A DNA stretch of 64,000 bases from a bacterium (GTDB lineage Bacteria; Bacteroidota; Bacteroidia; Bacteroidales; UBA3663): NCBI GenBank assembly GCA_963631395.1, contig CAVGQN010000001.1, positions 1,368 through 65,367 on the forward strand, written 5' to 3'. The notes under the pieces were generated by a model that was not told where the DNA came from, made no database searches, and saw only the letters and a list, made by a program, of their open reading frames with translations. The translations under genes and the position numbers were made by a program. Of this stretch, positions 1 to 64,000 are shown piece by piece; positions within the stretch are counted from its first letter, which is position 1, and every line of letters begins with the position of its first letter.

Positions 1-2308
1 TGTCGACAAGCGTGAGGCGGACGTGCGCCACATTCTGCTGGCTTCCACCGGCGGCAGAGAGTTCCTGGGGCAGAGTAACCAGCGACGGCCGGTCGCACTC
101 CATCTTGAGGTCTGCCACTTTGCCGCGGTTCACCAGGCTGTCGCGCAGGATGGGCTGTCCGTCCTTGTAGCCTACAGCCAGTACCTTGCCGTGACGTGCG
201 GGCAACTGTAGGGTGATGGTGTGGTCCAGATAGTCGGCTGTCACGCGTGGCTTGAGCGGCAACTGCGGGTTGCTCCACATGGGGAAGTAGAACTGCACGC
301 TGTCGCATGTTGTGTAGCAGCGGATTTGTACGGTGCGTCCGTCGCTGAACGGCAAGTCCCAAGTGTCGGCCATGATTGGATACTGCCAGTGGTCGGTGCC
401 GACAGCCTGGTCGAAGCAGTTGTCGCGGACCACGAGCTTCAGATAGGGTTCTTCGGGTTTCCAGGCCGGGTGATAATAGGCGGCTTGCGGCCGTTCCTCG
501 AGCGTCATGTCAAACGGACAGGAGCACCAGCCCTTGGCCGGCCATGGCGAAGACTCGCCGTGATAGTCCACGCCGGCCCAAAGGAACGAACCTGCCACGA
601 AGTCGTTGTCCTCTACAAAATACCAGGGGTTGCGTTCCACCCAGTCACGCACGATGTTCTCGCGCAGTCCGCTGTAGTAGACAAAGGCTTCGGTGACCAA
701 CAGTTTGCGGTTTGGGTGACGCTTGTGGTCTGCCACCATACGCGGTTCGAGGTAGTTGTAGCCGACCAGATCGGTGACTTCGCCGAACTTGTCCTGGAAT
801 CCCTGCTGGCAAGCTACCAGAGTGGGGCGTGTCGGGTCGAGCCTGTGCACGAGATCATTGAACATCCTGGCGCGCTCCACGCCCACTTCGTCCTCGTTCC
901 AGGCTTCCTGCACTTCGTTGCCGATGCTCCAGATGATGATGGAGGGGTGGTTGCGGTGAGAGATGACCATGTCGGTGATGTCCTGCACGGCATTGTCGTC
1001 GAAGAAGGGTGCATAGAAACCGGATTTCCATTTGTCGAAGGCTTCGTCAAGGACAAGCAGTCCCAGGGTGTCGCAGATGTTCAGGAACTCTTCAGAAGCC
1101 GGATTGTGTGACGAACGGATGGCATTGCAGCCGAAGTTCTTCAGAGTCTGCAGGCGACGCTCCATGACGCGGTCGGGTACGGCTACGCCCAGTGTGCCGA
1201 CATCCTGGTGCAGGCACATGCCCTTCAGTTTCATGGGCTGGCCGTTGAGCGAGAAGCCCCGGTCGGCATCGAACGAGAAACTGCGCACGCCGAAGCGAGT
1301 GTCAGTCTGGTCGACGAGCCGGCCTCGCGCGTCGCGCACGCACGTGCGTAGTATATATAAGTAGGGGTCGTCGAGCGTCCAGAGTCGCGGGTTGTCCATC
1401 ACGGCACTTCCGCTGAACGTCTTGATGCGCACTTTGCCCTGTGCGTCTAGTACCTGGTGGGAAACTTTACAGCCCTCGCCGTTGGTGAGTTCGACTTCGG
1501 GGGCAATCGTCCACTGTCCGTCCTCGCAAGTCACTTTGGCATAGACGCCCCATGTCTTGATATGCTGGCGGCCAGTGACGTGCAGATAGGCGTGGCGGTA
1601 GATGCCAGCGCCCGTGTACCAGCGGGATTTCTCTTCCGTGTTCAGGTGAACGACGAGGCGGTTTTGTTCCTTGCGGTTCAGGTAGGGCGTCATATCCATT
1701 TCGAAGCCCGTGTATCCGTACATGTGGTAGCCCAGTTTGTGCCCGTTGAGCCATACCGTAGCCCGATGATAGGCGGCGCCGAAGTAGACGGCCACCTGGT
1801 CGTCGGATTTGATGCCGGAGGGAAGTGTGAAGTCCTTGGTGTAGATGCCCTGTCCGCCTGGCAGGTAACCGGCCGACCCGCCCTGTTTGGGGTCGATAGG
1901 CAAGGCGATGCTCCAGTCGTGGGGAAGCTGGACGTCAGCGAAGACTGCAGAGGCGTCTGTCCCCTTCCCGCCGTTTGCAGAACCGGTGGGAGCACCGACA
2001 CCCACAGCGGCTTCCGTCTGTGCGGTCTGTATCTCCGGTTCAGTTTCTCCTACGGTTGCTCTACCCTTGGGCGCGGGTGCGTCTGTGCCGAAGTGAGGCA
2101 TGTCGGTGATGCCCAACTGCTGGAGCACACTGACCACCTCCGTCGTATCCTGGCAGAGATGGAACTTCCAGCCATAGTCGAAGACGAGTTGCTGGCGCAG
2201 CGGTGTGGCGGCAGAAGTCTCGAAGCCTGGAAGGCAGAGGAGTAACAGCAAGAAGAGCGTGCGGCTCATCGCGTTGCGGGAGAACGTTGCTTTGCGTGTG
2301 GATGTCAT
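1..2308 (-). CDS. Glycoside hydrolase family 2 (beta-galactosidase-like); C-terminus lies beyond the window start
   Basis: Absent from the ORF track because no stop codon lies in the window. Hand translation of the minus strand from the ATG at 2308 (in-frame ATG also at 2269) gives MTSTRKATFSRNAMSRTLFLLLLLCLPGFETSAATPLRQQLVFDYGWKF... The frame stays open to position 1. It includes HRNHPSIIIWSIGNEVQEA around 905-960, the GH2 acid/base block WSIGNE. The + strand ORFs 221..1111 and 1457..2245 are antisense shadows. Confidence 0.85.
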   Translation of the reverse strand, partial: MTSTRKATFSRNAMSRTLFLLLLLCLPGFETSAATPLRQQLVFDYGWKFHLCQDTTEVVSVLQQLGITDMPHFGTDAPAPKGRATVGETEPEIQTAQTEAAVGVGAPTGSANGGKGTDASAVFADVQLPHDWSIALPIDPKQGGSAGYLPGGQGIYTKDFTLPSGIKSDDQVAVYFGAAYHRATVWLNGHKLGYHMYGYTGFEMDMTPYLNRKEQNRLVVHLNTEEKSRWYTGAGIYRHAYLHVTGRQHIKTWGVYAKVTCEDGQWTIAPEVELTNGEGCKVSHQVLDAQGKVRIKTFSGSAVMDNPRLWTLDDPYLYILRTCVRDARGRLVDQTDTRFGVRSFSFDADRGFSLNGQPMKLKGMCLHQDVGTLGVAVPDRVMERRLQTLKNFGCNAIRSSHNPASEEFLNICDTLGLLVLDEAFDKWKSGFYAPFFDDNAVQDITDMVISHRNHPSIIIWSIGNEVQEAWNEDEVGVERARMFNDLVHRLDPTRPTLVACQQGFQDKFGEVTDLVGYNYLEPRMVADHKRHPNRKLLVTEAFVYYSGLRENIVRDWVERNPWYFVEDNDFVAGSFLWAGVDYHGESSPWPAKGWCSCPFDMTLEERPQAAYYHPAWKPEEPYLKLVVRDNCFDQAVGTDHWQYPIMADTWDLPFSDGRTVQIRCYTTCDSVQFYFPMWSNPQLPLKPRVTADYLDHTITLQLPARHGKVLAVGYKDGQPILRDSLVNRGKVADLKMECDRPSLVTLPQELSAAGGSQQNVAHVRLTLVD

Positions 2309-2310
2309 AT

Positions 2311-2369
2311 TGCGAATGTGTTTTATATGCTATTATAAATGCGAATGTTTATGCGAATGTCGTGAATGA
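2311..2369. repeat. Three exact copies of TGCGAATGT plus one degenerate copy, in the GH2 leader / divergent spacer
   Basis: TGCGAATGT occurs at 2311-2319, 2340-2348 and 2352-2360. A degenerate copy, cgtgaatga, lies at 2361-2369. The same 9-mer also occurs at 8098-8106 and 36345-36353, both in spacers. Confidence 0.7.
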
Positions 2370-2489
2370 ATTATATGTGCAAAATGTATTACGCGCGTGC
2401 GCTGTGTGCGTGTAGAGGACGCTGTCGTGTGCCGTATGGCCTTGTATCATCGTCTTGCCGGACGGGTATCCATTTTGCGATAACGGAGA

Positions 2490-2497
2490 CAAAGGTA
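2490..2497 (-). promoter_or_regulatory. Bacteroidota -7 box (TACCTTTG on minus strand) for the GH2 gene
   Basis: Plus-strand caaaggta is the reverse complement of TACCTTTG and matches TAnnTTTG. It lies about 180 nt upstream of the GH2 start. Confidence 0.4.
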
Positions 2498-2603
2498 AGC
2501 AGTTTATTTCAGAACGGAAACCTTTTCGGGCGGTTTCTCGTAACAATTATCGAAATCAAAAGGATATGTTTCATAAATGTAAGTATGTATATGGAATAAG
2601 ACC

Positions 2604-2611
2604 TACCTTTG
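2604..2611 (+). promoter_or_regulatory. -7 box TACCTTTG for the GH98-like gene
   Basis: Exact TAnnTTTG match 83 nt upstream of the ATG at 2694. Confidence 0.45.
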
Positions 2612-2693
2612 CGCCGTAAACCGAAAACGGAACCGGATTCGGAAAGACGAAGACAACAACAAATCAATAGCAATTCAATAACAACTCTGCACA

Positions 2694-5132
2694 ATGAAAG
2701 TCACGAAGGGTATAAAGCGAATCTTGCTTTCCGTCTGCTTGTCGGTATCGACGGCACCCGCTCTCTGTGCCATGCCGGCACATGAGGAGGGAGATGGGGT
2801 CGCAGCCATGCGCCGTCCGGTGGACAATGCGCACCCGATGTGGCTGGTGCACATCGACTGCTGGAACTATGCCGACCCGCAGAAGATTATCGACCTGATG
2901 CCTGAGGATGTGCGTCCGTGGTGTGTGTTCAACTTGTCTCTCTCCGCGAGCCACAGCACTACGACGGGCGAGTTTACCGTTTCGCCCAACGGCATCGAAC
3001 TTGTGCGCAGTTGGGGTCGCGTGTGCGCAGAGAATAGGGTATGGTTTACGGTGCAGCCTTCCAGCGGCGGCTACAATCACTTCCCTGACAACGGAGACTA
3101 CACGGAGTATGAGCGTTTCTATAAGGAGTTCCCTAATTTCATAGGCTTCAACTTCGCCGAGCAGTTTTGGGGCTACGAAGCCGAACTGGGCCCGTCGGCC
3201 AAGTCTGCATCGTTCAGCCAGCGCATGACGACCTTCGCCGGCTTGATGAAACTCGCCCATAAGTACGGCGGCTATCTGATTACCTCGTGGTGCGGTGTCT
3301 TTTGGGGCGCCTCGCTCAACCCGATATCCTATCAGCGCAACTATGCCGCTTTTGCCAACGAGTGCAAGGCCTGTCCGGAGCATTTCATCCTGTGCGAGAA
3401 GTACACCACAAGCTACGGGTATCTGGACATCGAGTCGACGTGCCTGGGCACTTGGCTTTCCGGTTTTGCCGGACACTACGGCCAGCGTTTTGACCAGTGC
3501 TGTTGGGATAGCCAGACCGACGGTTCGGAGTATCCGTATGCCGCAGGTTGTGCACCAATGCTGAGCCATCAGATGCTGACGGGCCAGGACGTGTTCGACG
3601 GTCCGGAGCTGATATGGAAACACTGCTTCAAGGAAGTGTCGCAGTCCAACACCACCGATGGCTTTACGCACCGCAACTGGGCCCGCTTCCTGCAGTTCGA
3701 CAACATTCCGCTCGATATCTACCGCAAGATAGTCGACGGCACGCTGCGGATTCTTTCCCGTAAGGAAGTCATCGACCGCACGAAGATCATCGTACTCAAC
3801 AACCTGACTGTCGGCAACGACCGCCAGAAGTACCTGTCGCATCCGACCCTCTTCCAGGGCCTCTATCAGATGGAGACCAGCAACTCTACAGACACGGCGT
3901 GGTTCGCCAACAAGAGCTGGACCAAGAGCACGGGCCGCTATCCGGCCATTCCGACCACCTATCAGCTGTACGACTCGCTGGCCAAGACCTTCCAGGTACA
4001 GGTCAAGCGTACGGCTTACGCGACACGCTGGTCATCGCTGACGGCCAAGCGCAACGAGTTCAACAAGCTCTTCCCCAAGCAGTATACGGGAACGGCCTTC
4101 GCCGACCATGTCGACAACGTGTGGTGCATCTACAACCCCTACATCAACAAGACGACTCTCGCCTATGCCGACATCCCGTTGCAGTACAATACAGCCACAT
4201 CGGTACGTTTGGTGCTCAATCAATATTCCACCGTCCAGATGCGCGAGGAGAGCGATGCATTGCATCTCTATCTGAACAACTATGAACCGACGCGCAGCAC
4301 GTCGCTGACCGACACCATTGCCATAAGCGGCGTAGCCTCGCAGGCCAGTCTCAGTTATTCTGATAGAGGTACATCGCAGTCGGCTTCGCAGGTCAAAGGT
4401 ACGTGGAATGCTGCCGACAGCAGCTATACGGTGGTCATCAGCCACAACGGTCCCCTCGACATAACCGTCAACTGCCAGGGCCGGAACACCGACCGCGCTG
4501 CGGTAGAGAGCCAGCCCGTTGCCTTGACCGCTCCGGCCGCACCGCCAGTCTATCTTGACACCCTGCAGACAGAGGCCGAGGTGATGGACTACAAGAATGT
4601 AGCCGCCTATATCTCCAACGGCGTCGGACGTGGCATCTCGGGCTATGTGGGCCAGGGTTACGTCAACTTCGGCAAGACAGCCGGCGCTTATCTGCGCGAC
4701 ACTATCGACGTGCCTGCACCCGGCAAGTACTATATGCTGGTGCGCTATATGGCCCCTGATTCGAAAGTCAACAACGTCTATGCCGGATACGGATTGTCGA
4801 AGAAGGCCCTTTCGCTCAAGCAGAGCAAGACTTGGTCTATTGCTCAAGTCACTTTCCCGTCACTCAAAGCAGGACGCCAGAGCTTCTCGATCCAGTCGCC
4901 CGGCGGAGCAACCAACAACCTCTATATAGACTGCATTATGTTGGTGCCCGATTCGTCGACTGTAGCGACCGGTCTGCCTGAGGTGCTCGATGAAATGCCT
5001 TCTGCAGAAGATGTGACCACCTATTTCGACCTTTCCGGTCGGGTTGTGACCAGTCCGAAGAAGGGCGAGATATACGTCAGACGTACGGTGTTAAACAATG
5101 GAAAATTTAAGATGTCGAAGGTGATTTTTTGA
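2694..5132 (+). CDS. Secreted glycoside hydrolase (tentatively GH98-like catalytic region) with a CBM6/35-like module and a T9SS C-terminal sorting domain
   Basis: 812-aa ORF with an N-terminal signal peptide. The N-terminal 400 aa or so (WLVHIDCWNYADPQKIIDLMPEDVRPWCVFNLSLS...FNFAEQFWGYE) resemble GH98 barrels as I recall them; this was not verified. The segment LQTEAEVMDYKN...GQGYVNFGK...GKYYMLVRYMAP...LYIDCIMLV has the CBM6/35 pattern. The C-terminus YFDLSGRVV...GEIYV...KVIF is a typical T9SS CTD. Confidence 0.6.
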   Translation: MKVTKGIKRILLSVCLSVSTAPALCAMPAHEEGDGVAAMRRPVDNAHPMWLVHIDCWNYADPQKIIDLMPEDVRPWCVFNLSLSASHSTTTGEFTVSPNGIELVRSWGRVCAENRVWFTVQPSSGGYNHFPDNGDYTEYERFYKEFPNFIGFNFAEQFWGYEAELGPSAKSASFSQRMTTFAGLMKLAHKYGGYLITSWCGVFWGASLNPISYQRNYAAFANECKACPEHFILCEKYTTSYGYLDIESTCLGTWLSGFAGHYGQRFDQCCWDSQTDGSEYPYAAGCAPMLSHQMLTGQDVFDGPELIWKHCFKEVSQSNTTDGFTHRNWARFLQFDNIPLDIYRKIVDGTLRILSRKEVIDRTKIIVLNNLTVGNDRQKYLSHPTLFQGLYQMETSNSTDTAWFANKSWTKSTGRYPAIPTTYQLYDSLAKTFQVQVKRTAYATRWSSLTAKRNEFNKLFPKQYTGTAFADHVDNVWCIYNPYINKTTLAYADIPLQYNTATSVRLVLNQYSTVQMREESDALHLYLNNYEPTRSTSLTDTIAISGVASQASLSYSDRGTSQSASQVKGTWNAADSSYTVVISHNGPLDITVNCQGRNTDRAAVESQPVALTAPAAPPVYLDTLQTEAEVMDYKNVAAYISNGVGRGISGYVGQGYVNFGKTAGAYLRDTIDVPAPGKYYMLVRYMAPDSKVNNVYAGYGLSKKALSLKQSKTWSIAQVTFPSLKAGRQSFSIQSPGGATNNLYIDCIMLVPDSSTVATGLPEVLDEMPSAEDVTTYFDLSGRVVTSPKKGEIYVRRTVLNNGKFKMSKVIF

Positions 5133-5150
5133 AAAATGAGTCATAGAAGT

Positions 5151-5172
5151 GCCTTTTTTGATACAAAAAGGC
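5151..5172 (+). terminator. Weak AT-rich hairpin after the GH98-like gene
   Basis: gccttttt / aaaaaggc forms an 8-bp stem with a 6-nt loop, 19 nt after the stop codon. Confidence 0.3.
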
Positions 5173-5224
5173 CGTTCTAGACATTCTTGTTACAGAAATT
5201 CTTGCGGGATTCGGTTTTTTGCCT

Positions 5225-5232
5225 TATCTTTG
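5225..5232 (+). promoter_or_regulatory. Orphan -7 box TATCTTTG with no ORF downstream
   Basis: Exact TAnnTTTG match. The next supported CDS (rnr) starts 620 nt downstream and has its own box at 5828. A hairpin plus T-run follows at 5378-5418. Confidence 0.35.
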
Positions 5233-5440
5233 CAAAACAAAATATGGTTCATTACCTTAAAGATAATATTGTTTAAGTTTATTTATTCGGTTAGTTGTTA
5301 CACCCTATTAAAAGTTAGTAATTAGTTAAGTTAATACGAAGATGGTGAAAGAAGTCTTTTTATAAAGACCGACCGGTGCCAGTTCCTTGCTAGAAAGGAG
5401 CTGGCATTGCCCGTTTTTAAGGGGTGCTACTAGGCGAAGC

Positions 5441-5655
5441 TAAAACTCCGTGTGGGCCAGTAAAACTCCGTATGGTGTCGGACGATGATTCGTATCGGCC
5501 AAGACAATTGATTGTTTGGGGCTATACAATTAATTGTTTAGGGCAAAACAATTAATTGTGTGGAGCAAAACAAAGCATTGTTTTGGGCCAGACAAAGCAT
5601 AGTTTTATGATGGACGAACCTTAGTTTTAGACCACGAAAAGCCTAGTTTTGTACT
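5441..5655. repeat. Array of about 10 degenerate tandem 20-22-bp units, several with palindromic cores
   Basis: The units, read directly, are: taaaactccgtgtgggccag / taaaactccgtatggtgtcg / gacgatgattcgtatcggcc / aagacaattgattgtttggggc / tatacaattaattgtttaggg / caaaacaattaattgtgtggag / caaaacaaagcattgttttggg / ccagacaaagcatagttttatgatgg / acgaaccttagttttagacc / acgaaaagcctagttttgtact. ACAATTAATTGT is a perfect palindrome. Confidence 0.8.
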
Positions 5656-5827
5656 TGCCTGACCTTATCTTTAGCCTAACCGACCTCTTATTTTTATACG
5701 AATCGGCTCCTGTTCAAAGAACGCGCTTTTGCCTCTGTATGGTCTGTTTGTTCGGGAAAAATATTAAAAAGCGGTTACAACTGTGCGGAATTTCGACAAG
5801 GAAATTGCTTTTGTCCGAAAAAGCGTT

Positions 5828-5835
5828 TATATTTG
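5828..5835 (+). promoter_or_regulatory. -7 box TATATTTG for rnr
   Basis: Exact TAnnTTTG match 20 nt upstream of the ATG at 5856. Confidence 0.5.
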
Positions 5836-5855
5836 CGGCATCAAACTTGAGAAAC

Positions 5856-8063
5856 ATGGCAAAATCTTCGTCGACAAAGCTGTTGGAACAAATCGTAGAT
5901 TGGTTCAATCGGCATCCCAACAATTCGTACAACTATCTTCAGATCTCGCAGGAACTCGGCATCTTCGGTCGAAGCAACCGCGCGGACGTGTATGACATCC
6001 TGCTCTTGCTCCAGGAACAGGGTCTGCTGAAGGAGGTCTCCTCCGGACGCTTCTCCTTGCGTCAGAATCAGATGAAAGGGGAGGAGCTCGAGGGCGTCTT
6101 TGACCGTCGTCACAACGGTATGCACCAGGTGACGGTGGAGGGCTACGAACTGCCTTTTACGGTCTATGACGGCGACGATATGCAGGCTTTGAGCGGCGAC
6201 CGCGTGCGTCTGCAGAAAGTGGCCGGCAAAAGGAATGCCCGCTACTCGCGCGGCGTGGCAGGTCCTCAGGCCCGAGTGGTCGAGGTGCTGGAGCGTGTGC
6301 CACACCGCTATGTGGGTGTCTTGCAGAAGAACAGCAAGTACGCCTTCGTCATCCCCGACAACCGCGCTTTGGACAAGGATATCTATGTCCCCAACGAACT
6401 GCTGGGCAAGGCCAAGGACGGCGACAAGGTCGTGGTGGACTTCCAGCGCTGGCCGGCATTTTCCAAGAATCCTATCGGCAAGGTCGTCGATGTGTTGGGT
6501 CGGAAGGGTGAGAACAATGCCGAGATGCATTCTATCCTGGCCGAATACGGACTGCCATACAAGTATCCGCAGAACGTGGTGAAAGCTGCCGACCGCATAG
6601 CCGACGGCTGCACGCCCGAGGAGATTGCCCGTCGTCTGGATTACCGTGACGTGACGACATTCACCATCGACCCGGCCGATGCCAAGGACTTTGACGATGC
6701 CCTCTCGCTGCGCAAGCTTGAGAACGGACATTGGGAAGCAGGCGTCCACATTGCCGATGTGACATACTATGTGCATCCGGAGTCTATCCTCGACAAGGAG
6801 GCTTATAGCCGTGCCACGTCGGTCTATCTCGTTGACCGGACCATACCGATGCTGCCTGAGCGCCTGTGCAACCAGCTGTGCTCGCTGCGTCAGGACGAAG
6901 ACAAACTGGCCTACAGCGTGCTGTTCGAGATGGATGATGACGCCAATATCCTCAAGCACCGGATTGTGCGCACGGCCATCCGGAGCAACCGGCGGTTTAC
7001 GTACGAGGAGGCCCAAAGCATCATCGAGACGGGCCAGGGCGACTATGCCGCCGAGATACTGCAGCTCGACCGACTGGCCAAGCAGTTGCGCGCCCGCCGC
7101 TTCGCCGAGGGTGCCATTGCTTTCGATAGGGCAGAGGTCAAGTTCGTGCTCGACGACAAGGGCGCGCCTACCGATGTCTATTTCAAGGTCTCCAAAGATG
7201 CCAACAAACTGGTCGAGGAGTTCATGCTCCTGGCCAACCGGACAGTGGCCGAAGCCATAGGCTGTACGGGAGAGGGAAATGCCAAGGCCAAAGGCAAGAG
7301 CAACCGGAAGGCCAAAACCTTCGTCTACCGTGTGCATGACCAACCGATGCCCGAGAAACTCGAGAACCTGGCCAGCATCGCCTCGCGCTTCGGACACAAG
7401 ATGCCGGCTACGGGCAGCAACAAGACCATCAGTCAGGGCATCAACCATCTGATGACGGAAATCCACGGCCGTCCTGAGGAGAATATGCTCTCCATGCTCG
7501 CCATCCGTTCGATGGCTAAAGCCGTCTATACGACCGAAAATATAGGCCACTACGGATTGTCGTTCAAGTACTATACGCACTTCACTTCGCCTATCCGCCG
7601 CTATCCCGACTGCATGGTGCACCGCCTGCTCAACCGTTACCTCAACGAGAACGGGCGCAGCGTGCCGCGCGAGCAGTTTGAGGAGTACTGCAAGCATTGC
7701 TCGGAGATGGAGCAGGTGGCAGCCTCGGCCGAACGTGCTTCCATCAAGTACAAGCAGGCCGAGTATTTGGGCGCCAGGATGGGACAGGAGTTTACGGGCA
7801 CCGTGAGCGGCGTTTCCGATTGGGGTATCTACGTCGAACTCGACGACAGCAAGTGCGAGGGACTGGTTCCCGTGCGCGACCTGAAGGACGACCACTATGT
7901 GTTTGACGAGAAGAACTTCTGCCTGATTGGCCGCCGCACGCACAAGCGCTACACGCTGGGTGACAGCCTCAAGGTTGTGGTGGCTGCAGTCAACATGGAA
8001 CGGCGTACAATTGATTTCGCGTTGGTCGAAGACACGATTCCGACCAAGAAGCGCAAATCGTGA
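5856..8063 (+). CDS. rnr: Ribonuclease R (RNB-family 3'-5' exoribonuclease with C-terminal S1 domain)
   Basis: The ORF is 5649..8063. I place the start at the internal ATG 5856 (MAKSSSTKLLEQIVDWF...), directly after the promoter box. The RNB region includes TIDPADAKDFDDALS, VHIADVTYYV and HYGLSFKYYTHFTSPIRRYPD. The S1 region includes FTGTVSGVSDWGIYVEL. Confidence 0.9.
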   Translation: MAKSSSTKLLEQIVDWFNRHPNNSYNYLQISQELGIFGRSNRADVYDILLLLQEQGLLKEVSSGRFSLRQNQMKGEELEGVFDRRHNGMHQVTVEGYELPFTVYDGDDMQALSGDRVRLQKVAGKRNARYSRGVAGPQARVVEVLERVPHRYVGVLQKNSKYAFVIPDNRALDKDIYVPNELLGKAKDGDKVVVDFQRWPAFSKNPIGKVVDVLGRKGENNAEMHSILAEYGLPYKYPQNVVKAADRIADGCTPEEIARRLDYRDVTTFTIDPADAKDFDDALSLRKLENGHWEAGVHIADVTYYVHPESILDKEAYSRATSVYLVDRTIPMLPERLCNQLCSLRQDEDKLAYSVLFEMDDDANILKHRIVRTAIRSNRRFTYEEAQSIIETGQGDYAAEILQLDRLAKQLRARRFAEGAIAFDRAEVKFVLDDKGAPTDVYFKVSKDANKLVEEFMLLANRTVAEAIGCTGEGNAKAKGKSNRKAKTFVYRVHDQPMPEKLENLASIASRFGHKMPATGSNKTISQGINHLMTEIHGRPEENMLSMLAIRSMAKAVYTTENIGHYGLSFKYYTHFTSPIRRYPDCMVHRLLNRYLNENGRSVPREQFEEYCKHCSEMEQVAASAERASIKYKQAEYLGARMGQEFTGTVSGVSDWGIYVELDDSKCEGLVPVRDLKDDHYVFDEKNFCLIGRRTHKRYTLGDSLKVVVAAVNMERRTIDFALVEDTIPTKKRKS

Positions 8064-8130
8064 TGTTACATATTTGATGTGTGTCGTACCATGATTTTGC
8101 GAATGTAACATTTTTGTCATGATTTTCCTC

Positions 8131-8165
8131 AAAAGGGCGAAAGGTGGACAATTTTCGCCTTTTTG
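8131..8165 (+). terminator. Intrinsic terminator-like hairpin after rnr
   Basis: In aaaagGGCGAAAggtggacaatTTTCGCCtttttgggg, a 7-bp stem is flanked by an A-tract and a T-run. A second inverted repeat, atgttacat (8063-8071) / atgtaacat (8103-8111), precedes it. Confidence 0.5.
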
Positions 8166-8251
8166 GGGAAAATCGTTCTAATTTGGGGTAAATATTGTCT
8201 TAGTGGAAATTTTTCAGAAGATTGTTAGTTGAAGATGTCAGGCGAAATGCC

Positions 8252-8259
8252 TATCTTTG
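8252..8259 (+). promoter_or_regulatory. -7 box TATCTTTG for the FAS1/SusCD operon
   Basis: Exact TAnnTTTG match 126 nt upstream of the ATG at 8385. The leader can form the stem gctttttcagc (8264-8274) / gctgaaagaagc (8311-8322). Confidence 0.45.
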
Positions 8260-8384
8260 CCACGCTTTTTCAGCCAGCCGCAATAGTTCAGTCAGTCTGC
8301 ACTGGTTGACGCTGAAAGAAGCCTTAATTCTGATTTCATATCACAACTTTGTCTTATTCCGCCAAAAACAAAATCAAATAATTC

Positions 8385-10868
8385 ATGAAAAAGATGCTTA
8401 GTAAAAGCAACCTGTTTTGCTGTGTGCTGGCTATGGCTTCCTTCGTGGGACTCAGTTCGTCTTGTCAGGACGAGATGAAGGACTACTACAAGGAACCTAG
8501 TTCGATTAAAGGCAGTGTCTATGAGATTCTGAAGGAATCGGGCGACTACACCGTATTCCTACAGGGAGTCGAGACCTGTGGATGGACTTCACTTCTTCAG
8601 GGCCGTGCCATCATGACCGTCATGGCTCCTAACGATGCTTCGATGAACGCTTATCTGCAGGCTAACTACGGGACGACCGACATCACGCAACTTTCCGTTG
8701 CGGAGTTGAAGAAGCTCATCGGTTTCCACCTGTTGTACTATTCGTTCAACAAGGAGAAGATGGTCAACTTCCGTCCTGAAGAGGGCGATGGTGCGACAGA
8801 GGAACAGAAGCAAGTCAACGCCGGTCTGTACTACAAGTTCAGAACGCGCAGCCAGGATGCTCCCGAGACCGTGGAGGTCGACCACATGCTTGACGACATG
8901 GGCAACGTTGTCGATACATTCGGCATTACGGCCGACGTGTACCACATGGAGCGTTTCGTCCCCGTGTTCTCCAAGGAGATGTTCAACACCTATGTGATTG
9001 ACGGCAAGAAGAACTACGAGTATTTCTATCCCGAAACGGAGTACAAGGCCGAGGATGCCGACAACCTGGGCTTCCAGGTTTCCAATGCCACCGTGACCAA
9101 CACCGACGAGGTGATTGCCAAAAACGGATATATATATTATGTAGACCGCGTGGTGCGTCCGCTGGAGACTATCCAGAAGGAGCTCTCCTCAAGGTCGGGC
9201 TTCAGTCAGTTCCTCAAACTGTATGAGCAGTACGGTTACTATGAGGTCAACCAGAACCTGACCGACTTGTATGGCGGCGGCTCGACTACCTACTATACGA
9301 GAAACTACAAGAGCAGTTACAGGTTGCCGAACATTTGGCTGGAGTGGCCTACGAGCAGCTATACTTCGTTCTCCGTATTGTCTTCTGCCAATTACAGTTA
9401 CTCGATATTCGCTCCAACGGATGAGGCTTTCAACGAGTTCTACAAGGAATACTGGGGCGATGAGGGTACCGGCTATCCGAGCGAGGTCTGCTACGACAGC
9501 ATCTCGAACGATGCTATCGGATACCTGTTGTCCAACTCCGTCTACACGGGATTGGCATTCCCCGAGGAGATCGAGAAAGGCGACATCGAGAACGGCTACA
9601 CCGGTACGGTCATCAAGTTCGATGTCTTCGACGAGACAGCAGTGCCAGCCGAGAACCGTGTGATATGTGCCAACGGTATGCTCTATGGCCAGAATATCCT
9701 GACTCCTCCGGCAGTGTTCGGCTCCGTGTCAGGTCCGGCTTATAAATATAAGAAGTACAGTGTCTTCCTGCAGATGCTCAACAAGAGCGACATGCTCGAG
9801 GAACTCTACAGCGACCAGGTTAGCTATATCCTGCTCTATCCCAGCAACAACCAGTTTGCCAGCGAGGAAATTTGGTACGACGCTTCGACCGGTAAGGTCA
9901 TGAACTACAACGACACCAAGAAGGAAGTCGAGGTGGGCGCAGCTGTGCAGAAGCAGTATGCCAAGGCCCACATGATCAACTTGTACGGCGAGTCGAAGGA
10001 GCTGGAGAGTCCTGCTTCGGGCGTCAACGTCTATCGTACTTATGCCGACGATCCTGTCTACATCTACGTCAAGGACGGCAAGATTACCAATAGCTATTTG
10101 TTCAACAATCTCATCGACTATGCCGGCAACCCGCTGACCGACAAGGCTTCCATTTGGGCTGACTTCAAGGAGATTACCTTCCGCGACGGCAGCTGGAGCA
10201 ACGGTCACTGCTACGAGTACGACACCACCAACGACTCGTTGCTGCTGCTCGGCAACCTCAGCAATGCGCTCTATGCCAAGTTCATGCCGATGATCTATAC
10301 GCACCGCAACGACCAGGGCACCTTGTTCGAGGGCTTCATCCAGATGCTCGTCATGGCCGACATGATGGACACGGAGTCGCAGAGCATGGCCTATATGAGC
10401 GATGAGGACACCTATCTGATGTTGGTTCCTACCACCGATGCCATCAAGAAGGCTATCCTGGCCGGCGAGTTCCCCCACGTTACCACGACAGCCACCAGTG
10501 CCGACGACGAGCAGTTCTGGGCGCTCACTTCAGTCAAGGAGGGCGATACCGAACTGGCTGACCTGCAGCACTATCTGATGCAGTACTTCCTGCCTGTCAG
10601 CACCTCTCCGGCCAACCAGTATCCTTACCTGGGCTGGGGTCAGGACGTATCTGACACAGGCATCCCGAGCATCATCGACGAGAGTGTCGTACCTGCCGCA
10701 TGTGTGTACATCGACATCACTGACACGGGCTCGGCTCTCGTGGCCAAACCTGTTGCCGGCACGAAGGAAGTGCCGTTCTATTCAGGCTATGACTACTTGC
10801 CGTTTACCTTCAGCGACGGCTGCGTACAGTTCCTTGACGGTATTTTCGAGGACGTATGGCCCAAGTGA
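8385..10868 (+). CDS. Multi-FAS1 (fasciclin) domain surface lipoprotein
   Basis: 827 aa. The lipoprotein signal ends ...GLSSSC. There are repeated FAS1 hallmarks: IMTVMAPNDASMNAYL...LIGFHLLYY...KNGYIYYVDRVVRPL; again SIFAPTDEAFNEFY; and again LMLVPTTDAIKKAI. Confidence 0.75.
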   Translation: MKKMLSKSNLFCCVLAMASFVGLSSSCQDEMKDYYKEPSSIKGSVYEILKESGDYTVFLQGVETCGWTSLLQGRAIMTVMAPNDASMNAYLQANYGTTDITQLSVAELKKLIGFHLLYYSFNKEKMVNFRPEEGDGATEEQKQVNAGLYYKFRTRSQDAPETVEVDHMLDDMGNVVDTFGITADVYHMERFVPVFSKEMFNTYVIDGKKNYEYFYPETEYKAEDADNLGFQVSNATVTNTDEVIAKNGYIYYVDRVVRPLETIQKELSSRSGFSQFLKLYEQYGYYEVNQNLTDLYGGGSTTYYTRNYKSSYRLPNIWLEWPTSSYTSFSVLSSANYSYSIFAPTDEAFNEFYKEYWGDEGTGYPSEVCYDSISNDAIGYLLSNSVYTGLAFPEEIEKGDIENGYTGTVIKFDVFDETAVPAENRVICANGMLYGQNILTPPAVFGSVSGPAYKYKKYSVFLQMLNKSDMLEELYSDQVSYILLYPSNNQFASEEIWYDASTGKVMNYNDTKKEVEVGAAVQKQYAKAHMINLYGESKELESPASGVNVYRTYADDPVYIYVKDGKITNSYLFNNLIDYAGNPLTDKASIWADFKEITFRDGSWSNGHCYEYDTTNDSLLLLGNLSNALYAKFMPMIYTHRNDQGTLFEGFIQMLVMADMMDTESQSMAYMSDEDTYLMLVPTTDAIKKAILAGEFPHVTTTATSADDEQFWALTSVKEGDTELADLQHYLMQYFLPVSTSPANQYPYLGWGQDVSDTGIPSIIDESVVPAACVYIDITDTGSALVAKPVAGTKEVPFYSGYDYLPFTFSDGCVQFLDGIFEDVWPK

Positions 10869-10905
10869 TGGTTATAAGTAAAAGTTGAAAGTTAAAAAAA
10901 TCTAT

Positions 10906-13900
10906 ATGAAGAATATACTGAACAAACTTGGACTTGTGCTTGTGATGTCGCTCGTATGCGCTTCAGCATGGGGCCAGCAGATAATCAGTGGCGTCGTCTA
11001 CGAACGGTTCGGGGCCTCCAAGGAGCCTTGTATGGGCGTCAACGTGGCCGTTGTCAATGACCAGAACCGTACCCTCACCGGTACTACCACCGATATGGAC
11101 GGCAACTATTCCATCAAGATGCCTGTGGGGCAGAACCTGACCCTGGTCTTCTCCTTCATCGGTATGGCCCCTCAGCGTGTGGCCTACACCGGACAGAAGC
11201 GTTTGGACATCACGATGGAAGAGGACAGCAAGACGCTGCAGGAAGTCGTCGTGGCTACGGGCCGTACGGTCAAATCCGAACTCGGCCTGACGGCCAAACA
11301 GTTTACGGGTGCATCGCAGAGCATCAAGATGGAAGAAGTCTTCGAGGCTTTGCCGGTCAACTCTGTCGAAGAGGTCCTGCAGGGCCAGCTCGGCGGTGTC
11401 GACATTCTGACGGGCGGTGACCCGGGTGCCAAGGGTTCTATCCGTATCCGCGGTACCGCTACCCTCAACTCCAGCGCAGACCCGCTCATCGTCATCAATG
11501 GCGTGCCTTACAATACGGACATCGCCGACGACTTCGACTTCTCTACGGCCAACACCGAGGACTTCGCCGACATGCTTTCGCTCAACCCGAACGATATCGA
11601 GGGCATCGAGGTACTCAAGGATGCCGCTTCTACCGCTATGTACGGTACCAAGGGTGCCAACGGTGTGCTCTTGATTACGACCAAGAAAGGTGTGCGCGGC
11701 AAGCCGAAGTTCACCTTCTCGCACAAGTCTTCGCTCAAGGTCGAGCCGGATGCCATTCCGATGCTCAACGGCGACGAATATACGGCCTACATGCAGGATG
11801 CCATCTGGAACACGGCCAATGCCAAGGGCCTGTCTTCCTCACATAGTCTGATTCAGATGCTGTTCCCCTCGGAGCCTACCGACAACGGTTACGCCATCGG
11901 CTACGAACCTAGCTGGAGCTACTTCGACGAGTACAATGTCAATACCAACTGGCTCGACGAGGTGCGCAAGAACGCCTATACCACCGACAACAACTTCTCT
12001 ATGTCGGGCGGTGGCGACAAGGCTACCTACCGTTTCTCTTTGGGATGGACGTCTGAAGACGGTACCACCAAGGCAACCGACATGACGCGTCTGACGTCTT
12101 CACTCAACATCGGCTACAACTTCTCCGACCGCTTCAAGGTGTCGGCCGAGTTCACCTATTCCGACACTAAGAACACCTCTGCCTACTTTACGAGCGACCA
12201 GACCCGTACGGAGGCACAGCGCAAGATGCCTAACAAGTCGCCCTATTATATAGACGACGAGACCAAGGAGGCCACCGACATCTACTTCACCTACCAGGAT
12301 GCCAACGAGTTCCAGGGTGCTTTCACCGGCAGTGCCAACTTCCATCCCATCGCTGCTGTCAACGAGTCGTGGAAGAACACCAACACCAAGGAGGAGAAGA
12401 TGAACATCAGTCCGAGGTTTGTCATCATCCGCGACGAAAACAAGAACCCGATTCTCCAGTATCAGGGTTACGTCTCGATGAAGTTCAAGACGACCAAGGA
12501 CAACCGCTACCTTCCGCAGGAGGTGACCGGTGTGAACATCAACTCTACGAACTGCAATTTCGCCTACGACGCTTCGACCAACAATTTCTCCCTGCAGACA
12601 GAGACCAAGTTGCTCTACAACCAGAGCTTCAAGGACAACTTGCACAACATCGTGGCTACCCTCTTGTGGCGTACCACACAGTCGAGCAGCTCGAGCTACA
12701 CCTCGCAGGTGTATGGCGTGGCCAACGGACAGATGGCCGATCCTACCACCGGCGGTACGCTGTACAACAGTTCAATCAACTCAGGTTCGTCTGAGGGCAG
12801 GACACTCTCCGGCATCGCCAACCTGAACTATACCTTCATGCGCTTCCTGACGGTCAATGCCACCTGGAACTACGAAGGCAACTCCGCTCTTGCCAAAACC
12901 AACCGTTGGGGTCTCTTCCAGTCTTATGGCGGCGCCCTGAACCTGCAGGACTTCGAGCCTCTGAAGGAGAAGACCGAGGATTGGCTCAGCCAGGCCAAGA
13001 TCCGTTACAGCTGGGGTCAGTCAGGCAAGTCGCCTTCGGGTACTTCGCCCTACGTCGGCACATACACGGCTCTTAGTTCCAAGTACGGCACCAAGACACC
13101 TATCGTGCCTAACTCCATGCAGCTCAACAAACTGAAATGGGAGACCTCTACCGAATGGGACTTGGGCGTCGATTTGGGCTTCTGGAACAACAAAGTGACC
13201 ATGACGTTCGACTACTACGACAAGACCACCGAGGACTTGTTGCAGAAAGGTGTGACCGTGTCTTCGACCTCGGCATTCTCCAGCTTGTCATACACCAACT
13301 CCGGTTCGCTGGAAAACAAAGGTTGGGAGTACCGTATCGACTACGAAATCTTCAAGAACAAGGACTGGCAGATTAAGGCCGACTTCAACATCAACCGCAA
13401 CCGCAACGAAATCATCGAATTGCCGAGCAACCTGGCCGAAGAGACCTATTCGCTCAAGAACGGTCAGTATGCACAGAAGCTCGTGACGGGTACCCCGACC
13501 GGTTCGTTCTTCGGCTACCGCTACAAGGGCGTATACCAGAATCTGGAAGATACCTACGCCCGCGATGCCGAGGGCAACATCATGCGTGACCTCGAGGGCA
13601 ATGCCATCGTCATGAAGAACAGTACCTACACCTGTTATCCCGGCGATGCCAAGTACGAGGACATCAACCACGACGGCAAGATTGACAAGAACGATATCGT
13701 GTATATCGGCAACTGCAACCCTGTGGTCCATGGCGGTGCCGGCGTGTCAGTGCGCTACAAGGACTGGACGCTCACCACACGTTTCCACTACCGTCTCGGT
13801 CAGAAGGTCATCAACTCTGCCCGTATGAACAACGAGGCCATGTACAACAAGGACAACCAGTCGAAGGCCGTCCTGCGCCGCTGGCGTTCGGAGGGCGACG

Positions 13901-14214
13901 ACACCGACATCCCACGCGCCTTGTATGGCTACGGCTACAACTACTTGGGTTCGGACCGCTTCGTCGAGGACTGCTCGTACATCCGTCTGCAGACCATCTC
14001 GCTGACCTACCGTTTCCCGAAGAGCTTCGTCCAAAAGTTGCATGCAGCCAACATGAGTTGCTTCATCACAGGCTACGACCTGTTTACATGGACCAACTAC
14101 AAGGGCCAGGATCCGGAAGTTTCACTGCCTTCGAAGATTACAGACCTCTCGCAGGATAACTCCACCACGCCCCGCAGTCGGCGGTTCTCATTCGGTGTAA
14201 CGCTCGGCTTTTAA
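10906..14214 (+). CDS. SusC/RagA-family TonB-dependent outer-membrane transporter (pair 1)
   Basis: The track ORF starts at a TTG (10885). I use the ATG at 10906 (MKNILNKLGLVLVMS...). The protein has a CarboxypepD_reg-like N-terminus (ISGVVYERFG...GNYSI), the SusC hallmark DPLIVINGVPY, and a C-terminal ...FGVTLGF. There is no STN signalling domain. Confidence 0.9.
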   Translation: MKNILNKLGLVLVMSLVCASAWGQQIISGVVYERFGASKEPCMGVNVAVVNDQNRTLTGTTTDMDGNYSIKMPVGQNLTLVFSFIGMAPQRVAYTGQKRLDITMEEDSKTLQEVVVATGRTVKSELGLTAKQFTGASQSIKMEEVFEALPVNSVEEVLQGQLGGVDILTGGDPGAKGSIRIRGTATLNSSADPLIVINGVPYNTDIADDFDFSTANTEDFADMLSLNPNDIEGIEVLKDAASTAMYGTKGANGVLLITTKKGVRGKPKFTFSHKSSLKVEPDAIPMLNGDEYTAYMQDAIWNTANAKGLSSSHSLIQMLFPSEPTDNGYAIGYEPSWSYFDEYNVNTNWLDEVRKNAYTTDNNFSMSGGGDKATYRFSLGWTSEDGTTKATDMTRLTSSLNIGYNFSDRFKVSAEFTYSDTKNTSAYFTSDQTRTEAQRKMPNKSPYYIDDETKEATDIYFTYQDANEFQGAFTGSANFHPIAAVNESWKNTNTKEEKMNISPRFVIIRDENKNPILQYQGYVSMKFKTTKDNRYLPQEVTGVNINSTNCNFAYDASTNNFSLQTETKLLYNQSFKDNLHNIVATLLWRTTQSSSSSYTSQVYGVANGQMADPTTGGTLYNSSINSGSSEGRTLSGIANLNYTFMRFLTVNATWNYEGNSALAKTNRWGLFQSYGGALNLQDFEPLKEKTEDWLSQAKIRYSWGQSGKSPSGTSPYVGTYTALSSKYGTKTPIVPNSMQLNKLKWETSTEWDLGVDLGFWNNKVTMTFDYYDKTTEDLLQKGVTVSSTSAFSSLSYTNSGSLENKGWEYRIDYEIFKNKDWQIKADFNINRNRNEIIELPSNLAEETYSLKNGQYAQKLVTGTPTGSFFGYRYKGVYQNLEDTYARDAEGNIMRDLEGNAIVMKNSTYTCYPGDAKYEDINHDGKIDKNDIVYIGNCNPVVHGGAGVSVRYKDWTLTTRFHYRLGQKVINSARMNNEAMYNKDNQSKAVLRRWRSEGDDTDIPRALYGYGYNYLGSDRFVEDCSYIRLQTISLTYRFPKSFVQKLHAANMSCFITGYDLFTWTNYKGQDPEVSLPSKITDLSQDNSTTPRSRRFSFGVTLGF

Positions 14215-14264
14215 TTGAGATTTGTATGACGAATGAAGAATTAAAGGTTAGAAAGGATATAACA

Positions 14265-15893
14265 ATGAAGAAAATCAAAGATATATGTGCTTCCGTACTG
14301 CTCGGTTCCTTCCTTTTGGCAGGCAACAGCTGTAGCGATTATCTCGACATTCTCCCTGAGAACTCGCAGGTGTCAGATACGTATTGGAAGAGCGCCGATG
14401 ACGTGGAGAACTTCCTGATGGGCGGTTACTACTATCTGCGCAGCAATGTGGAGAGTTACATCATCCCCTGGGGCGAACTGCGTGCCAGTGTCGTCTACCA
14501 GTGGAGCGGTACGCCGAAACTGCAGTCCTGGCAGATGACTTCGACTGACAGCTACTGCAAGTGGGACTCCTGGTACAAGATTATCAATATCGCCAATACC
14601 GTCCTGGAGCGTGCTGACGAAGCCTGTCAGAACAGCGACACTTACACCGAGGCCGCCCGTAACAGCCATTATACCGAGGCTGCCTTCCTGCGTGCCATCT
14701 CTTACTTCTATCTGGTGCGCAACTTCCGCGACGTGCCGATGCCGCTCAAGGCATATAGCAACGACAAGGTGGTTATCAACATCCCGAAAGTTTCCGAGGA
14801 TACGGTGATCAACCAGATCAAGGCCGACCTGAAGGCCGCCATAGCCACGGGTGCTGCCAAAGAGAGTTTCGAGACGACCTGGGAGACCAAGGGCCGTGCT
14901 ACCAAGTGGGCCCTGTATGCCTTGATGGCCGACGTCTGCCTGTGGCATGAGGACTACGAGGAGTGCATTACCTATTGCGATGCCCTGCTCAACGCCAGCG
15001 GCAGCAAGGTGCCGGCATTCATGGCCACTCCGACCCGTTCGAACTACATGTCGATGTACAACCCCGGAAACTCCAACGAGAGCATCTTCGAAATCCAGTA
15101 CAACTACGAGGAGGACCAGACCAACAATCTGCCGTTGCTTTTCGACGATCAGAATGCTGCTGGCATCTATGCCATCTCGGCTGAGGCCTGCACGGACTTT
15201 GTGAACGAATACACGGCCATCGTCGGCGACAATGAGGGAGCCATCACCAGTGGCAAGGAGTCGGCCCGTACCTATCACTCAGCCTTCCATCCCGGTTCCA
15301 ACCTTTCAATGGCTCCGGGTCTGCAGAGGGGCTATGTATGGAAGTATATCGGTTCGACGACCGAGGACAAGAAGCGTACGTCGACCTACTACGACCCCAA
15401 CTTCATCATCTACCGTATGGCCGACATCATCCTGATGCGTGCCGAGGCCTACCTCCGTCTGGACGGTGACAATCCGACCACCGAACACAAGCTTGAGGCT
15501 ATCAGGATGATCAACAAGATACGCGAGCGTGCCGGTTATACCGACGAGAACAATATCGCTGGAGCCGAGCTCAGCAGCAACAATCTGGAGGAGGCCTATT
15601 TCGTGGTCGAACAATACACTCAGGAGCAACTGCTTGAGAAGGTTCTTGACGAGCGCAAGCTTGAGTTTGTCGGTGAAGGCAAGATCTGGTATGACATGCT
15701 CCGTATGGGCCGTGCCAACAACAACAAGTACAAGACACAGTTCATCGTCGAGCAGGTCATCCGCTACAACACGTCGGCATCGGAGTCCTGGTTGCGTTCG
15801 GTGCTCAATTCGGACAATGCCCTCTTCCTGCCTATCTATAATTCGGAAATAGAGAGCAACGACAAGCTTGTGCAGAATCCATACTACAAATAA
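14265..15893 (+). CDS. SusD/RagB-family lipoprotein (pair 1)
   Basis: An upstream ATG at 14226 is also possible. I prefer 14265 (MKKIKDICASVLLGSFLLAGNSCSDYLD), which gives a lipobox. The sequence is a TPR-like SusD fold (YWKSADDVENFLMGGYYYLR..., RAEAYLRL...) and sits immediately after SusC. Confidence 0.85.
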   Translation: MKKIKDICASVLLGSFLLAGNSCSDYLDILPENSQVSDTYWKSADDVENFLMGGYYYLRSNVESYIIPWGELRASVVYQWSGTPKLQSWQMTSTDSYCKWDSWYKIINIANTVLERADEACQNSDTYTEAARNSHYTEAAFLRAISYFYLVRNFRDVPMPLKAYSNDKVVINIPKVSEDTVINQIKADLKAAIATGAAKESFETTWETKGRATKWALYALMADVCLWHEDYEECITYCDALLNASGSKVPAFMATPTRSNYMSMYNPGNSNESIFEIQYNYEEDQTNNLPLLFDDQNAAGIYAISAEACTDFVNEYTAIVGDNEGAITSGKESARTYHSAFHPGSNLSMAPGLQRGYVWKYIGSTTEDKKRTSTYYDPNFIIYRMADIILMRAEAYLRLDGDNPTTEHKLEAIRMINKIRERAGYTDENNIAGAELSSNNLEEAYFVVEQYTQEQLLEKVLDERKLEFVGEGKIWYDMLRMGRANNNKYKTQFIVEQVIRYNTSASESWLRSVLNSDNALFLPIYNSEIESNDKLVQNPYYK

Positions 15894-15914
15894 AACCATT
15901 GACAAATCAACGTT

Positions 15915-17780
15915 ATGAAAGCATATAAATATATAATGTTCGCGTGTGTCGGTTCATTGGCCCTGTCGGCTTGCGATGATCCGTTCGAGGGGGATACCTT
16001 TGTCACGCCTACCGACGTCGAGAACGAGATGACTTGCACCACTCTGATGGAGAAGCGCTCGGACGATTTCTCAATGTGGATTGACTTTCTCAAGTACGCT
16101 GACTACTACAACGGACTCAAGGATGCTTCGGCTACGGCTACCGTTTTCGCACCGACCAACAAGGCCATCCAGGAGTTCCTCGAGTGGCGCGGCGTGTCGT
16201 CTATCCAGGAACTGGACAAGACTTATGCACGTGAGGTCGTACAGAACCATATCATCAGCGGCATCAAGATAAGCAACGAGACCTTCATCAATGCGGCTGC
16301 CGACAACCAGGCACTGACCACACAGAGTCTCTTCTTGTCGTATCTGAAACCGACTTTCGGACATATCATCATGGATGTCGACGATGCAGAACGCACCGGC
16401 GATACGCTCAACATCGAGTCTGTCTACATCAACAACCAGGCCATCGTACAGCCCAGGGATTCCGGAGGTATCAACAGTATTGAGGCATCCAACGCCATCA
16501 TCTACTATATGGACGACGTCATCCGTCCGCTGTCGGAGCCTATGGTCTCCAAACTGGAGTCGGAGGGCCAGTACACTATCTTCGCTGCAGCCTGCCGCGA
16601 ATCGGGCTATGACAAGGTAGCCGAGCAGTTGCGCGACACCGTCTATATCCGCGGTGGCGGCTATTCGGTCACGACCTATCAGTTCACGTGTTTTGCTCCT
16701 AGCGACGATGCCATGAAGGCTGCCGGCATCAACAGCCTTGACGACCTCAAGAATATGGTCGGTACGGCCGACAGCGCTCTCTACAAGTATTGCGCCTACC
16801 ACTTCCTGAACTCCAAGCTCAGCAAGTCGGAGTTCCTGAAGTACGACACCGACGATCAGGTGCTCATCTACGACACCAACAACAAGGGCAATGTCATCAC
16901 GGCACAGCATCAGATGAACGCCGACTCCACCTTCGTCACTGACAGCAAGGGCGAGATGGTCACCCTTATCAACGAGAAGGCCAAAATCGTCCGTTCGGAC
17001 ATCGAGGCCCGTAACGGCATGATTCACAAGATTGACTATGTGATGCCCGTCTGGACTCCCAAGCCTGTGACCATCAAGTGGGACTTCTGCAACACGGACC
17101 AGATTATCCGCTTTGCCAATGCCTATGGCGCCAGCAAGAAACTCGGCGACCTCTACTCGACGGCCATGACCAACAAGGAGTATCAGATAGACCTGACGCA
17201 GACCTACCGCGACGGCCAGTTCGGTGAGATCGACTCTACGACCTTCACTTATCAGGCCAACAGCACCAAGGCCAGCTACGGCAACTACCGCGCCATTGGT
17301 TTCTTTAAGAACAAATACTACTCTTCGAAGCAGAAGACCATCAACCACTACCGTTCTTACCTGAACAACCTGCTCTTCGTCAACCTGGGCTATGCCGGTT
17401 GGGTACAGTTCAAGACCCCGACCATCATCAAGGGCAAGTACAAGGTCACACTGCACTATGCTTCCAACTCGACCATGAGCAAGTATCATGCTGCAGGTTC
17501 TTTGACCAAGTTCCAGATTGACCCCGAAGCCAACAAGTCGGAGTGGAGCAAGAATGCATACGTATTCAAGGGCCTGCCTGACAAAAAGGAAGTGGAGTTC
17601 ACGAATTACTGGTCATCCGAGGTCTGCAAACTTGACCTGTGGGTGGGCGCCAATGCCATCGAGTTCACGGAGTCCGGTTCACACAAGCTGAAGGTAACGA
17701 TGCTCGACATCAATGCGAAGACGGGCAACACCTACCACCAGATGTGGGATTACATCCTGTTCGAACCGATAACTGAATAA
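15915..17780 (+). CDS. FAS1-domain lipoprotein with a C-terminal CBM-like beta-sandwich region
   Basis: 621 aa with lipobox LALSAC. FAS1 motifs are ATVFAPTNKAIQEFL...VVQNHIISG...NAIIYYMDDVIRPL and CFAPSDDAMKAAG...NGMIHKIDYVMP. The C-terminal GKYKVTLHYASN...MWDYILFEP resembles a CBM6/35-type pattern. Confidence 0.75.
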   Translation: MKAYKYIMFACVGSLALSACDDPFEGDTFVTPTDVENEMTCTTLMEKRSDDFSMWIDFLKYADYYNGLKDASATATVFAPTNKAIQEFLEWRGVSSIQELDKTYAREVVQNHIISGIKISNETFINAAADNQALTTQSLFLSYLKPTFGHIIMDVDDAERTGDTLNIESVYINNQAIVQPRDSGGINSIEASNAIIYYMDDVIRPLSEPMVSKLESEGQYTIFAAACRESGYDKVAEQLRDTVYIRGGGYSVTTYQFTCFAPSDDAMKAAGINSLDDLKNMVGTADSALYKYCAYHFLNSKLSKSEFLKYDTDDQVLIYDTNNKGNVITAQHQMNADSTFVTDSKGEMVTLINEKAKIVRSDIEARNGMIHKIDYVMPVWTPKPVTIKWDFCNTDQIIRFANAYGASKKLGDLYSTAMTNKEYQIDLTQTYRDGQFGEIDSTTFTYQANSTKASYGNYRAIGFFKNKYYSSKQKTINHYRSYLNNLLFVNLGYAGWVQFKTPTIIKGKYKVTLHYASNSTMSKYHAAGSLTKFQIDPEANKSEWSKNAYVFKGLPDKKEVEFTNYWSSEVCKLDLWVGANAIEFTESGSHKLKVTMLDINAKTGNTYHQMWDYILFEPITE

Positions 17781-17806
17781 TATTAATGAGATAAAAGAAG
17801 AATTGT

Positions 17807-19702
17807 ATGAAAAAGACAATTTGGTATTATATACTTGGAGTCTCTGCCTTGACTTTCGCTGCTTGCAACGACGAGTGGAACGACCACTTCGACGAAGCGG
17901 GCTCGGAGGCTACTTCCGGTGTGGAAGTCTATAAGGGCAATGCAGCATCGTTCGTGCAGGGCGAGTCGGGCCTCAAGCAGTTTGCCTCGCTCTATGAGCA
18001 GGCCGGTCTGATGGACGTCATCGGCCGGGATGACAGCTACTGCACTTTGATTGTGTGCGAAGATGCCAATATCAATCCCGCCACAGACTCGGAGGCCATG
18101 TCCAACGAGAAGTTCGTGACCAATACGGTCTCTGACCTTTCCATTGCGCCGGTCTCGCTCGTCGACGGTTTCGGCATCTATACACGCTGCGGCAAGAACA
18201 TTTGGGTCACTCTCGATGCTGACGGCAACAAGCTGCTCAACGGCAAGAAGATTACCCGTATGGTCCAGACCGACAACGGCTACGTCTATTTCGTGGACGG
18301 CATCATCTCCGCTGCGCCTTCGCTCTACGAGTACATCCAGAGCCTGGGCGACGACTACTCCATGTTCAAGTCGTTCGTGGCTGAGTTCGAGGAGCAGTAT
18401 TTCGATGCCGATGCTTCTACGCCCTGTGGTGTCGACGTGATGGGCAACACCATCTACAGCGATTCGGTTATCTCGACCAAGAACACCCTGATGGACCGTT
18501 ACAACGAGAACGGCCTGCCGACGTGGGATATGCGCAGCGAGTCGTACCTGTCTACGCTCTTCGTCCCTAACAACAAGCTGCTGGAGCATGCCTACACGGC
18601 TGCCCTTGACAGTGTCAAGCTGTTCCTGCGCCGTTCGGTTACTTCAGCCGACTCCCTCAAGTTCCGCAAGTGGATTGTAGAGAGTTGCTTCGTGGACCGC
18701 AAGCTCAGTCCCGAGGAGGTAGCTCCAACGGCCAGCCAGTTCGAGTGCGTCGGCGGATACGTGCAGGAGATTGACGAGACCTCCGATACGGAGACTTACG
18801 AGTCTATCGATGCCGCCCAGTGGAATCCCGCCATCCAGCATGTCGACTACGAGAACCCCGTGAACCTGTCCAATGGTTATGCCTATTTGCTGACCGACTA
18901 CTACAAGATTCCGAACCATATCGTCATCTGGCGTGTCAAGGCACGTTTCTATCAGATTTGGTCAGCCCTCAATGCCACACAGCAGGGTTGGGACGCTACC
19001 AACCTGGTGGCTACCGGTGGCGGCTACTTCCGTTGGAACCACTGGATCAAGCCTTTGGTTGTCAACGATGCCCAGGGCTCGTTCGAGTTGTCGGCCACAC
19101 TGCCTACCATCTACTATCACGTGCTGACGGCCGAACCTGACCAGGAGTCACAGACCGACAGTCTGACGGTCAGTGTGGACTACGACGGTCTGCTCTACAA
19201 TGCCGACGAGAAGCAGTATGGCCTCCAGGAAGTCTATCTGCCGGCAGGTGAGTACAACCTCCGCATGGGCTTCAAGCACTCGCTCGACTACTCTCTGTCC
19301 ATCTATTTCTGCGGTGCTGACGAGGAGTTCAGTGAGGCCAATTGCCTGGTCAAGGATATGGCCATGAAGGCTACCGGTTCGAACTTCCACTTCGACCGTG
19401 CCGGTGCTTCCGAGGGCCTCGAGCTCTACGGTGACGATGCGTCCGGCTATCCGGAGTATTTCGACTGGCGCTGGTGGTACGATCAGGATCCTACCCTCTA
19501 CCAGAAGGCTTCTGCCTACGACACCGACGGCTATCAGATAGCAAGGGTTGTGCTTCACAAACCGGGCAACTTCAAGATCAAGATTGAATCGAGCGACAAT
19601 GCCCTCTTCTATAAGAACGGTGCCATGAACCGCTCCAAGTCCGACATTCAGCAGCTGATGATGTATCACTGGTGTCTCCGTCCAACCACGAATAACTATT
19701 GA
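17807..19702 (+). CDS. FAS1-like lipoprotein with a C-terminal beta-sandwich-like region
   Basis: 631 aa with lipobox LTFAAC. The FAS1 signature is weaker: FASLYEQAGLMDVIG...TLIVCEDANI...TDNGYVYFVDGIISAAPS. The C-terminal GEYNLRMGFKHS...MMYHWCLRP parallels the preceding protein. Confidence 0.6.
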   Translation: MKKTIWYYILGVSALTFAACNDEWNDHFDEAGSEATSGVEVYKGNAASFVQGESGLKQFASLYEQAGLMDVIGRDDSYCTLIVCEDANINPATDSEAMSNEKFVTNTVSDLSIAPVSLVDGFGIYTRCGKNIWVTLDADGNKLLNGKKITRMVQTDNGYVYFVDGIISAAPSLYEYIQSLGDDYSMFKSFVAEFEEQYFDADASTPCGVDVMGNTIYSDSVISTKNTLMDRYNENGLPTWDMRSESYLSTLFVPNNKLLEHAYTAALDSVKLFLRRSVTSADSLKFRKWIVESCFVDRKLSPEEVAPTASQFECVGGYVQEIDETSDTETYESIDAAQWNPAIQHVDYENPVNLSNGYAYLLTDYYKIPNHIVIWRVKARFYQIWSALNATQQGWDATNLVATGGGYFRWNHWIKPLVVNDAQGSFELSATLPTIYYHVLTAEPDQESQTDSLTVSVDYDGLLYNADEKQYGLQEVYLPAGEYNLRMGFKHSLDYSLSIYFCGADEEFSEANCLVKDMAMKATGSNFHFDRAGASEGLELYGDDASGYPEYFDWRWWYDQDPTLYQKASAYDTDGYQIARVVLHKPGNFKIKIESSDNALFYKNGAMNRSKSDIQQLMMYHWCLRPTTNNY

Positions 19703-19704
19703 TT

Positions 19705-22700
19705 ATGAAAAACAAGATAATTCTTTCACTTACAGTTGCAGCCTTTTCTGCTGCGGCCTTTGCGCAGGAGCAGACATTCAAGGGTACTGTGGTCGGCACT
19801 GACGGCAAACCGCTGGAGGGTGTCATCCTCTCCGTCCCGGGTGCCAACGGTTCGACTTTGACCGACGAGAACGGTGAGTTCAACCTCACCACCTCGGCTA
19901 CGGATGGAACGCTGAAGGTTGTCTTTCAGGACTACTATACCCACCTCTATCCGCTCAAGTCGAATGTCATCCCCAAGGTCATCGTGATGGTACCGATGTC
20001 GGAAAGCCGTTTCAGCGGCCAGACCTATATGCCCGACGGCAACACCATCTCGCGCGACCAGTCGAGTGCCTTGCTCGGCACCCACTATAAGAAGGACTTC
20101 TCCGACTCTCCTTCCGCCGACCTCTCATGGCAGGGTCTTGACCCCGCGCTGAACATCGTCAAGAAGAGCGGCATGCCTGGCGAAGGCGGCTATTTCAACA
20201 TCCGCGGCATCAATTCACTCAATGCCGAGAATACGCCTCTCATCGTCATCAACGGTGTGCCCTATCTGGCCAACATGTCTGTCAGCGACGTCATCAACGC
20301 CTACAGCCGCGATGCCCTGTTCGGCTACAATGCCCATGACATCCGCTCCATTACGGTGCTGAAGGGTGCCGAGGCCGCCATGTACGGTTCGCTGGGTTCC
20401 AATGGCGTGATTGCCATCCAGACGGAACAGGCTGTCAGCGACAACCTCGACACGAAGGTTTCCTTCCAGGGTTCGTATGGCATGGCCGTAGCCAAGGATG
20501 CGCTGCCGGCCCTCAATCCCTCTCAGTACAAAAACTATCTGATGGGCATTGGCCAGACACGCTACAGCTCGCTTTCAGCCCTTCAGACCGACTATCCGTT
20601 CCTGTCCAACGATGCCAACTACTATTCGTACTTGTTCAACAACAACACGGACTGGAACGACGAGATCTACCGCAACGGATTTGTCACCGACAACATCCTG
20701 CGTGTAGAGGGTGGTGACGAAATCGCCAAGTACAACATTTCGTTCGGTTATACGCACAACAACGGCGTGCTTCAGGGTACCAATTCGGGCCGTTACTCCA
20801 CTTCGTTGAATACCAACATCATGGTGAGCCGTCAGTTTGACGTCTTCGCAGGTGTCAACCTGGCCTACATCAACAGCGAATTGAACAACACCGGCATGAG
20901 CGAGGAGACCAATCCTATCCTGGCTGCCTACCACATGATGCCTAACCTGAACGTGCACCAGCAGCTCGACGACGGTTCGGTCATGAACAACCTCTACCTG
21001 AAGTACAATGGCTGGAACACGAACAGCAATCCTACGTATGATTACGACAACGTGTCCAACCCCTCTGCCATCGTCAACACCGTCGACGGCACGGACAAGA
21101 TTTACGATGCCAATATCAACCTCGGACTCAACTACCGTCCGAACCAGAATTGGACCATCACCGGTCAGGTCAACCTCTACTACGACTACACCGAGGAGTA
21201 TATCTTCACGCCGGGTGTGACTGACCAGGCCATTATCCCGCAGCTCTACGGCACGGGCGAGAACTTCGTCTCGATGGGCGTTATCCGCCAGTCGTCGTAC
21301 TACTACAACCTCAATGCCGCTTACCAGAACACCTGGAACCAGAAGCACAGCCTCTCGGCCTATGCAGGTGTGCGTCTTCTGACCAAGGACTTCGAGTACG
21401 ATGCATCGAGCGGTTACAATACGGCCAACGACTACTACAAGACCCTTTCGGTGACTACCGACGAATGGAATATTTTCGGCAACAATGACGAGTGGAAGTG
21501 GCTTTCGTTCTACCTGCACGGCGACTACACCTACAACAACCTCCTCAAGGCCAGCGTGGGCGTGACGGCCGACGGAACTTCCGCTTCCGGTGTCAATGCC
21601 AACCGCTTCGGATGGTTCCCGTCAGCCAGCTTGACTTGGTTCACGGCCAACCACGGAACCCTGCCCGATGCCTTCGACCTGCTGAATGTCACCGCCGAGG
21701 TTTCTATGTCAGGCAACAGCCGCTTCTCGAGCAACTATGCCAAGAACTACTACGTCAGCAACAACCTCTTCAATCTCGGTACTATCGTGCGCAATGGCGT
21801 GCCCAACACCAACTTGGAGTGGGAGAAGAAGTTGCAGTATGACTTGGGTGTAGACCTGTCGATGTTCGGCAACAAGTTCAATGCCCGCGTCAATGCCTTC
21901 TATGCCGACCATTTCGACCTTCTGCTCGACGCATCCCTGTCGGCAGCCTATGGTTCCAATGGCGTGTACTATGCCAACGATGCCGCCATTGCCGACCGTG
22001 GCGTAGAGGTCAGCCTCCGTTACAACCCCATCCACAACAAGGACTGGGAGTGGATCATCAATGCCGGCGGAAGCTATATCAGCACCGAAGTGACCGACTT
22101 GGGCGGACAGTCCGAGCTCATTACGAGCTATACTTCCTACAACAACGACGACGCTCAGACCCGTCTGAAGAAGGGCCGCTCGCCGTATGAGTTCTATGGT
22201 TTCGAGACCAAGGGCGTCTATGCCACTACAGCCGAGGCCCTGACTCCCGATGCCAACGGCAATGTGCTGAAGAACAGCTACGGCAACAACTACCAGGGCG
22301 GTGACGTCATCTTCGTCGACCAGAACGGTGACGGTGTCATCAACGATCAGGACCGTGTTAGCCTGGGTACGGCTGCTCCCGACTTCTTCGGTTCGTTCGG
22401 CACCTCTCTCCGCTGGAAGAACTTCACGTTGAGCGCCGACTTCTCGTTCTCTGTCGGCAACAAGGCCTACAATGCCGTACGTCGCCAGACCGAGTCGATG
22501 GATTCGTTCTTCAACCAGTCGACGGCTGTCCTCAACCGTTGGCAGAAGGAGGGCGACAAGACCAGCATGCCGCGTGCTACCTATGGTGACCCCTCGGGCA
22601 ACAACTTCTTCAGCGACCGCTGGATCGAGGATGCCGACTATCTCAAGTTGCGCAACCTCCAGCTTTCCTACGCGTTCAGCAAGGAGCAGCTGAAGATAGC

Positions 22701-22866
22701 CAGCGGCAACATCTGGATTTCGGCCGAGAATCTCGTCACCTTTACCAAATATTTGGGTTCAGACCCGGAGTTCTCCTACAGCTATACCGAGGCCCTTCGC
22801 GGATTCGACTATGCCAAGGTGGCCAACCCAATGACCTTCAAGGTAGGTGTTAATCTCAATTTCTAA
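19705..22866 (+). CDS. SusC/RagA-family TonB-dependent outer-membrane transporter (pair 2)
   Basis: The ATG at 19705 (MKNKIILSLTVAAFSAAAFAQ) lies 2 nt after the previous stop. The protein has a CarboxypepD_reg-like N-terminus, the hallmark TPLIVINGVPY, and a C-terminal ...KVGVNLNF. Confidence 0.9.
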   Translation: MKNKIILSLTVAAFSAAAFAQEQTFKGTVVGTDGKPLEGVILSVPGANGSTLTDENGEFNLTTSATDGTLKVVFQDYYTHLYPLKSNVIPKVIVMVPMSESRFSGQTYMPDGNTISRDQSSALLGTHYKKDFSDSPSADLSWQGLDPALNIVKKSGMPGEGGYFNIRGINSLNAENTPLIVINGVPYLANMSVSDVINAYSRDALFGYNAHDIRSITVLKGAEAAMYGSLGSNGVIAIQTEQAVSDNLDTKVSFQGSYGMAVAKDALPALNPSQYKNYLMGIGQTRYSSLSALQTDYPFLSNDANYYSYLFNNNTDWNDEIYRNGFVTDNILRVEGGDEIAKYNISFGYTHNNGVLQGTNSGRYSTSLNTNIMVSRQFDVFAGVNLAYINSELNNTGMSEETNPILAAYHMMPNLNVHQQLDDGSVMNNLYLKYNGWNTNSNPTYDYDNVSNPSAIVNTVDGTDKIYDANINLGLNYRPNQNWTITGQVNLYYDYTEEYIFTPGVTDQAIIPQLYGTGENFVSMGVIRQSSYYYNLNAAYQNTWNQKHSLSAYAGVRLLTKDFEYDASSGYNTANDYYKTLSVTTDEWNIFGNNDEWKWLSFYLHGDYTYNNLLKASVGVTADGTSASGVNANRFGWFPSASLTWFTANHGTLPDAFDLLNVTAEVSMSGNSRFSSNYAKNYYVSNNLFNLGTIVRNGVPNTNLEWEKKLQYDLGVDLSMFGNKFNARVNAFYADHFDLLLDASLSAAYGSNGVYYANDAAIADRGVEVSLRYNPIHNKDWEWIINAGGSYISTEVTDLGGQSELITSYTSYNNDDAQTRLKKGRSPYEFYGFETKGVYATTAEALTPDANGNVLKNSYGNNYQGGDVIFVDQNGDGVINDQDRVSLGTAAPDFFGSFGTSLRWKNFTLSADFSFSVGNKAYNAVRRQTESMDSFFNQSTAVLNRWQKEGDKTSMPRATYGDPSGNNFFSDRWIEDADYLKLRNLQLSYAFSKEQLKIASGNIWISAENLVTFTKYLGSDPEFSYSYTEALRGFDYAKVANPMTFKVGVNLNF

Positions 22867-22878
22867 AATTACAGAAAT

Positions 22879-24630
22879 ATGAAAAATATAATCTCGTTAC
22901 TTATAGGCTCTGTCTTTGTATCGGGTTCCCTGTTCCTGACGACTTCGTGCGATGATTTCTTCGAAACCAATCCTGCGAACATCATGAACGATGAGGACTA
23001 TATGGGTAAGGAGTCTGACATCTACCGCGGCTATCTGGGCATACAGACCCGTATGCAGGAAGTCGGCGACCAGGCCATGATCCTGACCGACACGCGGTGC
23101 CAGTACCTGGAGACGACAGGCAATGCCCCCGTCGCCCTGCAGAACATCAACAACTACGAGCCGACCGACGGCAACACCTATGCCGACCCGACCGGATACT
23201 ATGCCGTAGTGGTGGCCTGCAACGACTTCCTGACCAAAATTGATGATTTCTATACCGAAGTGAACGGTGTCGTTTCCGACTCGGCCAAAGTGCGCATCCC
23301 GCGTCTGGTGTCCGGTGCACTCCGCTACAAGGTGTGGGCTTATCTGATGCTGGGCCGTATCTACGGCGAGGCTTATTGGTATGAAACAAGCAACACCGAG
23401 CTCGTCTCGCTGAGCGACACGAAGACCTTCGAGCACCTCGACATGAAGGGTATCTGCGACAAGTGTATCGACCTGCTCGACAACGGCATTACGCTGTGCG
23501 GCCAGCAGATTCCTGCCGACCTGACCATGGACTGGACCCGTTGGGTCGAGCCGTTGGTGGGCGACGCCAACTACGACTACTGGAAGTACATGAGCCCGGA
23601 TTGGCTCTGTCTGCGCGCCGAACTGACCACATGGCGTACCAACTACGAGGATGCCGCTGCCGCCAAGGCCGACTGGCTGTGGGTGCGCGACAATGTCCTG
23701 CAGTTCTTGGCAGATCAGATGAACGTCAAGTGGTATAACTATGCGACCTGTATGACCCTGACGCTCTACTATGCGCAGATGTTCTTTGGTGAGGGCGCTG
23801 TGGAGGATAATATCTACACAGGCTCCGGCGACGGACACCTGCAGACGCTGAGCGCCATCTACTACGACTACGACAACTTCCAGCGCAACCGCATCGTGCA
23901 GTATCTCTGCCCCGAGTATCCCGGTGACGGTTACTACCTGCGTCCTTCCGAATATGCCATGTCGCAGTACAACAGCTCGGATCTGCGCGGCGAGACACAG
24001 AAGCTGATGGTGACCCAGTACAACGAAGGTCTGGCTTTGACCAAGTTCTACTACACCCGCTACAACTCACGCGGCTATCTGCGTACCAAGATTTTCGAGA
24101 TCGAGCCGCAGATATACCTCTACCGTGGCCATGAGTTGCACTACTGGCTGGCCGAAGCCGAGAACCATCTCGGTCACTGGCAGGTGTGCGATGCGCTGCT
24201 CAACGATGGTTTGCTCAACTACTTCCCTGGCGGTGTCAACACCATTCCCAAGGACTCCATCGACGGCGACCGCGTGTGGGACGAACGTTACACATCCTTC
24301 TTTATCGCTTATGGCGACTTGGGCCTGACCGGTACTGTGAAGGGTACGCTGCACGACCTGACGCAGCTACCAGACGGCGGTGACACGCTGGCCTTTGCGT
24401 TCGACGAGGACCGCATCAAGGAGTATGACCTTGCTTTGGCCGACGAGTTCCTCAAGGAGTTTACGGGTGAAGGCAAGTCGTACAGCTACCTCTGCAAGAT
24501 GGCCGAGCGTTATGGCAAGGACTACACGGTCATCTACGACCGCATCAAGGGCAAGTACGAAAATACCGGCAACCAGCAGAAGGTGCAGTCATCGCTGCAG
24601 CAGAAATACTTTATTGACTGGAATCTCTAA
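22879..24630 (+). CDS. SusD/RagB-family lipoprotein (pair 2)
   Basis: 583 aa with lipobox LTTSCDD. It lies 12 nt after SusC and has SusD-like helical repeats (YRGYLGIQTRMQEVGD..., YWLAEAENHLG...). Confidence 0.8.
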   Translation: MKNIISLLIGSVFVSGSLFLTTSCDDFFETNPANIMNDEDYMGKESDIYRGYLGIQTRMQEVGDQAMILTDTRCQYLETTGNAPVALQNINNYEPTDGNTYADPTGYYAVVVACNDFLTKIDDFYTEVNGVVSDSAKVRIPRLVSGALRYKVWAYLMLGRIYGEAYWYETSNTELVSLSDTKTFEHLDMKGICDKCIDLLDNGITLCGQQIPADLTMDWTRWVEPLVGDANYDYWKYMSPDWLCLRAELTTWRTNYEDAAAAKADWLWVRDNVLQFLADQMNVKWYNYATCMTLTLYYAQMFFGEGAVEDNIYTGSGDGHLQTLSAIYYDYDNFQRNRIVQYLCPEYPGDGYYLRPSEYAMSQYNSSDLRGETQKLMVTQYNEGLALTKFYYTRYNSRGYLRTKIFEIEPQIYLYRGHELHYWLAEAENHLGHWQVCDALLNDGLLNYFPGGVNTIPKDSIDGDRVWDERYTSFFIAYGDLGLTGTVKGTLHDLTQLPDGGDTLAFAFDEDRIKEYDLALADEFLKEFTGEGKSYSYLCKMAERYGKDYTVIYDRIKGKYENTGNQQKVQSSLQQKYFIDWNL

Positions 24631-24635
24631 ATAGG

Positions 24636-24677
24636 CAAGTCGCGCAGTCACCCCTTCGAGGGGGATTGCGCGACTTG
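24636..24677 (+). terminator. Long GC-rich hairpin after the second SusD gene
   Basis: caagtcgcgcagtcacccc-ttcga-ggggattgcgcgacttg forms a stem of about 18 bp with one bulge and one G-U pair, 5 nt after the stop. No T-run follows. Confidence 0.5.
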
Positions 24678-24801
24678 ACACATTTCGGCTATCTGGCCAA
24701 TATGACTCCGGAAAGGTAAAAAAAGTCGCAATTAGGGGTAAAAAAAGTTTAAGGGAAGAAAGAAAAGACATTACTTCTTTGCTTGTTTCCTATAAAAACG
24801 C

Positions 24802-24809
24802 TAATTTTG
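24802..24809 (+). promoter_or_regulatory. -7 box TAATTTTG for the beta-helix gene
   Basis: Exact TAnnTTTG match 190 nt upstream of the ATG at 24999. Confidence 0.4.
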
Positions 24810-24998
24810 CAACGTGTAAGTAACCACTTGCCCCTGGCATTGGGATATATTTACAGCAGACAAAAGAGAAAGAAAAAGGAAAACCGAACAGATTCCGAAC
24901 CAAGAAAAACAAGACTTGTACCAAAGAATCCCGTTTGCACTTCCTGCTAAATATCAGAAGTTTATTAACCCATTATTAAATCCTAAATTTCAGACACT

Positions 24999-27305
24999 AT
25001 GAAAAAGATTTTTACACTTTTCATGTCGGGAATGGTTGCTGTTTCGGCATTGGCCCAGACCAAGGCTAATCCGACCAGCGATGCCAACACCATCAACAGT
25101 GCGTTCACCAGTGGTAGCGACCAGGTCGTTTACATCAAAGCTCCTGCCAATGGAAGCGCTATCAACCTTAAGAGCCCTAAGCCGAACAACAAAGGCAACC
25201 TGCACTTTATCGGTGTGCCTGACTCTCTTGGCCATCTGCCGGAAATCGACTTCCAAATTACGATTCCGTCGAATACAGACGAGGAACCATATTCTTGGAC
25301 TTTCGAGAACCTGGTGCTTGGTACAACTTTCACCAATTCGTTCACTACCGGTAACTCCAAGTATCATTTCTCTTACAAGGACTCTGCTGCCCACTATATG
25401 GACACCCTGGCCTTCATCAACTGCGAGATTACCAATATCACCCGTGGTTTTTGGCGTGCCCAGAACCTTTCGACCAAGACAGGTAATGACGGCGCCGGCG
25501 GATATGTAGACGGCGGTGCTATCAACGTATTCCGTATGGAGGGCTGTACAATCCACAACGCACCTCAGAACAATCTGTTTTCTATCTTCTATATGGGCCA
25601 GCGTGTGAGCGAGATGACTTTCCGCAACAATACCTTCTACGACATCCCACAGATGAACGGTCTCGTTTCCTTTGGCTATATGGAATCTGAGTCTCTTCGC
25701 GAGGCCATCAACTTCACGTTCGAGAACAATACGGTTGTCGTAGGCTCCAAGTCCCGTATCTTCGACTTTGGTTCGAATGTAGGCCAGATGTCAGAGGTTC
25801 ACATCAACAACAACTTCTTCCTCTATCCGGATTATACAAGCGCCTGGGCACAGGAAAAGAGTGTGAATGACTCTATTGTCAACAGCAACTTCGGAAAACA
25901 GGGTATCGTCCGGATTGCTTTTGCCGGTGGCGGTATCGAGGTCAAGAACAATGTTCTCTATGGTTACATCTATGGCATTGACGACCCATTGGATGCCGAT
26001 AAGCAAGCTACTTGGGCCAGCGATCCTGACTCAAGCTCTCTGTCTATGGCCGATGTCAACATGACATGGAACACCTTCACCGATGCTCCTAACGGTCTCT
26101 TCTACATCTATAATAAGGAGAAAGTTTATACGGCAGGTGTGGACGGTTGTCCTATCGGCGATAGCACCAACTACACCAACGTAGAGTATAAGGTCGTAAC
26201 ACTTGACATTCAGGCCGAAGGCTCGAAGTCAGCTATCCTGAGCGCTTCTCCGTCAGCCGCTTCTTATCTGTCGGGCGAAGTAGTCCGCGTCAGCTACAAT
26301 ACACGTGGCCTCTCAGACTTCCTGGGCTGGACCGTCAACGGCAAGGATGCCGGTATGGACAACCCGATTGAACTGACCCTTACCGAGAATACCGTTTTGG
26401 TCGGCAAGTTCCAGGAGCACGACTATCTCGCAGTCTTCGACTTCACCAACCGTGGCAAAGACACGAAGGACGCTCCTTACTATTCTGAGGTCTTCACGAC
26501 TGATTCCGCTCTACAGATCAACTACCGCACTTGGGATGAAGCTACCTCGGCTTATGCAGACACAGTGACCAACGCCGTTTACTCACGCAGTGACAAGTTC
26601 TCTAAGCCCTGTATCGTAGTGCGCACACAGAACCTGTACAACAACCAGCATCCTGACTACCTCTACATCACCGTACCCGCTCTTGAGGCCGGCGCCAAGA
26701 TTACATCGGGTGTAGGTACCGACAACTTCATCTACTCAAAGACCAACATCGACGTTCGCGAGGTAGGTGCTGCCGAATGGACCAACATCGGTTCTGTACA
26801 ACTCAATCCTGACACTGTCAAGTGCGAGATTACTTCGTTCCATGTCAACAACCCGACTATCTTCACCGATGCTGCGGGCAATCCATACGAGGCTACCAAC
26901 TACTTCGAGTCCAACACCTGGCACCCGGTATCAGCCGACATCCCGGCTAAGTTCGCTGGCAAGGCTATCGAAATCCGCTTCATGGGCGACGCTACCAGTG
27001 CACCGTTTATGGCTGCTGACCAGTATGGCAACATGAAGGTACAGTATGCCAACGGCGTATACGACAGCGAGGATCCCTACACCGCCAAGAAGATTGAGGA
27101 CGGTTCGGCTTACTTCTCCGGTAAGGAGTACTTGTATATCTCTGCCATCGAAATTGACGGTAAGCTCTCCGGCGCTGCTGCCATCTCCGAGATTGCTGCC
27201 GATGGTCAGAACAGCGGACGTATGTACGACCTCCTGGGCCGTCAGGTCAATGGCGCCAAGGCCGGTCTCTTCATCCAGAACGGCAAGGTCGTTATGGTAC
27301 GATAA
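24999..27305 (+). CDS. T9SS-secreted right-handed beta-helix-like protein (possible polysaccharide lyase or binding protein; DUF4957/DUF5123-like by recollection)
   Basis: 768 aa with a signal peptide. Repetitive beta-helix-like turns are present (INCEITNITRGFW..., FRMEGCTIHNAP..., TFRNNTFYDIP..., FENNTVVVGS..., INNNFFLYP..., VKNNVLYGY). The C-terminus MYDLLGRQVNGAKAGLFIQNGKVVMVR is a T9SS CTD. Confidence 0.6.
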   Translation: MKKIFTLFMSGMVAVSALAQTKANPTSDANTINSAFTSGSDQVVYIKAPANGSAINLKSPKPNNKGNLHFIGVPDSLGHLPEIDFQITIPSNTDEEPYSWTFENLVLGTTFTNSFTTGNSKYHFSYKDSAAHYMDTLAFINCEITNITRGFWRAQNLSTKTGNDGAGGYVDGGAINVFRMEGCTIHNAPQNNLFSIFYMGQRVSEMTFRNNTFYDIPQMNGLVSFGYMESESLREAINFTFENNTVVVGSKSRIFDFGSNVGQMSEVHINNNFFLYPDYTSAWAQEKSVNDSIVNSNFGKQGIVRIAFAGGGIEVKNNVLYGYIYGIDDPLDADKQATWASDPDSSSLSMADVNMTWNTFTDAPNGLFYIYNKEKVYTAGVDGCPIGDSTNYTNVEYKVVTLDIQAEGSKSAILSASPSAASYLSGEVVRVSYNTRGLSDFLGWTVNGKDAGMDNPIELTLTENTVLVGKFQEHDYLAVFDFTNRGKDTKDAPYYSEVFTTDSALQINYRTWDEATSAYADTVTNAVYSRSDKFSKPCIVVRTQNLYNNQHPDYLYITVPALEAGAKITSGVGTDNFIYSKTNIDVREVGAAEWTNIGSVQLNPDTVKCEITSFHVNNPTIFTDAAGNPYEATNYFESNTWHPVSADIPAKFAGKAIEIRFMGDATSAPFMAADQYGNMKVQYANGVYDSEDPYTAKKIEDGSAYFSGKEYLYISAIEIDGKLSGAAAISEIAADGQNSGRMYDLLGRQVNGAKAGLFIQNGKVVMVR

Positions 27306-27368
27306 CAATCTCCCTGTCATGGGTCGGGCTCTTGCCCGACCTGCGGCAGTAGATGATAAAACCCTATA

Positions 27369-27409
27369 ACAAAGCGGGGCAAGGATTCGGTTCCTTGTCC
27401 CGCTTTGTT
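27369..27409. terminator. Bidirectional terminator hairpin between convergent genes
   Basis: aacaaagcggggcaagga / tccttgtcccgctttgtt forms an 18-bp stem with one G-U pair and a short loop. Confidence 0.6.
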
Positions 27410-27438
27410 ATGACCATCTGTGCGGTCGGGGCTACATC

Positions 27439-28143
27439 TCAGTTTTGCGTGAGATAAGCGATGATACGCGCTACGGCATCGGCTATGTTGTGGCTGGCCA
27501 GCGAGAGGTTCTTCTTGAACTCCTCGTAGGTCTCCGCTCCGCTGTCGCACAGGTCGGTGACGGACTTGACGAGCAGAATGGGGATGCCGTAGAGCGAACA
27601 GACGAAGGCGACGGCTGCGCCTTCCATATCCTTGAGTTCTCCGTTGTTCTCCTCGATGATGCGGGCATCACAGGGCTGCAGGTCCAGCGACGAGCCCGTG
27701 GTCACTTTGCCCATCTTGTAGCCCAGGGCAGAGGCGATTTCGCTCGAGCGGTCACTGACGGCATAGTTGCCTATGGACTGCGTGCCCCAGGCATCGTCAC
27801 CGCTTACCCTCCGGTCGTGGAACATGGCACCATTGGCCACGTAGACGTCGCCGATATGGGCTCCGTTTTTCTGCCAGGCGCCGCAGGTGCCCGAGTTGAC
27901 GATGAGGTCGGGATGCAGGGCCTGGATGGCCGCCATGGTAGCTACAGAGGCGGCTTCGCAGCCTATCAGGTCCGAGCCGTGCTGCTGGCCGTTCAGTACG
28001 ATATCGAGTTCATGTCCGTTGAGGATGGTGTGGTAGAGACGGCAAGGCAGAGGAGCGAAGAACCCTCCCTCCTCTGTCACGCCGTATCGGTCGATGAAAG
28101 GCTGGGCCTCAGCCTGCATGGCGATGATAAAGCAAATCTTCAT
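27439..28143 (-). CDS. MTA/SAH nucleosidase-family (PNP_UDP_1) protein
   Basis: 234 aa. It is colinear with Pfs/MtnN-type nucleosidases: MKICFIIAMQAEAQPF..., LIVNSGTCGA..., GDVYVANG..., KDMEGAAVAFVC..., LLVKSVTDL. It could also be a futalosine-hydrolase-like paralogue. Confidence 0.7.
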   Translation of the reverse strand: MKICFIIAMQAEAQPFIDRYGVTEEGGFFAPLPCRLYHTILNGHELDIVLNGQQHGSDLIGCEAASVATMAAIQALHPDLIVNSGTCGAWQKNGAHIGDVYVANGAMFHDRRVSGDDAWGTQSIGNYAVSDRSSEIASALGYKMGKVTTGSSLDLQPCDARIIEENNGELKDMEGAAVAFVCSLYGIPILLVKSVTDLCDSGAETYEEFKKNLSLASHNIADAVARIIAYLTQN

Positions 28144-28151
28144 ATCGCTCT

Positions 28152-29198
28152 TTATTGCTGTGCAGACGGGGTTTGGCCGAGAGTAGCCAGAATGGCCTTT
28201 TCTATATCCTCGCCTCTGAGATTGCGGTTGAGGATGGTGCCGTCGGGGGCAATCAGCATGATGTGGGGGATGCCGAGTATGCCGTAGGCTTTTGTTGGAG
28301 AGTCCTCACGGTCGCCGGTGAAGATGACGGGCCAGCTGATGGGTAGTTCGCTCATGGCCTTGCGGGTATCTTCGATGGTTTCCTCCCAAACGGCGATGCC
28401 GACGGTGGCCACTTTGTCTTTGTACTGCGGGGCATATTTGGACAGATATTCCGAAATCTCATTGCGGCAGGGTCCGCACCATGAGGCCCAGAAGTCGACG
28501 AGTACCAGTTTGCCGGTGCCCACGTAGTCCGAGAGTTTGCTTTCCTCGCCGTTGGTTGTATCGATACCCTTCACATCGACATACGGCTTGCCGGGGGCAG
28601 TAGCCTCGGCGCCTTCCTTGCTTTTGACAATCGTCTTCAGCCGGCCGTTATCGCGGTACAGGTCGCAGAGGTTCATGACGCTGTCCAGTTCCGCTTTTGT
28701 CATGTCGTAGGCAGCCACAAGTGTCACCTGCAGACCGAGAGCATCGCCGATATGTTTGGCAGCCACCTCATGCAGCAGTTTGTTCTCTTCGGCCTGCAGA
28801 CTGTCTCGGTTGGGGCTGGGCAGTTCGTAGAGGGCATACAAGTCTTCCAGTTGGCGTGAGAGAGCCGTCATGTCGTCGTTCATGGGGGTGCCAGTGGCGA
28901 TACCCTCGTTGAGGTTCACGTTCATGGTGCCCGGTTCGAGGAAGATTTGGGCCGCCTTCCTTCTGTCGACCCTGACTATGGCCATTTTAGCCGTGTCGGC
29001 TGCCGTGCCGCTAAAGGTGAAGGTGCTGTCCTGGACGGTTTGAGTGGCGAGCGTGTCGCCGCCCAGCATCAGGTACACGTTTTTGCCTTCAGCTCCCCGC
29101 ACGATACCGTTGAGGGTATAGGAGCGGTCAGAGCTAGAACACCCTGCCAGCAGAGCGGTGGCAAGGACTGCGTAGGTTGCATAAAGATACTTTTTCAT
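28152..29198 (-). CDS. TlpA-like thiol:disulfide oxidoreductase lipoprotein (thioredoxin fold)
   Basis: I place the start at the internal ATG 29198 (MKKYLYATYAVLATALLAGCSS), which gives a lipobox. The redox motif is WASWCGPC. The gene lies 8 nt upstream of the nucleosidase gene. Confidence 0.8.
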   Translation of the reverse strand: MKKYLYATYAVLATALLAGCSSSDRSYTLNGIVRGAEGKNVYLMLGGDTLATQTVQDSTFTFSGTAADTAKMAIVRVDRRKAAQIFLEPGTMNVNLNEGIATGTPMNDDMTALSRQLEDLYALYELPSPNRDSLQAEENKLLHEVAAKHIGDALGLQVTLVAAYDMTKAELDSVMNLCDLYRDNGRLKTIVKSKEGAEATAPGKPYVDVKGIDTTNGEESKLSDYVGTGKLVLVDFWASWCGPCRNEISEYLSKYAPQYKDKVATVGIAVWEETIEDTRKAMSELPISWPVIFTGDREDSPTKAYGILGIPHIMLIAPDGTILNRNLRGEDIEKAILATLGQTPSAQQ

Positions 29199-29237
29199 TG
29201 TGCGTTTTTTATTAAAATGAAGTGTTCTTACTATGTG

Positions 29238-29245
29238 CAAAGGTA
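29238..29245 (-). promoter_or_regulatory. -7 box TACCTTTG (minus strand) for the tlpA-like / nucleosidase unit
   Basis: Plus-strand caaaggta lies 40 nt upstream of the start at 29198. Confidence 0.45.
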
Positions 29246-29349
29246 CGGGAAAGTTGTCAAATATGCAAGTATGCGGGGTCAAAAATGCAATCTGCGTCCC
29301 GAAAACGTAAAAAGTCGGCCTAAAATTTGGCGATTGAAATATATGTTCC

Positions 29350-29357
29350 TATATTTG
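29350..29357 (+). promoter_or_regulatory. -7 box TATATTTG for the TPR protein gene
   Basis: Exact TAnnTTTG match 33 nt upstream of the ATG at 29390. Confidence 0.45.
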
Positions 29358-29389
29358 CAATGTCAGACTAGCACCAAATTGTTTTGATT

Positions 29390-31384
29390 ATGCGACATTC
29401 TCTTCTACTGATAGCCATCATCCTGCTGACGGGATTCATGCAGACGCTTTGTGCTCAGGTCACACAGCGCGGATTCGTATATGAGTATACCGAGGAGGGT
29501 ACCAGAGCCCCATTGGCCAATGTCGAGATTGTGGTAGCCAACGCCGGCTCGACAGTCACCAATGCCAAGGGAGAGTTCACCCTGCGCTTCCAGAAGCTTA
29601 AGCCGGGAGACAAGGTGACGGTGCGCTACATCCGTAAGCCCGGTTACGAACTGCTCAATCCAGAGGTCCTTGACCAATGGTTCGTAGCAGGTGACGGTAC
29701 GCCGTACGGCATCGTGGTCGCCAAGTCGTCGATGTTGGCTGCCGCTCGCATGAAGGTGTCTGCCGCTGCACAGCGGCAGGCCGAAGCCCAGTATATGGTA
29801 GCACGTGAGCAGTTGCAGGACCAGTACAAAAAGAACCAGACCGACGAAGCCCAATATCAGCAGAAACTTCAGCAACTCGAGGAGGACTATGCCCATAAGC
29901 TACGCAACATCGAGACTTACATTGACCGCTTCGTGCGTATCGACAAGACGAAACTGACCCAGACGGAGCACGAGGCTGTCGAGCTGGTCAGCAAGGGCGA
30001 GTTTGACGAGGCCTTGGCTCTGTACGAGAATGCTGACCTTTTGGCCAGATACAAACAGCAGACCGAGAACCTCCATCAGTTGGACAATGACACGAAGGCA
30101 CTCGAGAAGGCCCACCTCGAAATACTCAGCGAGAAGGCGATGCTTAAGGATGCCCTCAACCGTCAGATTGTCTTGCTGCGCATGAAGGGTGGCAAGGAGA
30201 ATCTCGACCATGCCTTGACGTTGCTGCACGACATGGCCTTTACAGACCCCGATGATGTGGAGCCGATGTTCTATTACATCAAGATTCTGTATCAGATGGG
30301 CTACTATAAGGAAGCGCGTGAGGTCTGCCACACGATGTCGGAGCACCATTATGCCAAGTCAGATACCGTCATCCATTACGGAGCGCAACTGTATGAGAGT
30401 CTCGTCCTGCAGGCCATGGGAGAGGAAGATGCCGGCGACAGTCTGCTGCATATAGCCTTTGACAATCTGGCCAATACTTCTGGTGGCATTACAGATAGTG
30501 TAAGATACCTGTGGGGTATAGCTATCGGCTGCGAAAACCTGGGCGAACGCTATTGCGCAAAGTTCCAGTACAAGGAGGGCTATGATTATCTGATGAACGG
30601 ACTGAAGGCCTTGCGGCGTGCCCTCGATATCGACCACCTGCACTATTCGGAGACCAAGGGGCGCTATGCCAACCTGTTGGTTACGGCTTCTGCTGCGCTG
30701 TGCCAGTCGGAGTATGTCGACGAGTGCCGGACCATGGTGCAGCAGGGCATCGAGATGCTTACGCCTAAATACAACCGGAGTCCGTATCTGTATGTCGGTG
30801 ACCTGGCCTTTGCGTGGGATATCCTCGGACTGACGGAGTACATCGTAGGCGATAACTACGACAAGGCGGAATCGGCCTTCCTGACCGGATTGAAGTACTA
30901 TGAGGCAGCGGCTGAACGCAATCCTTTGCGTTGTCTGCCGCGTATGGCCCGTTGCAGTCATCATCTAGGCGACTTGTACTATTCGCGTCGGGACTGGTCA
31001 AGGGCTCTATCTTACTACGAGAAGAGTCGCGATATCTGGACAGAGAACGCGACCGAAGAGCGTACCTTCGAGGACGAAATCAGCGAGGTGTACTTCGACC
31101 TGGGTTCTTGTCATTACTTCCTGGCTGACTACAAGAAAGCCCTGGAGTACGACATCATTGCACTCGACCGCACGGAGCCGCTCTATTATTCCAACCCTAC
31201 GCTGTTTGGTTCGCAGATGAGCATGTGCCTGCGCCATTTGGCCAATGTCTACAACCGGATGGACCAGTATGAACTGGCTCTCGTCTACTGCCGTCGTGCC
31301 ATCGTCATCGAGCCTACCCACAGCGGCAACCGCGCTCTGCTCAACGAACTCCAGCAGAAGGTCAAACACAACAGCCAGACCTAA
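29390..31384 (+). CDS. Secreted protein with an N-terminal CarboxypepD_reg-like beta-sandwich, a coiled coil and TPR repeats
   Basis: Signal peptide MRHSLLLIAIILLTGFMQTLCAQ. It is followed by GFVYEYTEEG...LANVEIVV...NAKGEFTL, a Q/E/K-rich coiled coil (aa about 120-270), and then TPR-like repeats (ALSYYEKSRDIW..., ALEYDIIALD..., ALVYCRRAIVIEP). Confidence 0.6.
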   Translation: MRHSLLLIAIILLTGFMQTLCAQVTQRGFVYEYTEEGTRAPLANVEIVVANAGSTVTNAKGEFTLRFQKLKPGDKVTVRYIRKPGYELLNPEVLDQWFVAGDGTPYGIVVAKSSMLAAARMKVSAAAQRQAEAQYMVAREQLQDQYKKNQTDEAQYQQKLQQLEEDYAHKLRNIETYIDRFVRIDKTKLTQTEHEAVELVSKGEFDEALALYENADLLARYKQQTENLHQLDNDTKALEKAHLEILSEKAMLKDALNRQIVLLRMKGGKENLDHALTLLHDMAFTDPDDVEPMFYYIKILYQMGYYKEAREVCHTMSEHHYAKSDTVIHYGAQLYESLVLQAMGEEDAGDSLLHIAFDNLANTSGGITDSVRYLWGIAIGCENLGERYCAKFQYKEGYDYLMNGLKALRRALDIDHLHYSETKGRYANLLVTASAALCQSEYVDECRTMVQQGIEMLTPKYNRSPYLYVGDLAFAWDILGLTEYIVGDNYDKAESAFLTGLKYYEAAAERNPLRCLPRMARCSHHLGDLYYSRRDWSRALSYYEKSRDIWTENATEERTFEDEISEVYFDLGSCHYFLADYKKALEYDIIALDRTEPLYYSNPTLFGSQMSMCLRHLANVYNRMDQYELALVYCRRAIVIEPTHSGNRALLNELQQKVKHNSQT

Positions 31385-31401
31385 GGACTGGCTTGCAAGT
31401 G

Positions 31402-32496
31402 ATGGGAAAGCGCTCTGTATCTATCGATATTGCAAAGGGGGTAGCCATTATAGCTATCGTCTGCGGTCATATCAGTTTTCCCTACCCGTCGGGACATTTG
31501 TTATACACCAAAGACCTGTTCGCTTCCCTTTGGCATGTTGCCGTATTCTTTCTGTTAGCCGGCTTTTTCATCAAAGAGGACCAGTTGGTACAACCCAAAC
31601 TGTGGTTCAGGAAGAAGTTTTCGGGTCTCTACTTGAAGATTCAGTATTTCTACATTCCGGCCGTACTGCTTCACAATGTCTTGATTGACATAGGATGGTA
31701 TTCGTTGGAGTCAACCTCTCCTGTGATACATACGTACTTGGCGATAGATTTCGTCAAGCAGACTATCCTGGCTGTGTGTTGCGCGGGTCGAGAGCCAATA
31801 CTTGGCGCTATGTGGTTCGTATATGCCCTCTTTATCGCATTGATAGGTTTGTCTGTGCTGTCCTGGGCCTGTAAGAAGATTGCGAAAGACATTCGTCAGT
31901 ACGAGTGGACGAGAGTCATTTTACTGCTTGTGCTATGTGTCATAGCGGGGATAATGAGCAACAAGTATGGAGTGTCAATCAAACGCTTCAGCAATATTCC
32001 CACGGCTATGCTGTTGATATATGTAGGTATGCAGATGTATCAGCGGGTGAAGTTGCAGTTCACTAATGGCTATGTGGCGATGGTTTGTGCTATTCTCGTT
32101 TTTGAAATAGCTTGTATGTTGGGCGGTGTCGGACTTGGAGGTAACTTGTACAAGGATATCTGTCAGGTGATAGTGGCAGCACCCGCAGCGCTCTATATCA
32201 TAATGTATATTGGGAAACATATAGAGCGGAACTGGATAGGCAAAGCGTTGGCATATGTAGGCAAGAATTCGTTTTATGTGATGGCTCTTCACTTTGTCGG
32301 CTTTAAGTGCTGCACGCTAATGTTCAATGCATTGGTCTCCGACAGTTGGGATATCAGCGAACTTCAGGCCCCAGCCGGAGACAATATCCTCCTATTGATT
32401 CTATACGGCCTGTTCGGCGTTATAGTGCCTCTAGTATTTATGTGGATTTTCAGGAAAGTCCGCAGTGCCGTAAATGTAATCATGTGTGGGCGTTAG
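31402..32496 (+). CDS. Acyltransferase family 3 integral membrane protein
   Basis: The ATG at 31402 (MGKRSVSIDIAKGVAIIAIVCGH...) is the typical acyltransferase-3 N-terminus. The protein is polytopic and hydrophobic throughout. Confidence 0.7.
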   Translation: MGKRSVSIDIAKGVAIIAIVCGHISFPYPSGHLLYTKDLFASLWHVAVFFLLAGFFIKEDQLVQPKLWFRKKFSGLYLKIQYFYIPAVLLHNVLIDIGWYSLESTSPVIHTYLAIDFVKQTILAVCCAGREPILGAMWFVYALFIALIGLSVLSWACKKIAKDIRQYEWTRVILLLVLCVIAGIMSNKYGVSIKRFSNIPTAMLLIYVGMQMYQRVKLQFTNGYVAMVCAILVFEIACMLGGVGLGGNLYKDICQVIVAAPAALYIIMYIGKHIERNWIGKALAYVGKNSFYVMALHFVGFKCCTLMFNALVSDSWDISELQAPAGDNILLLILYGLFGVIVPLVFMWIFRKVRSAVNVIMCGR

Positions 32497-32590
32497 CCCC
32501 TTACTTTAGGTCCTTTGCTTTAGGAGGTTTCTTTCAACCCCTTGTTTCCGACCTTTACTTCAGTCCCTTATTTCAGACCCTTGGCCTGCA
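32497..32590. repeat. Seven degenerate tandem units of about 13-17 nt that run into the 3' end of trxB
   Basis: The units are ccccttactttaggt / cctttgctttaggaggt / ttctttcaac / cccttgtttccga / cctttacttcagt / cccttatttcaga / cccttggcctgca. The last two encode the trxB C-terminus and stop codon on the minus strand. Confidence 0.65.
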
Positions 32591-33509
32591 GATACCGTTC
32601 GGCTTCGATGGCGGCTTTCGCCCCTGAGGCGGCGGCTATGATGCCCTGCCGGTAGACGGGGTCGGCCACATCGCCGGCGGCGTAGACGCCCTCGATGCTG
32701 GTGGCCGTCGACGCGCCTGCGGTCTTGATAAACCCTTGGCTGTCGGTCTCAAGCTGGCCGCTGAAGAGCTCGGTGTTGGGACGATGTCCGATGGCCAGGA
32801 AGAAGCCGTCGATGGCGATGTCAAATGACTCCTCCTGCGGTTGGCCCTTATAGCGCACCAAATGCGCTCCCTCGACACCATTGTCGCCGAAGAGACCCAG
32901 CGTGTTGGTGTTGTACAGGATTTCGATGTTCTCCTTCTCTTCCACGCGCTGACGCATTATCTCGGTAGCGCGGAGATAAGGTTTGCGCACTATCATATAG
33001 ACCTTACGGGCTAGTCCGGACAGGTACATGGCTTCCTCGCAGGCTGTGTCGCCGCCCCCCACTACAGCTACCGTCTTCTTGCGATAGAAGAAGCCGTCGC
33101 AGGTGGCGCATGCCGACACTCCCATGCCGGCATACTTCCTTTCGTCGTCGAGTCCGAGGTACTTGGCGCTTGCTCCTGTGGCGATGATGACCGTATCGGC
33201 CTCGACGGTGTTGCCTCGGTCGTCCTCCAGACGGAAGGGACGAGACGTAAGGTCGGCCTTGACGATGCTGCCGTCGCGGACGTCGGCCCCGAACCGTACG
33301 GCCTGCTCGCGCATACTGTCCATCAGCTGGTTGGCATCGATGCCCTGTGCGAATCCGGGGTAGTTTTCTACCACGGTCGTGGTGGTCAGCTGTCCGCCAG
33401 GCAGCAATCCGCAGTAGAGCACGGGCGAGAGTCCGGACCGTCCGCCGTAGATGGCGGCGGTGTAGCCTGCCGGTCCGCTGCCGATGATGAGCGTCTTGAC
33501 TTTTTCCAT
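32568..33509 (-). CDS. trxB: Thioredoxin-disulfide reductase
   Basis: 313 aa with GSGPAGYTAAIY (FAD site), the redox-active CATCDG, and GGGDTACEEA (NADPH site). Confidence 0.92.
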   Translation of the reverse strand: MEKVKTLIIGSGPAGYTAAIYGGRSGLSPVLYCGLLPGGQLTTTTVVENYPGFAQGIDANQLMDSMREQAVRFGADVRDGSIVKADLTSRPFRLEDDRGNTVEADTVIIATGASAKYLGLDDERKYAGMGVSACATCDGFFYRKKTVAVVGGGDTACEEAMYLSGLARKVYMIVRKPYLRATEIMRQRVEEKENIEILYNTNTLGLFGDNGVEGAHLVRYKGQPQEESFDIAIDGFFLAIGHRPNTELFSGQLETDSQGFIKTAGASTATSIEGVYAAGDVADPVYRQGIIAAASGAKAAIEAERYLQAKGLK

Positions 33510-33512
33510 ACG

Positions 33513-34574
33513 TCAGAAGCGGAAGTATAGTTCGCCCCAGAGTTCGTTGTAGTGGACATCGCCGCGGCCGCGGTTAGAGCGGTTGTCGTTCCAGTTGTAC
33601 TGCACCTGTAGCTTGAGGTTCTTGTGCAGCTGTATCTCCGGGATGATAGAGTAGATGTTGGATGACTGACTCCATTCCTTGCCGAGACGGTAGACGTCGT
33701 ATTTGGCCGAGATGCGCAGCCAGTCGTTGATGGGCATGCCGCCCAGCACATACCAGGCATCGGCATTTCCCTTGCCATGGTTAGACTGTCCGTGGCCCCA
33801 TTCGGCGCGCGCTGACCAGCCGTTGTTTTCGTATTTGGCACCGAAGGCGTAGCGGTTGCGGTCGTAGTTGATGCCATCGTCGGCAATGAAGTTGCCGTGC
33901 CATCCGAAGAATCCGACATAGAGGTTCTTGATGGGCTGCACCTGTATGGTGCCGATGATGTCTTTCTTGCCGTCCTTGTCCTTGCTGTTGATGCCCTGGC
34001 CGTTCCATAGTCCCACTTGATAGTGAATCAGATCGTGGTTGTCCTTGCCTACGGGCAGGAGGTCACCCTGTATCTGGATGCCCTGGTCACGTCCGCCGTT
34101 GCTGCTGGTAGCATCGCCCACATAGTCGCCCATGCCGGTCAGTTTCTTTGTGAACTGTGAGTAGTCGCCCGTCGAGATGTCCCAGGGGTTCATGGGATTC
34201 TCGAAGCCGAAAGCGCGTTTGAACTGACCGACCTTGACCTTGAAGAAACTGTACTTCTGCCATTCGAGGAACACGTCCTTCATGTGGAAGTTGCTGTTGC
34301 AGAGTTCGACCTGAACCCTGTATTTGAAGTCTCCGAAGATGGTGCCGTCCACGTAGGCACGGATGAGGCGGTGCGACAGACCATCGCCGCCATGAGAGTA
34401 GTCTTTGTCAGAGTAGGCATATTTGCCGATGTAGTAACCTCCGAATTTAGGCACGGAGGCGTACTTGGTGACGGTGCGGCCATACTCGGGAGCGGTCTCC
34501 GTCTCAGCCGGTGCAGCCCCCATAGCAGGGCATACAGCCAGAACCGATGCAGCTAAACAGAATAGCAATTTCAT
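33513..34574 (-). CDS. Porin O/P-like (anion-selective) outer-membrane porin
   Basis: 353 aa with a signal peptide. The Porin_O_P-like pattern is RLIRAYVDG...FKYRVQVEL...KDVFLEWQKY...VKVGQFKRAFGFENP. The C-terminus is ...LYFRF. Confidence 0.6.
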   Translation of the reverse strand: MKLLFCLAASVLAVCPAMGAAPAETETAPEYGRTVTKYASVPKFGGYYIGKYAYSDKDYSHGGDGLSHRLIRAYVDGTIFGDFKYRVQVELCNSNFHMKDVFLEWQKYSFFKVKVGQFKRAFGFENPMNPWDISTGDYSQFTKKLTGMGDYVGDATSSNGGRDQGIQIQGDLLPVGKDNHDLIHYQVGLWNGQGINSKDKDGKKDIIGTIQVQPIKNLYVGFFGWHGNFIADDGINYDRNRYAFGAKYENNGWSARAEWGHGQSNHGKGNADAWYVLGGMPINDWLRISAKYDVYRLGKEWSQSSNIYSIIPEIQLHKNLKLQVQYNWNDNRSNRGRGDVHYNELWGELYFRF

Positions 34575-34607
34575 TGTTAGTCGATAAGGGATATAAATAT
34601 GAGAAAA

Positions 34608-34630
34608 GAGAGGGGATGAAGTCCCCTCTC
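34608..34630 (-). terminator. Short hairpin between the DASS permease and porin genes
   Basis: gagagggga / tcccctctc forms a 9-bp stem with a 5-nt loop. It could be an internal attenuator rather than a full terminator. Confidence 0.35.
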
Positions 34631-34652
34631 AGTATGTTGTACGTGCAATCCG

Positions 34653-36155
34653 TTATCCGAAGATGAACGGCAGTTTGAGCCAGAAGTAACCGATTACGAG
34701 TCCTAGCACACCAACGGCGAAGCCGACCTTCATCATATCGCTCTGCTTGATGAAGCCCGTAGAGTGGGCGATGGCGTTAGGAGGTGTGGAGATGGGAAGA
34801 ATCATAGAGACAGAAGCTGCAATGGCTACATACAGCAGCATCTGTACGGCTCCGCCTTGTGACAGCGGTGCGACACTGGGATCAGTCGGGTGCATCATGG
34901 CTCCGGCTACGACACCCAACACCGGCACAAGCAGCGAGGCTGCAGCCGAGTGGCTGATGAAGTTCGAGAATCCGAAGCAGACCAATGCGGCGAGAACCAT
35001 AACCAGGGCAGGCGAGAACTTGCTGAACGGGATGGAGCCGATGAGCACTTTGTCAAGGCCCGTCTCAGCGAGACATACGCCGAGGGCAAAACCACCGGCC
35101 ACCATCCAGAGGACAGCCCAGTTGATTTCCTCCAAATCCTTCTTCGTAATAATGCCGCTGACTGCAAATATGGCGACAGGGAAGAGTGCGACGATATAGC
35201 AATTCAAGCCGAGGTCGAACACATCGGCGAAGCACCATAGAAAAATCGTGATAGCAAAAGTGATAATGACAATCCAGGCCTTGTAGGTCCAGTGGAATTC
35301 GCCGTCGATGACCAAATGAATCTCCTTCTGCTGGAACGGGAAGAGGAAACGCAGTATCATCCATCCGCAGAAGAGCAGGATGAGGACAAACGGAATAATC
35401 TTGAGCATCCACTCTCCGAAACCGATGCCGATGCCGAGCTGCTCGTCCAGGTAGCCGAGCACGATGGAGTTAGGAGGCGTGCCGATAGGAGTGGCGATAC
35501 CGCCGATGTTGGCGCCCAGCGGGATGGCCAAAGCCAGGGCTGCACGGTCTTTCGACCCCTCGGGCATAGCCCTAAGCACAGGGGTAAGGAAGGCGAGCAT
35601 CATGGCTGCCGTAGCCGTATTGGAAACGAAGGCAGAGAAGGTGGCGGTGACCAGAATGAAGCCCAGCATCACCATCGACGGCTTGCTGCCGAAGGGGATG
35701 AGCAGCTTCTTGGCCAAAATCACATCCAGTCCGGTCTTGGTCAAAGCAATGGCCAGAATGAAACCGCCGATGAAAAGCAGGATAGTCGGGTTGGCGAAGC
35801 AGGCCATAATGGACTTATAGCTGACATACTTGGCGCCCTCGACACCCATGAGCGGAGTGAGACTGTAGTTGGATACCGTAAACAGCATCACGACGATAAT
35901 CAAGGTAGAGGTACACCAGGAGGGGATAGCCTCAGTGAGCCATGCAATGGCGGCGAAGACGAAAATCGCGATGACACGTTGCTGAACGGGGTTGAGACCC
36001 TCAATGCCGAAAGCTTCAGTCGGAAGCAATGCGATGACTATCGAAATGACGGCAGCAATCAGCGCTTTGATATAGCCCGACATTTTAAAGCGTTTTTTTA
36101 GCTTCTCCTTGTGATACGAATCAGCAAGGTTATTGCCCTTGAAATTGGTAAACAT
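34653..36155 (-). CDS. DASS/SLC13-family anion (sulfate or di/tricarboxylate) symporter
   Basis: 500 aa and polytopic. Duplicated hairpin motifs are present (ATPIGTPPNSIVLG and ILPISTPPNAIAHS), typical of DASS/CitT-like permeases. An alternative start at 36083 (MSGYIKAL...) is possible. Confidence 0.75.
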   Translation of the reverse strand: MFTNFKGNNLADSYHKEKLKKRFKMSGYIKALIAAVISIVIALLPTEAFGIEGLNPVQQRVIAIFVFAAIAWLTEAIPSWCTSTLIIVVMLFTVSNYSLTPLMGVEGAKYVSYKSIMACFANPTILLFIGGFILAIALTKTGLDVILAKKLLIPFGSKPSMVMLGFILVTATFSAFVSNTATAAMMLAFLTPVLRAMPEGSKDRAALALAIPLGANIGGIATPIGTPPNSIVLGYLDEQLGIGIGFGEWMLKIIPFVLILLFCGWMILRFLFPFQQKEIHLVIDGEFHWTYKAWIVIITFAITIFLWCFADVFDLGLNCYIVALFPVAIFAVSGIITKKDLEEINWAVLWMVAGGFALGVCLAETGLDKVLIGSIPFSKFSPALVMVLAALVCFGFSNFISHSAAASLLVPVLGVVAGAMMHPTDPSVAPLSQGGAVQMLLYVAIAASVSMILPISTPPNAIAHSTGFIKQSDMMKVGFAVGVLGLVIGYFWLKLPFIFG

Positions 36156-36201
36156 GAAAGAGGTATAAAATAATAGTGTGTGTTGGTGTTAAATTTCCAC
36201 G

Positions 36202-36209
36202 CAAAGGTA
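36202..36209 (-). promoter_or_regulatory. -7 box TACCTTTG (minus strand) for the DASS / porin / trxB unit
   Basis: Plus-strand caaaggta lies 47 nt upstream of the start at 36155. Confidence 0.45.
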
Positions 36210-36402
36210 GCGTATTTCTCAATAGCCTGGTTTTTGCGAGTGTATATTTTTCCATTATTGTCCAATCACGTCGTTGCAACGTAAACTCGACTTCACAATA
36301 ATTGAATTTTTATGTGTTTCTACAGCCTTTTGCCAAGGGCGGGTTGCGAATGTGAAACTGCAAATTTTCGCCGCAACACTTGTGCAGTCGGCCAATAATG
36401 GC

Positions 36403-36410
36403 TATATTTG
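36403..36410 (+). promoter_or_regulatory. -7 box TATATTTG for the ECF sigma gene
   Basis: Exact TAnnTTTG match 96 nt upstream of the ATG at 36506. Confidence 0.4.
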
Positions 36411-36505
36411 CAAAAAAAATAAACTTTTTATCCGAAGTCTGTAGTTTTTGATATAGAAGAAGCGTTTATAGGGCAGAAACGTTTCTACTAAAAAACAAAA
36501 TAACA

Positions 36506-36982
36506 ATGGAAATGACTGAACAACAGTTTGAAAAACTCGTCAAGGAAAACAAGGACACCATATACACGGTGTGCTATATGTTCTCCAACGACGCAGACGA
36601 GGTGGCCGACCTCTTCCAGGAGTCCCTTGTCAACCTATGGAAAGGCTGCTCGCGTATGGAGGAGTCGAATGTGAAAGGCTGGGTCTACCGCGTGTGCCTC
36701 AACACCTGCATCTCGCAGGAACGCAAAAAGCAGCGGCACCAGCACGAGCCCTTGACGATGGACATCTCGCCCTTCGATGAGGATGATGCACAGTTCAAGC
36801 AGGTGGGAATGCTCCACGAGCGTATCGGGCACCTGCAATTTTTTGACCGCGCCATCGTCCTGCTCTGGCTCGAGGACCTCAGCTACGATGAAATCGGTCA
36901 GATACTCGGCATCTCGTCCAAGAATGTGTCTGTTCGGTTGGTCCGCATCAAAGAACAACTCAAAAAAATGTCAAACGATTAA
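36506..36982 (+). CDS. ECF-type RNA polymerase sigma-70 factor
   Basis: 158 aa. Region 2 is DLFQESLVNLWKG...WVYRVCLNTCIS. Region 4 is LSYDEIGQILGISSKNVSVRLVRIKEQL. Confidence 0.85.
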   Translation: MEMTEQQFEKLVKENKDTIYTVCYMFSNDADEVADLFQESLVNLWKGCSRMEESNVKGWVYRVCLNTCISQERKKQRHQHEPLTMDISPFDEDDAQFKQVGMLHERIGHLQFFDRAIVLLWLEDLSYDEIGQILGISSKNVSVRLVRIKEQLKKMSND

Positions 36983-36996
36983 CTACAACTATTATT

Positions 36997-37596
36997 ATGA
37001 ATACTCTGAACAATGTCAATACGATAGAAGAACTGGAGCAGATGCGCCAGGAGTTCGGCAACTTCAAGGCTATCCTGAAGAAACAACAGATAGTCAGTGA
37101 GAAAATGATGCGCCGCGCTATGCAGAAAGATTACGCCAAGGAGCGCAAAAGCGTGTGGCTGGTAGTCATACTCGTGCTCTTGTTCTATCTGCCATTCGGC
37201 GGCATGGTCTTCTGTACGGACATATTCCCGATGTGGTTCTTTGTCTTCACGATTTTCTTCACGCTGGTTTGCATCGGTGCGACGGTCTACACGATACGGC
37301 GTTATGTGTCGGACGACCTGATGACGGGCGATGTCGTCACGGTGGCGGAGCATTTGGCCAACTACAAGCGTTTTAACAACAGTTGGCTCCTCTATTTCGG
37401 TATCCCCGTCCTGGTGCTGTGGCTCGGACTATTCTTCTACTTCGTCGGACAGAATGCCGGAGACTTTGCCCGTGGCATGTTAGTCGGGGGTATTGTAGGC
37501 GGCATCATAGGCGGTATCTGCGGTGTCCGTTACTATCTCGACTCGATGCGGCGCGTCAACGGTATACTGGCTCAGATAGAGGAACTGAAGGCATAA
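36997..37596 (+). CDS. Four-TM membrane protein, putative partner (anti-sigma?) of the ECF sigma factor
   Basis: 199 aa, 14 nt downstream of the sigma gene. It has an N-terminal cytoplasmic helix, four hydrophobic segments and a C-terminal helix. I saw no recognisable zinc-finger anti-sigma motif. Confidence 0.45.
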   Translation: MNTLNNVNTIEELEQMRQEFGNFKAILKKQQIVSEKMMRRAMQKDYAKERKSVWLVVILVLLFYLPFGGMVFCTDIFPMWFFVFTIFFTLVCIGATVYTIRRYVSDDLMTGDVVTVAEHLANYKRFNNSWLLYFGIPVLVLWLGLFFYFVGQNAGDFARGMLVGGIVGGIIGGICGVRYYLDSMRRVNGILAQIEELKA

Positions 37597-37655
37597 TCAA
37601 CCCGGTGAGCAAGTTACTGCCGGACGTGTCATAGTCAGGTACTTCGACAAAAAAT

Positions 37656-37694
37656 GCCGTCGGGCAGTCAATGATAAAGAGACTGCCCGACGGC
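37656..37694. terminator. Bidirectional terminator hairpin between convergent genes
   Basis: gccgtcgggcagtc / gactgcccgacggc forms a perfect 14-bp stem with an 11-nt loop. An A-tract lies upstream. Confidence 0.6.
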
Positions 37695-37764
37695 TTATCG
37701 GTTATGTCAGCACGCAGCACTATAGGTTCAGACTTATGTGCTGCGTGCGGTGAGTTGCGATGTA

Positions 37765-39498
37765 TCAGATGCCCAAGCTCTTGCAGATCTGCTCCAGTTT
37801 GACATCGGCAGCAGCGCTGGCCTTGTCATAGTCCTTGCCGTCGAATGGGGCAGGAACTTCGCAGTAGAACTTGATCTTCGGCTCGGTGCCCGAAGGACGT
37901 ACGCTCACCTTGATGCCGCTGGCTGTAAAGTACTGCAGCACATTGCTGGTGGCAGGCATAACGAGGTCGGTCACGTTGCCCTTGTCGTCGGTCTGCTTGA
38001 GTGTTTTGAAGTCCTTGCGGATGACGACCTTCTCGCCGGCCAGTTCTGTAGGCGGGTTCTTGCGGAAGTTCTCCATCATAGCCTTGATTTCGTCGGCACC
38101 GCTCTTGCCCGGCTTGACTACGCTGACGGCCTTCTCCTTCTGGAAACCGTACTCGCGGTAGATGGACAGAAGCAGGTCGTAGAGCGTCATGCCGTTGTCC
38201 TTGGCCCATGCTGCAATCTCGCACAGCAAGCAGATAGAGGCCGGTGAATCCTTATCGCGTACCTTGTCGAAGGGCAGGAAGCCGAAACTCTCTTCGCCAC
38301 CGCCGATGTACTTCTTCTTGCCTTCGTTGACGCGGATGCGGTAGGCAATCCACTTGAAGCCCGTGTACTCGTCGGTGATTTCGATGTTGTTCTTGTGTGC
38401 GATCTTGGCAATCAGTTCCGAGGTCACGATGGTCTTGACGATAAACTCGTTGCCGGTCAGTTGGCCGAGCTTCTTCTTGTTGGTGATGATGTACCAATAG
38501 AGCATCATGGCTGTCTGGTTGCCGTTGAGAATCATCCATTCGCCCTTGTCGTTGCGGCAGACTACAGCCAGACGGTCAGCATCGGGGTCAGAAGCCAGTA
38601 CGAGGTCGGCGTTGAGACGGGTGCCCAACTTCATGCCGAGGGTCATGGCCTCGCTGTTCTCGGGATTGGGGGAAACGACGGTCGGGAAGTTGCCGTCGAC
38701 GGTCATCTGCTCACGTACCACGTTGATGTCCTGGAAGCCCCAGCTGCGCAGGGCGGCAGGGATGATGACGCGGCCAGTGCCGTGCAGCGGAGAGTAGACA
38801 ATCTTGAGGTCTTTCTGGCGCAGGATGACATCCTGGTCCACCATAGCTTCCTTGACGGCGCGGAGGTAGTCGACGTCCATCTCGCCGCCGATGATCTGGA
38901 TGAGGTCGTAGTTGGGCGTGAACTTGACTTGGTCAACCGTGACTTTGTTCACCTCTTCGATGATGCCCGTATCGTGTGGGCTCAGTACCTGGGCACCGTC
39001 CTCCCAGTAGGCTTTGTAGCCGTTGTACTCCTTGGGGTTGTGCGAAGCCGTGACATTGACGCCAGCCTGGGCCTTGAGTTGACGGATGGCGAACGAAATC
39101 TCAGGCGTGGGGCGGAGGCTCTCAAAGAGATAGACCTTGATGCCGTTAGCGCTGAAGATAGCGGCTACCGTCTCGGCAAACATACGGCCGTTGTTGCGGC
39201 AGTCGTGGCCGACCACTACTGCAGGCTGGATGTTGGGGAATGCCTTGTTGATATAGTTGGCAAAACCCTGTGTGGCCATACCTACGATGTATTTGTTCAT
39301 GCGGTTTGTGCCTGCACCCATGATGCCGCGCAGACCGCCTGTGCCGAATTCGAGATTCTGATAGAAGGCATCGACCAGGGCTGTCTTGTCTTCGGCCTCA
39401 AGCATGGCCTTGACCTCTGCTTTGGTCTCTTCGTCGAAACCGTCACCTAACCAAGCCTGGGCTTTGGCAGTGCACTCTTTGATAAGTTGTTCGTCCAT
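37765..39498 (-). CDS. Phosphoglucomutase/phosphomannomutase (alpha-D-phosphohexomutase family)
   Basis: 577 aa. The active-site serine loop is TASHNPKEYNGYK. The metal loop is SDPDADRL and the sugar loop is GGEESFG. Confidence 0.9.
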   Translation of the reverse strand: MDEQLIKECTAKAQAWLGDGFDEETKAEVKAMLEAEDKTALVDAFYQNLEFGTGGLRGIMGAGTNRMNKYIVGMATQGFANYINKAFPNIQPAVVVGHDCRNNGRMFAETVAAIFSANGIKVYLFESLRPTPEISFAIRQLKAQAGVNVTASHNPKEYNGYKAYWEDGAQVLSPHDTGIIEEVNKVTVDQVKFTPNYDLIQIIGGEMDVDYLRAVKEAMVDQDVILRQKDLKIVYSPLHGTGRVIIPAALRSWGFQDINVVREQMTVDGNFPTVVSPNPENSEAMTLGMKLGTRLNADLVLASDPDADRLAVVCRNDKGEWMILNGNQTAMMLYWYIITNKKKLGQLTGNEFIVKTIVTSELIAKIAHKNNIEITDEYTGFKWIAYRIRVNEGKKKYIGGGEESFGFLPFDKVRDKDSPASICLLCEIAAWAKDNGMTLYDLLLSIYREYGFQKEKAVSVVKPGKSGADEIKAMMENFRKNPPTELAGEKVVIRKDFKTLKQTDDKGNVTDLVMPATSNVLQYFTASGIKVSVRPSGTEPKIKFYCEVPAPFDGKDYDKASAAADVKLEQICKSLGI

Positions 39499-39547
39499 TA
39501 TTCGTGTTTTTTAAGAGTTTGATAGAGATTACTGACTTTTTCTCGCG

Positions 39548-39555
39548 CAAAGATA
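39548..39555 (-). promoter_or_regulatory. -7 box TATCTTTG (minus strand) for the phosphohexomutase gene
   Basis: Plus-strand caaagata lies 50 nt upstream of the start at 39498. It separates this gene transcriptionally from the operon upstream. Confidence 0.45.
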
Positions 39556-39677
39556 ACGAACTTTTTGCAAATGCCGTAACAATCTGTCCGAAAAAAGCGA
39601 AAAGATGCTGCGAAACATATTGCCGCTCCCTATTGCGGCCCTTTGAACCTCTGGTCCCGATGGCTTGACCGAGTCTG

Positions 39678-40715
39678 TCAGAAGCGGGGATAGCAGAACT
39701 TGTCGTTGTCGGAGGTGAAATGCAGGCCAGGCAGGGTGAAGCCTTTCTCCAGCGGGCAACAGTAGGTGTTGAGCTTGTGGTAGTCCGTGCCGTCGAGCGC
39801 ATAGTAGCGGATGGTATCGCTGGTGATGACGGAGGCCGTCCAGTCGATGAGATTGCCGATAATCATCAGGCTCTCTTCTTTCGGCTTGTAGCTGTCGATG
39901 CCCGTCCGGACGAGTCGGTAGTCGGGAGTCAGCACATACACGTAGTGGTCGGTGTCGACGGCGAGACCGCGCAGTTGTCGTGCTGCCGGTTCGAGGATGA
40001 AGACATGGGCCAGCGTGATGCTGTCGGGGACCTCAAACTCACGAACGAACGGACGTCCGGCGCAGCGCTTCAACTGGAACAGACGGTGATTGGCATCCAG
40101 CAGGAGATAACCCTCATCGTAGGGCTTCTTGACTATCGGATTGCCCGATGCATCCAGGACGGGGAACTGGAATCCCTTTTCCTTGAGGGCCTGGGTGAAA
40201 CGTTGGCTCTTCTCCGGTTTAATCTGATTGGTCTCCATCTTGATAAACTCAATGCCGTCGTCGGTGAAACGGAACACATCGTCGGGCATCTCGAGGTCCA
40301 CACGTTTGGGCAGGCTCTCGAGCAACTGGTAGAGCTGCACGTTGTTGGCATTGATGTCACGTGGACTGATGCGCATGTTGAAGTTCGTCTGACGAATCTG
40401 ATGGGGTGTGACGGCATGGCCCAGTACGGTGTCGGGCATACGTCCGTGTGACACCAGCACACTCGTGAAGAAAAGGGGCAGGAGAGAGTCGCCTTCGGCC
40501 TCTGTATACGTCTTGCCAGTAAGGGCACCCGTGACGCGCACGCCCTCGCCCTCGGGATGCTCTTTGACGATGAAGTCATTGGCCAAAGAACTGTAGAGGG
40601 TGAATTTGGTATGTGTGGACGAGGCGGTAACCAGATTGACCAGCCAAGGCAGTTGCCATAGCAGTAGGAAGGCCACGATAAGCGACAGAATGGTTTTAGC
40701 CAAAGTATTGAGCAT
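39678..40715 (-). CDS. N-terminally membrane-anchored protein, DUF4857-like (by recollection); last gene of the eight-gene operon
   Basis: 345 aa. A single N-terminal TM helix (MLNTLAKTILSLIVAFLLLWQLPWLVNLV) is followed by a soluble domain. The gene lies 27 nt after the permease gene. Confidence 0.55.
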   Translation of the reverse strand: MLNTLAKTILSLIVAFLLLWQLPWLVNLVTASSTHTKFTLYSSLANDFIVKEHPEGEGVRVTGALTGKTYTEAEGDSLLPLFFTSVLVSHGRMPDTVLGHAVTPHQIRQTNFNMRISPRDINANNVQLYQLLESLPKRVDLEMPDDVFRFTDDGIEFIKMETNQIKPEKSQRFTQALKEKGFQFPVLDASGNPIVKKPYDEGYLLLDANHRLFQLKRCAGRPFVREFEVPDSITLAHVFILEPAARQLRGLAVDTDHYVYVLTPDYRLVRTGIDSYKPKEESLMIIGNLIDWTASVITSDTIRYYALDGTDYHKLNTYCCPLEKGFTLPGLHFTSDNDKFCYPRF

Positions 40716-40742
40716 ATTGTTTCTCTATAAGCGTGTTAAACA

Positions 40743-41399
40743 TTACTCCTTGCCTTCCTTAAACCGCGCGATGCTAATCCAGCTGAGGGGCAGCAGGGCG
40801 AGGGTGAAGAGAGACAACCACGGCAGGAACCCGTTGTATGAGGTCGGGATGCTGCACACAAAATAAATCCTTACCACCAGCAGGGCGACAATCAGATTGA
40901 ACACTCGTCCGCGCCAGGTCGGTTCGAGGATAATCCATGCTCCCAGCAGGTAGGCTGCGAGTCCGGCCAGATACCAGGGGAGAGCAGTCAGCAGGATGCG
41001 GCTCCAGAGTTCGACGACCAGAATCTGCTCGAGGTAAACCCACAACAGCAGCAGGTTCAGTAGGCTGCAGACCACCATGGCGATGAGTCCGAAGGCCAGC
41101 ATCTGCGTGACGACACGGAGATGCGGGGCGGGCAGATGGAGGGTGAGCTTGAGGCACTTGTGGTACATCTCAGGCACAAACTGCACGATGGCCAGCAGTG
41201 TGCCGGCTATCAAGGGCACGAACTGTAGCGTGTTGATGAAAGTCGCATCGCGCGTTATGATGACGAACCAGACATGGTCGATGCCCTTTCGAGCTATGAG
41301 ACCATGTAGAAACAGCAGGCAGTACCCGACGACGCCCAATGTCGCAATGAGCATCAGCAGCAGATACCAGCGTGTCTTGATCCATTCTTTGTAATACAT
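40743..41399 (-). CDS. Polytopic membrane protein, probable ABC-2-type permease partner
   Basis: 218 aa with about six hydrophobic segments. The gene lies 29 nt after the ABC ATPase gene. Confidence 0.55.
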   Translation of the reverse strand: MYYKEWIKTRWYLLLMLIATLGVVGYCLLFLHGLIARKGIDHVWFVIITRDATFINTLQFVPLIAGTLLAIVQFVPEMYHKCLKLTLHLPAPHLRVVTQMLAFGLIAMVVCSLLNLLLLWVYLEQILVVELWSRILLTALPWYLAGLAAYLLGAWIILEPTWRGRVFNLIVALLVVRIYFVCSIPTSYNGFLPWLSLFTLALLPLSWISIARFKEGKE

Positions 41400-41428
41400 A
41401 TATGTAAAGAGAGAGTTATGGGTGCATA

Positions 41429-42322
41429 TTAATATTTGCCTGTAAGGCCGATGAAGGCATCTTCCAGATTCAGGGTCTCGACAGTCATATTGTCGTCAAA
41501 CGGAACGCCATCGGCCAAAAGACGCTGCTCGACCTCTTCTTGCGGCAGGAACGAGTAGACCTCAAAGGTGCTGACGGTGACCGAGGGGTGGAAGAGCTCG
41601 CTGTCGCTGAATCCAGGACTGTAGCCGACGGGCACCGTGCAGGTGTACCGGCGCAACTTGTTGAGCAAGTCCTGCATTGGCTCTTGGATGAGGATGTGCC
41701 CGTAGTCCATGATGATACAGTCGTCGATGAGACGCTCCATGTCCTGGATGATATGGCTGGTCAGGAAGACGGTCTTGCCTTCGGCTTTGACAAATTCCCG
41801 CAAGTAGTCGACAAACAGTCGGCGATAGCCGGGGTCCAGTCCGATGGAGAAGTCATCGAGCACCAGCAGGTCGGGGTTTTGGGCCAGGATAAGTCCCAGT
41901 GCGACCTGACTGCGCTGACCGCACGACATGCGCGATATCATCTGCTTGGGGGCAACCTTCAGCTTGGACATCAGTTCGTAGTATGCGTCCTTCCTCCACT
42001 GACCGGGATAGAACTGAGCGTAGAACTTCTCGATTTGCTCGATGTTCATAAACTGATACTGCACATGTCCCTCGATGAGCAGTCCAATCTGCCGGCGCAG
42101 TGCAGGGTCCATGGTCTGGATGTCTTGACCGAAGATCTTGCACACACCGGAGCGGGGTTTGAGATAGCCCGACAGGATGTTGATGGTTGTGGTCTTGCCG
42201 GTGCCGTTTTTCCCCAGTAAGCCCAGGATACGGCCTTTCGGTACCTCAAAGCTGAGGTCCTCATAGATTTTGTGCTTGCCGTAGTAGTGGGTGAGGTGTT
42301 GGCACGAAATGACGGAATCCAT
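41429..42322 (-). CDS. ABC transporter ATP-binding protein (ABC-2/NatA-like exporter type)
   Basis: 297 aa. Walker A is GKNGTGKTT, the signature is MSCGQRSQ and Walker B is LLVLDD. A C-terminal extension of about 80 aa is present. Confidence 0.85.
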   Translation of the reverse strand: MDSVISCQHLTHYYGKHKIYEDLSFEVPKGRILGLLGKNGTGKTTTINILSGYLKPRSGVCKIFGQDIQTMDPALRRQIGLLIEGHVQYQFMNIEQIEKFYAQFYPGQWRKDAYYELMSKLKVAPKQMISRMSCGQRSQVALGLILAQNPDLLVLDDFSIGLDPGYRRLFVDYLREFVKAEGKTVFLTSHIIQDMERLIDDCIIMDYGHILIQEPMQDLLNKLRRYTCTVPVGYSPGFSDSELFHPSVTVSTFEVYSFLPQEEVEQRLLADGVPFDDNMTVETLNLEDAFIGLTGKY

Positions 42323-42372
42323 TATACTTAGTCTGTTTTATGAAATAGTTGGTCTTAGTGTGTCTGTGTTTT

Positions 42373-42999
42373 TCAGTCCTCGACGGGGACAACCTCGTAG
42401 GCTGTGGCCTCGATGTGGTAGAAAGAGAGATACTCCTTGCCCTCGGCTTCCTTGCGCTGGGCTATCTCGGCACGGTAGGCTTCAATCTTTTCGTCGATGG
42501 TGTTGCCCTGTTCGCGGCGAGCCTTGCTCTCGGTGGCACAGCCTGTGGCTGTAGAGACCTCCTCGTTGTTTTCTGCAGAGGGTTCGCCGAACTGCGCTTC
42601 GGCTACGGCCTGAGCCTGCTGCTCGGCAACGGCTTCCTCATAGCGCTGTTTCCAGTTCTGGAGATAGGCCTCGTCCATACGTGTCTCGCGTACATAACCA
42701 GTCACGCGCACTACGTTCTTTACGCAGTCCTTGCTGAAGGCGCCCAAAGTGGCAGCCTCGCAACGGAGGATATTGTCGTCGTTGCTGCCCATCAGGAATA
42801 TCTTGGTAGCTCCGTGGCGGCAGGTATGGGTGCAGACGCCTTCGACGGTAACCAACTGGTCGGTGAGGCTGTCGGCTTTCTCGAGTACCTGGTCCACGCT
42901 GAGGGCTTCAGGCTCTTCAGCCTTACTGTTGTTTTTGTTGCCGCCACAAGAGGTGAGGGTCAAAGCAGCTACGAGCACTGCAAAAAGCATCTTTTTCAT
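42373..42999 (-). CDS. Cys/His-rich lipoprotein of unknown function
   Basis: 208 aa with lipobox LTLTSCGG. The N-domain is VTVEGVCTHTCRHGATKIFLMG...LRCEA...KDCV...VRVTGYV (a C-x3-C-x-H cluster plus further Cys residues). An E/A/Q-rich helical region follows, then a short C-terminal beta segment. Confidence 0.6.
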   Translation of the reverse strand: MKKMLFAVLVAALTLTSCGGNKNNSKAEEPEALSVDQVLEKADSLTDQLVTVEGVCTHTCRHGATKIFLMGSNDDNILRCEAATLGAFSKDCVKNVVRVTGYVRETRMDEAYLQNWKQRYEEAVAEQQAQAVAEAQFGEPSAENNEEVSTATGCATESKARREQGNTIDEKIEAYRAEIAQRKEAEGKEYLSFYHIEATAYEVVPVED

Positions 43000-43046
43000 A
43001 ATGTCTGTCTTTTATTGTTGTTTTGTTTTTATTTCTATATTCTTTG

Positions 43047-43184
43047 TTCTAAACTCTAAATTCTAATTTCTAAGTTCACTTCGTGTTCATTTCCTCGCCA
43101 TGGCAAAACTCAAGCAAGCTTGGTTCTGCTCATTTGGCTTACGAAAATGTTCTAAGTTCTAAATTCTAAGTACTAAGTTCTTAA
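43047..43184. repeat. Two blocks of TTCTAAR heptamer tandem repeats flanking a 75-bp unique core, inside the operon
   Basis: The left block (43047-43074) is ttctaaa ctctaaa ttctaat ttctaag. The right block (43150-43184) is ttctaag ttctaaa ttctaag tactaag ttcttaa. The core contains the palindromes gccatggc and aagctt. Confidence 0.75.
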
Positions 43185-43187
43185 TCC

Positions 43188-44699
43188 TCAGAACGTGCAT
43201 CCTATCCGCAGTTCGTACGACTGCCGGTGGGTGTTGTCCCAATCGAACGTCGTCTCCCATCCCTTTTGCCAGTTGGCGTCCAAGGTGACATACAGCCGCA
43301 GGCGGTTGGCGAGGATTTTCTGTCCGTATCCGAAGGAGAGTCCCGCTTGTCCCTGTCGGCAGGTCATATAGTCGGCACGTTTGTCCAGCAGGCTTTGCCA
43401 GGTGGTGAGGTTGGAGGTTTGCAGGGTGCTTCCGCCTGCGTAGATGCCGTCGTCAGCACGTTCTCCGCCTCCGTCGCTGTATCCGCCCCGGAGGGTCAGT
43501 CCCCAGTCGTGGACATCGTGCATCCAGCGCCGTGTCCCCTCTATCTGGATGGACTCTGCGTGCAGGTCCTGTTGGCGGTAGTTCGGGTAGTAGCTGGCTA
43601 TCAGCTTCCGGTTGTCGTATTGCGCGGTGGCCTTCAGTTGCCAACGGTTCAAGTCGAGACAGTAGGAGAGAGAGGCCGAGACCTTCTCACGCCGACTGGT
43701 CTGTAACGTGCCGTGGTAGCTATATTCCTTGATGCCGTTGCCTTGGTTGGTGTATTGGAAGAGGTTGCGGTCGTTCTCCATCCGGTAGCCTTGCAGCTGG
43801 AGGGAGAGTGTGTGCCGTCCGTAATCCAGTTGCGAGCGGGCGCTCCAGTTGAGACCCTCGTTTTCCATAAAGACGGGCGTGTAGAGTGACTGCTTGCCGT
43901 AGAGACCCGAAGCCCAGTCCAGATGTCCGTCGCTGTACCAGGTGAGTCCGCCGGCCGTCTTCATATTCAGTTGCACGCCGAAGCCGTAGCTGCTTTCCAC
44001 CCAAGGGCGTGACTGATTCTCCTCTATAAGTCCGTTGGATGTGCTGTATTCGGTGACACCGAAGGCAGCACCATAATCGATGAGGGAGGAGTACTGCCGG
44101 TCGGTAGTGCCGAAGGTCTTGAAGTTGAGTTCCTCGACGGTGCGGCGGTAGTAGAGGTCTGCACCTACACTCCACACATCGTTGGCACGCCATAGCAATC
44201 CCGCAGTGACATTGAGATTGAGCAGCTTGTTCTGATGGCGGAGGTCCTTCTGCTTCACGTAGTTGGCTGCGGTGAGGTTCATCCTCGCACCTAAAGCGAT
44301 CTGGCCGACACTGCCGCTCAATCCACCGGAGAGGAAATAGCGCTCGAGTTTCTTGATCCCCGCATTCTCGCTCCCTTCGACGATGTCGAAAGGCCGGTCG
44401 TCGGGGTTAATCCATGCTGAGCCGCACATGTTGTGGCCCGTAAAGTTGGCATAGGCCATTCGGCCGTCCATGACCCAGCGTGTGCCGATACGGCAGACCG
44501 ATGCGGCCTGTGCTCCCCAAGTGAAGTCGTCGTCCGAACTGCTATAGTCCACCCATGCGCCATTGTCTTTGCGGGCAAAGGTCTCGGCATAGCTGACCTG
44601 CTCTGCACTGTCGGGCAACAGGCAGAGAACAGCTGCATTGGAGCCGGTCAGGTAGGGGCTAATCGCGAAGAGCAGATTGATAGCGCTCGAAGAAATCAT
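43188..44699 (-). CDS. Outer-membrane beta-barrel protein of unknown function (DUF6850-like by recollection)
   Basis: The ORF is 43188..44762. I prefer the ATG at 44699 (MISSSAINLLFAIS...). Amphipathic beta-strand periodicity runs throughout, and the C-terminus is ...YELRIGCTF. The gene overlaps the upstream gene by 41 nt (104 nt if it starts at 44762). Confidence 0.6.
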   Translation of the reverse strand: MISSSAINLLFAISPYLTGSNAAVLCLLPDSAEQVSYAETFARKDNGAWVDYSSSDDDFTWGAQAASVCRIGTRWVMDGRMAYANFTGHNMCGSAWINPDDRPFDIVEGSENAGIKKLERYFLSGGLSGSVGQIALGARMNLTAANYVKQKDLRHQNKLLNLNVTAGLLWRANDVWSVGADLYYRRTVEELNFKTFGTTDRQYSSLIDYGAAFGVTEYSTSNGLIEENQSRPWVESSYGFGVQLNMKTAGGLTWYSDGHLDWASGLYGKQSLYTPVFMENEGLNWSARSQLDYGRHTLSLQLQGYRMENDRNLFQYTNQGNGIKEYSYHGTLQTSRREKVSASLSYCLDLNRWQLKATAQYDNRKLIASYYPNYRQQDLHAESIQIEGTRRWMHDVHDWGLTLRGGYSDGGGERADDGIYAGGSTLQTSNLTTWQSLLDKRADYMTCRQGQAGLSFGYGQKILANRLRLYVTLDANWQKGWETTFDWDNTHRQSYELRIGCTF

Positions 44700-46005
44700 T
44701 GTTTGAGTTGTTTGTGTCTTGATAGATGATGACGGCTCCGTTGCGGACCGAAGCCTCGGCATTGATGCCGGCAGGGTCGCAGACCACTACGGTGGCCGGT
44801 TCGCCAGTCGTGGACGGCAGGCCGTAGACGATTTTCCCGGCGTTGCCCTCAATGGCCAGTGTGGACTTCATGTCAACGATGCGGTGGAGCGAATAGCCTA
44901 GCTGGTTGGTCAGATAGGCAGCCCCGGCATCGACGGCATCGGTGAGTCGCTTGCGGTTTTGCGACGAGGTCGTAGTGAAGACCTCGATGGCGTCTACAAT
45001 CCACTCTATCGGTATCTTCAGACAGGCGTAGATAGGCGAACTCTTTCCCTCGCTGTACCAGATGTTGCCGTTGTCGGCAGCAAAAGCCATCGGAGTGATG
45101 CTGTCGGGAATGTTGAAGATAAAGAACGCCGGTGCAGTCGTACTCAGAGGCCATGCTGTGCCCTGTCCGTAGAAAGCTGCCTTGAGATAGTGGCTTTGGG
45201 GGATGAGGGTCGACGGCACGGGGTAGTAGTTCGTGTTGGTGAACGTCAGCGGGTCGTAGGTGCAGTAGTATTCGCCCTTCGAGAGGTCGACGGAATTGCT
45301 GTACGTCTTGGTGTGGTCGATGGCCCCATCCATGGCAATGGTCAGCTCCTCGTTGCCCTGGAGCGTGATGGAGTCCTGGAAGTACCAGATGGCCTGGATG
45401 GCAGGAATAAAGCCGGCGTTGGCATAGGTCAGAACTCCGTTTTTGTAGTTGCTGTTGTTGCCTTGGGCATTGTAGGGAGCGGCCATGGCCAGACAGAGTT
45501 GCCGCATTGTGACTGGCGTCTGCCCGTTATTGTAGATCGTGCAGTATTGGTCAAAGCGGTAGCTGCCAGAACCATCGTCTTTGGCACATCCGCCGTTGTA
45601 GAGTTCCTTGATGACGAGACTGCCCTTGCGTGAGGACGAGAGGGTAAACGACAAGGGGTCGATGCCGTTTTTGCACGAGTCGGCCGAGATGCAAATCTCA
45701 TTCGAACTCAAGTTCAGCAGATACGACACTCCGTATTCGTCCGTGTATGATGCCGAAGCTGATATACTGTACAGACCGGCCGGAAGTCTGAAGTCAGCGA
45801 TGCCGTCCGTGTCGGTGCTCGCACTCCACACATTGCCGGAGGAAGAGGTGATAAAGACATCCACGTCGGAGATGTTGCCGCCCGTGATCGGATTGGACAA
45901 GGTCACGGACACCTGGAAGGTCTCGTAGTCAAGACTTTCGTCGATGCATGCCGGCAGGGAGAGTAGCGTCAGCAATGCGCATAGGAGAAAACCGTTCTTG
46001 TTCAA
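44659..46005 (-). CDS. Surface lipoprotein, DUF4876-like (Ig-like N-domain plus lamin-tail-like domain) by recollection
   Basis: 448 aa. The only start codon that keeps the lipoprotein signal (MNKNGFLLCALLTLLSLPAC) is the TTG at 46005, 4 nt after the TBDR stop. The N-terminus is a CarboxypepD_reg-like beta-sandwich (DVDVFITSSSGNVWSASTDTDGIADFRLPAGLYSISA), followed by LVIKELYNGGC.... Confidence 0.6.
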   Translation of the reverse strand: MNKNGFLLCALLTLLSLPACIDESLDYETFQVSVTLSNPITGGNISDVDVFITSSSGNVWSASTDTDGIADFRLPAGLYSISASASYTDEYGVSYLLNLSSNEICISADSCKNGIDPLSFTLSSSRKGSLVIKELYNGGCAKDDGSGSYRFDQYCTIYNNGQTPVTMRQLCLAMAAPYNAQGNNSNYKNGVLTYANAGFIPAIQAIWYFQDSITLQGNEELTIAMDGAIDHTKTYSNSVDLSKGEYYCTYDPLTFTNTNYYPVPSTLIPQSHYLKAAFYGQGTAWPLSTTAPAFFIFNIPDSITPMAFAADNGNIWYSEGKSSPIYACLKIPIEWIVDAIEVFTTTSSQNRKRLTDAVDAGAAYLTNQLGYSLHRIVDMKSTLAIEGNAGKIVYGLPSTTGEPATVVVCDPAGINAEASVRNGAVIIYQDTNNSNNDFFERYQSALRD

Positions 46006-46009
46006 TGTC

Positions 46010-48877
46010 TCAGAGTTTTAGTTTCAGTGTCATACCGTAGTAGAAAGACGGAATCTTGCCGCTCTCGTAGAGTGAGGTATTCCGGTCAGTCGCCGACGAG
46101 TGGTACAGAGAAGTATTGTTCCAGAAGTTGGTGGCATAGAACGACACGGAGACGTGCTTGCCGATTTCTTTGGTGACGTTGAGGTTGGTCGAGAAATAGG
46201 GCGAAATCCGGTCTTTCGTGAAGAAATAGCCGGTGGAGCTGATTCGTATCAGCTTTGCCAGGTCGTTATAGAGATTTACGTCCGTCTCCTTGAGTGCCGT
46301 GAGTTCGTCGGCCGAAGGATAGCGGACCAGTTCGTCGGGATTGGCCCAGGTCGAGTAGTACTCCGGAAGGACGGCCGAATAGTAACCCATATAGCCGTCA
46401 ATCCGTCGGTCGTTGGTGCGCTGCGATACTTCGAGGAACGTACACTCGAAGCGCAGGGAGACAATCAGACTGATGACGGGGATGTGCGTGGTAGCCGTGA
46501 CGTTGGTGTTGAGCGTGGTTTTGTAGCTACCGGTGGCTACGTTGTTGCCCGTATAGTATCCGACATATCCGTAGGGTTGGCCGTCCGACTGTTTTTGAGT
46601 CAATGTCGTATAGGCCATGAGGGTGCGTTCGTTGCCACGATAGTGATAGAGGTCGCCGTCCACGCGGATTTGGGTGTTGAGGGCGCGGATTTTGGCGAAG
46701 TCGATGACCCACTCCAGGCCCTTGCGCGTGACCGTCGAACCGTTAATCCACTTTGTGTTGGACGTCAGGCGGTGTACCGTCTCGCTGGGGAGAACGGACT
46801 GCTGCGTAGGGTTGGAGAGGCTAGTGGCCGTCACATTGCCCGTTTGTCCGTCGATGGTGTAGGTGTATTGGTCGGCATTGGCCAGCGGGGCAGTGTATTC
46901 GTAGCTGAATGGCGTGTAGACAGTCGAAGACACATACGGGTTGTGTGTCGCATTGCGGAAACAGGTCACGCTGATGCGTGTACCTTTGATGAGGACTTCG
47001 ACTCCCAATTCGTGCTGTATGCTGTACTGCCACTTGAGGTCCCGATTGTAGAGTGCCCGTGTCGGATTGGTGTAGTAGGCATAGACGGCCTGTCCGAGGG
47101 CATCGGTGCCCGACGCGAATGTCTGCCAGTCGGCATAGGTAGTGGTCGGATAGAGCACCTGCATGGACGGTAGTTTGACGGCCTTGCCGAAGCCTGCGGT
47201 CAGAATCAGACTTTCGAGTGTGCGTTTCTTGTTGCCGAAGACATTCCACCGCACGGTGCCGCGGGGAGAGAGGCTGCTTGCCGTCCCGTATTCCGATTTG
47301 GCGATATGCGTGAGGTCTTCGCGCAGGCCGAGCACGACCTGCAGGTTGCCACCGTTGTGGAACGGCATCCGCATACGGTCCTCCACATACAGTCCGATGT
47401 TGTGCATGTAGGGCAGTGTGTCGTATCGGGCCTCGCGCCAGTTCTCCGTGGCGAGGGTCAGGTCCTCGTAGTGAAGGCCCTTGCCGTTGTTGCCCGACAG
47501 GGTGTAGTCGACGCCTGCCTTCACGTAGTTGGACATGAAGGTCCAGTCCTGTGACCATTTGGCCTTGAGGTGGAATCCGGCATCAATGGGTTTGCTGTCG
47601 GTGATGGCGAGGTTGTACCAATAGCCCGTCGGACCCATGATAATCGTGTTGCCGTCTGCGATGTGGTAGCCTTGTTCGGTCGTGTGGACGTATGGCTGGG
47701 AGGAGGCGCTGTTGCAGTTTGTGTTGACCTTCTGCCGCTTGTCCTGCATACTTACGTCAGCACGCAGTTCGATTTCTGACAGCCAGGCGCGGTCGGGTTG
47801 CCAGTCCATACGGATTTGGCCGCGGAGGGCATAGTCCCTTTTCTTGGTGTAGGTGTCGCTGAAGGCATCCGGGTCGGCCTTGCTGTTCTGTCCGCCCACG
47901 TTGCCCTTGAGGTCCACGCACAACAGGAGGGGTGAGCCTTGCTCCTGTGCCAACTGACGGGAGTAACGCAGTGTCAATCCGTTGCGTGTATAGCTCGTAT
48001 AGGGCGAGGAGATGTCCTTGTAGCTGCGTGCCCACTCGTAGTTGGCATTCAGAATACCGTTCTGGCTGTTGCGGCCCAGGTCAAAGCCCTTGCCGATAGA
48101 GACGAGTTTGGTGTGCGGTTTGACCGTAGCGTCGACTGACAGAGGCGTCTTGCCACGGCGGGTTCTTACCTTGACGATACCGTTGGAGAGGTCGCCGTGT
48201 TCCACGCTGGCGATGCCGGTGACAATCTCGATGCTCTCGATGTCGCTGGTGGAGAGCGTGCGGGTCGAAGCGCCGTTCGTCTCGCTCATCTCGGCGTTGT
48301 TGCCGATGCGCATGCCGTCGACCTCGATGGCCGACCCGAAAGCCGGATTGCCCTTCTCCGTGTTGCTCTCGCTGCGTAGGGCAAGACGTTCGTCATTCAT
48401 CAAGCTGAGGTCGCCCTGGCTCTTGCCGCCCGGCAGCAGTGCCATCACATCGCTGACGTTGACAATCTGGTTGTGGTCCATGGCCGTCCGGTCGATGTGG
48501 TAGTCTGTTGAAGCCTCCAGTTCCGCCCTTTCGGCCGAGACCGTGACTTCCTCCAGTTTGAGACTCGCCTTCTTGAGCTGGACTACGATGCCCGTCGTGT
48601 CCTTGCGCAAATCGAGGACGAGCTGTTGGGACGCATAGCCGAAATAGCGGATTTCGAGCGAGACCTTTCCACCGGGGAGACGACCCAGTGAGAAAGCTCC
48701 GTCGGTGTCGACCGTCGTTCCTTGACGGGACTCCAGGTGAAGGACAGTGGCAAAGTCAAGTGGCTCGCCAGTGTCGGCATCCACCACTCTGCCAGAAACG
48801 AGGTATGGCTGCGCAGACAATATTATTGCCTGTGCAGCCATCCATATTGATATGCAGAGTAGCAGTGCTCTCTTCAT
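46010..48877 (-). CDS. TonB-dependent receptor (CarboxypepD_reg + plug + 22-strand barrel type)
   Basis: 955 aa with a signal peptide. The N-terminus is VSGRVVDADTGEPLDFATV...DGAFSLGRLPGGKVSLEIRYFGY. The plug includes IEIVTGIASVEHGDLSNGIVKVRTRRG. The C-terminus is ...YYGMTLKLKL. Confidence 0.85.
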   Translation of the reverse strand: MKRALLLCISIWMAAQAIILSAQPYLVSGRVVDADTGEPLDFATVLHLESRQGTTVDTDGAFSLGRLPGGKVSLEIRYFGYASQQLVLDLRKDTTGIVVQLKKASLKLEEVTVSAERAELEASTDYHIDRTAMDHNQIVNVSDVMALLPGGKSQGDLSLMNDERLALRSESNTEKGNPAFGSAIEVDGMRIGNNAEMSETNGASTRTLSTSDIESIEIVTGIASVEHGDLSNGIVKVRTRRGKTPLSVDATVKPHTKLVSIGKGFDLGRNSQNGILNANYEWARSYKDISSPYTSYTRNGLTLRYSRQLAQEQGSPLLLCVDLKGNVGGQNSKADPDAFSDTYTKKRDYALRGQIRMDWQPDRAWLSEIELRADVSMQDKRQKVNTNCNSASSQPYVHTTEQGYHIADGNTIIMGPTGYWYNLAITDSKPIDAGFHLKAKWSQDWTFMSNYVKAGVDYTLSGNNGKGLHYEDLTLATENWREARYDTLPYMHNIGLYVEDRMRMPFHNGGNLQVVLGLREDLTHIAKSEYGTASSLSPRGTVRWNVFGNKKRTLESLILTAGFGKAVKLPSMQVLYPTTTYADWQTFASGTDALGQAVYAYYTNPTRALYNRDLKWQYSIQHELGVEVLIKGTRISVTCFRNATHNPYVSSTVYTPFSYEYTAPLANADQYTYTIDGQTGNVTATSLSNPTQQSVLPSETVHRLTSNTKWINGSTVTRKGLEWVIDFAKIRALNTQIRVDGDLYHYRGNERTLMAYTTLTQKQSDGQPYGYVGYYTGNNVATGSYKTTLNTNVTATTHIPVISLIVSLRFECTFLEVSQRTNDRRIDGYMGYYSAVLPEYYSTWANPDELVRYPSADELTALKETDVNLYNDLAKLIRISSTGYFFTKDRISPYFSTNLNVTKEIGKHVSVSFYATNFWNNTSLYHSSATDRNTSLYESGKIPSFYYGMTLKLKL

Positions 48878-48901
48878 AGTAGTGTGACGTCTATTGTAGT
48901 T

Positions 48902-50668
48902 TTACTTTCTCCAAATGATACGGCCGTTCAGAATCTGCAGTCCTGTGCCATTGTTGTGGCGTCCGTAGAGGTCATAGACTGTAGCATTGGCACTTTGGGC
49001 AGCCTCGATGTCCTGGATGCCGGAGGCGTCAGAGTCAAGGGCATAACTGGTGAGACCCTTGCCGATTGTGCAGTTGTCGTTGATAACGACAGTCGTCTTG
49101 AGTGTCTCGTCCTTAGTGTCATTTTCAGTCTGCATACCGCGGAGGTTGCCGGTGGTAGCGGCATCGGAACTTGAAATCTCGGCGTAGTTGGCACAGGCAT
49201 CAAGAGTGACAGTGCAGTTGCGGTTTCCTGGAGCAGCTCCAAAAATGCCGGCCACATACGATGTGCCCGATACAATGCCGTTGTTCGTACAGTTGCTGAT
49301 CAAGATGTCCTTTTGGTCGCCTTTCATCGCATAAGCGAGGATGCCGCTCGTATATTTGGCTCCAGTAATGGTTCCGTTGTTGGTACAATTGGAAATCTTG
49401 AGGTCATAGTTGCCATTGGCGATGATGCCGGCTGTGTACTGCTTACTGCCGGTTACGGTTCCGTTGTTCTTACAGTCGCGTATCTCTCCGCTGTAACTGC
49501 CTACAATACCTGAAGTGCCGGTGCCGAGTTTGGTCGAGACACTGCCGAAATTGTAGCAACCGTCGATGAGGTATTCGCTGGTTACAGTTTTGATTGTCTG
49601 TGTCATACCCACGATGCCGGCGGCATAGGTCTGGGCATATATACTGCCGTAGTTTTGGCAGTCTTTGACGGTGCCCTTGGCTCCATACAGGTAGCCGCAA
49701 ATGCCTCCTGCTGCAACGCCGGTGTCGGTGATGTCGGCATAATTTATGCAATTTTCGATGGTGCCATGACACACACTGGAAATGGCGCCTGCGTACCAGT
49801 AGCTGTTGATGTAGTTAGATGCACCCATAACCACATTGCGTACGATGCCCTTGTCTGTAATGGCAGCGAAGAGGCCATTGAACATGCCGGCAGTGTCCTT
49901 TTCGCAGTTGTTGTGGTAGATGCCTGTGACTGAGTGGCTTTGACCGTCAAATGTGCCGCTGAATCCGTAGGTGACAGTGTTGAGGTTTACGATGCCAAAC
50001 TTGCCGATAGCGGGGAGTGGTACGGGATTGGCTTCAGAACCGCCGAAGTCAATGTCGTTCATCATCACGAAATATTCGCCCGCGCCCATGTTTGTTTCGC
50101 TGATATTCTTGGCCATGGCCCGGAAGTCGGCGGCGTCATAGATTTTGTAGGGATTGGCTTCCGAGCCTGCACCTGCCAGTTGCCAGGAGTTCTGCGGTGT
50201 GTGGTAGCCGTCCATTTTGTAGGTGACTGACACAGGCATACTGCCGTAGGAGAACGTAGCGCTCAGTTGCATGCCTCCTTTGTTGGCGTCGTACGAGACG
50301 GTTATGGTGCCGGACACGTCTTTAGTCTGTCCATCAGTGCCTGTGGCTTTGGTCGTGAACTTCTGGTCAGTACAAGTGATGGTCTTGGCAGTCATGTCCA
50401 TCGAGCAACTGATGCTGTCGATGACAAACGAAGGGAGGGTCATGTTTGAGGCTGCATAGTACAGCGAGGGTAGCTTAGCCTTAACATAATAGGTTGCGGC
50501 ATTGAAGCCAAACAAGTCAAACACCACGGTGTCTTTAAGTGCGGTGGTCGTAGTCTGGTCCTCCATCCCGGGGACGAAGAACGTGCTGGTTCCGACGAAG
50601 TTAGATTCCTCAGCGGTAGCGGATATCGCAGCAGATGCCGCAAACAATAGCGTAAAAATTTTCTTCAT
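48902..50668 (-). CDS. T9SS-secreted GLUG-like repeat (beta-helix) surface protein; first gene of the operon
   Basis: 588 aa with a signal peptide. There are at least six repeats of C-x-N-x-G-x-[IV]-x(5-9)-[AG]-G-I-x-[GA], for example CQNYGSIYAQTYAAGIVG, CKNNGTVTGSKQYTAGIIA, CTNNGTITGAKYTSGILA and CTNNGIVSGTSYVAGIFG. The C-terminus ATVYDLYGRHNNGTGLQILNGRIIWRK is a T9SS CTD. Confidence 0.7.
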   Translation of the reverse strand: MKKIFTLLFAASAAISATAEESNFVGTSTFFVPGMEDQTTTTALKDTVVFDLFGFNAATYYVKAKLPSLYYAASNMTLPSFVIDSISCSMDMTAKTITCTDQKFTTKATGTDGQTKDVSGTITVSYDANKGGMQLSATFSYGSMPVSVTYKMDGYHTPQNSWQLAGAGSEANPYKIYDAADFRAMAKNISETNMGAGEYFVMMNDIDFGGSEANPVPLPAIGKFGIVNLNTVTYGFSGTFDGQSHSVTGIYHNNCEKDTAGMFNGLFAAITDKGIVRNVVMGASNYINSYWYAGAISSVCHGTIENCINYADITDTGVAAGGICGYLYGAKGTVKDCQNYGSIYAQTYAAGIVGMTQTIKTVTSEYLIDGCYNFGSVSTKLGTGTSGIVGSYSGEIRDCKNNGTVTGSKQYTAGIIANGNYDLKISNCTNNGTITGAKYTSGILAYAMKGDQKDILISNCTNNGIVSGTSYVAGIFGAAPGNRNCTVTLDACANYAEISSSDAATTGNLRGMQTENDTKDETLKTTVVINDNCTIGKGLTSYALDSDASGIQDIEAAQSANATVYDLYGRHNNGTGLQILNGRIIWRK

Positions 50669-50739
50669 TTGATTTGTATTTAGAGTTTATGTTTTGACTA
50701 CGCGAACACCGGTCAACAGGAGACCCGATTTTCAAAGCG

Positions 50740-50747
50740 CAAAGATA
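50740..50747 (-). promoter_or_regulatory. -7 box TATCTTTG (minus strand) for the eight-gene operon
   Basis: Plus-strand caaagata lies 72 nt upstream of the start at 50668. I found no other exact TAnnTTTG box between here and 39678. Confidence 0.45.
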
Positions 50748-50900
50748 CGGACTATAATTTGGCCGTGAAATACCTACATCTTGGTATATTTCTTTGCTAC
50801 TTGTTATATTGTTCGCGCGCACGTGTGAGACAAGTGCACACACGGCCTACTCTCATATACTTAGGTTGCGGCTTGGGGACAAAGCCCCAAGTCGAACCGG

Positions 50901-52040
50901 TCAGCGGTTGGCGTACATCGACTCGTAGTACTTTTCGTACTCGCCCGAAGTGATGTTGTCCATCCAGGCCTGGTTCTCCAGATACCACTTGACCGTTTTC
51001 TCGATGCCTTCCTCAAACTGCAGCGAAGGTTCCCAACCCAGTTCGCGCTGGAGTTTGGTCGAGTCGATGGCGTAGCGTGCATCGTGGCCCAAGCGGTCGG
51101 TGACGTATGTGATAAGGTCGAGGTCCTCGCCCTCCTTGCGTCCGAGCAGACGGTCGACGGTCTTGATGACCACCTTGATGATGTCGATGTTCTTCCACTC
51201 GTTGAAGCCGCCGATGTTGTAGGTCTCGGCCACAGTGCCCTTGTGGAAGATGAGGTCGATGGCGCGGGCATGGTCTTCAACAAAGAGCCAGTCGCGCACG
51301 TTCTCGCCCTTGCCGTACACCGGCAACGGTTTGCGGTGACGGATGTTGTTGATGAAAAGGGGAATCAACTTCTCGGGGAACTGGTACGGACCATAGTTGT
51401 TCGAGCAGTTGGTTACGATGGTCGGCATCCCGTAGGTGTCGTGGAAGGCACGGACGAAGTGGTCTGAGCTGGCCTTGGAAGCAGAGTACGGTGAGTGCGG
51501 ATTGTACTTGGTGGTCTCGTAGAAGAAATCCGAGCCGTAGGCCAAATGATGCTCGGCGCTCGATGCCGTGGTAGAGAACGGAGGCTTGATGCCTTCCGGC
51601 TTGTCCATCTTGAGGGCGCCGTACACCTCGTCGGTCGAGATGTGGTAGAAGCGCTTGCCCTCGTACTTCTCGGGCAGAGACTCCCAGTAGAGCTTGGCGG
51701 CCTGGAGCAGAGACAGCGTACCCATCACGTTGGTGCGGGCGAAGGTGAAGGGGTCCTTGATACTGCGGTCCACGTGACTTTCTGCGGCCAGGTGGATGAT
51801 GCCGTCGATGTGCTCGTCCTGCATGAGCTGATAGAACGCGTCAAAGTCGCAGATGTCCATCTTGACAAACTTGTAGTTGGGTTTGTCTTCGACATCTTTG
51901 AGGTTGGCCAGATTGCCGGCATAGGTCAACTTGTCCAGATTGATGATGTTGTAGTCCGGATATTTGTTGACGAAGAGACGTACGACATGAGAGCCAATAA
52001 AGCCGGCGCCGCCGGTGATTACAATATTGCGTTTTGCCAT
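50901..52040 (-). CDS. rfbB: dTDP-glucose 4,6-dehydratase
   Basis: 379 aa. The Rossmann motif is TGGAGFIGSH and the catalytic motif is YSASKASSDH. It is colinear with RmlB. Confidence 0.9.
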   Translation of the reverse strand: MAKRNIVITGGAGFIGSHVVRLFVNKYPDYNIINLDKLTYAGNLANLKDVEDKPNYKFVKMDICDFDAFYQLMQDEHIDGIIHLAAESHVDRSIKDPFTFARTNVMGTLSLLQAAKLYWESLPEKYEGKRFYHISTDEVYGALKMDKPEGIKPPFSTTASSAEHHLAYGSDFFYETTKYNPHSPYSASKASSDHFVRAFHDTYGMPTIVTNCSNNYGPYQFPEKLIPLFINNIRHRKPLPVYGKGENVRDWLFVEDHARAIDLIFHKGTVAETYNIGGFNEWKNIDIIKVVIKTVDRLLGRKEGEDLDLITYVTDRLGHDARYAIDSTKLQRELGWEPSLQFEEGIEKTVKWYLENQAWMDNITSGEYEKYYESMYANR

Positions 52041-52071
52041 AGGGCTTGTTTATTACAGGTTGTTGATTATT

Positions 52072-52155
52072 TTATGGGTTGCACCTTATGATAGTTTATG
52101 GGTTGCACCTCATCATAGGGCGCGCGTCTTCTTATGGGAGGTACATCTTCCGGGA
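52072..52155. repeat. 24-bp direct repeats (two near-identical, one degenerate) in the rfbA-rfbB spacer
   Basis: The units are ttatgggttgcaccttatgatagt (52072-52095), ttatgggttgcacctcatcataggg (52096-52120) and ttatgggaggtacatcttccggga (52132-52155). The last abuts the rfbA stop codon. Confidence 0.75.
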
Positions 52156-53052
52156 TTACATTTCCTGGCCGCCACCGAACTCGTCGACAAGCTTCATCAG
52201 ATACTGTCCGTACTGGTTCTTGAGCATCGGTTTGGCGAGTTGGCGCATCTTGTCGTCGCCTATCCAACCCCGCTGGTAGGCGATGCCCTCCAGACAGGCT
52301 ATCTTCAGGCCCTGACGCTTCTCGATAACCTCGATGAAGGTTGAAGCCTCAGACAGCGAGTCGTGTGTGCCCGTGTCCAGCCAGGCGAAGCCGCGGCCGA
52401 GTGTCTGCACCAGCAGTTCTTTGTCATTGAGGAACCACTGGTTGACGGTCGTGATTTCCAGTTCGCCGCGTTGCGAGGGCTTGATGTTCTTGGCCACATG
52501 CACTACCTTGTTGGGGTAGAAATAGAGACCTACGACGGCATAGTTGCTCTTGGGACGGGCAGGTTTCTCTTCGATAGAGAGGCAGTTGCCCTCCTTGTCG
52601 AACTCGGCGACGCCATACCGCTCGGGGTCGTTGACCCAGTAACCGAATACTGTGGCCTTGCCTCCCTCCTCGGCATCCTTGACAGCCTTCTTGAGCATTC
52701 CGGTGAAGCCCACGCCATGGAAGATGTTGTCGCCCAAGACGAGGCAGACACTGTCGTTGCCTATAAACTTCTCGCCAATCAGGAAAGCTTGGGCCAGTCC
52801 GTCGGGTGAGGGCTGCTCGGCGTACTCGAAGTGAACCCCGTAGTCGGAGCCGTCGCCCAGCAGGCGCTTGAATCCGGGCAGGTCGTATGGAGTCGAGATA
52901 ATCAGTATGTCGCGGATGCCGGCCAACATAAGGACGGAAATCGGATAGTAGACCATCGGCTTGTCGTAGATGGGAATGAGCTGTTTGCTCACTCCTTTGG
53001 TGATGGGGTAAAGGCGCGTGCCGCTGCCGCCTGCCAGTACAATTCCTTTCAT
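52156..53052 (-). CDS. rfbA: Glucose-1-phosphate thymidylyltransferase
   Basis: 298 aa. [37 protein letters not shown] is the canonical RmlA N-terminus. Confidence 0.92.
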
Positions 53053-53138
53053 AGGTTTAGGGGTTGTTTGTTTTTTGTTGTTCTAGATTGCGGAGTGGAC
53101 TTCTGCTTTCTGCTTTGTCCGATTCCCTTATTTTGGCA

Positions 53139-53146
53139 CAAATGTA
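53139..53146 (-). promoter_or_regulatory. -7 box TACATTTG (minus strand) for rfbA-rfbB
   Basis: Plus-strand caaatgta lies 87 nt upstream of the start at 53052. Confidence 0.4.
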
Positions 53147-53241
53147 ACGAAAAAAACTGATATCTTGGCGAAAAAAGAGAAAAAAATAAACGATAAGTTC
53201 AATCTGTCGGGGTTAAATTTGCTTTTTTGCTTATTGTTCCT

Positions 53242-53249
53242 TACTTTTG
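53242..53249 (+). promoter_or_regulatory. -7 box TACTTTTG for the small OM barrel gene
   Basis: Exact TAnnTTTG match 51 nt upstream of the ATG at 53300. Confidence 0.45.
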
Positions 53250-53299
53250 CAGCACACAAAACTATATTTCTTTAACTAGGTTTTTTATTTTTTTCAGTT

Positions 53300-53944
53300 A
53301 TGAAACAAATTTTTCTTTCGGCCCTCTTGGCCGTTGCCGGGATTTTCTCGGTTTCTACTACTGCATCTGCACAAACAGTGATGGAGTCATTGCCTCCCTA
53401 TAAGTTCGGTTTCGTAGCAGGTCTCAATGCCTCTTCGTTCTCTGACAACCAATTCGACGGGAAGTTCGGTTTCCATGTCGGTGTGAATGCCTTGTTCGAT
53501 GCTTCCGAACTTCTGAAGAATACCTATCTGCGTACCGAACTCCTCGTGCAGCGTAAGGGTGCACGTTATGAGAATGGTGGCCTCGAGGTCAAGTACCGCA
53601 ATTTCTATCTTGAGCTTCCTATTCATTATGGTTATGCCCTTGCGCTCAACTCCGATTGGACGCTCTTCGGCGAGACAGGTCCGTATTTGGCTGTCGGTAT
53701 CGGAGGAAGAGTGCGCTCGGAATGGGATGGCGTCAAAGACAGCGAGAAGTTCTTTAGCTACAAAGATGCTAACGGCGATGACCCGAACAACTTCGACTTC
53801 GGTTGGGGTGTGCATGTAGGCGGTATGTTCCAGCAGAAGCACGAACTGAAGATCGGTTGGGACTGGGGCTTCATCGACATGAAGAAGAATGAAGTGTCGC
53901 AGAACCGCAACTTTATGGTCAGCTACTGCTACTATATCCGCTAA
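53300..53944 (+). CDS. Small outer-membrane beta-barrel (porin-family/OmpW-like) protein
   Basis: 214 aa. The signal peptide is MKQIFLSALLAVAGIFSVSTTASAQ. Alternating aromatic and Gly-rich strands are present (FGFVAGLN, FGFHVGVNALF, FDFGWGVHVGGMF). Confidence 0.6.
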   Translation: MKQIFLSALLAVAGIFSVSTTASAQTVMESLPPYKFGFVAGLNASSFSDNQFDGKFGFHVGVNALFDASELLKNTYLRTELLVQRKGARYENGGLEVKYRNFYLELPIHYGYALALNSDWTLFGETGPYLAVGIGGRVRSEWDGVKDSEKFFSYKDANGDDPNNFDFGWGVHVGGMFQQKHELKIGWDWGFIDMKKNEVSQNRNFMVSYCYYIR

Positions 53945-54013
53945 GTATTATCCGCTAAGCATAGCGTACAATAGGAAATTCGAACACATAAACCAATCCG
54001 TCCCCGCCCCATA

Positions 54014-55825
54014 ATGGCAGCATTGCAAAGTTACCTGCAGATAACAGGCCTCACCAAGTCGTTTGGAGATCTTGTCCTCTTTGACAATATCTCTCTCGGT
54101 ATTAGCGAAGGCGACCGTGTGGGTCTTATAGCCAGGAATGGGGCGGGCAAGACTACCCTGCTGAACGTTATCACAGGGGAAGAGGGCGCAGACTCCGGCG
54201 AAATCATCTTTCGCAGCGGTCTGCGCGTCTCTTATCTAAGCCAAAGTCCGACTTTTCCCGTAGGGGCAACTGTCGGACAAGTCTGCGGCGACAACGCAGA
54301 GATGCTCCGCATCCTGACACAGCTGAAGGTTACGGACATGCATCAGCCCGTAGAGTTGCTGTCGGGCGGACAACGCAAGCGTTTGGCTTTGGCCCAAGTG
54401 CTGGCCAGCGACCCGCAGTTTATGATTCTGGACGAGCCGACCAACCACCTCGACCTTGAGATGGTAGAGTGGCTGGAAGACTACCTGTCGCACACACGCA
54501 CCACGTTGCTGATGGTGACGCACGACCGCTACTTCCTCGACCGCGTCTGCAACCGCATCGTCGAACTCTCTGACCGGACGCTCTACACCTACAAGGGTAA
54601 CTATGCCTACTATCTGGAGAAGCGGCAGGAGCGTATCGACTCGCAAAACGCCATGGTCGTCCGCGCCAACAACTTGCTCCGCACCGAACTCGACTGGATG
54701 CGCCGCCAGCCTCAGGCCCGAGGCCATAAGAGCCGCAGCCGTATCGAGGCCTTTTACGAACTGGAGGAACGAGCCAAGCGCCGCCGCGAACAGCAGGCCG
54801 TACGGCTGCAGATGAAGTCGAGCTATATCGGCAACAAGATCTTCGAGGCCCGGCACGTCAGCAAGAGTTTTCCGGGCAAAGCTCCCGGCGACCCCGAGCG
54901 AGTCATCGTCAAAGACTACGACTACACTTTTGCCCGCTACGAGAAGATGGGCATCATCGGGCCTAACGGCGTCGGCAAGACGACTTTCCTCAAGATGCTG
55001 CTCGGTGAGGTGGCTCCTGACCGAGGCCGCTTCGATATCGGCGACACCGTCCGCTTCGGCTACTACAGCCAGGAGGGTTTGCAGTTCGACGAGAGCAAGC
55101 AGGTCATCGACATCGTCCGCGACATTGCAGAGTATGTGCAACTCAGTGACGGCAGCCGCCTGTCGGCTACGCAGTTCCTGCAGAACTTTCTCTTTCCGCC
55201 CGAGAAGCAGCACAGCTTCGTCTACAAACTCAGTGGCGGCGAACGGCGCAGGCTCTATCTTTGCACCGTGCTGATGCGGTCGCCCAATTTCCTGATTCTG
55301 GACGAGCCGACCAACGACCTGGATATCGTTACGCTCAATGTGCTTGAGGAATACTTGCAGGATTTCGGCGGCTGCGTAATCGTGGTCAGCCACGACCGCT
55401 ACTTTATGGATAAGGTGGTGGACCATCTGCTCGTCTTCCGCGGGAACGGCGAACTGCAAGACTACCCGGGCAACTATAGCGACTACCGGGAGTGGAAACG
55501 GCTGAAGGAGCAGGAACAGGCTGAGGCTGCCGCAGGTGTCTCTGCCGGTAAGGGTTCGCAAACTTCGGTTACTGATGCACCGCAAAACGTGAAGCCCAAG
55601 TCGCCCAAAGCTCCCAAACTCTCGTTCAAGGAGAAGCAGGAGTTTGCGGCCCTCGAGGAGGAACTTCCCAAACTCGAGGCCGAAAAGAAAGAACTTGAGG
55701 CCTTGATGTCGAGCGGGACACTGACAGGTCCCGAGATTGTGGCCAAAGGACAGCGCATGCAAGCTCTCATCGACGAGATAGACGAGAAAGAGATGCGTTG
55801 GCTCGAACTGTCGGAAAAAGCTTGA
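54014..55825 (+). CDS. ABC-F family ATPase (two ABC domains, no TM domains; Uup/EttA-like)
   Basis: 603 aa. Walker A occurs as ARNGAGKTT and GPNGVGKTT, and the signature as LSGGQRKR and LSGGERRR. The C-terminus is a coiled coil. Confidence 0.85.
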   Translation: MAALQSYLQITGLTKSFGDLVLFDNISLGISEGDRVGLIARNGAGKTTLLNVITGEEGADSGEIIFRSGLRVSYLSQSPTFPVGATVGQVCGDNAEMLRILTQLKVTDMHQPVELLSGGQRKRLALAQVLASDPQFMILDEPTNHLDLEMVEWLEDYLSHTRTTLLMVTHDRYFLDRVCNRIVELSDRTLYTYKGNYAYYLEKRQERIDSQNAMVVRANNLLRTELDWMRRQPQARGHKSRSRIEAFYELEERAKRRREQQAVRLQMKSSYIGNKIFEARHVSKSFPGKAPGDPERVIVKDYDYTFARYEKMGIIGPNGVGKTTFLKMLLGEVAPDRGRFDIGDTVRFGYYSQEGLQFDESKQVIDIVRDIAEYVQLSDGSRLSATQFLQNFLFPPEKQHSFVYKLSGGERRRLYLCTVLMRSPNFLILDEPTNDLDIVTLNVLEEYLQDFGGCVIVVSHDRYFMDKVVDHLLVFRGNGELQDYPGNYSDYREWKRLKEQEQAEAAAGVSAGKGSQTSVTDAPQNVKPKSPKAPKLSFKEKQEFAALEEELPKLEAEKKELEALMSSGTLTGPEIVAKGQRMQALIDEIDEKEMRWLELSEKA

Positions 55826-55896
55826 CTTCCGACCGACCCAAACACGACAAAAGACAAAGACTAAACATTAAGATAGACTCAACATTAGGAAATGAG

Positions 55897-57483
55897 ATGA
55901 AAAGACTACTGGCCATACTGCTCTGTGCTATCGCTCTTGCCCCCGTTTGGGCAAGGCGGGCCAAATCGGTCCCTACGCCTGTGGACAAGGCGAAATATGA
56001 GTTCCGTGGAACATGGATACAGACTTCGTTCCAGGAACGCTACCAACACATGACGCCGGAGCAGTGTCAGGTGTATTTGGACAATCTGATTGACGACTTG
56101 GCCTCGACGGGGTTCAATGCTGTCATCTTTCAGATCCGTCCGGAGGGAGATGCCTTCTATAAGAGCAGTTATGAGCCGTGGAGCCGCTTCCTGACAGGTA
56201 CACAAGGAGTGGCACCGGACCCTGAGTGGGACCCGATGGCCTATCTCATCGATTTGTGTCACCGGAGGCAGATGGAGTTCCACGCCTGGATCAACCCCTA
56301 TCGGATGACGGCTAGCAAATGGACTAAAATGGCACCCGGACATCTCTACGAGCAGCATCCGGAGTGGTTCGTGCGCTATGACGGCAAGCTCTACCTCAAT
56401 CCGGCCATGCCCGAATGCCGCAGTTATGTGCGCGAGGTGGTCAAGGATATCGTATCGCGCTATGACGTCGATGCCATCCACATGGACGACTACTTCTATC
56501 CCTATCCTGTAGGCGGGCAGCCGTTTGACGACCGTGTTGCATTCGAGACGTATGCCCCGATAATGGGATTCGATGTGCAAGACCCTTCGGCCTTGGGCGA
56601 CTTCCGCCGTCGTTGTGTCAGCATTCTGATCAAGAGCATACACGAAGACATACGCGCCCTGAAGCCTTGGGTGCGCTTTGGTGTCAGTCCTTTCGGTATC
56701 TACCGCAATGCTTCCGATGTCTATCCCGAGGGGTCACAGACCTCCGGTACGCAGTGTTATAGCGACCTCTATGCCGACATCCTGCTTTGGGCCAGAAGCG
56801 GATGGATAGATTATGTCATTCCCCAGCTCTATTGGGAGATAGGTCATCCGCAGGCAGACTATACGACTCTCGTGCGGTGGTGGAATAGCCACGTGCCACA
56901 GTCTTGTAAACTATATATCGGCCAAAGCATCGAACGCTCACTGGATCATCCGAAGGAGTACAAGCCCGTTTCGGATCTCCGTCGGGAGCACGCGGTGATG
57001 GACCGCAAACTGGCCCAAGCGGCTGAGGGCAACAACATCGCCGGCAATTGCTTTTGGTATGCCTATCAGATAGCGGGCAACAATTTCCATGTGCGCGATT
57101 ACTTGCAGGACAATGTCTATGTGCAGCCTGTTTTGCCTCCGGCCTACACCAATATCGACAGCAAAATCCCAGAGAAGGTGCAGAAACTCGAACTGGAGAT
57201 GACGGAGCGTGGATTGCATCTCTCATGGCGCCAGAGTGAGAACACCGCTCCTATGCAGAAGCCCCGCTACTACTGCATCTACAAGTTCTGCAAGGGAGAC
57301 AAGGTAAGTACGGCCAACTGTTCGCATCTGTTTGCCCGTACTTCCGGCACCGAAATCTATGACACCGATGTGACCCATTCGGCCAAATATACTTATGTTG
57401 TGACGGCCGTCGATGCCGTGGGCAATGAGTCACGTGCGGTCAAGAAATCCTTAAAAGTAAAACCCAAACCTGATACAAAATGA
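55897..57483 (+). CDS. Glycosyl hydrolase-like 10 (GHL10/DUF187, YngK-like) secreted protein
   Basis: I place the start at the internal ATG 55897 (MKRLLAILLCAIALAPVWA). The TIM-barrel blocks are FNAVIFQIRPEGDAFY, FHAWINPYR and IHMDDYFYPY. Confidence 0.7.
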   Translation: MKRLLAILLCAIALAPVWARRAKSVPTPVDKAKYEFRGTWIQTSFQERYQHMTPEQCQVYLDNLIDDLASTGFNAVIFQIRPEGDAFYKSSYEPWSRFLTGTQGVAPDPEWDPMAYLIDLCHRRQMEFHAWINPYRMTASKWTKMAPGHLYEQHPEWFVRYDGKLYLNPAMPECRSYVREVVKDIVSRYDVDAIHMDDYFYPYPVGGQPFDDRVAFETYAPIMGFDVQDPSALGDFRRRCVSILIKSIHEDIRALKPWVRFGVSPFGIYRNASDVYPEGSQTSGTQCYSDLYADILLWARSGWIDYVIPQLYWEIGHPQADYTTLVRWWNSHVPQSCKLYIGQSIERSLDHPKEYKPVSDLRREHAVMDRKLAQAAEGNNIAGNCFWYAYQIAGNNFHVRDYLQDNVYVQPVLPPAYTNIDSKIPEKVQKLELEMTERGLHLSWRQSENTAPMQKPRYYCIYKFCKGDKVSTANCSHLFARTSGTEIYDTDVTHSAKYTYVVTAVDAVGNESRAVKKSLKVKPKPDTK

Positions 57484-58376
57484 AAAAACTGATTGCTGAC
57501 AGCGGTTCGACGCGGACCTCATGGTGCCTGGTAGATTCTGACAAGGATATGCCGACACTGGTGCAGCCGGTCTATACGCAAGGCTTGAACCCATTATATG
57601 CTACAGCAGATGAAATAGCCGACACGGCATTGCAAGTTATGGCTCAGACGGGCGACTCCTATCCCGACCTGATACAGTTCTACGGCGCCGGCTGCAGCGG
57701 AGAGCGCGTGCAGATGGTAGAGGACGCCTTGCGGCGTGTCGTCACACCGGCCACCCGGATAGAGGTGGCTTCCGACTTGCTCTGTGCGTGCCGAGCCTTG
57801 TATCCTGACCCGAGGAGCGAAGCCTGGGACAGGCACTTCCCGTACGGCAAGGGCATTGCCTGTATCATGGGTACAGGGTCTATTGCAGCCCGTTATGACG
57901 CCATGACCGATAAGATGGAGGCAGCCCCGAGCCTGGGGTACATCCTGGGCGATGAGGGCAGCGGTGCCTGGCTTGGACGCCAGGTATTGAGCGACTACCT
58001 GAAGCAACAGATGCCGCGCTCTATACGCAACATCTTCGAGGAGGATTACGGGGTCGGAGCCATTACGGCCGAGTCGGTCATCCAGCATGTCTACAAGAAT
58101 CCGTTCCCGAACCGTTACTTGGCTTCGTTTGCCGTATTCGTCGGCCAGCATCTCGAGTACGGCTATTGCAAGAACCTGGCCTACAACGGGGTCGATGCCT
58201 TCTTCCGGCGCAACATCCTGGCCCTCAATCCCGCTCCTGCCGAACCGATATCCTTTGTCGGTAGCGTGGCTTACTATTTGCGCAACATCCTCGAGATGGT
58301 GTCGTCCATGCATGACCTGCAGTTCGGGCAAATCCTGAAAGAACCTATGGAGGGACTGATCAGAGTCAAGGAGTGA
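57480..58376 (+). CDS. BadF/BadG/BcrA/BcrD-type ATPase (N-acetylglucosamine-kinase-like sugar kinase)
   Basis: 298 aa. The start overlaps the previous stop (ATGA). MKKLIADSGSTRTSWCLVD is the ASKHA phosphate-1 motif. Also present are GTGSIA and LGDEGSGAWLG. Confidence 0.7.
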   Translation: MKKLIADSGSTRTSWCLVDSDKDMPTLVQPVYTQGLNPLYATADEIADTALQVMAQTGDSYPDLIQFYGAGCSGERVQMVEDALRRVVTPATRIEVASDLLCACRALYPDPRSEAWDRHFPYGKGIACIMGTGSIAARYDAMTDKMEAAPSLGYILGDEGSGAWLGRQVLSDYLKQQMPRSIRNIFEEDYGVGAITAESVIQHVYKNPFPNRYLASFAVFVGQHLEYGYCKNLAYNGVDAFFRRNILALNPAPAEPISFVGSVAYYLRNILEMVSSMHDLQFGQILKEPMEGLIRVKE

Positions 58377-58390
58377 GATAGTGAACTTGA

Positions 58391-58496
58391 ACAAGTAGAG
58401 AGCCCAGACAACAAGAGAGCCCCAAACATAGAAAAAGAAAAGAGTAACGTAGTAGATGCTAGAAAAAAGTAGATACGAGACAAAAGAAAGAGAGCG
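58391..58496. repeat. Purine-rich spacer built from about five degenerate 20-24-nt tandem units
   Basis: The units are acaagtagagagcccagaca / acaagagagccccaaacatag / aaaaagaaaagagtaacgtag / tagatgctagaaaaaagtag / atacgagacaaaagaaagagagcg. The array ends at the ATG of the DMT gene. Confidence 0.5.
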
Positions 58497-58883
58497 ATGA
58501 GTCCGATGTTTTGGAAAGGGGCAGGTACTGTCCTGATGTTGGTTGTGTCCAATGTCTTTATGACGTTTGCTTGGTACGGCAACTTCAAGTTGCGGGAGAT
58601 GTTCCCGTCCTTCAGGAATTGGCCGCTGATAGCCGTTGTCCTCATTTCGTGGGGTATGGCATTCTTCGAGTATATGATTGCCGTCCCGGCCAACAGGTTG
58701 GGATTCCATGAGACGGGAGGTCCGTACAGTCTGATTCAACTGAAGGTCATCCAGGAGACGGTGTCGCTCATCGTGTTTACCTTGATAGTCAGGGCCGTCT
58801 TCCAGAACGAGCCTCTGCACTGGAATCACCTCGCGGCCTTCGTCTGCATCATCATGGCAGTGTTTTTCTCATTTCTCAAATAG
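58497..58883 (+). CDS. Small DMT-superfamily membrane protein (DUF486-like)
   Basis: 128 aa with four hydrophobic segments. The N-terminus is LMLVVSNVFMTFAWYGNFKL. Confidence 0.6.
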   Translation: MSPMFWKGAGTVLMLVVSNVFMTFAWYGNFKLREMFPSFRNWPLIAVVLISWGMAFFEYMIAVPANRLGFHETGGPYSLIQLKVIQETVSLIVFTLIVRAVFQNEPLHWNHLAAFVCIIMAVFFSFLK

Positions 58884-58971
58884 GAGTCTTTGACTACGAC
58901 TGAAATAGGAATCTTTGACCGCGAACCTTTCGATAACCATTGACAACAACTCTATAAAAACAACAAACCGA

Positions 58972-60057
58972 ATGAAACTGATGAAAAAGAATCTTCTTCT
59001 CCTCCCACTTGCACTGGGTCTCGTAGCCTGTGCTTCGGGTAGGAAAACCGTGACGCCCGGCAATCTGCAGAAGGGCGACTACGGCTACCTTTTCTGCCAC
59101 ATGAGCGACCGCGGACAGTGGACGGCCTATGCCTTGAGCCGCGACGGCCTGCATTATCACGACCTTCTCAATGGCGACAGCATATTCAGCGCCGTCGAGA
59201 TGGCACAGATAGAGGGCGGCACGCGCGATGCCTACATCTGCCGCAAGCATGACGGGAGCGGGTATCTGATGGTGACGACCGACATGAACAACAGCATGAC
59301 CAAGCGTCTCGGCAAGGGTGGAACGTGGGAGAACTTCGGCATCAACCTGCTGACCTCCGATGACTTGATACACTGGAAGAGCACGACCTTCGATTTCCGC
59401 AAAGGCCCTGCTATCTTCAGCGACGGTGATACGGCTCCGGATGTCTACAAAGACTGGAGTAAGGTGTGCCGTGTCTGGGCTCCGCAGATTTTCTGGGACC
59501 CGACGTACCGATGGCCGAATGGCAAGAAAGGCGGGTACTTTGTCTACTATAGCCTTCTCAACCGGGAAGAGGACCAGTATGACCGGATGTTCTATAGCTA
59601 TGCCGACGAGTCGTTCACGCAACTCACCAAGCCGCAACTGATGTTCGACTGGGGCTACGCCACCATTGACGCAGACATCAACTACCTGACCACCGATAGC
59701 CTTTTCCATTTGATGATCAAGAAGGAAGGCGGACATCCCGGATTGTACACAGCTACGTCTCCGGCATTGACCGGTCCCTGGAGCGAACCTCTGGAAGATG
59801 ATTACGTGGACTTTGAGGGTAAGAAAAAATGCGAGGGAGTCTCGGCCTTCCAGCTGGTGGGCGAAGAAGGCTGGCGTATCGGCTACATCGAGTATTCCTC
59901 ACGTCCTCGCCGCTACCGGATTTGCAAGGCCGATGCCTATATGCGCAACTTCTCTGACCCGCAGGACATACAGGGTGTCAATGGTCCACAGCACGGGTCT
60001 TTTATGCGTCTCACCAAAGAAGAGTATGACCGTCTTGAGGCGTGGGGAAACAAGTGA
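58972..60057 (+). CDS. GH43-like five-bladed beta-propeller lipoprotein
   Basis: I place the start at the internal ATG 58972 (MKLMKKNLLLLPLALGLVACAS), which gives a lipobox. The blocks are RDAYICRKHDGSGYLMVTTD (putative base Asp), VWAPQIFWDP, and EGVSAFQL (putative acid Glu). Confidence 0.55.
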   Translation: MKLMKKNLLLLPLALGLVACASGRKTVTPGNLQKGDYGYLFCHMSDRGQWTAYALSRDGLHYHDLLNGDSIFSAVEMAQIEGGTRDAYICRKHDGSGYLMVTTDMNNSMTKRLGKGGTWENFGINLLTSDDLIHWKSTTFDFRKGPAIFSDGDTAPDVYKDWSKVCRVWAPQIFWDPTYRWPNGKKGGYFVYYSLLNREEDQYDRMFYSYADESFTQLTKPQLMFDWGYATIDADINYLTTDSLFHLMIKKEGGHPGLYTATSPALTGPWSEPLEDDYVDFEGKKKCEGVSAFQLVGEEGWRIGYIEYSSRPRRYRICKADAYMRNFSDPQDIQGVNGPQHGSFMRLTKEEYDRLEAWGNK

Positions 60058-60073
60058 ACTCCGGCAAAGTCAA

Positions 60074-60182
60074 TGAGACTAGTCCCGATGAGCCATGAAA
60101 CTAGTCCCGACAGGCCATAAGACTAGTCTTGTTGCCTGATGAAACTAGTCTCATTTTCAGATAGGGTAAATACGACTAGAAT
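60074..60182. repeat. Four to five tandem 22-bp units, each centred on the palindrome ACTAGT
   Basis: The units are tgagactagtcccgatgagcca / tgaaactagtcccgacaggcca / taagactagtcttgttgcctga / tgaaactagtctcattttcag / atagggtaaatacgactagaat. The array ends 30 nt before the ATG at 60212. Confidence 0.8.
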
Positions 60183-60211
60183 TTGAAGAAATACAAAAAA
60201 ATAAAACCGAT

Positions 60212-60994
60212 ATGAAGAAAATATTGCTTTTGTGTACACTCCTGGCGAGTGTGATGACGGGTGTGGCCCAAAACGACTGGGCCGGTAAACGGGTTGGCGT
60301 CTTGGGCGACAGTATGACTGATCCCCGCAACAAGTCGGCCAACTATCACTATTACGACTACCTGCGTGACAGTTTGGGCATCGTCCCCTACATCTTTGCC
60401 CGCAGCGGCAACCAGTGGCATCAGATCTACACCTATGCCGAGAAGATGATTGAAGAACGTGGCGACAGCCTCGATGCCATCCTCATTTGGGCCGGTACCA
60501 ACGACTATATGCACTCAACCCCTATGGGTCAGTTCTATACCGAGCGCGACACCATCGTCAACTACAATGGCAAGATGGTGCCTCGCAAGGCGCGCGACTT
60601 TGTCATGGCCGACTCTACTTTCTGCGGACGTATCAACAGGGTGATGAGTCTGCTCAAGCATCGCTATCCGCGTCAACAGATTGTCATCATGACGCCTCCG
60701 CACAGAGGTCTTGCCAATCTCGCCGAACGCAATGTGCAGCCACACGAGAACATCGCCAATGGCCAGGACCTTTACATCGAGGACTATGTACACGCCTTGT
60801 GCCGTGCCGGCGAGTTGTGGAGCGTCCCCGTGATAGACGTCTTCAGCCTCTGCGGACTCTATCCTATGGACGACAGTTATAACCAGTATATCAACCGTCC
60901 GGAGTCCGACCGACTGCATCCCAACAACGAGGGTCACATCCGAATCGGGAAGACAATATTGGGCCAACTGCGTAATTTGCCGTCCAGGTTTTAA
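60212..60994 (+). CDS. SGNH/GDSL-family hydrolase (esterase/lipase)
   Basis: 260 aa with a signal peptide. Block I is VGVLGDSMTD (catalytic Ser), block III is WAGTNDY and block V is DRLHPNNEGH. Confidence 0.75.
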   Translation: MKKILLLCTLLASVMTGVAQNDWAGKRVGVLGDSMTDPRNKSANYHYYDYLRDSLGIVPYIFARSGNQWHQIYTYAEKMIEERGDSLDAILIWAGTNDYMHSTPMGQFYTERDTIVNYNGKMVPRKARDFVMADSTFCGRINRVMSLLKHRYPRQQIVIMTPPHRGLANLAERNVQPHENIANGQDLYIEDYVHALCRAGELWSVPVIDVFSLCGLYPMDDSYNQYINRPESDRLHPNNEGHIRIGKTILGQLRNLPSRF

Positions 60995-61041
60995 ACCTTT
61001 CGGGAGAATGCCATTCTTAAAATCGGAAAATATTTATAAAG

Positions 61042-64000
61042 ATGGCAAGGATAATTAAACTCTCCTTTTTCTCAAAAAGCCGTCGTATGGCGGCTTTTTT
61101 CTTGTTTGCTATAGGCATAGTAGCCCTATCACAGGCCCAGCCTCGTGGTCGGGATTTTACCATTACGGCCTCGGGTACCATTGTCGATTCCAAGACGTCG
61201 GACCCGCTCTTTGCCGCAGCTGTCAAGGTGACGAGTGCGGATGGCGGAACGGGCACCTTCGGTATCTCCGATACGTTGGGCGTCTTTTCGTTCGATGTGC
61301 AGCGTCCGGGCAAGTATTCGCTCGAAATCAGTTTCCTGGGCTATAAGACGCTCAACAAGGACGTGCAGATCTGGCCGGGCCGCGGAGCTAATCTGGGTAC
61401 GTTCAAACTTGAGGAAGATGCTACGTATCTGAAGGAAGTCGAGACAGTGGCCCGCAATCAGCGCGTCAAACAAGTGGGAGATACGATTGTCTACAATGCC
61501 GATGCCTATAAGGTCCACGACGGCGCTACTGCTGAGGAACTGGTGTCCAAGATGCCCGGTATCGAGGTGACTGACGAGGGCGTGAAGGCCCAGGGCGAAA
61601 CGGTCCAGAAGGTGCTGGTAGATGGCAAGTCATTCTTTGAGAACGACCCCAAACTGGCCCTCAAGACCCTTCCGGCCGAGGTCGTACAGTCTGTAGCCGT
61701 ATTCGACAAGAAATCCGACCAATCAGAGTTTACGGGATTCGACGACGGCAACACGGTCAAGGCCATGGACCTCGCTACCAAATCCTATCGCCGCAACGGC
61801 GTGTTCGGCAAGGTGTATGGCGGCATCGGTTCGAACTTCGATCTTGACGATATCTACTATAAGGCCGGTTTTAATCTGAATTTCTTCAACGGAAACCGGC
61901 GGATTTCCCTGTTGGGCATGTCCAATAACGTCAACCAGCAGAACTTCACCTTCGATGACCTGCAGTCGTCCGGCGGCATGGGCGGCGGCCCCGGCGGATT
62001 TCGTGGTAACCGTATCGGCTATCGTGCCGGCGTGAGCCGTGCCAATGCGTTCGGATTGAACTTCAACAACACTTACCTGGACGAAAAGCTGGATGTGCAG
62101 GGCTCATATTTCTTCAACCATCTACGCACGGTCTATGACAACGAGACCGAGCAGGACTATATCAACACTGACCGGTCATCCATTTCCGAGTCGAGCCAGT
62201 TGAGCCACAACTACTCGCATTCCGTCGATATGCGTATCCGCTACAAACCGAGCGACAACAACGAGTTCGTGTTCCGGCCTTCGTTCAACTTGCAGAAATC
62301 TGACCAAAACGGCGCCAGTCTGACCAGTACGTGGCGGAGTCCTCTGGATACGATTATGGGTTGGAATGACCTACAGCGGCAGGATACGACCCAGATGCAG
62401 AACTATGCCCGCAATTCAAGCCGTTCGGACAATACCTCATGGAATGTCGGCGGTACCCTGGTATGGCGTCATCGGTTTGACAAAGAAGGCCGAACCCTCA
62501 GTGCCGAGATGAACGGCACATTGTCCGGCTCCGACAACGAGTCCAACTACGTGAAGCTGGGTAAGTCGGTGGCAGTCGGCGAGAACTTCCAGAACTCCAC
62601 TTCCGACCGCAACAACTGGCGTACGGGCGGTAACCTGCAGTACACGGAGGCCCTGGGCGAATCCTCACAACTCTCTGTGCGCTATAACGTCAACTACACA
62701 CGTTCGGACAACGATACCAAGCGCGGTTATGACCAGGACGGGTATTCGGTCGAGAATTCCATCCTGAACCGCTACGACTACCATACGGACATTGACTCCA
62801 TCGATGCGGCCAACTCGTCCAACTACATCTCCAAGAACCTGCGGCAAGGCGGAGAGATAAGCTACCGTCTGCACAACGACTATGTCAACTTTATGGTCGG
62901 TGTCAACTTCGAGTCATCCAACCTGGACGGTGAGCAGAAATACATCTATTGGACCACAGCCAACGGTATGGACGAATCCAAGCGTCCGGATTTCAAGACC
63001 TCCAAGCACTACTTCTCTGCCTTGCCCAATATGCGCTTTGAGTGGAACCCGGTACAGGGTACTTCCGTCAATGTCGACTACCGTGCCCGTTCGTCTGCCC
63101 CGAGCATATCCAACTTGCAGCAGACCGTCAATACCTCCAACGAGCTGAGCTACTCAACCGGTAACAAAGATCTCGACCAAAGTATCACGCACGATATCCA
63201 CGTCCGCTTCATCCGTTCCAATATGGAGAAAGCCACCAACCTCATGTTCTTTGGCGGCATCGGATTCTGCAAGGACGACATCGGCACGCAGTACATCACC
63301 AACAACTCAAACGCAGACATTCCGCTGTCCGAGTTGGGTTGGGTCAAGAACTTGTCGGATAAGGACAGAGAGCAATACGAGAACCTCGTCCTGCATAGCG
63401 GCGCCCGCATCAGCCGTCCTGTCAACATCAAGGGCTACCGCAATGCCAACGCCAGTGTGACTTATGGTTTCCCGTGGGATTTGATTTCCTCCAACGTCAA
63501 CTTGTCGATGAATGCCAACTACTCGGTCTCTCCTTCGCAACAGGTCTACTACAACGATGCAGCTGACTTGACCGATGTGCTGGACTTGACGACCAAGGTG
63601 CGCAACTTCTCTATGTCGCCCCGTATGCACATCACCTCCAACATCTCGCAGGACCTGGATTTCTCCATCTCCTATAGTCCGACGTTCCAGAAGGTGAAGG
63701 ATGCGGCCAATGCCTCCAACAACTACAACTATCTGACGCACAACGCCGATGCGCGGTTACAGTGGACGTTTTGGAAGAACTTTACGACCGAGCAGCAGTT
63801 GTCGTACAATTACTATGGCGGTTCGTCGATGACAAAAGCCGAATCCGAATGGGTCTGGAACCTGTCCTTCGGCCGCAAGTTCATGAAGCAGAACCGCGCC
63901 GAACTAATGCTGCAGGTTTATGACGTGCTCAATACTCGCAGCGGATATTCCCGCGGCGTCAGCGACAGCTATGTATCGCAGAGTTATACCAACTTTATGC
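61042..64000 (+). CDS. TonB-dependent-receptor-like outer-membrane beta-barrel protein (CarboxypepD_reg + plug + barrel); C-terminus lies beyond the window end
   Basis: Absent from the ORF track because there is no stop in the window. Hand translation of frame 1 from the ATG at 61042 gives MARIIKLSFFSKSRRMAAFFLFAIGIVALSQAQPRGRDFTITASGTIVDSKTSDPLFAAAVKV...YSLEISFLGYKT...GDTIVYNADAYKV...VQKVLVDGKSFF... The frame was still open where I checked it at 62641-62700 and 63901-64000. Confidence 0.8.
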   Translation, partial: MARIIKLSFFSKSRRMAAFFLFAIGIVALSQAQPRGRDFTITASGTIVDSKTSDPLFAAAVKVTSADGGTGTFGISDTLGVFSFDVQRPGKYSLEISFLGYKTLNKDVQIWPGRGANLGTFKLEEDATYLKEVETVARNQRVKQVGDTIVYNADAYKVHDGATAEELVSKMPGIEVTDEGVKAQGETVQKVLVDGKSFFENDPKLALKTLPAEVVQSVAVFDKKSDQSEFTGFDDGNTVKAMDLATKSYRRNGVFGKVYGGIGSNFDLDDIYYKAGFNLNFFNGNRRISLLGMSNNVNQQNFTFDDLQSSGGMGGGPGGFRGNRIGYRAGVSRANAFGLNFNNTYLDEKLDVQGSYFFNHLRTVYDNETEQDYINTDRSSISESSQLSHNYSHSVDMRIRYKPSDNNEFVFRPSFNLQKSDQNGASLTSTWRSPLDTIMGWNDLQRQDTTQMQNYARNSSRSDNTSWNVGGTLVWRHRFDKEGRTLSAEMNGTLSGSDNESNYVKLGKSVAVGENFQNSTSDRNNWRTGGNLQYTEALGESSQLSVRYNVNYTRSDNDTKRGYDQDGYSVENSILNRYDYHTDIDSIDAANSSNYISKNLRQGGEISYRLHNDYVNFMVGVNFESSNLDGEQKYIYWTTANGMDESKRPDFKTSKHYFSALPNMRFEWNPVQGTSVNVDYRARSSAPSISNLQQTVNTSNELSYSTGNKDLDQSITHDIHVRFIRSNMEKATNLMFFGGIGFCKDDIGTQYITNNSNADIPLSELGWVKNLSDKDREQYENLVLHSGARISRPVNIKGYRNANASVTYGFPWDLISSNVNLSMNANYSVSPSQQVYYNDAADLTDVLDLTTKVRNFSMSPRMHITSNISQDLDFSISYSPTFQKVKDAANASNNYNYLTHNADARLQWTFWKNFTTEQQLSYNYYGGSSMTKAESEWVWNLSFGRKFMKQNRAELMLQVYDVLNTRSGYSRGVSDSYVSQSYTNFM

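Follow-up and report, generated by a model that had tools for sequence, protein, structure and literature searches.

What can an outer-membrane system of the Bacteroidales take up when it encodes two SusC/SusD transporters and three fasciclin-domain (FAS1) lipoproteins, with seemingly no degradative enzyme among them? This question is raised by positions 8385 to 24630 of the 64,000-nucleotide stretch of DNA analysed here (the window), which an earlier note had described as a seven-gene unit. All seven open reading frames are present as claimed, on the same strand (+) and with intergenic gaps of -4 to 26 nt; however, the conserved unit extends to an eighth gene, g8. Besides two SusC/SusD transporters, the cassette encodes three lipoproteins with fasciclin domains and, as its last member, a secreted beta-helix protein:

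8385-10868, +, g1: 827-aa surface lipoprotein with a lipobox (LSSSC, then QDE) and at least 2 FAS1 domains
10885-14214, +, g2: first SusC/RagA TonB-dependent transporter (TIGR04056, 1.7e-219; TIGR04057 signature; Pfam)
14226-15893, +, g3: first SusD-family lipoprotein (SusD_RagB, 4e-29; SusD-like_3, 1.9e-19)
15915-17780, +, g4: lipoprotein with FAS1 (35-204), FAS1 (205-382) and DUF5108 (385-621), from Pfam and hhalign
17807-19702, +, g5: lipoprotein whose N-terminal FAS1 domain (~30-172) is divergent, from profile comparison and orthologues
19699-22866, +, g6: second SusC/RagA TonB-dependent transporter (TIGR04056, 7.5e-160)
22879-24630, +, g7: second, highly divergent SusD-like lipoprotein, from profile-profile comparison
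24999-27305, +, g8: secreted 768-aa protein, conserved eighth gene and candidate enzyme, from synteny, AF2 and Foldseek

Transporters and fasciclin lipoproteins

Both SusC proteins lack an STN domain, as had been noted: g2 combines a CarboxypepD_reg N-terminal extension with plug and barrel, and g6, which is 29% identical to g2 (BLASTP, 3e-80), carries CarboxypepD_reg and plug. Of the two SusD proteins claimed, g3 is recognized directly by Pfam, whereas the assignment of g7 is indirect. The latter has no match in Pfam, NCBIfam or the PDB at normal thresholds and is only weakly hit by SusD-like_3 (E 0.038); its family aligns with the SusD family of g3 over 458 columns (hhalign probability 96.5%, E 8.9e-10), and the two proteins have in common an N-terminal lipobox and a C-terminal EFxGEGK motif.

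FAS1 lipoproteins occupy all three surface-lipoprotein positions, before and between both SusCD pairs, in agreement with the earlier note. That g1 is a FAS1 lipoprotein is clear (Pfam Fasciclin, E 2.4e-14, 54 bits, cut-off 22; TGFBIp among the matched FAS1 structures in the PDB), but the proposed count of three modules is uncertain, with two well supported (~41-257 and ~261-450) and two more, at 451-640 and 641-827, weaker and FAS1-like. Comparison of the g1 modules with g4 FAS1 by hhalign gave 97%, 79-86%, 32-37% and 60%, and the fragment 451-827 matched Fasciclin at E 0.013. For g4, the two predicted FAS1 domains were borne out by Pfam (Fasciclin in 2 stretches, 1.4e-25), next to a DUF5108 domain (8.8e-25), and both families are present in each of the 120 g4 homologues listed. 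The FAS1 character of g5 holds through its relatives, the window copy itself falling below the Pfam cut-off (Fasciclin against the N-terminal half, 17.9 bits, E 0.0037) and yielding no profile match at normal thresholds: its N-terminus aligns with the FAS1 domains of g4 and g1 at 96-97% (hhalign), PF02469 (Fasciclin) is found in many orthologues, and more distant relatives are annotated as "fasciclin domain-containing protein". A second FAS1-like region is possible in g5, followed by a strongly conserved C-terminal domain (~381-631) of no known family. The CBM6/35-like C-termini suspected previously did not materialize, as no CBM family matched at E <= 10; the C-terminus of g4 is DUF5108, and that of g5 matches nothing.

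In all five lipoproteins, the lipobox Cys is followed by acidic residues, the surface-export signal of Bacteroidetes, and the lipoproteins of the cassette are thus predicted to face the cell exterior. In the literature searched, there is no paper on fasciclin domains in SusCD systems, consistent with the view that this role of FAS1 is unexplored, and no demonstration of glycan binding by a bacterial FAS1 protein; g1, g4 and g5 would be the glycan-binding components here.

Extent, conservation and control of the cassette

The order of g1-g7 is invariant in every related locus with enough flanking sequence, that is, in ~60 loci from different genomes, at 33-98% identity, all from uncultured Bacteroidales of herbivore guts or anaerobic digesters. 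A g8 homologue comes next after g7 in 47 of the 59 informative loci, mostly at a distance of 35-170 nt, and the downstream T9SS beta-helix protein can therefore not be set apart as a separate gene, as had been done. The flanks of the related loci hold variable or housekeeping genes and no conserved degradative enzymes; therefore, the cassette moves as a unit. The same genomes contain a sister (paralogous) cassette, in which a Big_5 + CE8 pectinesterase directly follows g7 (8 loci); another locus (L068) combines CE8, a g8-like gene and a second CE8, and in L088, genes of the GH88/GH105 families adjoin a type-A cassette.

In the window, g7 and g8 are separated by 368 nt containing a strong hairpin and a promoter box belonging to g8. 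Promoter boxes were read directly against the Bacteroidetes -7 consensus, TAnnTTTG, since a sigma-70 promoter scan is uninformative for this phylum, and the box at 8252 is present as described. The control elements are as follows:

8163-8192, +: two copies of the motif TTGGGG(T/A)AAA, ~67-89 nt upstream of the g1 -7 box
8252-8259, +: -7 box of Bacteroidetes type, TAtcTTTG, 126 nt ahead of the g1 start
24635-24677, +: GC-rich hairpin after g7, without a T-run (-39.9 kcal/mol, z = -7.46)
24733-24742, +: second exact copy of TWGGGGTAAA, 60 nt before the -7 box of g8
24802-24809, +: second -7 box, TAatTTTG, ahead of g8

The hairpin is real (none of 200 shuffled sequences was as stable) and received no score from the terminator scan. 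It had been taken to close the unit; however, the conservation of g8 beyond it shows that it does not mark an evolutionary end, and it is possibly an attenuator or an RNA-stability element instead. The TTGGGG(T/A)AAA motif lies at equal spacing upstream of g1 in two related loci as well (L007 and L008), its match count alone not being significant, and is a candidate operator common to the g1 and g8 promoters. As previously reported, the window lacks an HTCS, a SusR and an ECF pair next to the cassette, its sole ECF sigma factor being encoded at 36506-36982, nor was a linked sensor or regulator found in the related loci with visible flanks.

The beta-helix protein and its possible counterpart in a pectin locus

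Its place in the conserved cassette makes g8 the prime candidate for the enzyme that the locus seemed to lack, and the reading of the locus as enzyme-free is probably wrong. The protein comprises a signal peptide, a right-handed parallel beta-helix (~25-390), an InlB-B-repeat-like Ig domain (~400-475), a CBM4/cleaved-adhesin-like beta-sandwich (~480-700) and a probable T9SS C-terminal domain. The AF2 models (pLDDT 82.6 and 88.9, pTM 0.90) place the helix in the pectate-lyase-like superfamily; the best Foldseek neighbours, none of which reached E <= 1e-3, are PL6 lyases (TMq 0.45-0.48), the epimerase AlgE, CE8, PL1, PL9 and tailspike depolymerases. By sequence, g8 lies outside all known CAZyme families, and the window copy matches no profile. 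Members of its family match Flg_new_2 (19/48), DUF4957 (18/48), TIGR04183 (13/48), DUF5123 (one) and also Beta_helix. No homology to the CE8 proteins that replace g8 was detected by hhalign.

The closest parallel, judged by gene order and annotation, appears to be the RG-I polysaccharide utilization locus (PUL) of Bacteroides thetaiotaomicron, in which the SusC/SusD pairs BT4164/65 and BT4168/69 bracket the surface glycan-binding protein (SGBP) BT4167, and the surface PL9 beta-helix lyase BT4170 comes after the second pair (PMC8002723; PMC13292587). In the RefSeq annotation, the BT4164-69 interval includes a DUF5108 protein as well as "hypothetical proteins" (PMC10434189), paralleling g4, g5 and the profile-invisible SusD g7, so that the order SusC-SusD-DUF5108-X-SusC-SusD-beta-helix would correspond to g2-g8. 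The leading FAS1 lipoprotein g1 is an addition of the window cassette, and g8 has no sequence match to the PL9 enzyme (Foldseek to 5olq/5olr, E ~0.6). Moreover, the RG-I core is embedded in a PUL of ~40 genes that also encodes an HTCS sensor and numerous GH, PL and CE proteins, whereas the window cassette comprises eight genes alone.

Catalysis by g8 is putative, and g8 could be non-catalytic. The cassette would then be a scavenger without an enzyme of its own, importing oligosaccharides freed by the community or by enzymes encoded elsewhere, with g8 as a fourth surface glycan-binding protein, a beta-helix binder akin to the DUF4957/DUF5123 proteins. In pectin loci of B. thetaiotaomicron, such as those of BT1026 and the BT4109-14 interval, DUF4957 and DUF5123 are annotated beside TonB-dependent receptors (PMC10434189), and relatives of g8 match both families; the window g8 matches neither and adds Ig, beta-sandwich and sorting domains. 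The generic structural matches without a catalytic family, the binding-type modules, the lack of conserved degradative enzymes in the flanks and the hypervariability of the g8 helix among near-identical genomes, as expected of a binding or antigenic surface, all fit this alternative. Yet R149 and R153 are invariant, and E103, H186, D215 and E242 nearly so, in homologues of 24-40% identity, a true enzyme (CE8) replaces or accompanies g8 in the sister cassettes, and a lyase holds the analogous position in the RG-I PUL (PMC8002723). We regard a scavenger as a serious but distinctly less probable explanation than a cassette equipped with its own surface enzyme.

The likely ligand and mode of uptake

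The ligand had been called unexplored; it is not entirely open, because the sister cassettes have a CE8 pectinesterase at the g8 position, and the RG-I gene order is a further hint at pectin. We consider it reasonably probable that g1-g8 (8385-27305) form a self-contained eight-gene outer-membrane "PUL core" capturing and importing uronic-acid-rich, pectic fragments of plant cell-wall polysaccharides, the pectic nature being most likely on the basis of gene neighbourhood in relatives, not of the window locus itself. The window contributes the following neighbours upstream of the cassette:

2-2329, minus: GH2
2694-5132: GH98 with CBM35
5649-8063: RNase R, between GH98 and the cassette

These genes lie as previously stated, and GH2 and GH98+CBM35, neither a pectinase, are the only CAZymes near the window copy; however, they are not conserved with the cassette, being found beside it in no other locus examined. 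Located 3-8 kb upstream, they suggest hemicellulose, and tandem SusCD pairs are typical of xylan loci too. Beta-helix folds, for their part, occur in many depolymerases, including capsule-acting tailspikes, and in one related locus (L087), the flanking genes encode an FGGY kinase, a fucose-isomerase-like protein and a CBM9 protein. Alternative ligands would be complex glucuronoarabinoxylan or a different hemicellulose, an arabinogalactan-protein or other glycoprotein from plants, or an exopolysaccharide of microbial origin; nonetheless, given that RNase R separates GH98/GH2 from the cassette, and that CE8 is the only recognizable enzyme repeatedly embedded in the cassette family, with GH88/105-family genes as additional neighbours, we judge a non-pectic ligand unlikely.

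Fasciclin I, TGFBIp and periostin mediate protein-based cell adhesion, whereas the FAS1 domains of the window belong to Bacteroidota lipoproteins of a SusCD locus, where they are joined to DUF5108 or to different beta-rich domains; g1 and g4 nevertheless exceed the curated Fasciclin threshold, and their conserved motifs align with the TGFBIp and fasciclin I structures. A non-glycan system, with FAS1 adhesins and SusCD pairs importing peptides or another non-carbohydrate nutrient as in RagAB, would accord with adhesion as the best-known FAS1 role, with TGFBIp, periostin and fasciclin I as closest solved structures and with seven genes devoid of a canonical CAZyme, but is highly improbable in view of the CE8 integrated into the sister cassette, the pectate-lyase-like fold and CBM-like sandwich of g8, the distribution among fibre-degrading herbivore-gut Bacteroidales and the DUF5108 protein in a characterized pectin PUL (PMC10434189).

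For the pectic reading, the levan and dextran utilisomes of B. thetaiotaomicron offer a mechanistic model, in which SusC2D2 is encoded with glycan-binding surface lipoproteins and a surface endo-enzyme. Utilisomes and four-component SusCD-lipoprotein complexes are reported to work by a pedal-bin mechanism (bioRxiv 10.1101/2022.08.15.503959; PMC13450635). Utilisomes have one SusCD pair, Ig-like/beta-sandwich SGBPs and a lipoprotein GH, whereas the cassette, whose complex is putative, has two pairs, FAS1 proteins and a T9SS- or dockerin-tailed beta-helix. By analogy, the cassette proteins may assemble into a utilisome-like complex, with g1, g4 and g5 acting as surface-exposed glycan-binding proteins, whose C-terminal beta-rich domains (DUF5108 in g4, the unnamed conserved domain in g5) probably supply or extend the binding sites. 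The secreted, probably T9SS-anchored g8 would cut or de-esterify the polymer at the cell surface, and the g2/g3 and g6/g7 pairs would import two classes of oligosaccharides in a TonB-dependent, pedal-bin manner, periplasmic breakdown and sensing presumably being encoded elsewhere in the genome. On this reading, the cassette is not a novel type of system but an unusual form of a locus type that is already known.

A self-contained eight-gene cassette

The seven co-directional genes reported in the earlier note at 8385-24630 are indeed present, with intergenic gaps of -4 to 26 nt, and the conserved unit is extended by an eighth gene.

Genes of the cassette in the window
8385-10868, plus strand: g1, FAS1 lipoprotein; Pfam Fasciclin (PF02469), 54.1 bits against a gathering score of 22
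10885-14214, plus strand: g2, SusC/RagA; TIGR04056 (E = 1.7e-219) and the TIGR04057 signature
14226-15893, plus strand: g3, ordinary SusD; SusD_RagB (4e-29), SusD-like_3 (1.9e-19)
15915-17780, plus strand: g4, FAS1 lipoprotein; two Fasciclin stretches (90.3 bits against a cut-off of 22) and DUF5108 (E = 8.8e-25)
17807-19702, plus strand: g5, probable FAS1 lipoprotein; no Pfam, NCBIfam or PDB-sequence match at normal thresholds
19699-22866, plus strand: g6, SusC/RagA; TIGR04056 (E = 7.5e-160) and the TIGR04057 signature
22879-24630, plus strand: g7, read as a very divergent SusD; no Pfam, NCBIfam or PDB-sequence match at normal thresholds
24999-27305, plus strand: g8, secreted beta-helix protein; no Pfam or NCBIfam match

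A scan with the g5 alignment, at one genome per species, yielded 80 loci, all from uncultured metagenome-assembled genomes and all close relatives of the cassette. The genomes come from the guts of goat, yak, deer, cattle, sheep and buffalo and from digesters, and their taxa include Prevotella sp., Paludibacter, Coprobacter and Porphyromonadaceae. The order g1 to g7 is kept in every locus with enough flank, at 33-98% identity, and HMM searches identified a g8 homologue as the next gene after g7 in 47 of the 59 informative loci (in two distant ones with BLASTP values of 1e-50 and 4e-28 to the window protein), in most of them across a gap of just 35-170 nt. The flanks, by contrast, vary from genome to genome: a xanthine permease, an FGGY kinase with a fucose-isomerase-like gene, GH88-family and Sde182-like genes, a dockerin/PI-PLC protein, or the housekeeping genes for HisRS, QueA and QueF. 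Because the gene order is kept, g8 comes next, and the variable flanks hold neither an HTCS, SusR or ECF pair nor the GH2/GH98 genes, the cassette is a self-contained eight-gene module. The synteny search proposed in the earlier note thus upheld the order of the seven genes while enlarging the unit to eight. Likewise, the hairpin said to close the unit is real, but g8 is conserved beyond it, and the downstream beta-helix protein, set aside as separate, does have its own -7 box in the window but is a cassette member in most loci. A complete Bacteroidales-type cassette also occurs on a contig labelled 'Lachnospiraceae bacterium' (CAVAPI010000152.1), a label that is probably a binning error.

The GH98 and GH2 genes were considered as parts of the locus and rejected, since they stand alongside it in no other genome. 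In the window they occupy 2-5132, with the GH2 gene on the minus strand running off the window start and the divergent GH98 + CBM35 gene on the plus strand, and this enzyme pair has no SusCD of its own. A second, non-Sus TonB-dependent receptor cluster lies on the minus strand at 39678-50668; read from 50668, it encodes a 588-aa unknown protein, a TonB-dependent transporter (955 aa), DUF4876 and DUF6850 proteins, a 208-aa ORF, an ABC ATPase, a 218-aa unknown protein and a DUF4857 protein.

The two SusC proteins, g2 and g6, are only 29% identical; in each, Pfam searches identify a Plug domain and a CarboxypepD_reg extension but, as had been noted, no STN domain. Since BLASTP gave nothing significant for either g3 against g7 or g4 against g5, family alignments of g1-g8 were built from 86 related loci and compared by hhalign. 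In this comparison, the g7 family aligned to the g3 family over 458 columns (probability 96.5%, E = 8.9e-10). Because of this alignment, a sub-threshold SusD-like_3 match (E = 0.038), and an N-terminal 'SCDDF' lipobox and C-terminal 'EFxGEGK' motif common to both proteins, g7 is, by its sequence profile, a very divergent SusD; a PDB sequence search with g7 gave nothing useful. Adjacent susC-like and susD-like genes, the minimal definition of a PUL, are found in g2/g3 and in g6 with g7, the latter by hhalign only. In all five lipoproteins, the lipobox cysteine is followed by acidic residues, a signature of surface export in Bacteroidetes.

FAS1 lipoproteins in the binding-protein positions

The profile searches suggested in the earlier note returned Fasciclin for g1 and g4 and SusD_RagB for g3, but no CBM, and recovered g7 only through hhalign. 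In g1, hhalign supports two FAS1 modules well (97% and 79-86%) and two weakly (32-37% and 60%), the weak FAS1-like part matching Fasciclin at E = 0.013. The domain order of g4 is cleanly FAS1-FAS1-DUF5108, with DUF5108 (PF17133) scoring 88-92 bits against a gathering score of 27.4, and a homologue search with g4 retrieved only orthologues among the matches listed.

The case of g5 is less direct. Its N-terminal 275 residues align to the FAS1 domains of g4 (96%) and g1 (97%) when family alignments are compared by hhalign, and the window copy matches Fasciclin over the full length of the profile, with 17.9 bits against the cut-off of 22 (E = 0.0037), while approximately 30 g5 orthologues carry PF02469. 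The g5 profile also reaches remote relatives in Odoribacter splanchnicus and Sphingobacterium olei that are annotated as 'fasciclin domain-containing protein', and 30 remote matches to it include, by name, Sunxiuqinia, Paludibacter, Odoribacter and Sphingobacterium; clustered at 50% identity, the g5-type family falls into approximately 900 groups across Bacteroidota. The C-terminal 250 residues of g5 are strongly conserved and match nothing in Pfam or by hhalign, DUF5108 included, and a PDB sequence search with g5 gave nothing useful. The claim that FAS1 lipoproteins fill all the binding-protein positions stands, with g1 and g4 above the cut-off and g5 probably a FAS1 protein as well, going by hhalign and its orthologues. 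The proposed CBM6/35-like C-termini did not hold, as no match to CBM6, CBM35 or any other CBM family was obtained in the g4 and g5 C-terminal regions at E <= 10.

In one related locus (L003:7716-9995), a single 759-aa product combines SusD-like_3, Fasciclin and DUF5108, with g3 and g4 separate on sibling contigs; it could represent a deletion, a fusion or an assembly artefact. A full-text literature search found no paper discussing FAS1 domains in SusC/SusD, PUL, SGBP or TonB-dependent systems, and one paper each for DUF5108 and DUF4957, as annotation strings only.

The beta-helix protein and its candidate substrate

No recognised CAZy family was found in g1-g7, and g8 has a predicted pectate-lyase-like fold but no family match. 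Its AlphaFold2 model is confident (pLDDT 82.6) and comprises, in order, a signal peptide, a right-handed parallel beta-helix (residues ~25-390), an Ig-like domain, a beta-sandwich resembling CBM4 and gingipain cleaved-adhesin domains in Foldseek, and a C-terminal domain. Because the sandwich dominated the Foldseek search of the whole model, the helix was modelled alone (pLDDT 88.9, pTM 0.90). The isolated helix had generic neighbours, with no match at E <= 1e-3 and no close solved relative: PL6 alginate lyases (TMq 0.45-0.48, probability 0.97), AlgE6 epimerase, CE8 methylesterases, PL1 lyases, GH28 enzymes, phage tailspikes, and PL9 rhamnogalacturonan lyase (5olq/5olr) at E ~0.6. Going by the predicted model, these neighbours are all beta-helix carbohydrate-active enzymes. 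A PDB sequence search with the g8 profile gave nothing useful, and hhalign of g8 against FAS1 and DUF5108 was negative. Within the family, at 24-40% identity, R149 and R153 are invariant, E103, H186, D215 and E242 near-invariant, and an Asn ladder is present, a pattern compatible with, though no proof of, a catalytic groove. We depart from the earlier view that the locus lacks enzymes: g8 is likely the enzyme of the cassette, and its family, to which no function is assigned, may be a new family of CAZymes.

Among 48 members of the g8 family, Pfam matches are to Flg_new_2 (19), DUF4957 (18), F5/8 type C (12), Por_Secre_tail (5), Dockerin_1 (4), Beta_helix (2) and DUF5123 (1), and NCBIfam assigns a T9SS type A domain (TIGR04183) to 13 and a type C signal to 4. 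Sorting and anchoring modules thus vary among T9SS type A CTD, type C signal and type I dockerin, all within the same Bacteroidales cassette (e.g., L093:10001-12298). The window g8 has no match to a C-terminal sorting domain (TIGR04183 or PF18962), and by eye its C-terminal sequence is like a CTD. Compared with its counterpart in locus L007, g8 is 78% identical, against 94-98% for g1-g7 of the same pair; the divergence is centred on beta-helix residues 51-150 and 251-350 (40-68% per 50-aa block), against 82-100% identity in the C-terminal half, which suggests that an exposed face has undergone recombination or diversifying selection.

Clues to the substrate come from a second, paralogous cassette (type B), present in seven genomes, with g1-g7 at 35-48% identity. 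In eight type-B loci, g7 is directly followed by a gene for a 600-aa Big_5 + pectinesterase (CE8) protein (PF01095, E = 1e-37 to 1e-41); the loci listed with this arrangement are L073, L075, L076, L077, L079, L081, L085, L086 and L068, the last with a CE8 gene, a g8-like gene and another CE8 gene in succession. The g8 family shows no homology to these pectinesterases, as g8 has no Pfam match and hhalign of its family to the type-B CE8 proteins gave a probability of at most 11%; one beta-helix protein therefore replaces another by position. In a further locus, L088, genes of the GH88/GH105 Pfam family, unsaturated uronyl hydrolases that process lyase products, lie immediately upstream of g1. 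The type-B CE8 genes, the arrangement in L068, the GH88/GH105 genes and the herbivore-gut distribution together point to a pectic substrate.

Regulation and comparison with known systems

Regulatory features in the window
8252-8259: -7 box TAtcTTTG upstream of g1, in agreement with the earlier note
24635-24677: hairpin after g7; -39.9 kcal/mol, z = -7.5
24802-24809: -7 box TAatTTTG of g8
8163-8192 and 24733-24742: TTGGGG(T/A)AAA boxes, 60-61 nt upstream of the g1 and g8 -7 boxes

In the window, 368 nt lie between g7 and g8, an interval that contains the hairpin and the separate -7 box of g8. Exact TWGGGGTAAA matches occur only twice in the 64 kb, before the g1 and g8 promoters, an arrangement that hints at co-regulation of the two; an additional copy with 1 mismatch lies ~80 nt upstream of the g1 -7 box, and loci L007 and L008 retain the motif before g1 with the same spacing. 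The count of TWGGGGTAAA (6 against 3.6 expected) is not significant, and position alone is suggestive. The TTGGGGTAAA boxes are a candidate binding site for a regulator not linked to the cassette. Scans for sigma-70 promoters (17 found against 13.4 expected) and intrinsic terminators (fewer than chance) were uninformative for this phylum.

As previously noted, the cassette lacks the linked sensor or regulator of a canonical PUL: the window contains no HTCS or SusR, and the flanks of window-like (type A) cassettes in the other loci examined contain no HTCS, SusR or ECF pair. The only ECF sigma gene (Sigma70_r2/r4) in the window lies 9 kb beyond g8, has no link to an STN-bearing transporter and is followed by a 199-aa ORF without a Pfam match, possibly an anti-sigma factor; the two together span 36506-37596. 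Three type-B loci (L073, L076 and L085) have an OmpR-type response regulator and a histidine kinase just downstream on the opposite strand, and L075 has a histidine kinase only.

According to a review of PULs for plant cell walls, the rhamnogalacturonan-I (RG-I) PUL of B. thetaiotaomicron imports its substrate through two SusC/D complexes, BT4164/65 and BT4168/69 (PMC8002723), the latter confirmed as susC/susD (PMC13292587), and the RefSeq products of BT4164-69 are SusC, a DUF5108 protein, hypothetical proteins and a TonB-dependent receptor (transcriptome table of PMC10434189). Compared from literature descriptions only (PMC8002723, PMC10434189), g2-g8 and BT4164-70 have the common order SusC-SusD-DUF5108 protein-X-SusC-SusD-beta-helix, DUF5108 being the same domain family in g4 and in the BT4164-69 interval (PMC10434189). 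By this analogy, the cassette appears to mirror the core genes of a pectin PUL that has been characterised. The SusCD utilisome (bioRxiv 10.1101/2022.08.15.503959) is the mechanistically nearest paradigm. The cassette is unusual in standing alone as eight genes, in an accessory set made up entirely of FAS1 proteins, in its profile-escaping SusD and in a beta-helix family without assigned function.

Collectively, the observation in the earlier note was largely correct and its interpretation partly so. We tentatively propose, as a reading that is possible rather than probable, that the g8 family (approximately 100 unnamed sequences, all inside the cassette) represents new surface pectic enzymes, either lyases or esterases, and that g1, g4 and g5 are surface glycan-binding proteins (SGBPs) of a structural class not described so far, which together with two distinct SusCD pairs would constitute a regulator-less 'plug-in' utilisome, present in 1 or 2 paralogous copies in uncultured rumen Bacteroidales. 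The analogy with the RG-I PUL suggests that 'hypothetical' genes in its core belong to the same protein families as the cassette, in an organism that is genetically tractable.

The analysis is of value mainly because it puts forward FAS1/DUF5108 proteins as a class of SGBPs and g8 as a candidate new carbohydrate-active beta-helix family. Bacteroidales of herbivore guts and digesters are key fibre degraders, and the cassette represents a compact and portable module of eight genes for pectin-type uptake, known to date only from their uncultured members. If the proposed reading is true, bacterial fasciclin domains would for the first time be placed in a functional context, binding glycans as partners of SusCD transporters.

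Follow-up and report, generated by a model that had tools for sequence, protein, structure and literature searches.

The eight genes listed in Table 1 are a real operon of an uncultured gut or rumen Bacteroidales bacterium, and we consider it somewhat probable (about 0.55) that they form a single operon of the iron-starvation type, through which a ligand that bears iron is taken up with the help of TonB, a variant of the BT3625-BT3633 cassette of Bacteroides thetaiotaomicron. The operon lies in a 64,000-nucleotide stretch of DNA, called the window here.

Layout of the operon and conservation of its neighbourhood

Table 1. Features of the operon (positions in the window)
Feature	Position	Strand	Description
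g1	48902-50668	-	588-aa secreted protein
g2	46010-48877	-	955-aa TonB-dependent receptor
g3	44659-46005	-	448-aa DUF4876 lipoprotein, TTG start
g4	43188-44699 (ORF up to 44762)	-	DUF6850 outer-membrane barrel protein, ~500 aa
g5	42373-42999	-	208-aa Cys/His lipoprotein
g6	41429-42322	-	297-aa ABC ATPase
g7	40743-41399	-	218-aa six-TM permease, ABC-2-like
g8	39678-40715	-	345-aa DUF4857 protein
Bacteroidota-type -7 box TATCTTTG	50740-50747	-	sequence reading; ~70 nt 5' of g1 start codon
Insertion between g4 and g5	43000-43187	-	two TTAGAAY heptad arrays + hairpin
Weak terminator-like hairpin	39622-39639	-	consensus scan; 39 nt 3' of g8 stop

An earlier, sequence-only reading had described eight co-directional minus-strand genes behind a single TAnnTTTG box, separated by gaps of 24, 4, -41, 188, 50, 29 and 27 nt and followed by a phosphohexomutase gene with a box of its own. 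We found every open reading frame, every gap and both boxes where that reading had placed them. The box upstream of g1 is the sole minus-strand TAnnTTTG from 39556 to 53138, the next one (39548-39555) being that which precedes the phosphohexomutase gene, and the box and its flanks are kept in the relative L005, which is 96% identical. At the 3' end, the consensus scan that gave the hairpin in Table 1 returned no more terminator-like hairpins in the region than expected by chance. No riboswitch was found in the window, which makes control of the cobalamin or thiamine type unlikely, and no Fur-type operator could be defined at this locus.

The long gap between g4 and g5 has the claimed size, but it is a recent lineage-specific insertion, since the gap at the same place in L005 measures 58 nt and is without the inserted segment. 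Two arrays of four TTAGAAY heptads each (43150-43183 and 43040-43073) flank a hairpin of ~62 nt (z = -3.3); 8 heptad-pair matches were observed versus 1.2 expected, and the heptads are absent from the rest of the window. There is no TAnnTTTG box within the 188 nt.

DUF4857, the family of g8, is encoded in 368 species genomes, from which we fetched 80 loci for comparison. The Cys/His lipoprotein, the ATPase and the permease accompany DUF4857 in 72 of 73 loci, and genes for the TonB-dependent receptor (TBDR), DUF4876 and DUF6850 adjoin this ABC half in 65 of the 69 assessable loci. The two halves occur together in Bacteroides, Phocaeicola, Alistipes, Parabacteroides, Odoribacter and Dysgonomonadaceae, and Phocaeicola vulgatus has the same layout with a deeply diverged TBDR/DUF4876/DUF6850 subfamily. 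The co-occurrence is thus conserved well beyond close relatives, and an arrangement that recurs so widely in other species is far beyond chance. Adjacency survives both inversion of the outer-membrane genes and their relocation to the downstream side, which speaks for function over inertia. The outer-membrane genes are also found without the ABC half, in Porphyromonas gingivalis and in Prevotella-like genomes, which means that the receptor does not depend on the ABC half for its basic function.

Most relatives have one further gene, found in 66 of the 80 loci. Encoded between g5 and g6, it specifies a two-TM protein (PepSY_TM_like_2) related to ferric-siderophore reductases of the FoxB/XusC type. 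This window lacks it.

Outer-membrane and secreted proteins

The Pfam matches expected of g2, g3 and g4 from the sequence-only reading were all recovered. In g2 these are to an N-terminal carboxypeptidase-regulatory-like domain (CarbopepD_reg_2, 3.7e-18), a plug (Plug, 1.5e-6) and a barrel (TonB_dep_Rec_b-barrel, 5e-12), while the NCBIfam SusC model gave no match, so that g2 is by its sequence a TonB-dependent receptor that is not of the SusC type. It has no close relative with a solved structure. In g3 the DUF4876 match is strong (6e-26) and that to the lamin-tail domain weak (LTD, 0.005); the DUF4876 family has a solved structure, 4q1z (2e-35), with no assigned function. The lipobox cysteine of g3, Cys20, is followed by I-D-E, and its orthologues carry C-x-D-D/E, which resembles a lipoprotein export signal. 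AlphaFold-Multimer models place DUF4876 proteins on the outer face of the receptors BT3633 and BT1939, and the proximity of receptor and DUF4876 genes is conserved across 59 genera (10.1101/2023.03.17.533168). Based on these models, the conserved proximity and the export-signal-like motif of the orthologues, g3 is predicted to be a surface-exposed "lid" of the receptor g2.

The third member of the trio, g4, matches DUF6850 along its whole length (2e-29), as expected of an outer-membrane barrel protein of unassigned family. It ends in ...GCTF, overlaps g3 by 41 to 104 nt, has a short N-terminus that is atypical in this clade, and has no solved relative, even by profile search. In related loci the DUF6850 gene always lies 3' of the DUF4876 gene.

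The product of g1 carries a signal peptide of type I (SPI), lacks a lipobox and consists of a ~140-aa N-terminal domain, about seven "C-x-N-x-G" coils and a ~40-aa C-terminal tail; forms of 455 aa without the N-terminal domain also exist (alignment A5). The coils appear to be beta-helix-like and GLUG-like. However, no Pfam or NCBIfam model matches g1 at E<=0.01 and its own Glug match is sub-threshold (E=0.2), so the GLUG label given to it holds only through relatives at 45% identity, which have a precomputed Pfam Glug match (one of them with Calycin_like). The type IX secretion (T9SS) C-terminal domain, or Por_Secre_tail, that had been assigned to g1 is not borne out, as no sorting-domain model matched g1 or its relatives even at E<=10. 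A g1 homologue lies directly 3' of TBDR-DUF4876-DUF6850 in Prevotella-like contigs, and g1 is present in just 3 of the 80 loci that carry the ABC half.

The Cys/His lipoprotein and the ABC module

The C-x3-C-x-H cluster reported in g5 is real and invariant across its relatives, where it forms part of the set C56-T-H58-x-C60-x-H62-G, C92 and C154 (alignments A2 and A4), which is four cysteines and two histidines not counting the lipid-anchor cysteine. No Pfam or NCBIfam family covers g5. Its family comprises 918 cluster representatives, nearly all of them stand-alone proteins of ~200 aa, and in one relative the C154 segment is amplified into Cys/His-rich repeats. The structure model (pLDDT 84) shows an OB fold barrel and a helical hairpin, and no acidic residues follow the lipid cysteine; g5 is predicted to be a periplasm-facing OB-fold lipoprotein. 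The invariant residues, the OB fold and the amplified repeats make it a putative metal binder. Fe(II) is not the only candidate for so Cys-rich a ligand set, which would fit Cu(I), Zn or an Fe-S cluster equally, and the cysteines could also be structural disulfides.

In g6, a match to ABC_tran (2e-22) goes together with Walker A GKNGTGKT, signature MSCGQ, Walker B LLVLDD-F and H-loop FLTSH. It is an ABC ATPase, as had been claimed, but the statement that its Walker B is intact holds only in part, because Asp replaces the catalytic Glu, as it does in 79 of the 79 orthologues examined, and the signature reads MSCGQ. The best NCBIfam matches (drrA, PmtA and GldA) all fall far under their cut-offs. 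The assignment of g7 as an ABC-2-type permease is likewise indirect: g7 has no Pfam or NCBIfam match of its own, and weak ABC2_membrane_5 or ABC2_membrane_2 matches occur in 4 of 17 orthologues (best 0.0068). Based on these and on the models nearest to g6 (drrA, PmtA, GldA and NodI), g6 would be an ATPase of the type that partners ABC-2 permeases. The orthologues of g7 share an invariant cytoplasmic loop, PEMxxKxxKLTLHLP (alignment A3). The expected DUF4857 match of g8 is very strong (5.6e-97). Its model (pLDDT 87) has a TM helix at residues 2-30 that serves as N-terminal membrane anchor and a periplasmic part made of a mixed alpha/beta and a beta-rich domain, for which Foldseek found only a weak beta-propeller likeness (TM ~0.3); its invariant residues include neither Cys nor His. 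Neither g7 nor g8 has a sequence relative in the PDB.

Iron regulation, a proposed mechanism and rival readings

The regulation data come from B. thetaiotaomicron, P. gingivalis and P. intermedia. All nine genes BT3625-BT3633 rise 37- to 128-fold upon iron depletion; PG1019-22 of P. gingivalis, which represent the outer-membrane part only and respond to iron or haem limitation, rise 21- to 214-fold, and an outer-membrane locus of the same type in P. intermedia is also induced (PMC10434189). These experiments used chelator and haem-limitation conditions, which do not separate the effects of iron from those of haem. The joint rise in B. thetaiotaomicron is in line with the two halves being one unit, and together with the invariant Cys4His2 set of g5 it lends support to the earlier proposal that the genes may encode a trans-envelope system which acquires or handles a metal.

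In the literature we found neither an experiment that assigns a function to the gene set or its homologues nor one that ties any member to a substrate. BT3625-33 appear there only in the iron-stimulon transcriptome (PMC10434189) and in the lid-prediction preprint, in which BT3632 and BT3633 have no fitness phenotype in 519 fitness values per gene (10.1101/2023.03.17.533168); a 2026 paper calls PG1019/PG1020 an "uncharacterized transport system" (PMC13096392). The claim that no characterised counterpart exists therefore stands as regards function, but the cassette is known to the literature, only unexplained, and Xus, which consists of a TonB-dependent transporter, a surface lipoprotein and a PepSY reductase (PMC13142918), is a closer analogue than that claim allowed; the PepSY_TM-like gene of most relatives has no counterpart in this window.

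In the mechanism we propose, the eight genes would be transcribed from the box upstream of g1 when iron is scarce, as suggested by the single promoter box, by the short intergenic distances of close relatives and by the nine-gene co-induction in B. thetaiotaomicron. The lid g3 would help g2 to capture the ligand, which g2 would import with TonB energy, and g4 would be the obligatory third partner of the two; its role may be to anchor or insert either the lid or g1, or to release spent ligand. In this lineage, g1 may be an extra ligand binder in place of the Bacteroides surface/OMV lipoprotein BT3630. The PepSY_TM-like protein of most relatives suggests reductive release of Fe(II), a step that is unsupported in this locus, where the gene is missing. 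The Cys4His2 set of g5 would take up released metal in the periplasm. In the least certain step, a g6-g7-g8 complex would bind ATP and hydrolyse it slowly, and would either carry the metal or the ligand through the inner membrane or power their hand-over and recycling at its periplasmic face, much as NosDFY-NosL does for copper and CcmAB-CcmE for haem. We favour the latter for four reasons: neither a solute-binding protein nor a permease of the importer type is present; g7 itself exposes hardly any surface to the periplasm; genes for an accessory periplasmic subunit and for a metal-type lipoprotein always lie alongside; and Asp stands for the catalytic Glu throughout the g6 family. Such a mechanotransducer is an analogy only, since by hhalign g7 is unrelated to CcmB and g5 to CcmE, and no operon protein matches the NosD, NosL or NosY families, permissive thresholds included.

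A different possibility, which we regard as unlikely, is acquisition of haem or porphyrin, in which the receptor imports haem, g5 is its periplasmic chaperone (functionally akin to CcmE or to HmuT-like carriers) and the ABC module passes haem on. Cysteine and histidine are common haem axial ligands, and CcmE, the periplasmic haem chaperone, shares the OB fold and acts together with the ABC-2-type CcmAB; however, the hhalign comparisons with CcmE and CcmB speak against kinship, C-x3-C-x-H differs from the haem c motif, and four invariant cysteines exceed what haem ligation needs. P. gingivalis is a haem auxotroph, and its DUF4876/TBDR genes are among the most strongly induced under haem limitation and in a hemH mutant grown without haem. 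Excess haemin represses its DUF4876 gene (PMC10470040), and the PG1019 protein varies together with HmuY and flavodoxin (PMC12119571), two results that fit the iron reading as well. But P. gingivalis has no g5-g8, so its haem response is uninformative on the ABC half, and B. thetaiotaomicron already has an Hmu locus, which is induced in parallel with BT3625-33.

Piracy of protein-bound iron of the Fus or YddB-PqqL type, in which the receptor, its lid wide open, imports a small iron protein or peptide and the module in periplasm and inner membrane strips out the metal centre (an Fe-S cluster, for instance, that passes to the g5 Cys4 set), is quite improbable. In Prevotella-like contigs the TBDR-DUF4876-DUF6850-GLUG set is followed by genes for a 942- to 969-aa M16 peptidase and FMN_bind/Fer4_5 proteins, and after 9ldy the best solved relatives of this peptidase are PqqL (4e-60) and FusC (1e-27). 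An M16 gene also lies directly after DUF4857 in two Bacteroides ihuae-type loci (L069 and L075), and an opening of ~20 A remains in the predicted DUF4876 lids. In contrast, a protease gene is absent from this operon and from most of the 80 loci, no similarity of g2 to the solved structures of FusA or YddB could be detected, and the PepSY_TM-like gene of most loci suggests that a small Fe(III) chelate is reduced, not that a protein is cleaved.

We think it very unlikely that the metal is another thiophilic one (Cu or Zn), handled by a Nos-like system for maturation or delivery that lacks NosZ. The parts do parallel Nos (an ABC-2-class ATPase, a six-TM permease, a periplasmic accessory protein, a Cys/His lipoprotein and a beta-helix-like protein), with the receptor as NosA/OprC-like, g5 as NosL-like, g6/g7 as NosF/NosY-like and g1 or g8 as NosD-like, and the amplified repeats of the g5 relative resemble metallothionein. 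Against this stand the absence of Nos family matches, the lack of a cuproenzyme gene close by, regulation data that concern solely iron or haem limitation, and the rarity of g1 beside the ABC half, which means that g1 is not a NosD equivalent. It is hardly credible that the operon is two unrelated neighbours, an outer-membrane uptake trio (with g1) and an ABC-2 exporter (of a toxic compound, lipid or peptide, for example) with its own accessory proteins: ABC-2 ATPases usually belong to exporters, the trio occurs without the ABC half elsewhere and the 188-nt gap separates the halves here, but the adjacency holds across many genera and after inversion or transposition of the trio, the nine B. 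thetaiotaomicron genes are co-induced, and the gap is a recent insertion without a promoter box, missing from the nearest relative.

Read as an iron-starvation-type uptake system, the operon couples a gate for import in the outer membrane with an unusual, uncharacterised, ATP-driven module in the inner membrane, and it is a good, though not unheard-of, target for learning how these bacteria obtain iron.

Operon layout and the spacer between its halves

The ORF table bears out the eight consecutive minus-strand genes that the sequence-only reading had described here (g1 to g8, g1 first), and the spacings that it had claimed, 24, 4, -41, 188, 50, 29, and 27 nt, were reproduced. A scan for TAnnTTTG also upheld the claim of a single promoter box, with no second minus-strand match between 39556 and 53138, and it located the next match at 39548 to 39555, ahead of the phosphohexomutase gene, which had been said to have a box of its own. 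This gene and rfbA/rfbB-like genes flank the operon. Within the operon region, a consensus scan gave only as many terminator-like sites as expected from shuffled sequence. No Rfam match to a riboswitch or other RNA control element was found across the whole window, which argues against cobalamin- or thiamine-type loci. A Fur-type operator was not definable upstream by comparison with the one close relative that has upstream sequence, and the paper on the iron stimulon gives no operator motif (PMC10434189).

Depending on the choice of start codon, g4 and g3 overlap by 41 to 104 nt (44659 to 44762). The g4 N terminus is short in the window and in one related locus (L002), where it lacks the positively charged signal peptide and the ~25-residue segment that are usual in other DUF6850 proteins.

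The outer-membrane half of the operon (g1 to g4) and the ABC half (g5 to g8) are separated by the 188-nt gap, in which a stable hairpin of ~62 nt (z = -3.3) lies between two arrays of TTAGAAY heptads, a pattern confined to this spacer within the 64 kb. A separate promoter was sought in the gap, and the scans gave no TAnnTTTG box and one sigma-70-like match that is no better than chance. We rejected the possibility that the gap is a conserved boundary between two units, since the corresponding spacer in a 96%-identical relative (L005) is only 58 nt long and the extra sequence is missing. For the same reason, the gap seems to have arisen by a small insertion or duplication of recent date.

Features of the operon, with positions in the window
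Feature	Position	Strand	Description	Source
Promoter box TATCTTTG	50740-50747	minus	TAnnTTTG	
g1	48902-50668	minus	588 aa	ORF table
g2	46010-48877	minus	955 aa	ORF table
g3	44659-46005	minus	448 aa, TTG start	ORF table
g4	43188-44699	minus	503 aa; ORF reaches 44762	ORF table
TTAGAAY heptads, two direct arrays of four	43150-43183 and 43040-43073	minus	in the g4-g5 spacer, 43000-43187	
g5	42373-42999	minus	208 aa	ORF table
g6	41429-42322	minus	297 aa	ORF table
g7	40743-41399	minus	218 aa	ORF table
g8	39678-40715	minus	345 aa	ORF table

Predicted products of the eight genes

Profile searches matched most of the families that had been expected from the sequence. In Pfam, g2 has the CarbopepD_reg_2, Plug, and TonB barrel domains of a TonB-dependent receptor (TBDR), g3 matches DUF4876 (6e-26) and, weakly, a lamin-tail domain, and g4 matches the outer-membrane barrel family DUF6850 along its entire length (2e-29), while g6 and g8 match ABC_tran and DUF4857, respectively. 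None of the NCBIfam SusC models matched g2. The lipobox Cys of g3 is followed by acidic residues, and the C-x-D-D/E of its orthologues resembles the Bacteroidota lipoprotein export signal, which would fit a surface lid. Among the structure searches, DUF4876 is the sole operon family with a solved relative (4q1z); searches of solved structures with the single sequences of g1, g2, and g4 returned nothing useful, and a search with the DUF6850 profile returned nothing. A preprint predicts DUF4876 lids that open by ~20 Å on the Bacteroides thetaiotaomicron receptors BT3633 and BT1939, and reports that the proximity of DUF4876 and receptor genes is conserved in 59 genera and that BT3632 and BT3633 have no fitness phenotype in 519 fitness values per gene (10.1101/2023.03.17.533168).

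The product of g1 had been labeled a GLUG-repeat protein and cargo of the type IX secretion system (T9SS). It has no family match at E≤0.01 in Pfam or NCBIfam, and its own match to Glug (PF07581) is at E=0.2 with 12.6 bits, against a cut-off of 20.5. The GLUG label is reasonable only in that many relatives at 43 to 47% identity carry a precomputed Glug match. The T9SS label was rejected as unsupported: the sorting-domain models (Por_Secre_tail, TIGR04183 type A, and TIGR04131 type B) gave no match at E≤10 to g1, to its last 69 aa, or to two homologues, and no g1 homologue has a precomputed Por_Secre_tail match. The protein has an ordinary signal peptide with no lipobox and a conserved C-terminal tail of ~40 residues. 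It is encoded in only 3 of 80 related loci, and its homologues lie immediately 3' of the TBDR, DUF4876, and DUF6850 genes (hereafter the trio) in Prevotella-like contigs; g1 is part of the outer-membrane module.

Two proteins of the ABC half, g5 and g7, fall outside every Pfam and NCBIfam family. In alignments of 17 and of 25 diverse sequences, the g5 lipoprotein has an invariant C-T-H-x-C-x-H-G motif and two further invariant Cys (C56, H58, C60, H62, C92, and C154 in all). Its lipid-bearing Cys is not followed by acidic residues, from which we infer that g5 probably faces the periplasm. A model of g5 (pLDDT 84) has an OB-fold barrel and a long helical hairpin, and a fold search with this model found just generic tRNA-synthetase OB folds, with no functional lead. 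The family has 918 cluster representatives, and a domain-fusion ("Rosetta stone") search with the g5 profile found nearly all of them to be stand-alone proteins. In one homologue of 279 aa (P0370), the segment near the invariant Cys154 (GCxTExKA) is expanded to about five Cys/His-rich, metallothionein-like repeats of the form GC(C)xSE(H/Q)KACNxSCxK, which is what metal-binding proteins tend to do. An apparent DUF4857-g5 fusion of 585 aa (P0396) was rejected, as its g5 part retains its own signal peptide. It consists of a DUF4857 ORF with an extra C-terminal transmembrane (TM) helix and no stop before a g5-type gene that has its own lipobox; read-through or a sequencing artifact may account for it, and in this organism the lipoprotein gene follows DUF4857 and is not ahead of the ATPase. 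A third candidate, in which a g5 N terminus is joined to a histidine kinase (P0433), looks chimeric and was set aside.

The nearest NCBIfam models of the ATPase g6 are drrA, PmtA, GldA, RbbA, and NodI, all partners of ABC-2 permeases and all matched far below their cut-offs. Its Walker B motif had been called intact. The motif is indeed present (LLVLDD-F; LLVLDDFSIGLD), but the catalytic Glu is replaced by Asp, and this Asp is common to 79/79 orthologues. The signature of g6 is MSCGQ, and the orthologues have MSCGQ or MSNGQ instead of LSGGQ. The combination of Asp for Glu with an altered signature suggests that ATP turnover may be slow or regulated. An alignment of g7 and its orthologues can be read as an amphipathic N-terminal segment (Y-K-E-W-I-K-T-R-W) and six hydrophobic spans whose periplasmic loops are very short, together with an invariant loop on the cytoplasmic side, probably the ATPase contact; weak ABC2_membrane matches were obtained for only 4 of 17 g7 orthologues. 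The DUF4857 match of g8 is strong (5.6e-97, Pfam). This protein consists of a periplasmic domain and a membrane anchor that contains invariant Trp and Pro, and there is no Cys or His among its invariant residues. A fold search with the g8 model gave generic beta-propeller likeness only (TM ~0.3) and no functional lead, and profile searches of g5, g7, and g8 against solved structures gave nothing meaningful.

Conservation and iron regulation in relatives

When one genome was scanned for each GTDB species, relatives of DUF4857 turned up in 368 stretches; we fetched 80 of these loci and searched their six-frame ORFs with the window proteins and a second seed set. The gene neighborhood proved to be conserved across these loci. 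Genes for the Cys/His lipoprotein, the ATPase, and the permease lie ahead of DUF4857 in 72 of the 73 loci with enough upstream sequence, the order ATPase-permease-DUF4857 is the same in all 79 related loci containing these genes, and the trio lies next to these genes in 65 of 69 assessable loci. In most cases the trio precedes them and shares their strand; several loci, among them ones from Alistipes and Bacteroides pyogenes, have it in divergent orientation or downstream, without loss of adjacency. The layout also recurs in Phocaeicola vulgatus, whose trio is deeply diverged: it matches DUF4876 at 9e-72 and DUF6850 at 6e-78 but has only weak similarity to the window proteins. That adjacency has outlasted rearrangement and divergence argues that the outer-membrane and ABC halves are functionally coupled. 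The set, which we refer to as the cassette, is carried by B. thetaiotaomicron, B. xylanisolvens, B. intestinalis, B. faecis, P. vulgatus, Alistipes, Parabacteroides, and many uncultured lineages. The genomes closest to the window are a bin labeled "bacterium" (96% identity) and a goat-rumen Bacteroidales MAG (57%), and since the nearest DUF4857 relatives beyond the same species are just ~56% identical, the window comes from a sparsely sampled Bacteroidales lineage. Two bins labeled Coprobacillus sp. and Desulfovibrionaceae contain typical Bacteroidales cassettes (L013 and L034), most likely as misbinned contigs.

The B. thetaiotaomicron locus BT3625 to BT3633 is orthologous to g2 through g8 gene for gene, with equal order and strand (g2, BT3633; g3, BT3632; g4, BT3631; g5, BT3629; g6, BT3627; g7, BT3626; g8, BT3625), although identity to the window is just ~45 to 55%. 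Like it, the window has DUF4857 after the ATPase and a six-TM permease, a Cys/His lipoprotein, an ATPase with an MSCGQ/MSNGQ-type signature and the LDD-F motif, and the trio. The window is without equivalents of two B. thetaiotaomicron genes and begins with the GLUG-like g1 instead. One of these is BT3628, a PepSY_TM_like_2 protein. Genes of this type, for a two-TM protein of ~190 aa (PepSY_TM_like_2, 7.5e-18, and also PepSY_TM), lie between the lipoprotein and ATPase genes in 66 of 80 loci; in the window, the gap between g5 and g6 is only 50 nt, and the gene is likewise absent from L001 to L005, L033, L061, L070, L073, and L074. The other is BT3630, a lipoprotein of 541 aa that combines Mfa_like_1 and Fib_succ_major domains, that is found as an extra in 16 Bacteroides loci and whose signal peptide drives display on the cell surface and on outer membrane vesicles (PMC11554821).

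In Prevotella-like contigs (L081 to L084, ~2800 to 16400), TBDR, DUF4876, DUF6850, and GLUG genes are followed by a gene for an M16 peptidase of 942 to 969 aa and by FMN_bind/Fer4_5 genes, and the ABC/DUF4857 module is absent. Based on this pairing, we conclude that the outer-membrane set is a module that combines with differing periplasmic and inner-membrane partners. The Prevotella-type loci are possibly a Bacteroidota form of protease-associated iron import; after PDB entry 9ldy, the best solved relatives of their peptidase are PqqL and FusC. The 9ldy entry is a solved 916-aa "Peptidase, M16 family" that matches L083:11866-14775 at E=1e-185, and a literature search on it found no paper. In L081 and L082, a transposase truncates the DUF6850 gene. 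In Bacteroides ihuae (L069) and Bacteroides sp. UBA1317 (L075), an M16 peptidase homologue lies just past a complete cassette, 3' of DUF4857, so that both kinds of inner half occur within one locus.

Induction by iron limitation is shown for the whole cassette in B. thetaiotaomicron only and for the outer-membrane part in P. gingivalis and P. intermedia. All of BT3625 to BT3633 rise 37- to 128-fold when iron is depleted. For P. gingivalis PG1019-22, which encode DUF4876, the TBDR, and hypothetical proteins, the increase is 21- to 214-fold, and the corresponding P. intermedia locus is also induced (PMC10434189). In P. gingivalis, excess hemin represses the DUF4876 gene (PMC10470040), growth of a hemH mutant without heme induces it, and PG1019/PG1020 were termed an "uncharacterized transport system" in 2026 (PMC13096392). 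In the literature searched, we found no functional study of the cassette, the ABC half, g5, or DUF6850.

Proposed function and comparison with characterized systems

What the sequence-only reading observed is essentially right apart from the annotation corrections to g1 (GLUG and T9SS) and g6 (Walker B), and its proposal of a trans-envelope acquisition or handling system is supported and can be sharpened to acquisition of the iron-starvation type. Our main reading, to which we give a probability of roughly 0.55, is that the operon serves the TonB-dependent uptake of an iron-bearing ligand, with conservation and regulation demonstrated in relatives and with roles that we infer as follows. The lid (g3) and the receptor (g2), perhaps with g1, would capture and import the ligand, and the DUF6850 barrel (g4) would be an obligatory third outer-membrane partner. 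Where it is encoded, the PepSY_TM-like protein may reduce Fe(III), as is thought for XusC and FoxB. The Cys4His2 lipoprotein (g5) would take up the metal, and the ABC-2-type motor with DUF4857 would either translocate the metal or ligand or act in hand-over or recycling at the periplasmic face. Heme, protein-bound iron, and another thiophilic metal are all live alternatives.

Between the two roles for the motor, hand-over or recycling appears more likely than translocation, because the cassette lacks a solute-binding protein and a permease of the importer type, has only a minimal permease, always includes a periplasmic subunit together with a chaperone-like lipoprotein, and has an altered catalytic base. 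NosDFY-NosL delivers copper to N2O reductase and CcmAB-CcmE releases a heme chaperone, CcmE, which has an OB fold; both spend ATP on periplasmic hand-over and not on transport. Like the cassette, they combine an ATPase of the ABC-2 class and a minimal six-TM permease with an accessory protein facing the periplasm and a membrane-anchored chaperone for a metal or cofactor. Unlike them, the cassette is tied to a TonB-dependent receptor and to regulation by iron. No Pfam or NCBIfam match to the NosD, NosY, or NosL signatures was found in the operon, there are no nosZ or cytochrome c maturation genes near it, and homology of g7 to Escherichia coli CcmB and of g5 to E. coli CcmE was rejected (hhalign probabilities of 1.9% and 0.2%). 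The parallel is thus to be read as analogy and not as homology. A bolder reading, which we hold to be doubtful, is that g5 to g8 are a new class of ATP-driven periplasmic iron-handling machine, in which a slow Asp-for-Glu ABC-2 motor would act via the membrane-anchored DUF4857 subunit on a Cys4His2 OB-fold iron chaperone, loading, unloading, or recycling it, and this chaperone would be given metal from receptor-imported ligands. If this is true, g5 to g8 would form a counterpart for iron to NosDFY-NosL and CcmAB-CcmE, with no sequence relationship to either.

The closest characterized Bacteroides system is Xus, which consists of a TonB-dependent transporter (XusA), a DUF4374 surface lipoprotein (XusB), and a PepSY inner-membrane reductase (XusC), and for which it is stated that what becomes of the ferrous iron after its release is not known (PMC13142918). 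The machine proposed for g5 to g8, if real, would fill this gap by accounting for iron after its periplasmic release in Bacteroides. Both systems are induced by iron limitation and have a non-SusC TonB-dependent transporter with a surface lipoprotein, and most relatives of the cassette encode a PepSY_TM-type membrane protein. The lid is a DUF4374 beta-propeller in Xus and DUF4876 here, and the DUF6850 barrel, the OB-fold Cys/His lipoprotein, and the ABC-2 ATPase/permease/DUF4857 module are absent from Xus; none of the eight window proteins matches DUF4374, PepSY, or PepSY_TM.

The protease-associated import systems Fus and YddB-PqqL (PMC6793856) likewise join iron-regulated TonB-dependent import to periplasmic processing and an inner-membrane transporter, and a PqqL/FusC-type M16 protease accompanies the outer-membrane half in the Prevotella-like genomes. 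However, g2 shows no detectable relationship to either FusA or YddB, Fus has nothing that corresponds to the lid lipoprotein or the DUF6850 barrel, and the operon has no protease gene. As in the cassette, the Bacteroidota gliding-motility transporter GldAFG combines an ATPase of the ABC-2 type with a six-TM permease and an accessory subunit anchored on the periplasmic side, and neither system has a known substrate. The GldA model ranks with the best NCBIfam matches of g6 (1e-37), yet the 130.2 bits fall far short of its 402.6-bit cut-off; GldF and GldG match neither g7 nor g8, and the cassette stands in an iron-regulated receptor locus and not among motility genes. The operon also differs from SusC/SusD pairs in the partner of its receptor, which is DUF4876. 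Set against these characterized systems, the cassette is a variant of TonB-dependent iron uptake whose inner-membrane half is without precedent.

Bacteroidales dominate the human and animal gut, where iron is contested in inflammation and infection, and to our knowledge only Xus and Hmu have assigned functions in Bacteroides iron and heme uptake. Published work already shows the cassette as an iron-induced locus that lacks an explanation, and in B. thetaiotaomicron it is among the loci most strongly induced by iron limitation. It comprises three DUF families, two families outside Pfam and NCBIfam (g5 and g7), and an ATPase with a systematically altered catalytic site, and solving it would give functions to all of these. 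Its interest for specialists in Bacteroides metal physiology and in ABC transporters is moderate to high. The window is a natural minimal variant, with the GLUG-like g1 and without the PepSY-like gene and the Mfa/Fib lipoprotein, and it helps to define the core parts of a cassette that could reveal an iron route in this phylum from the outer-membrane gate to the cell interior.
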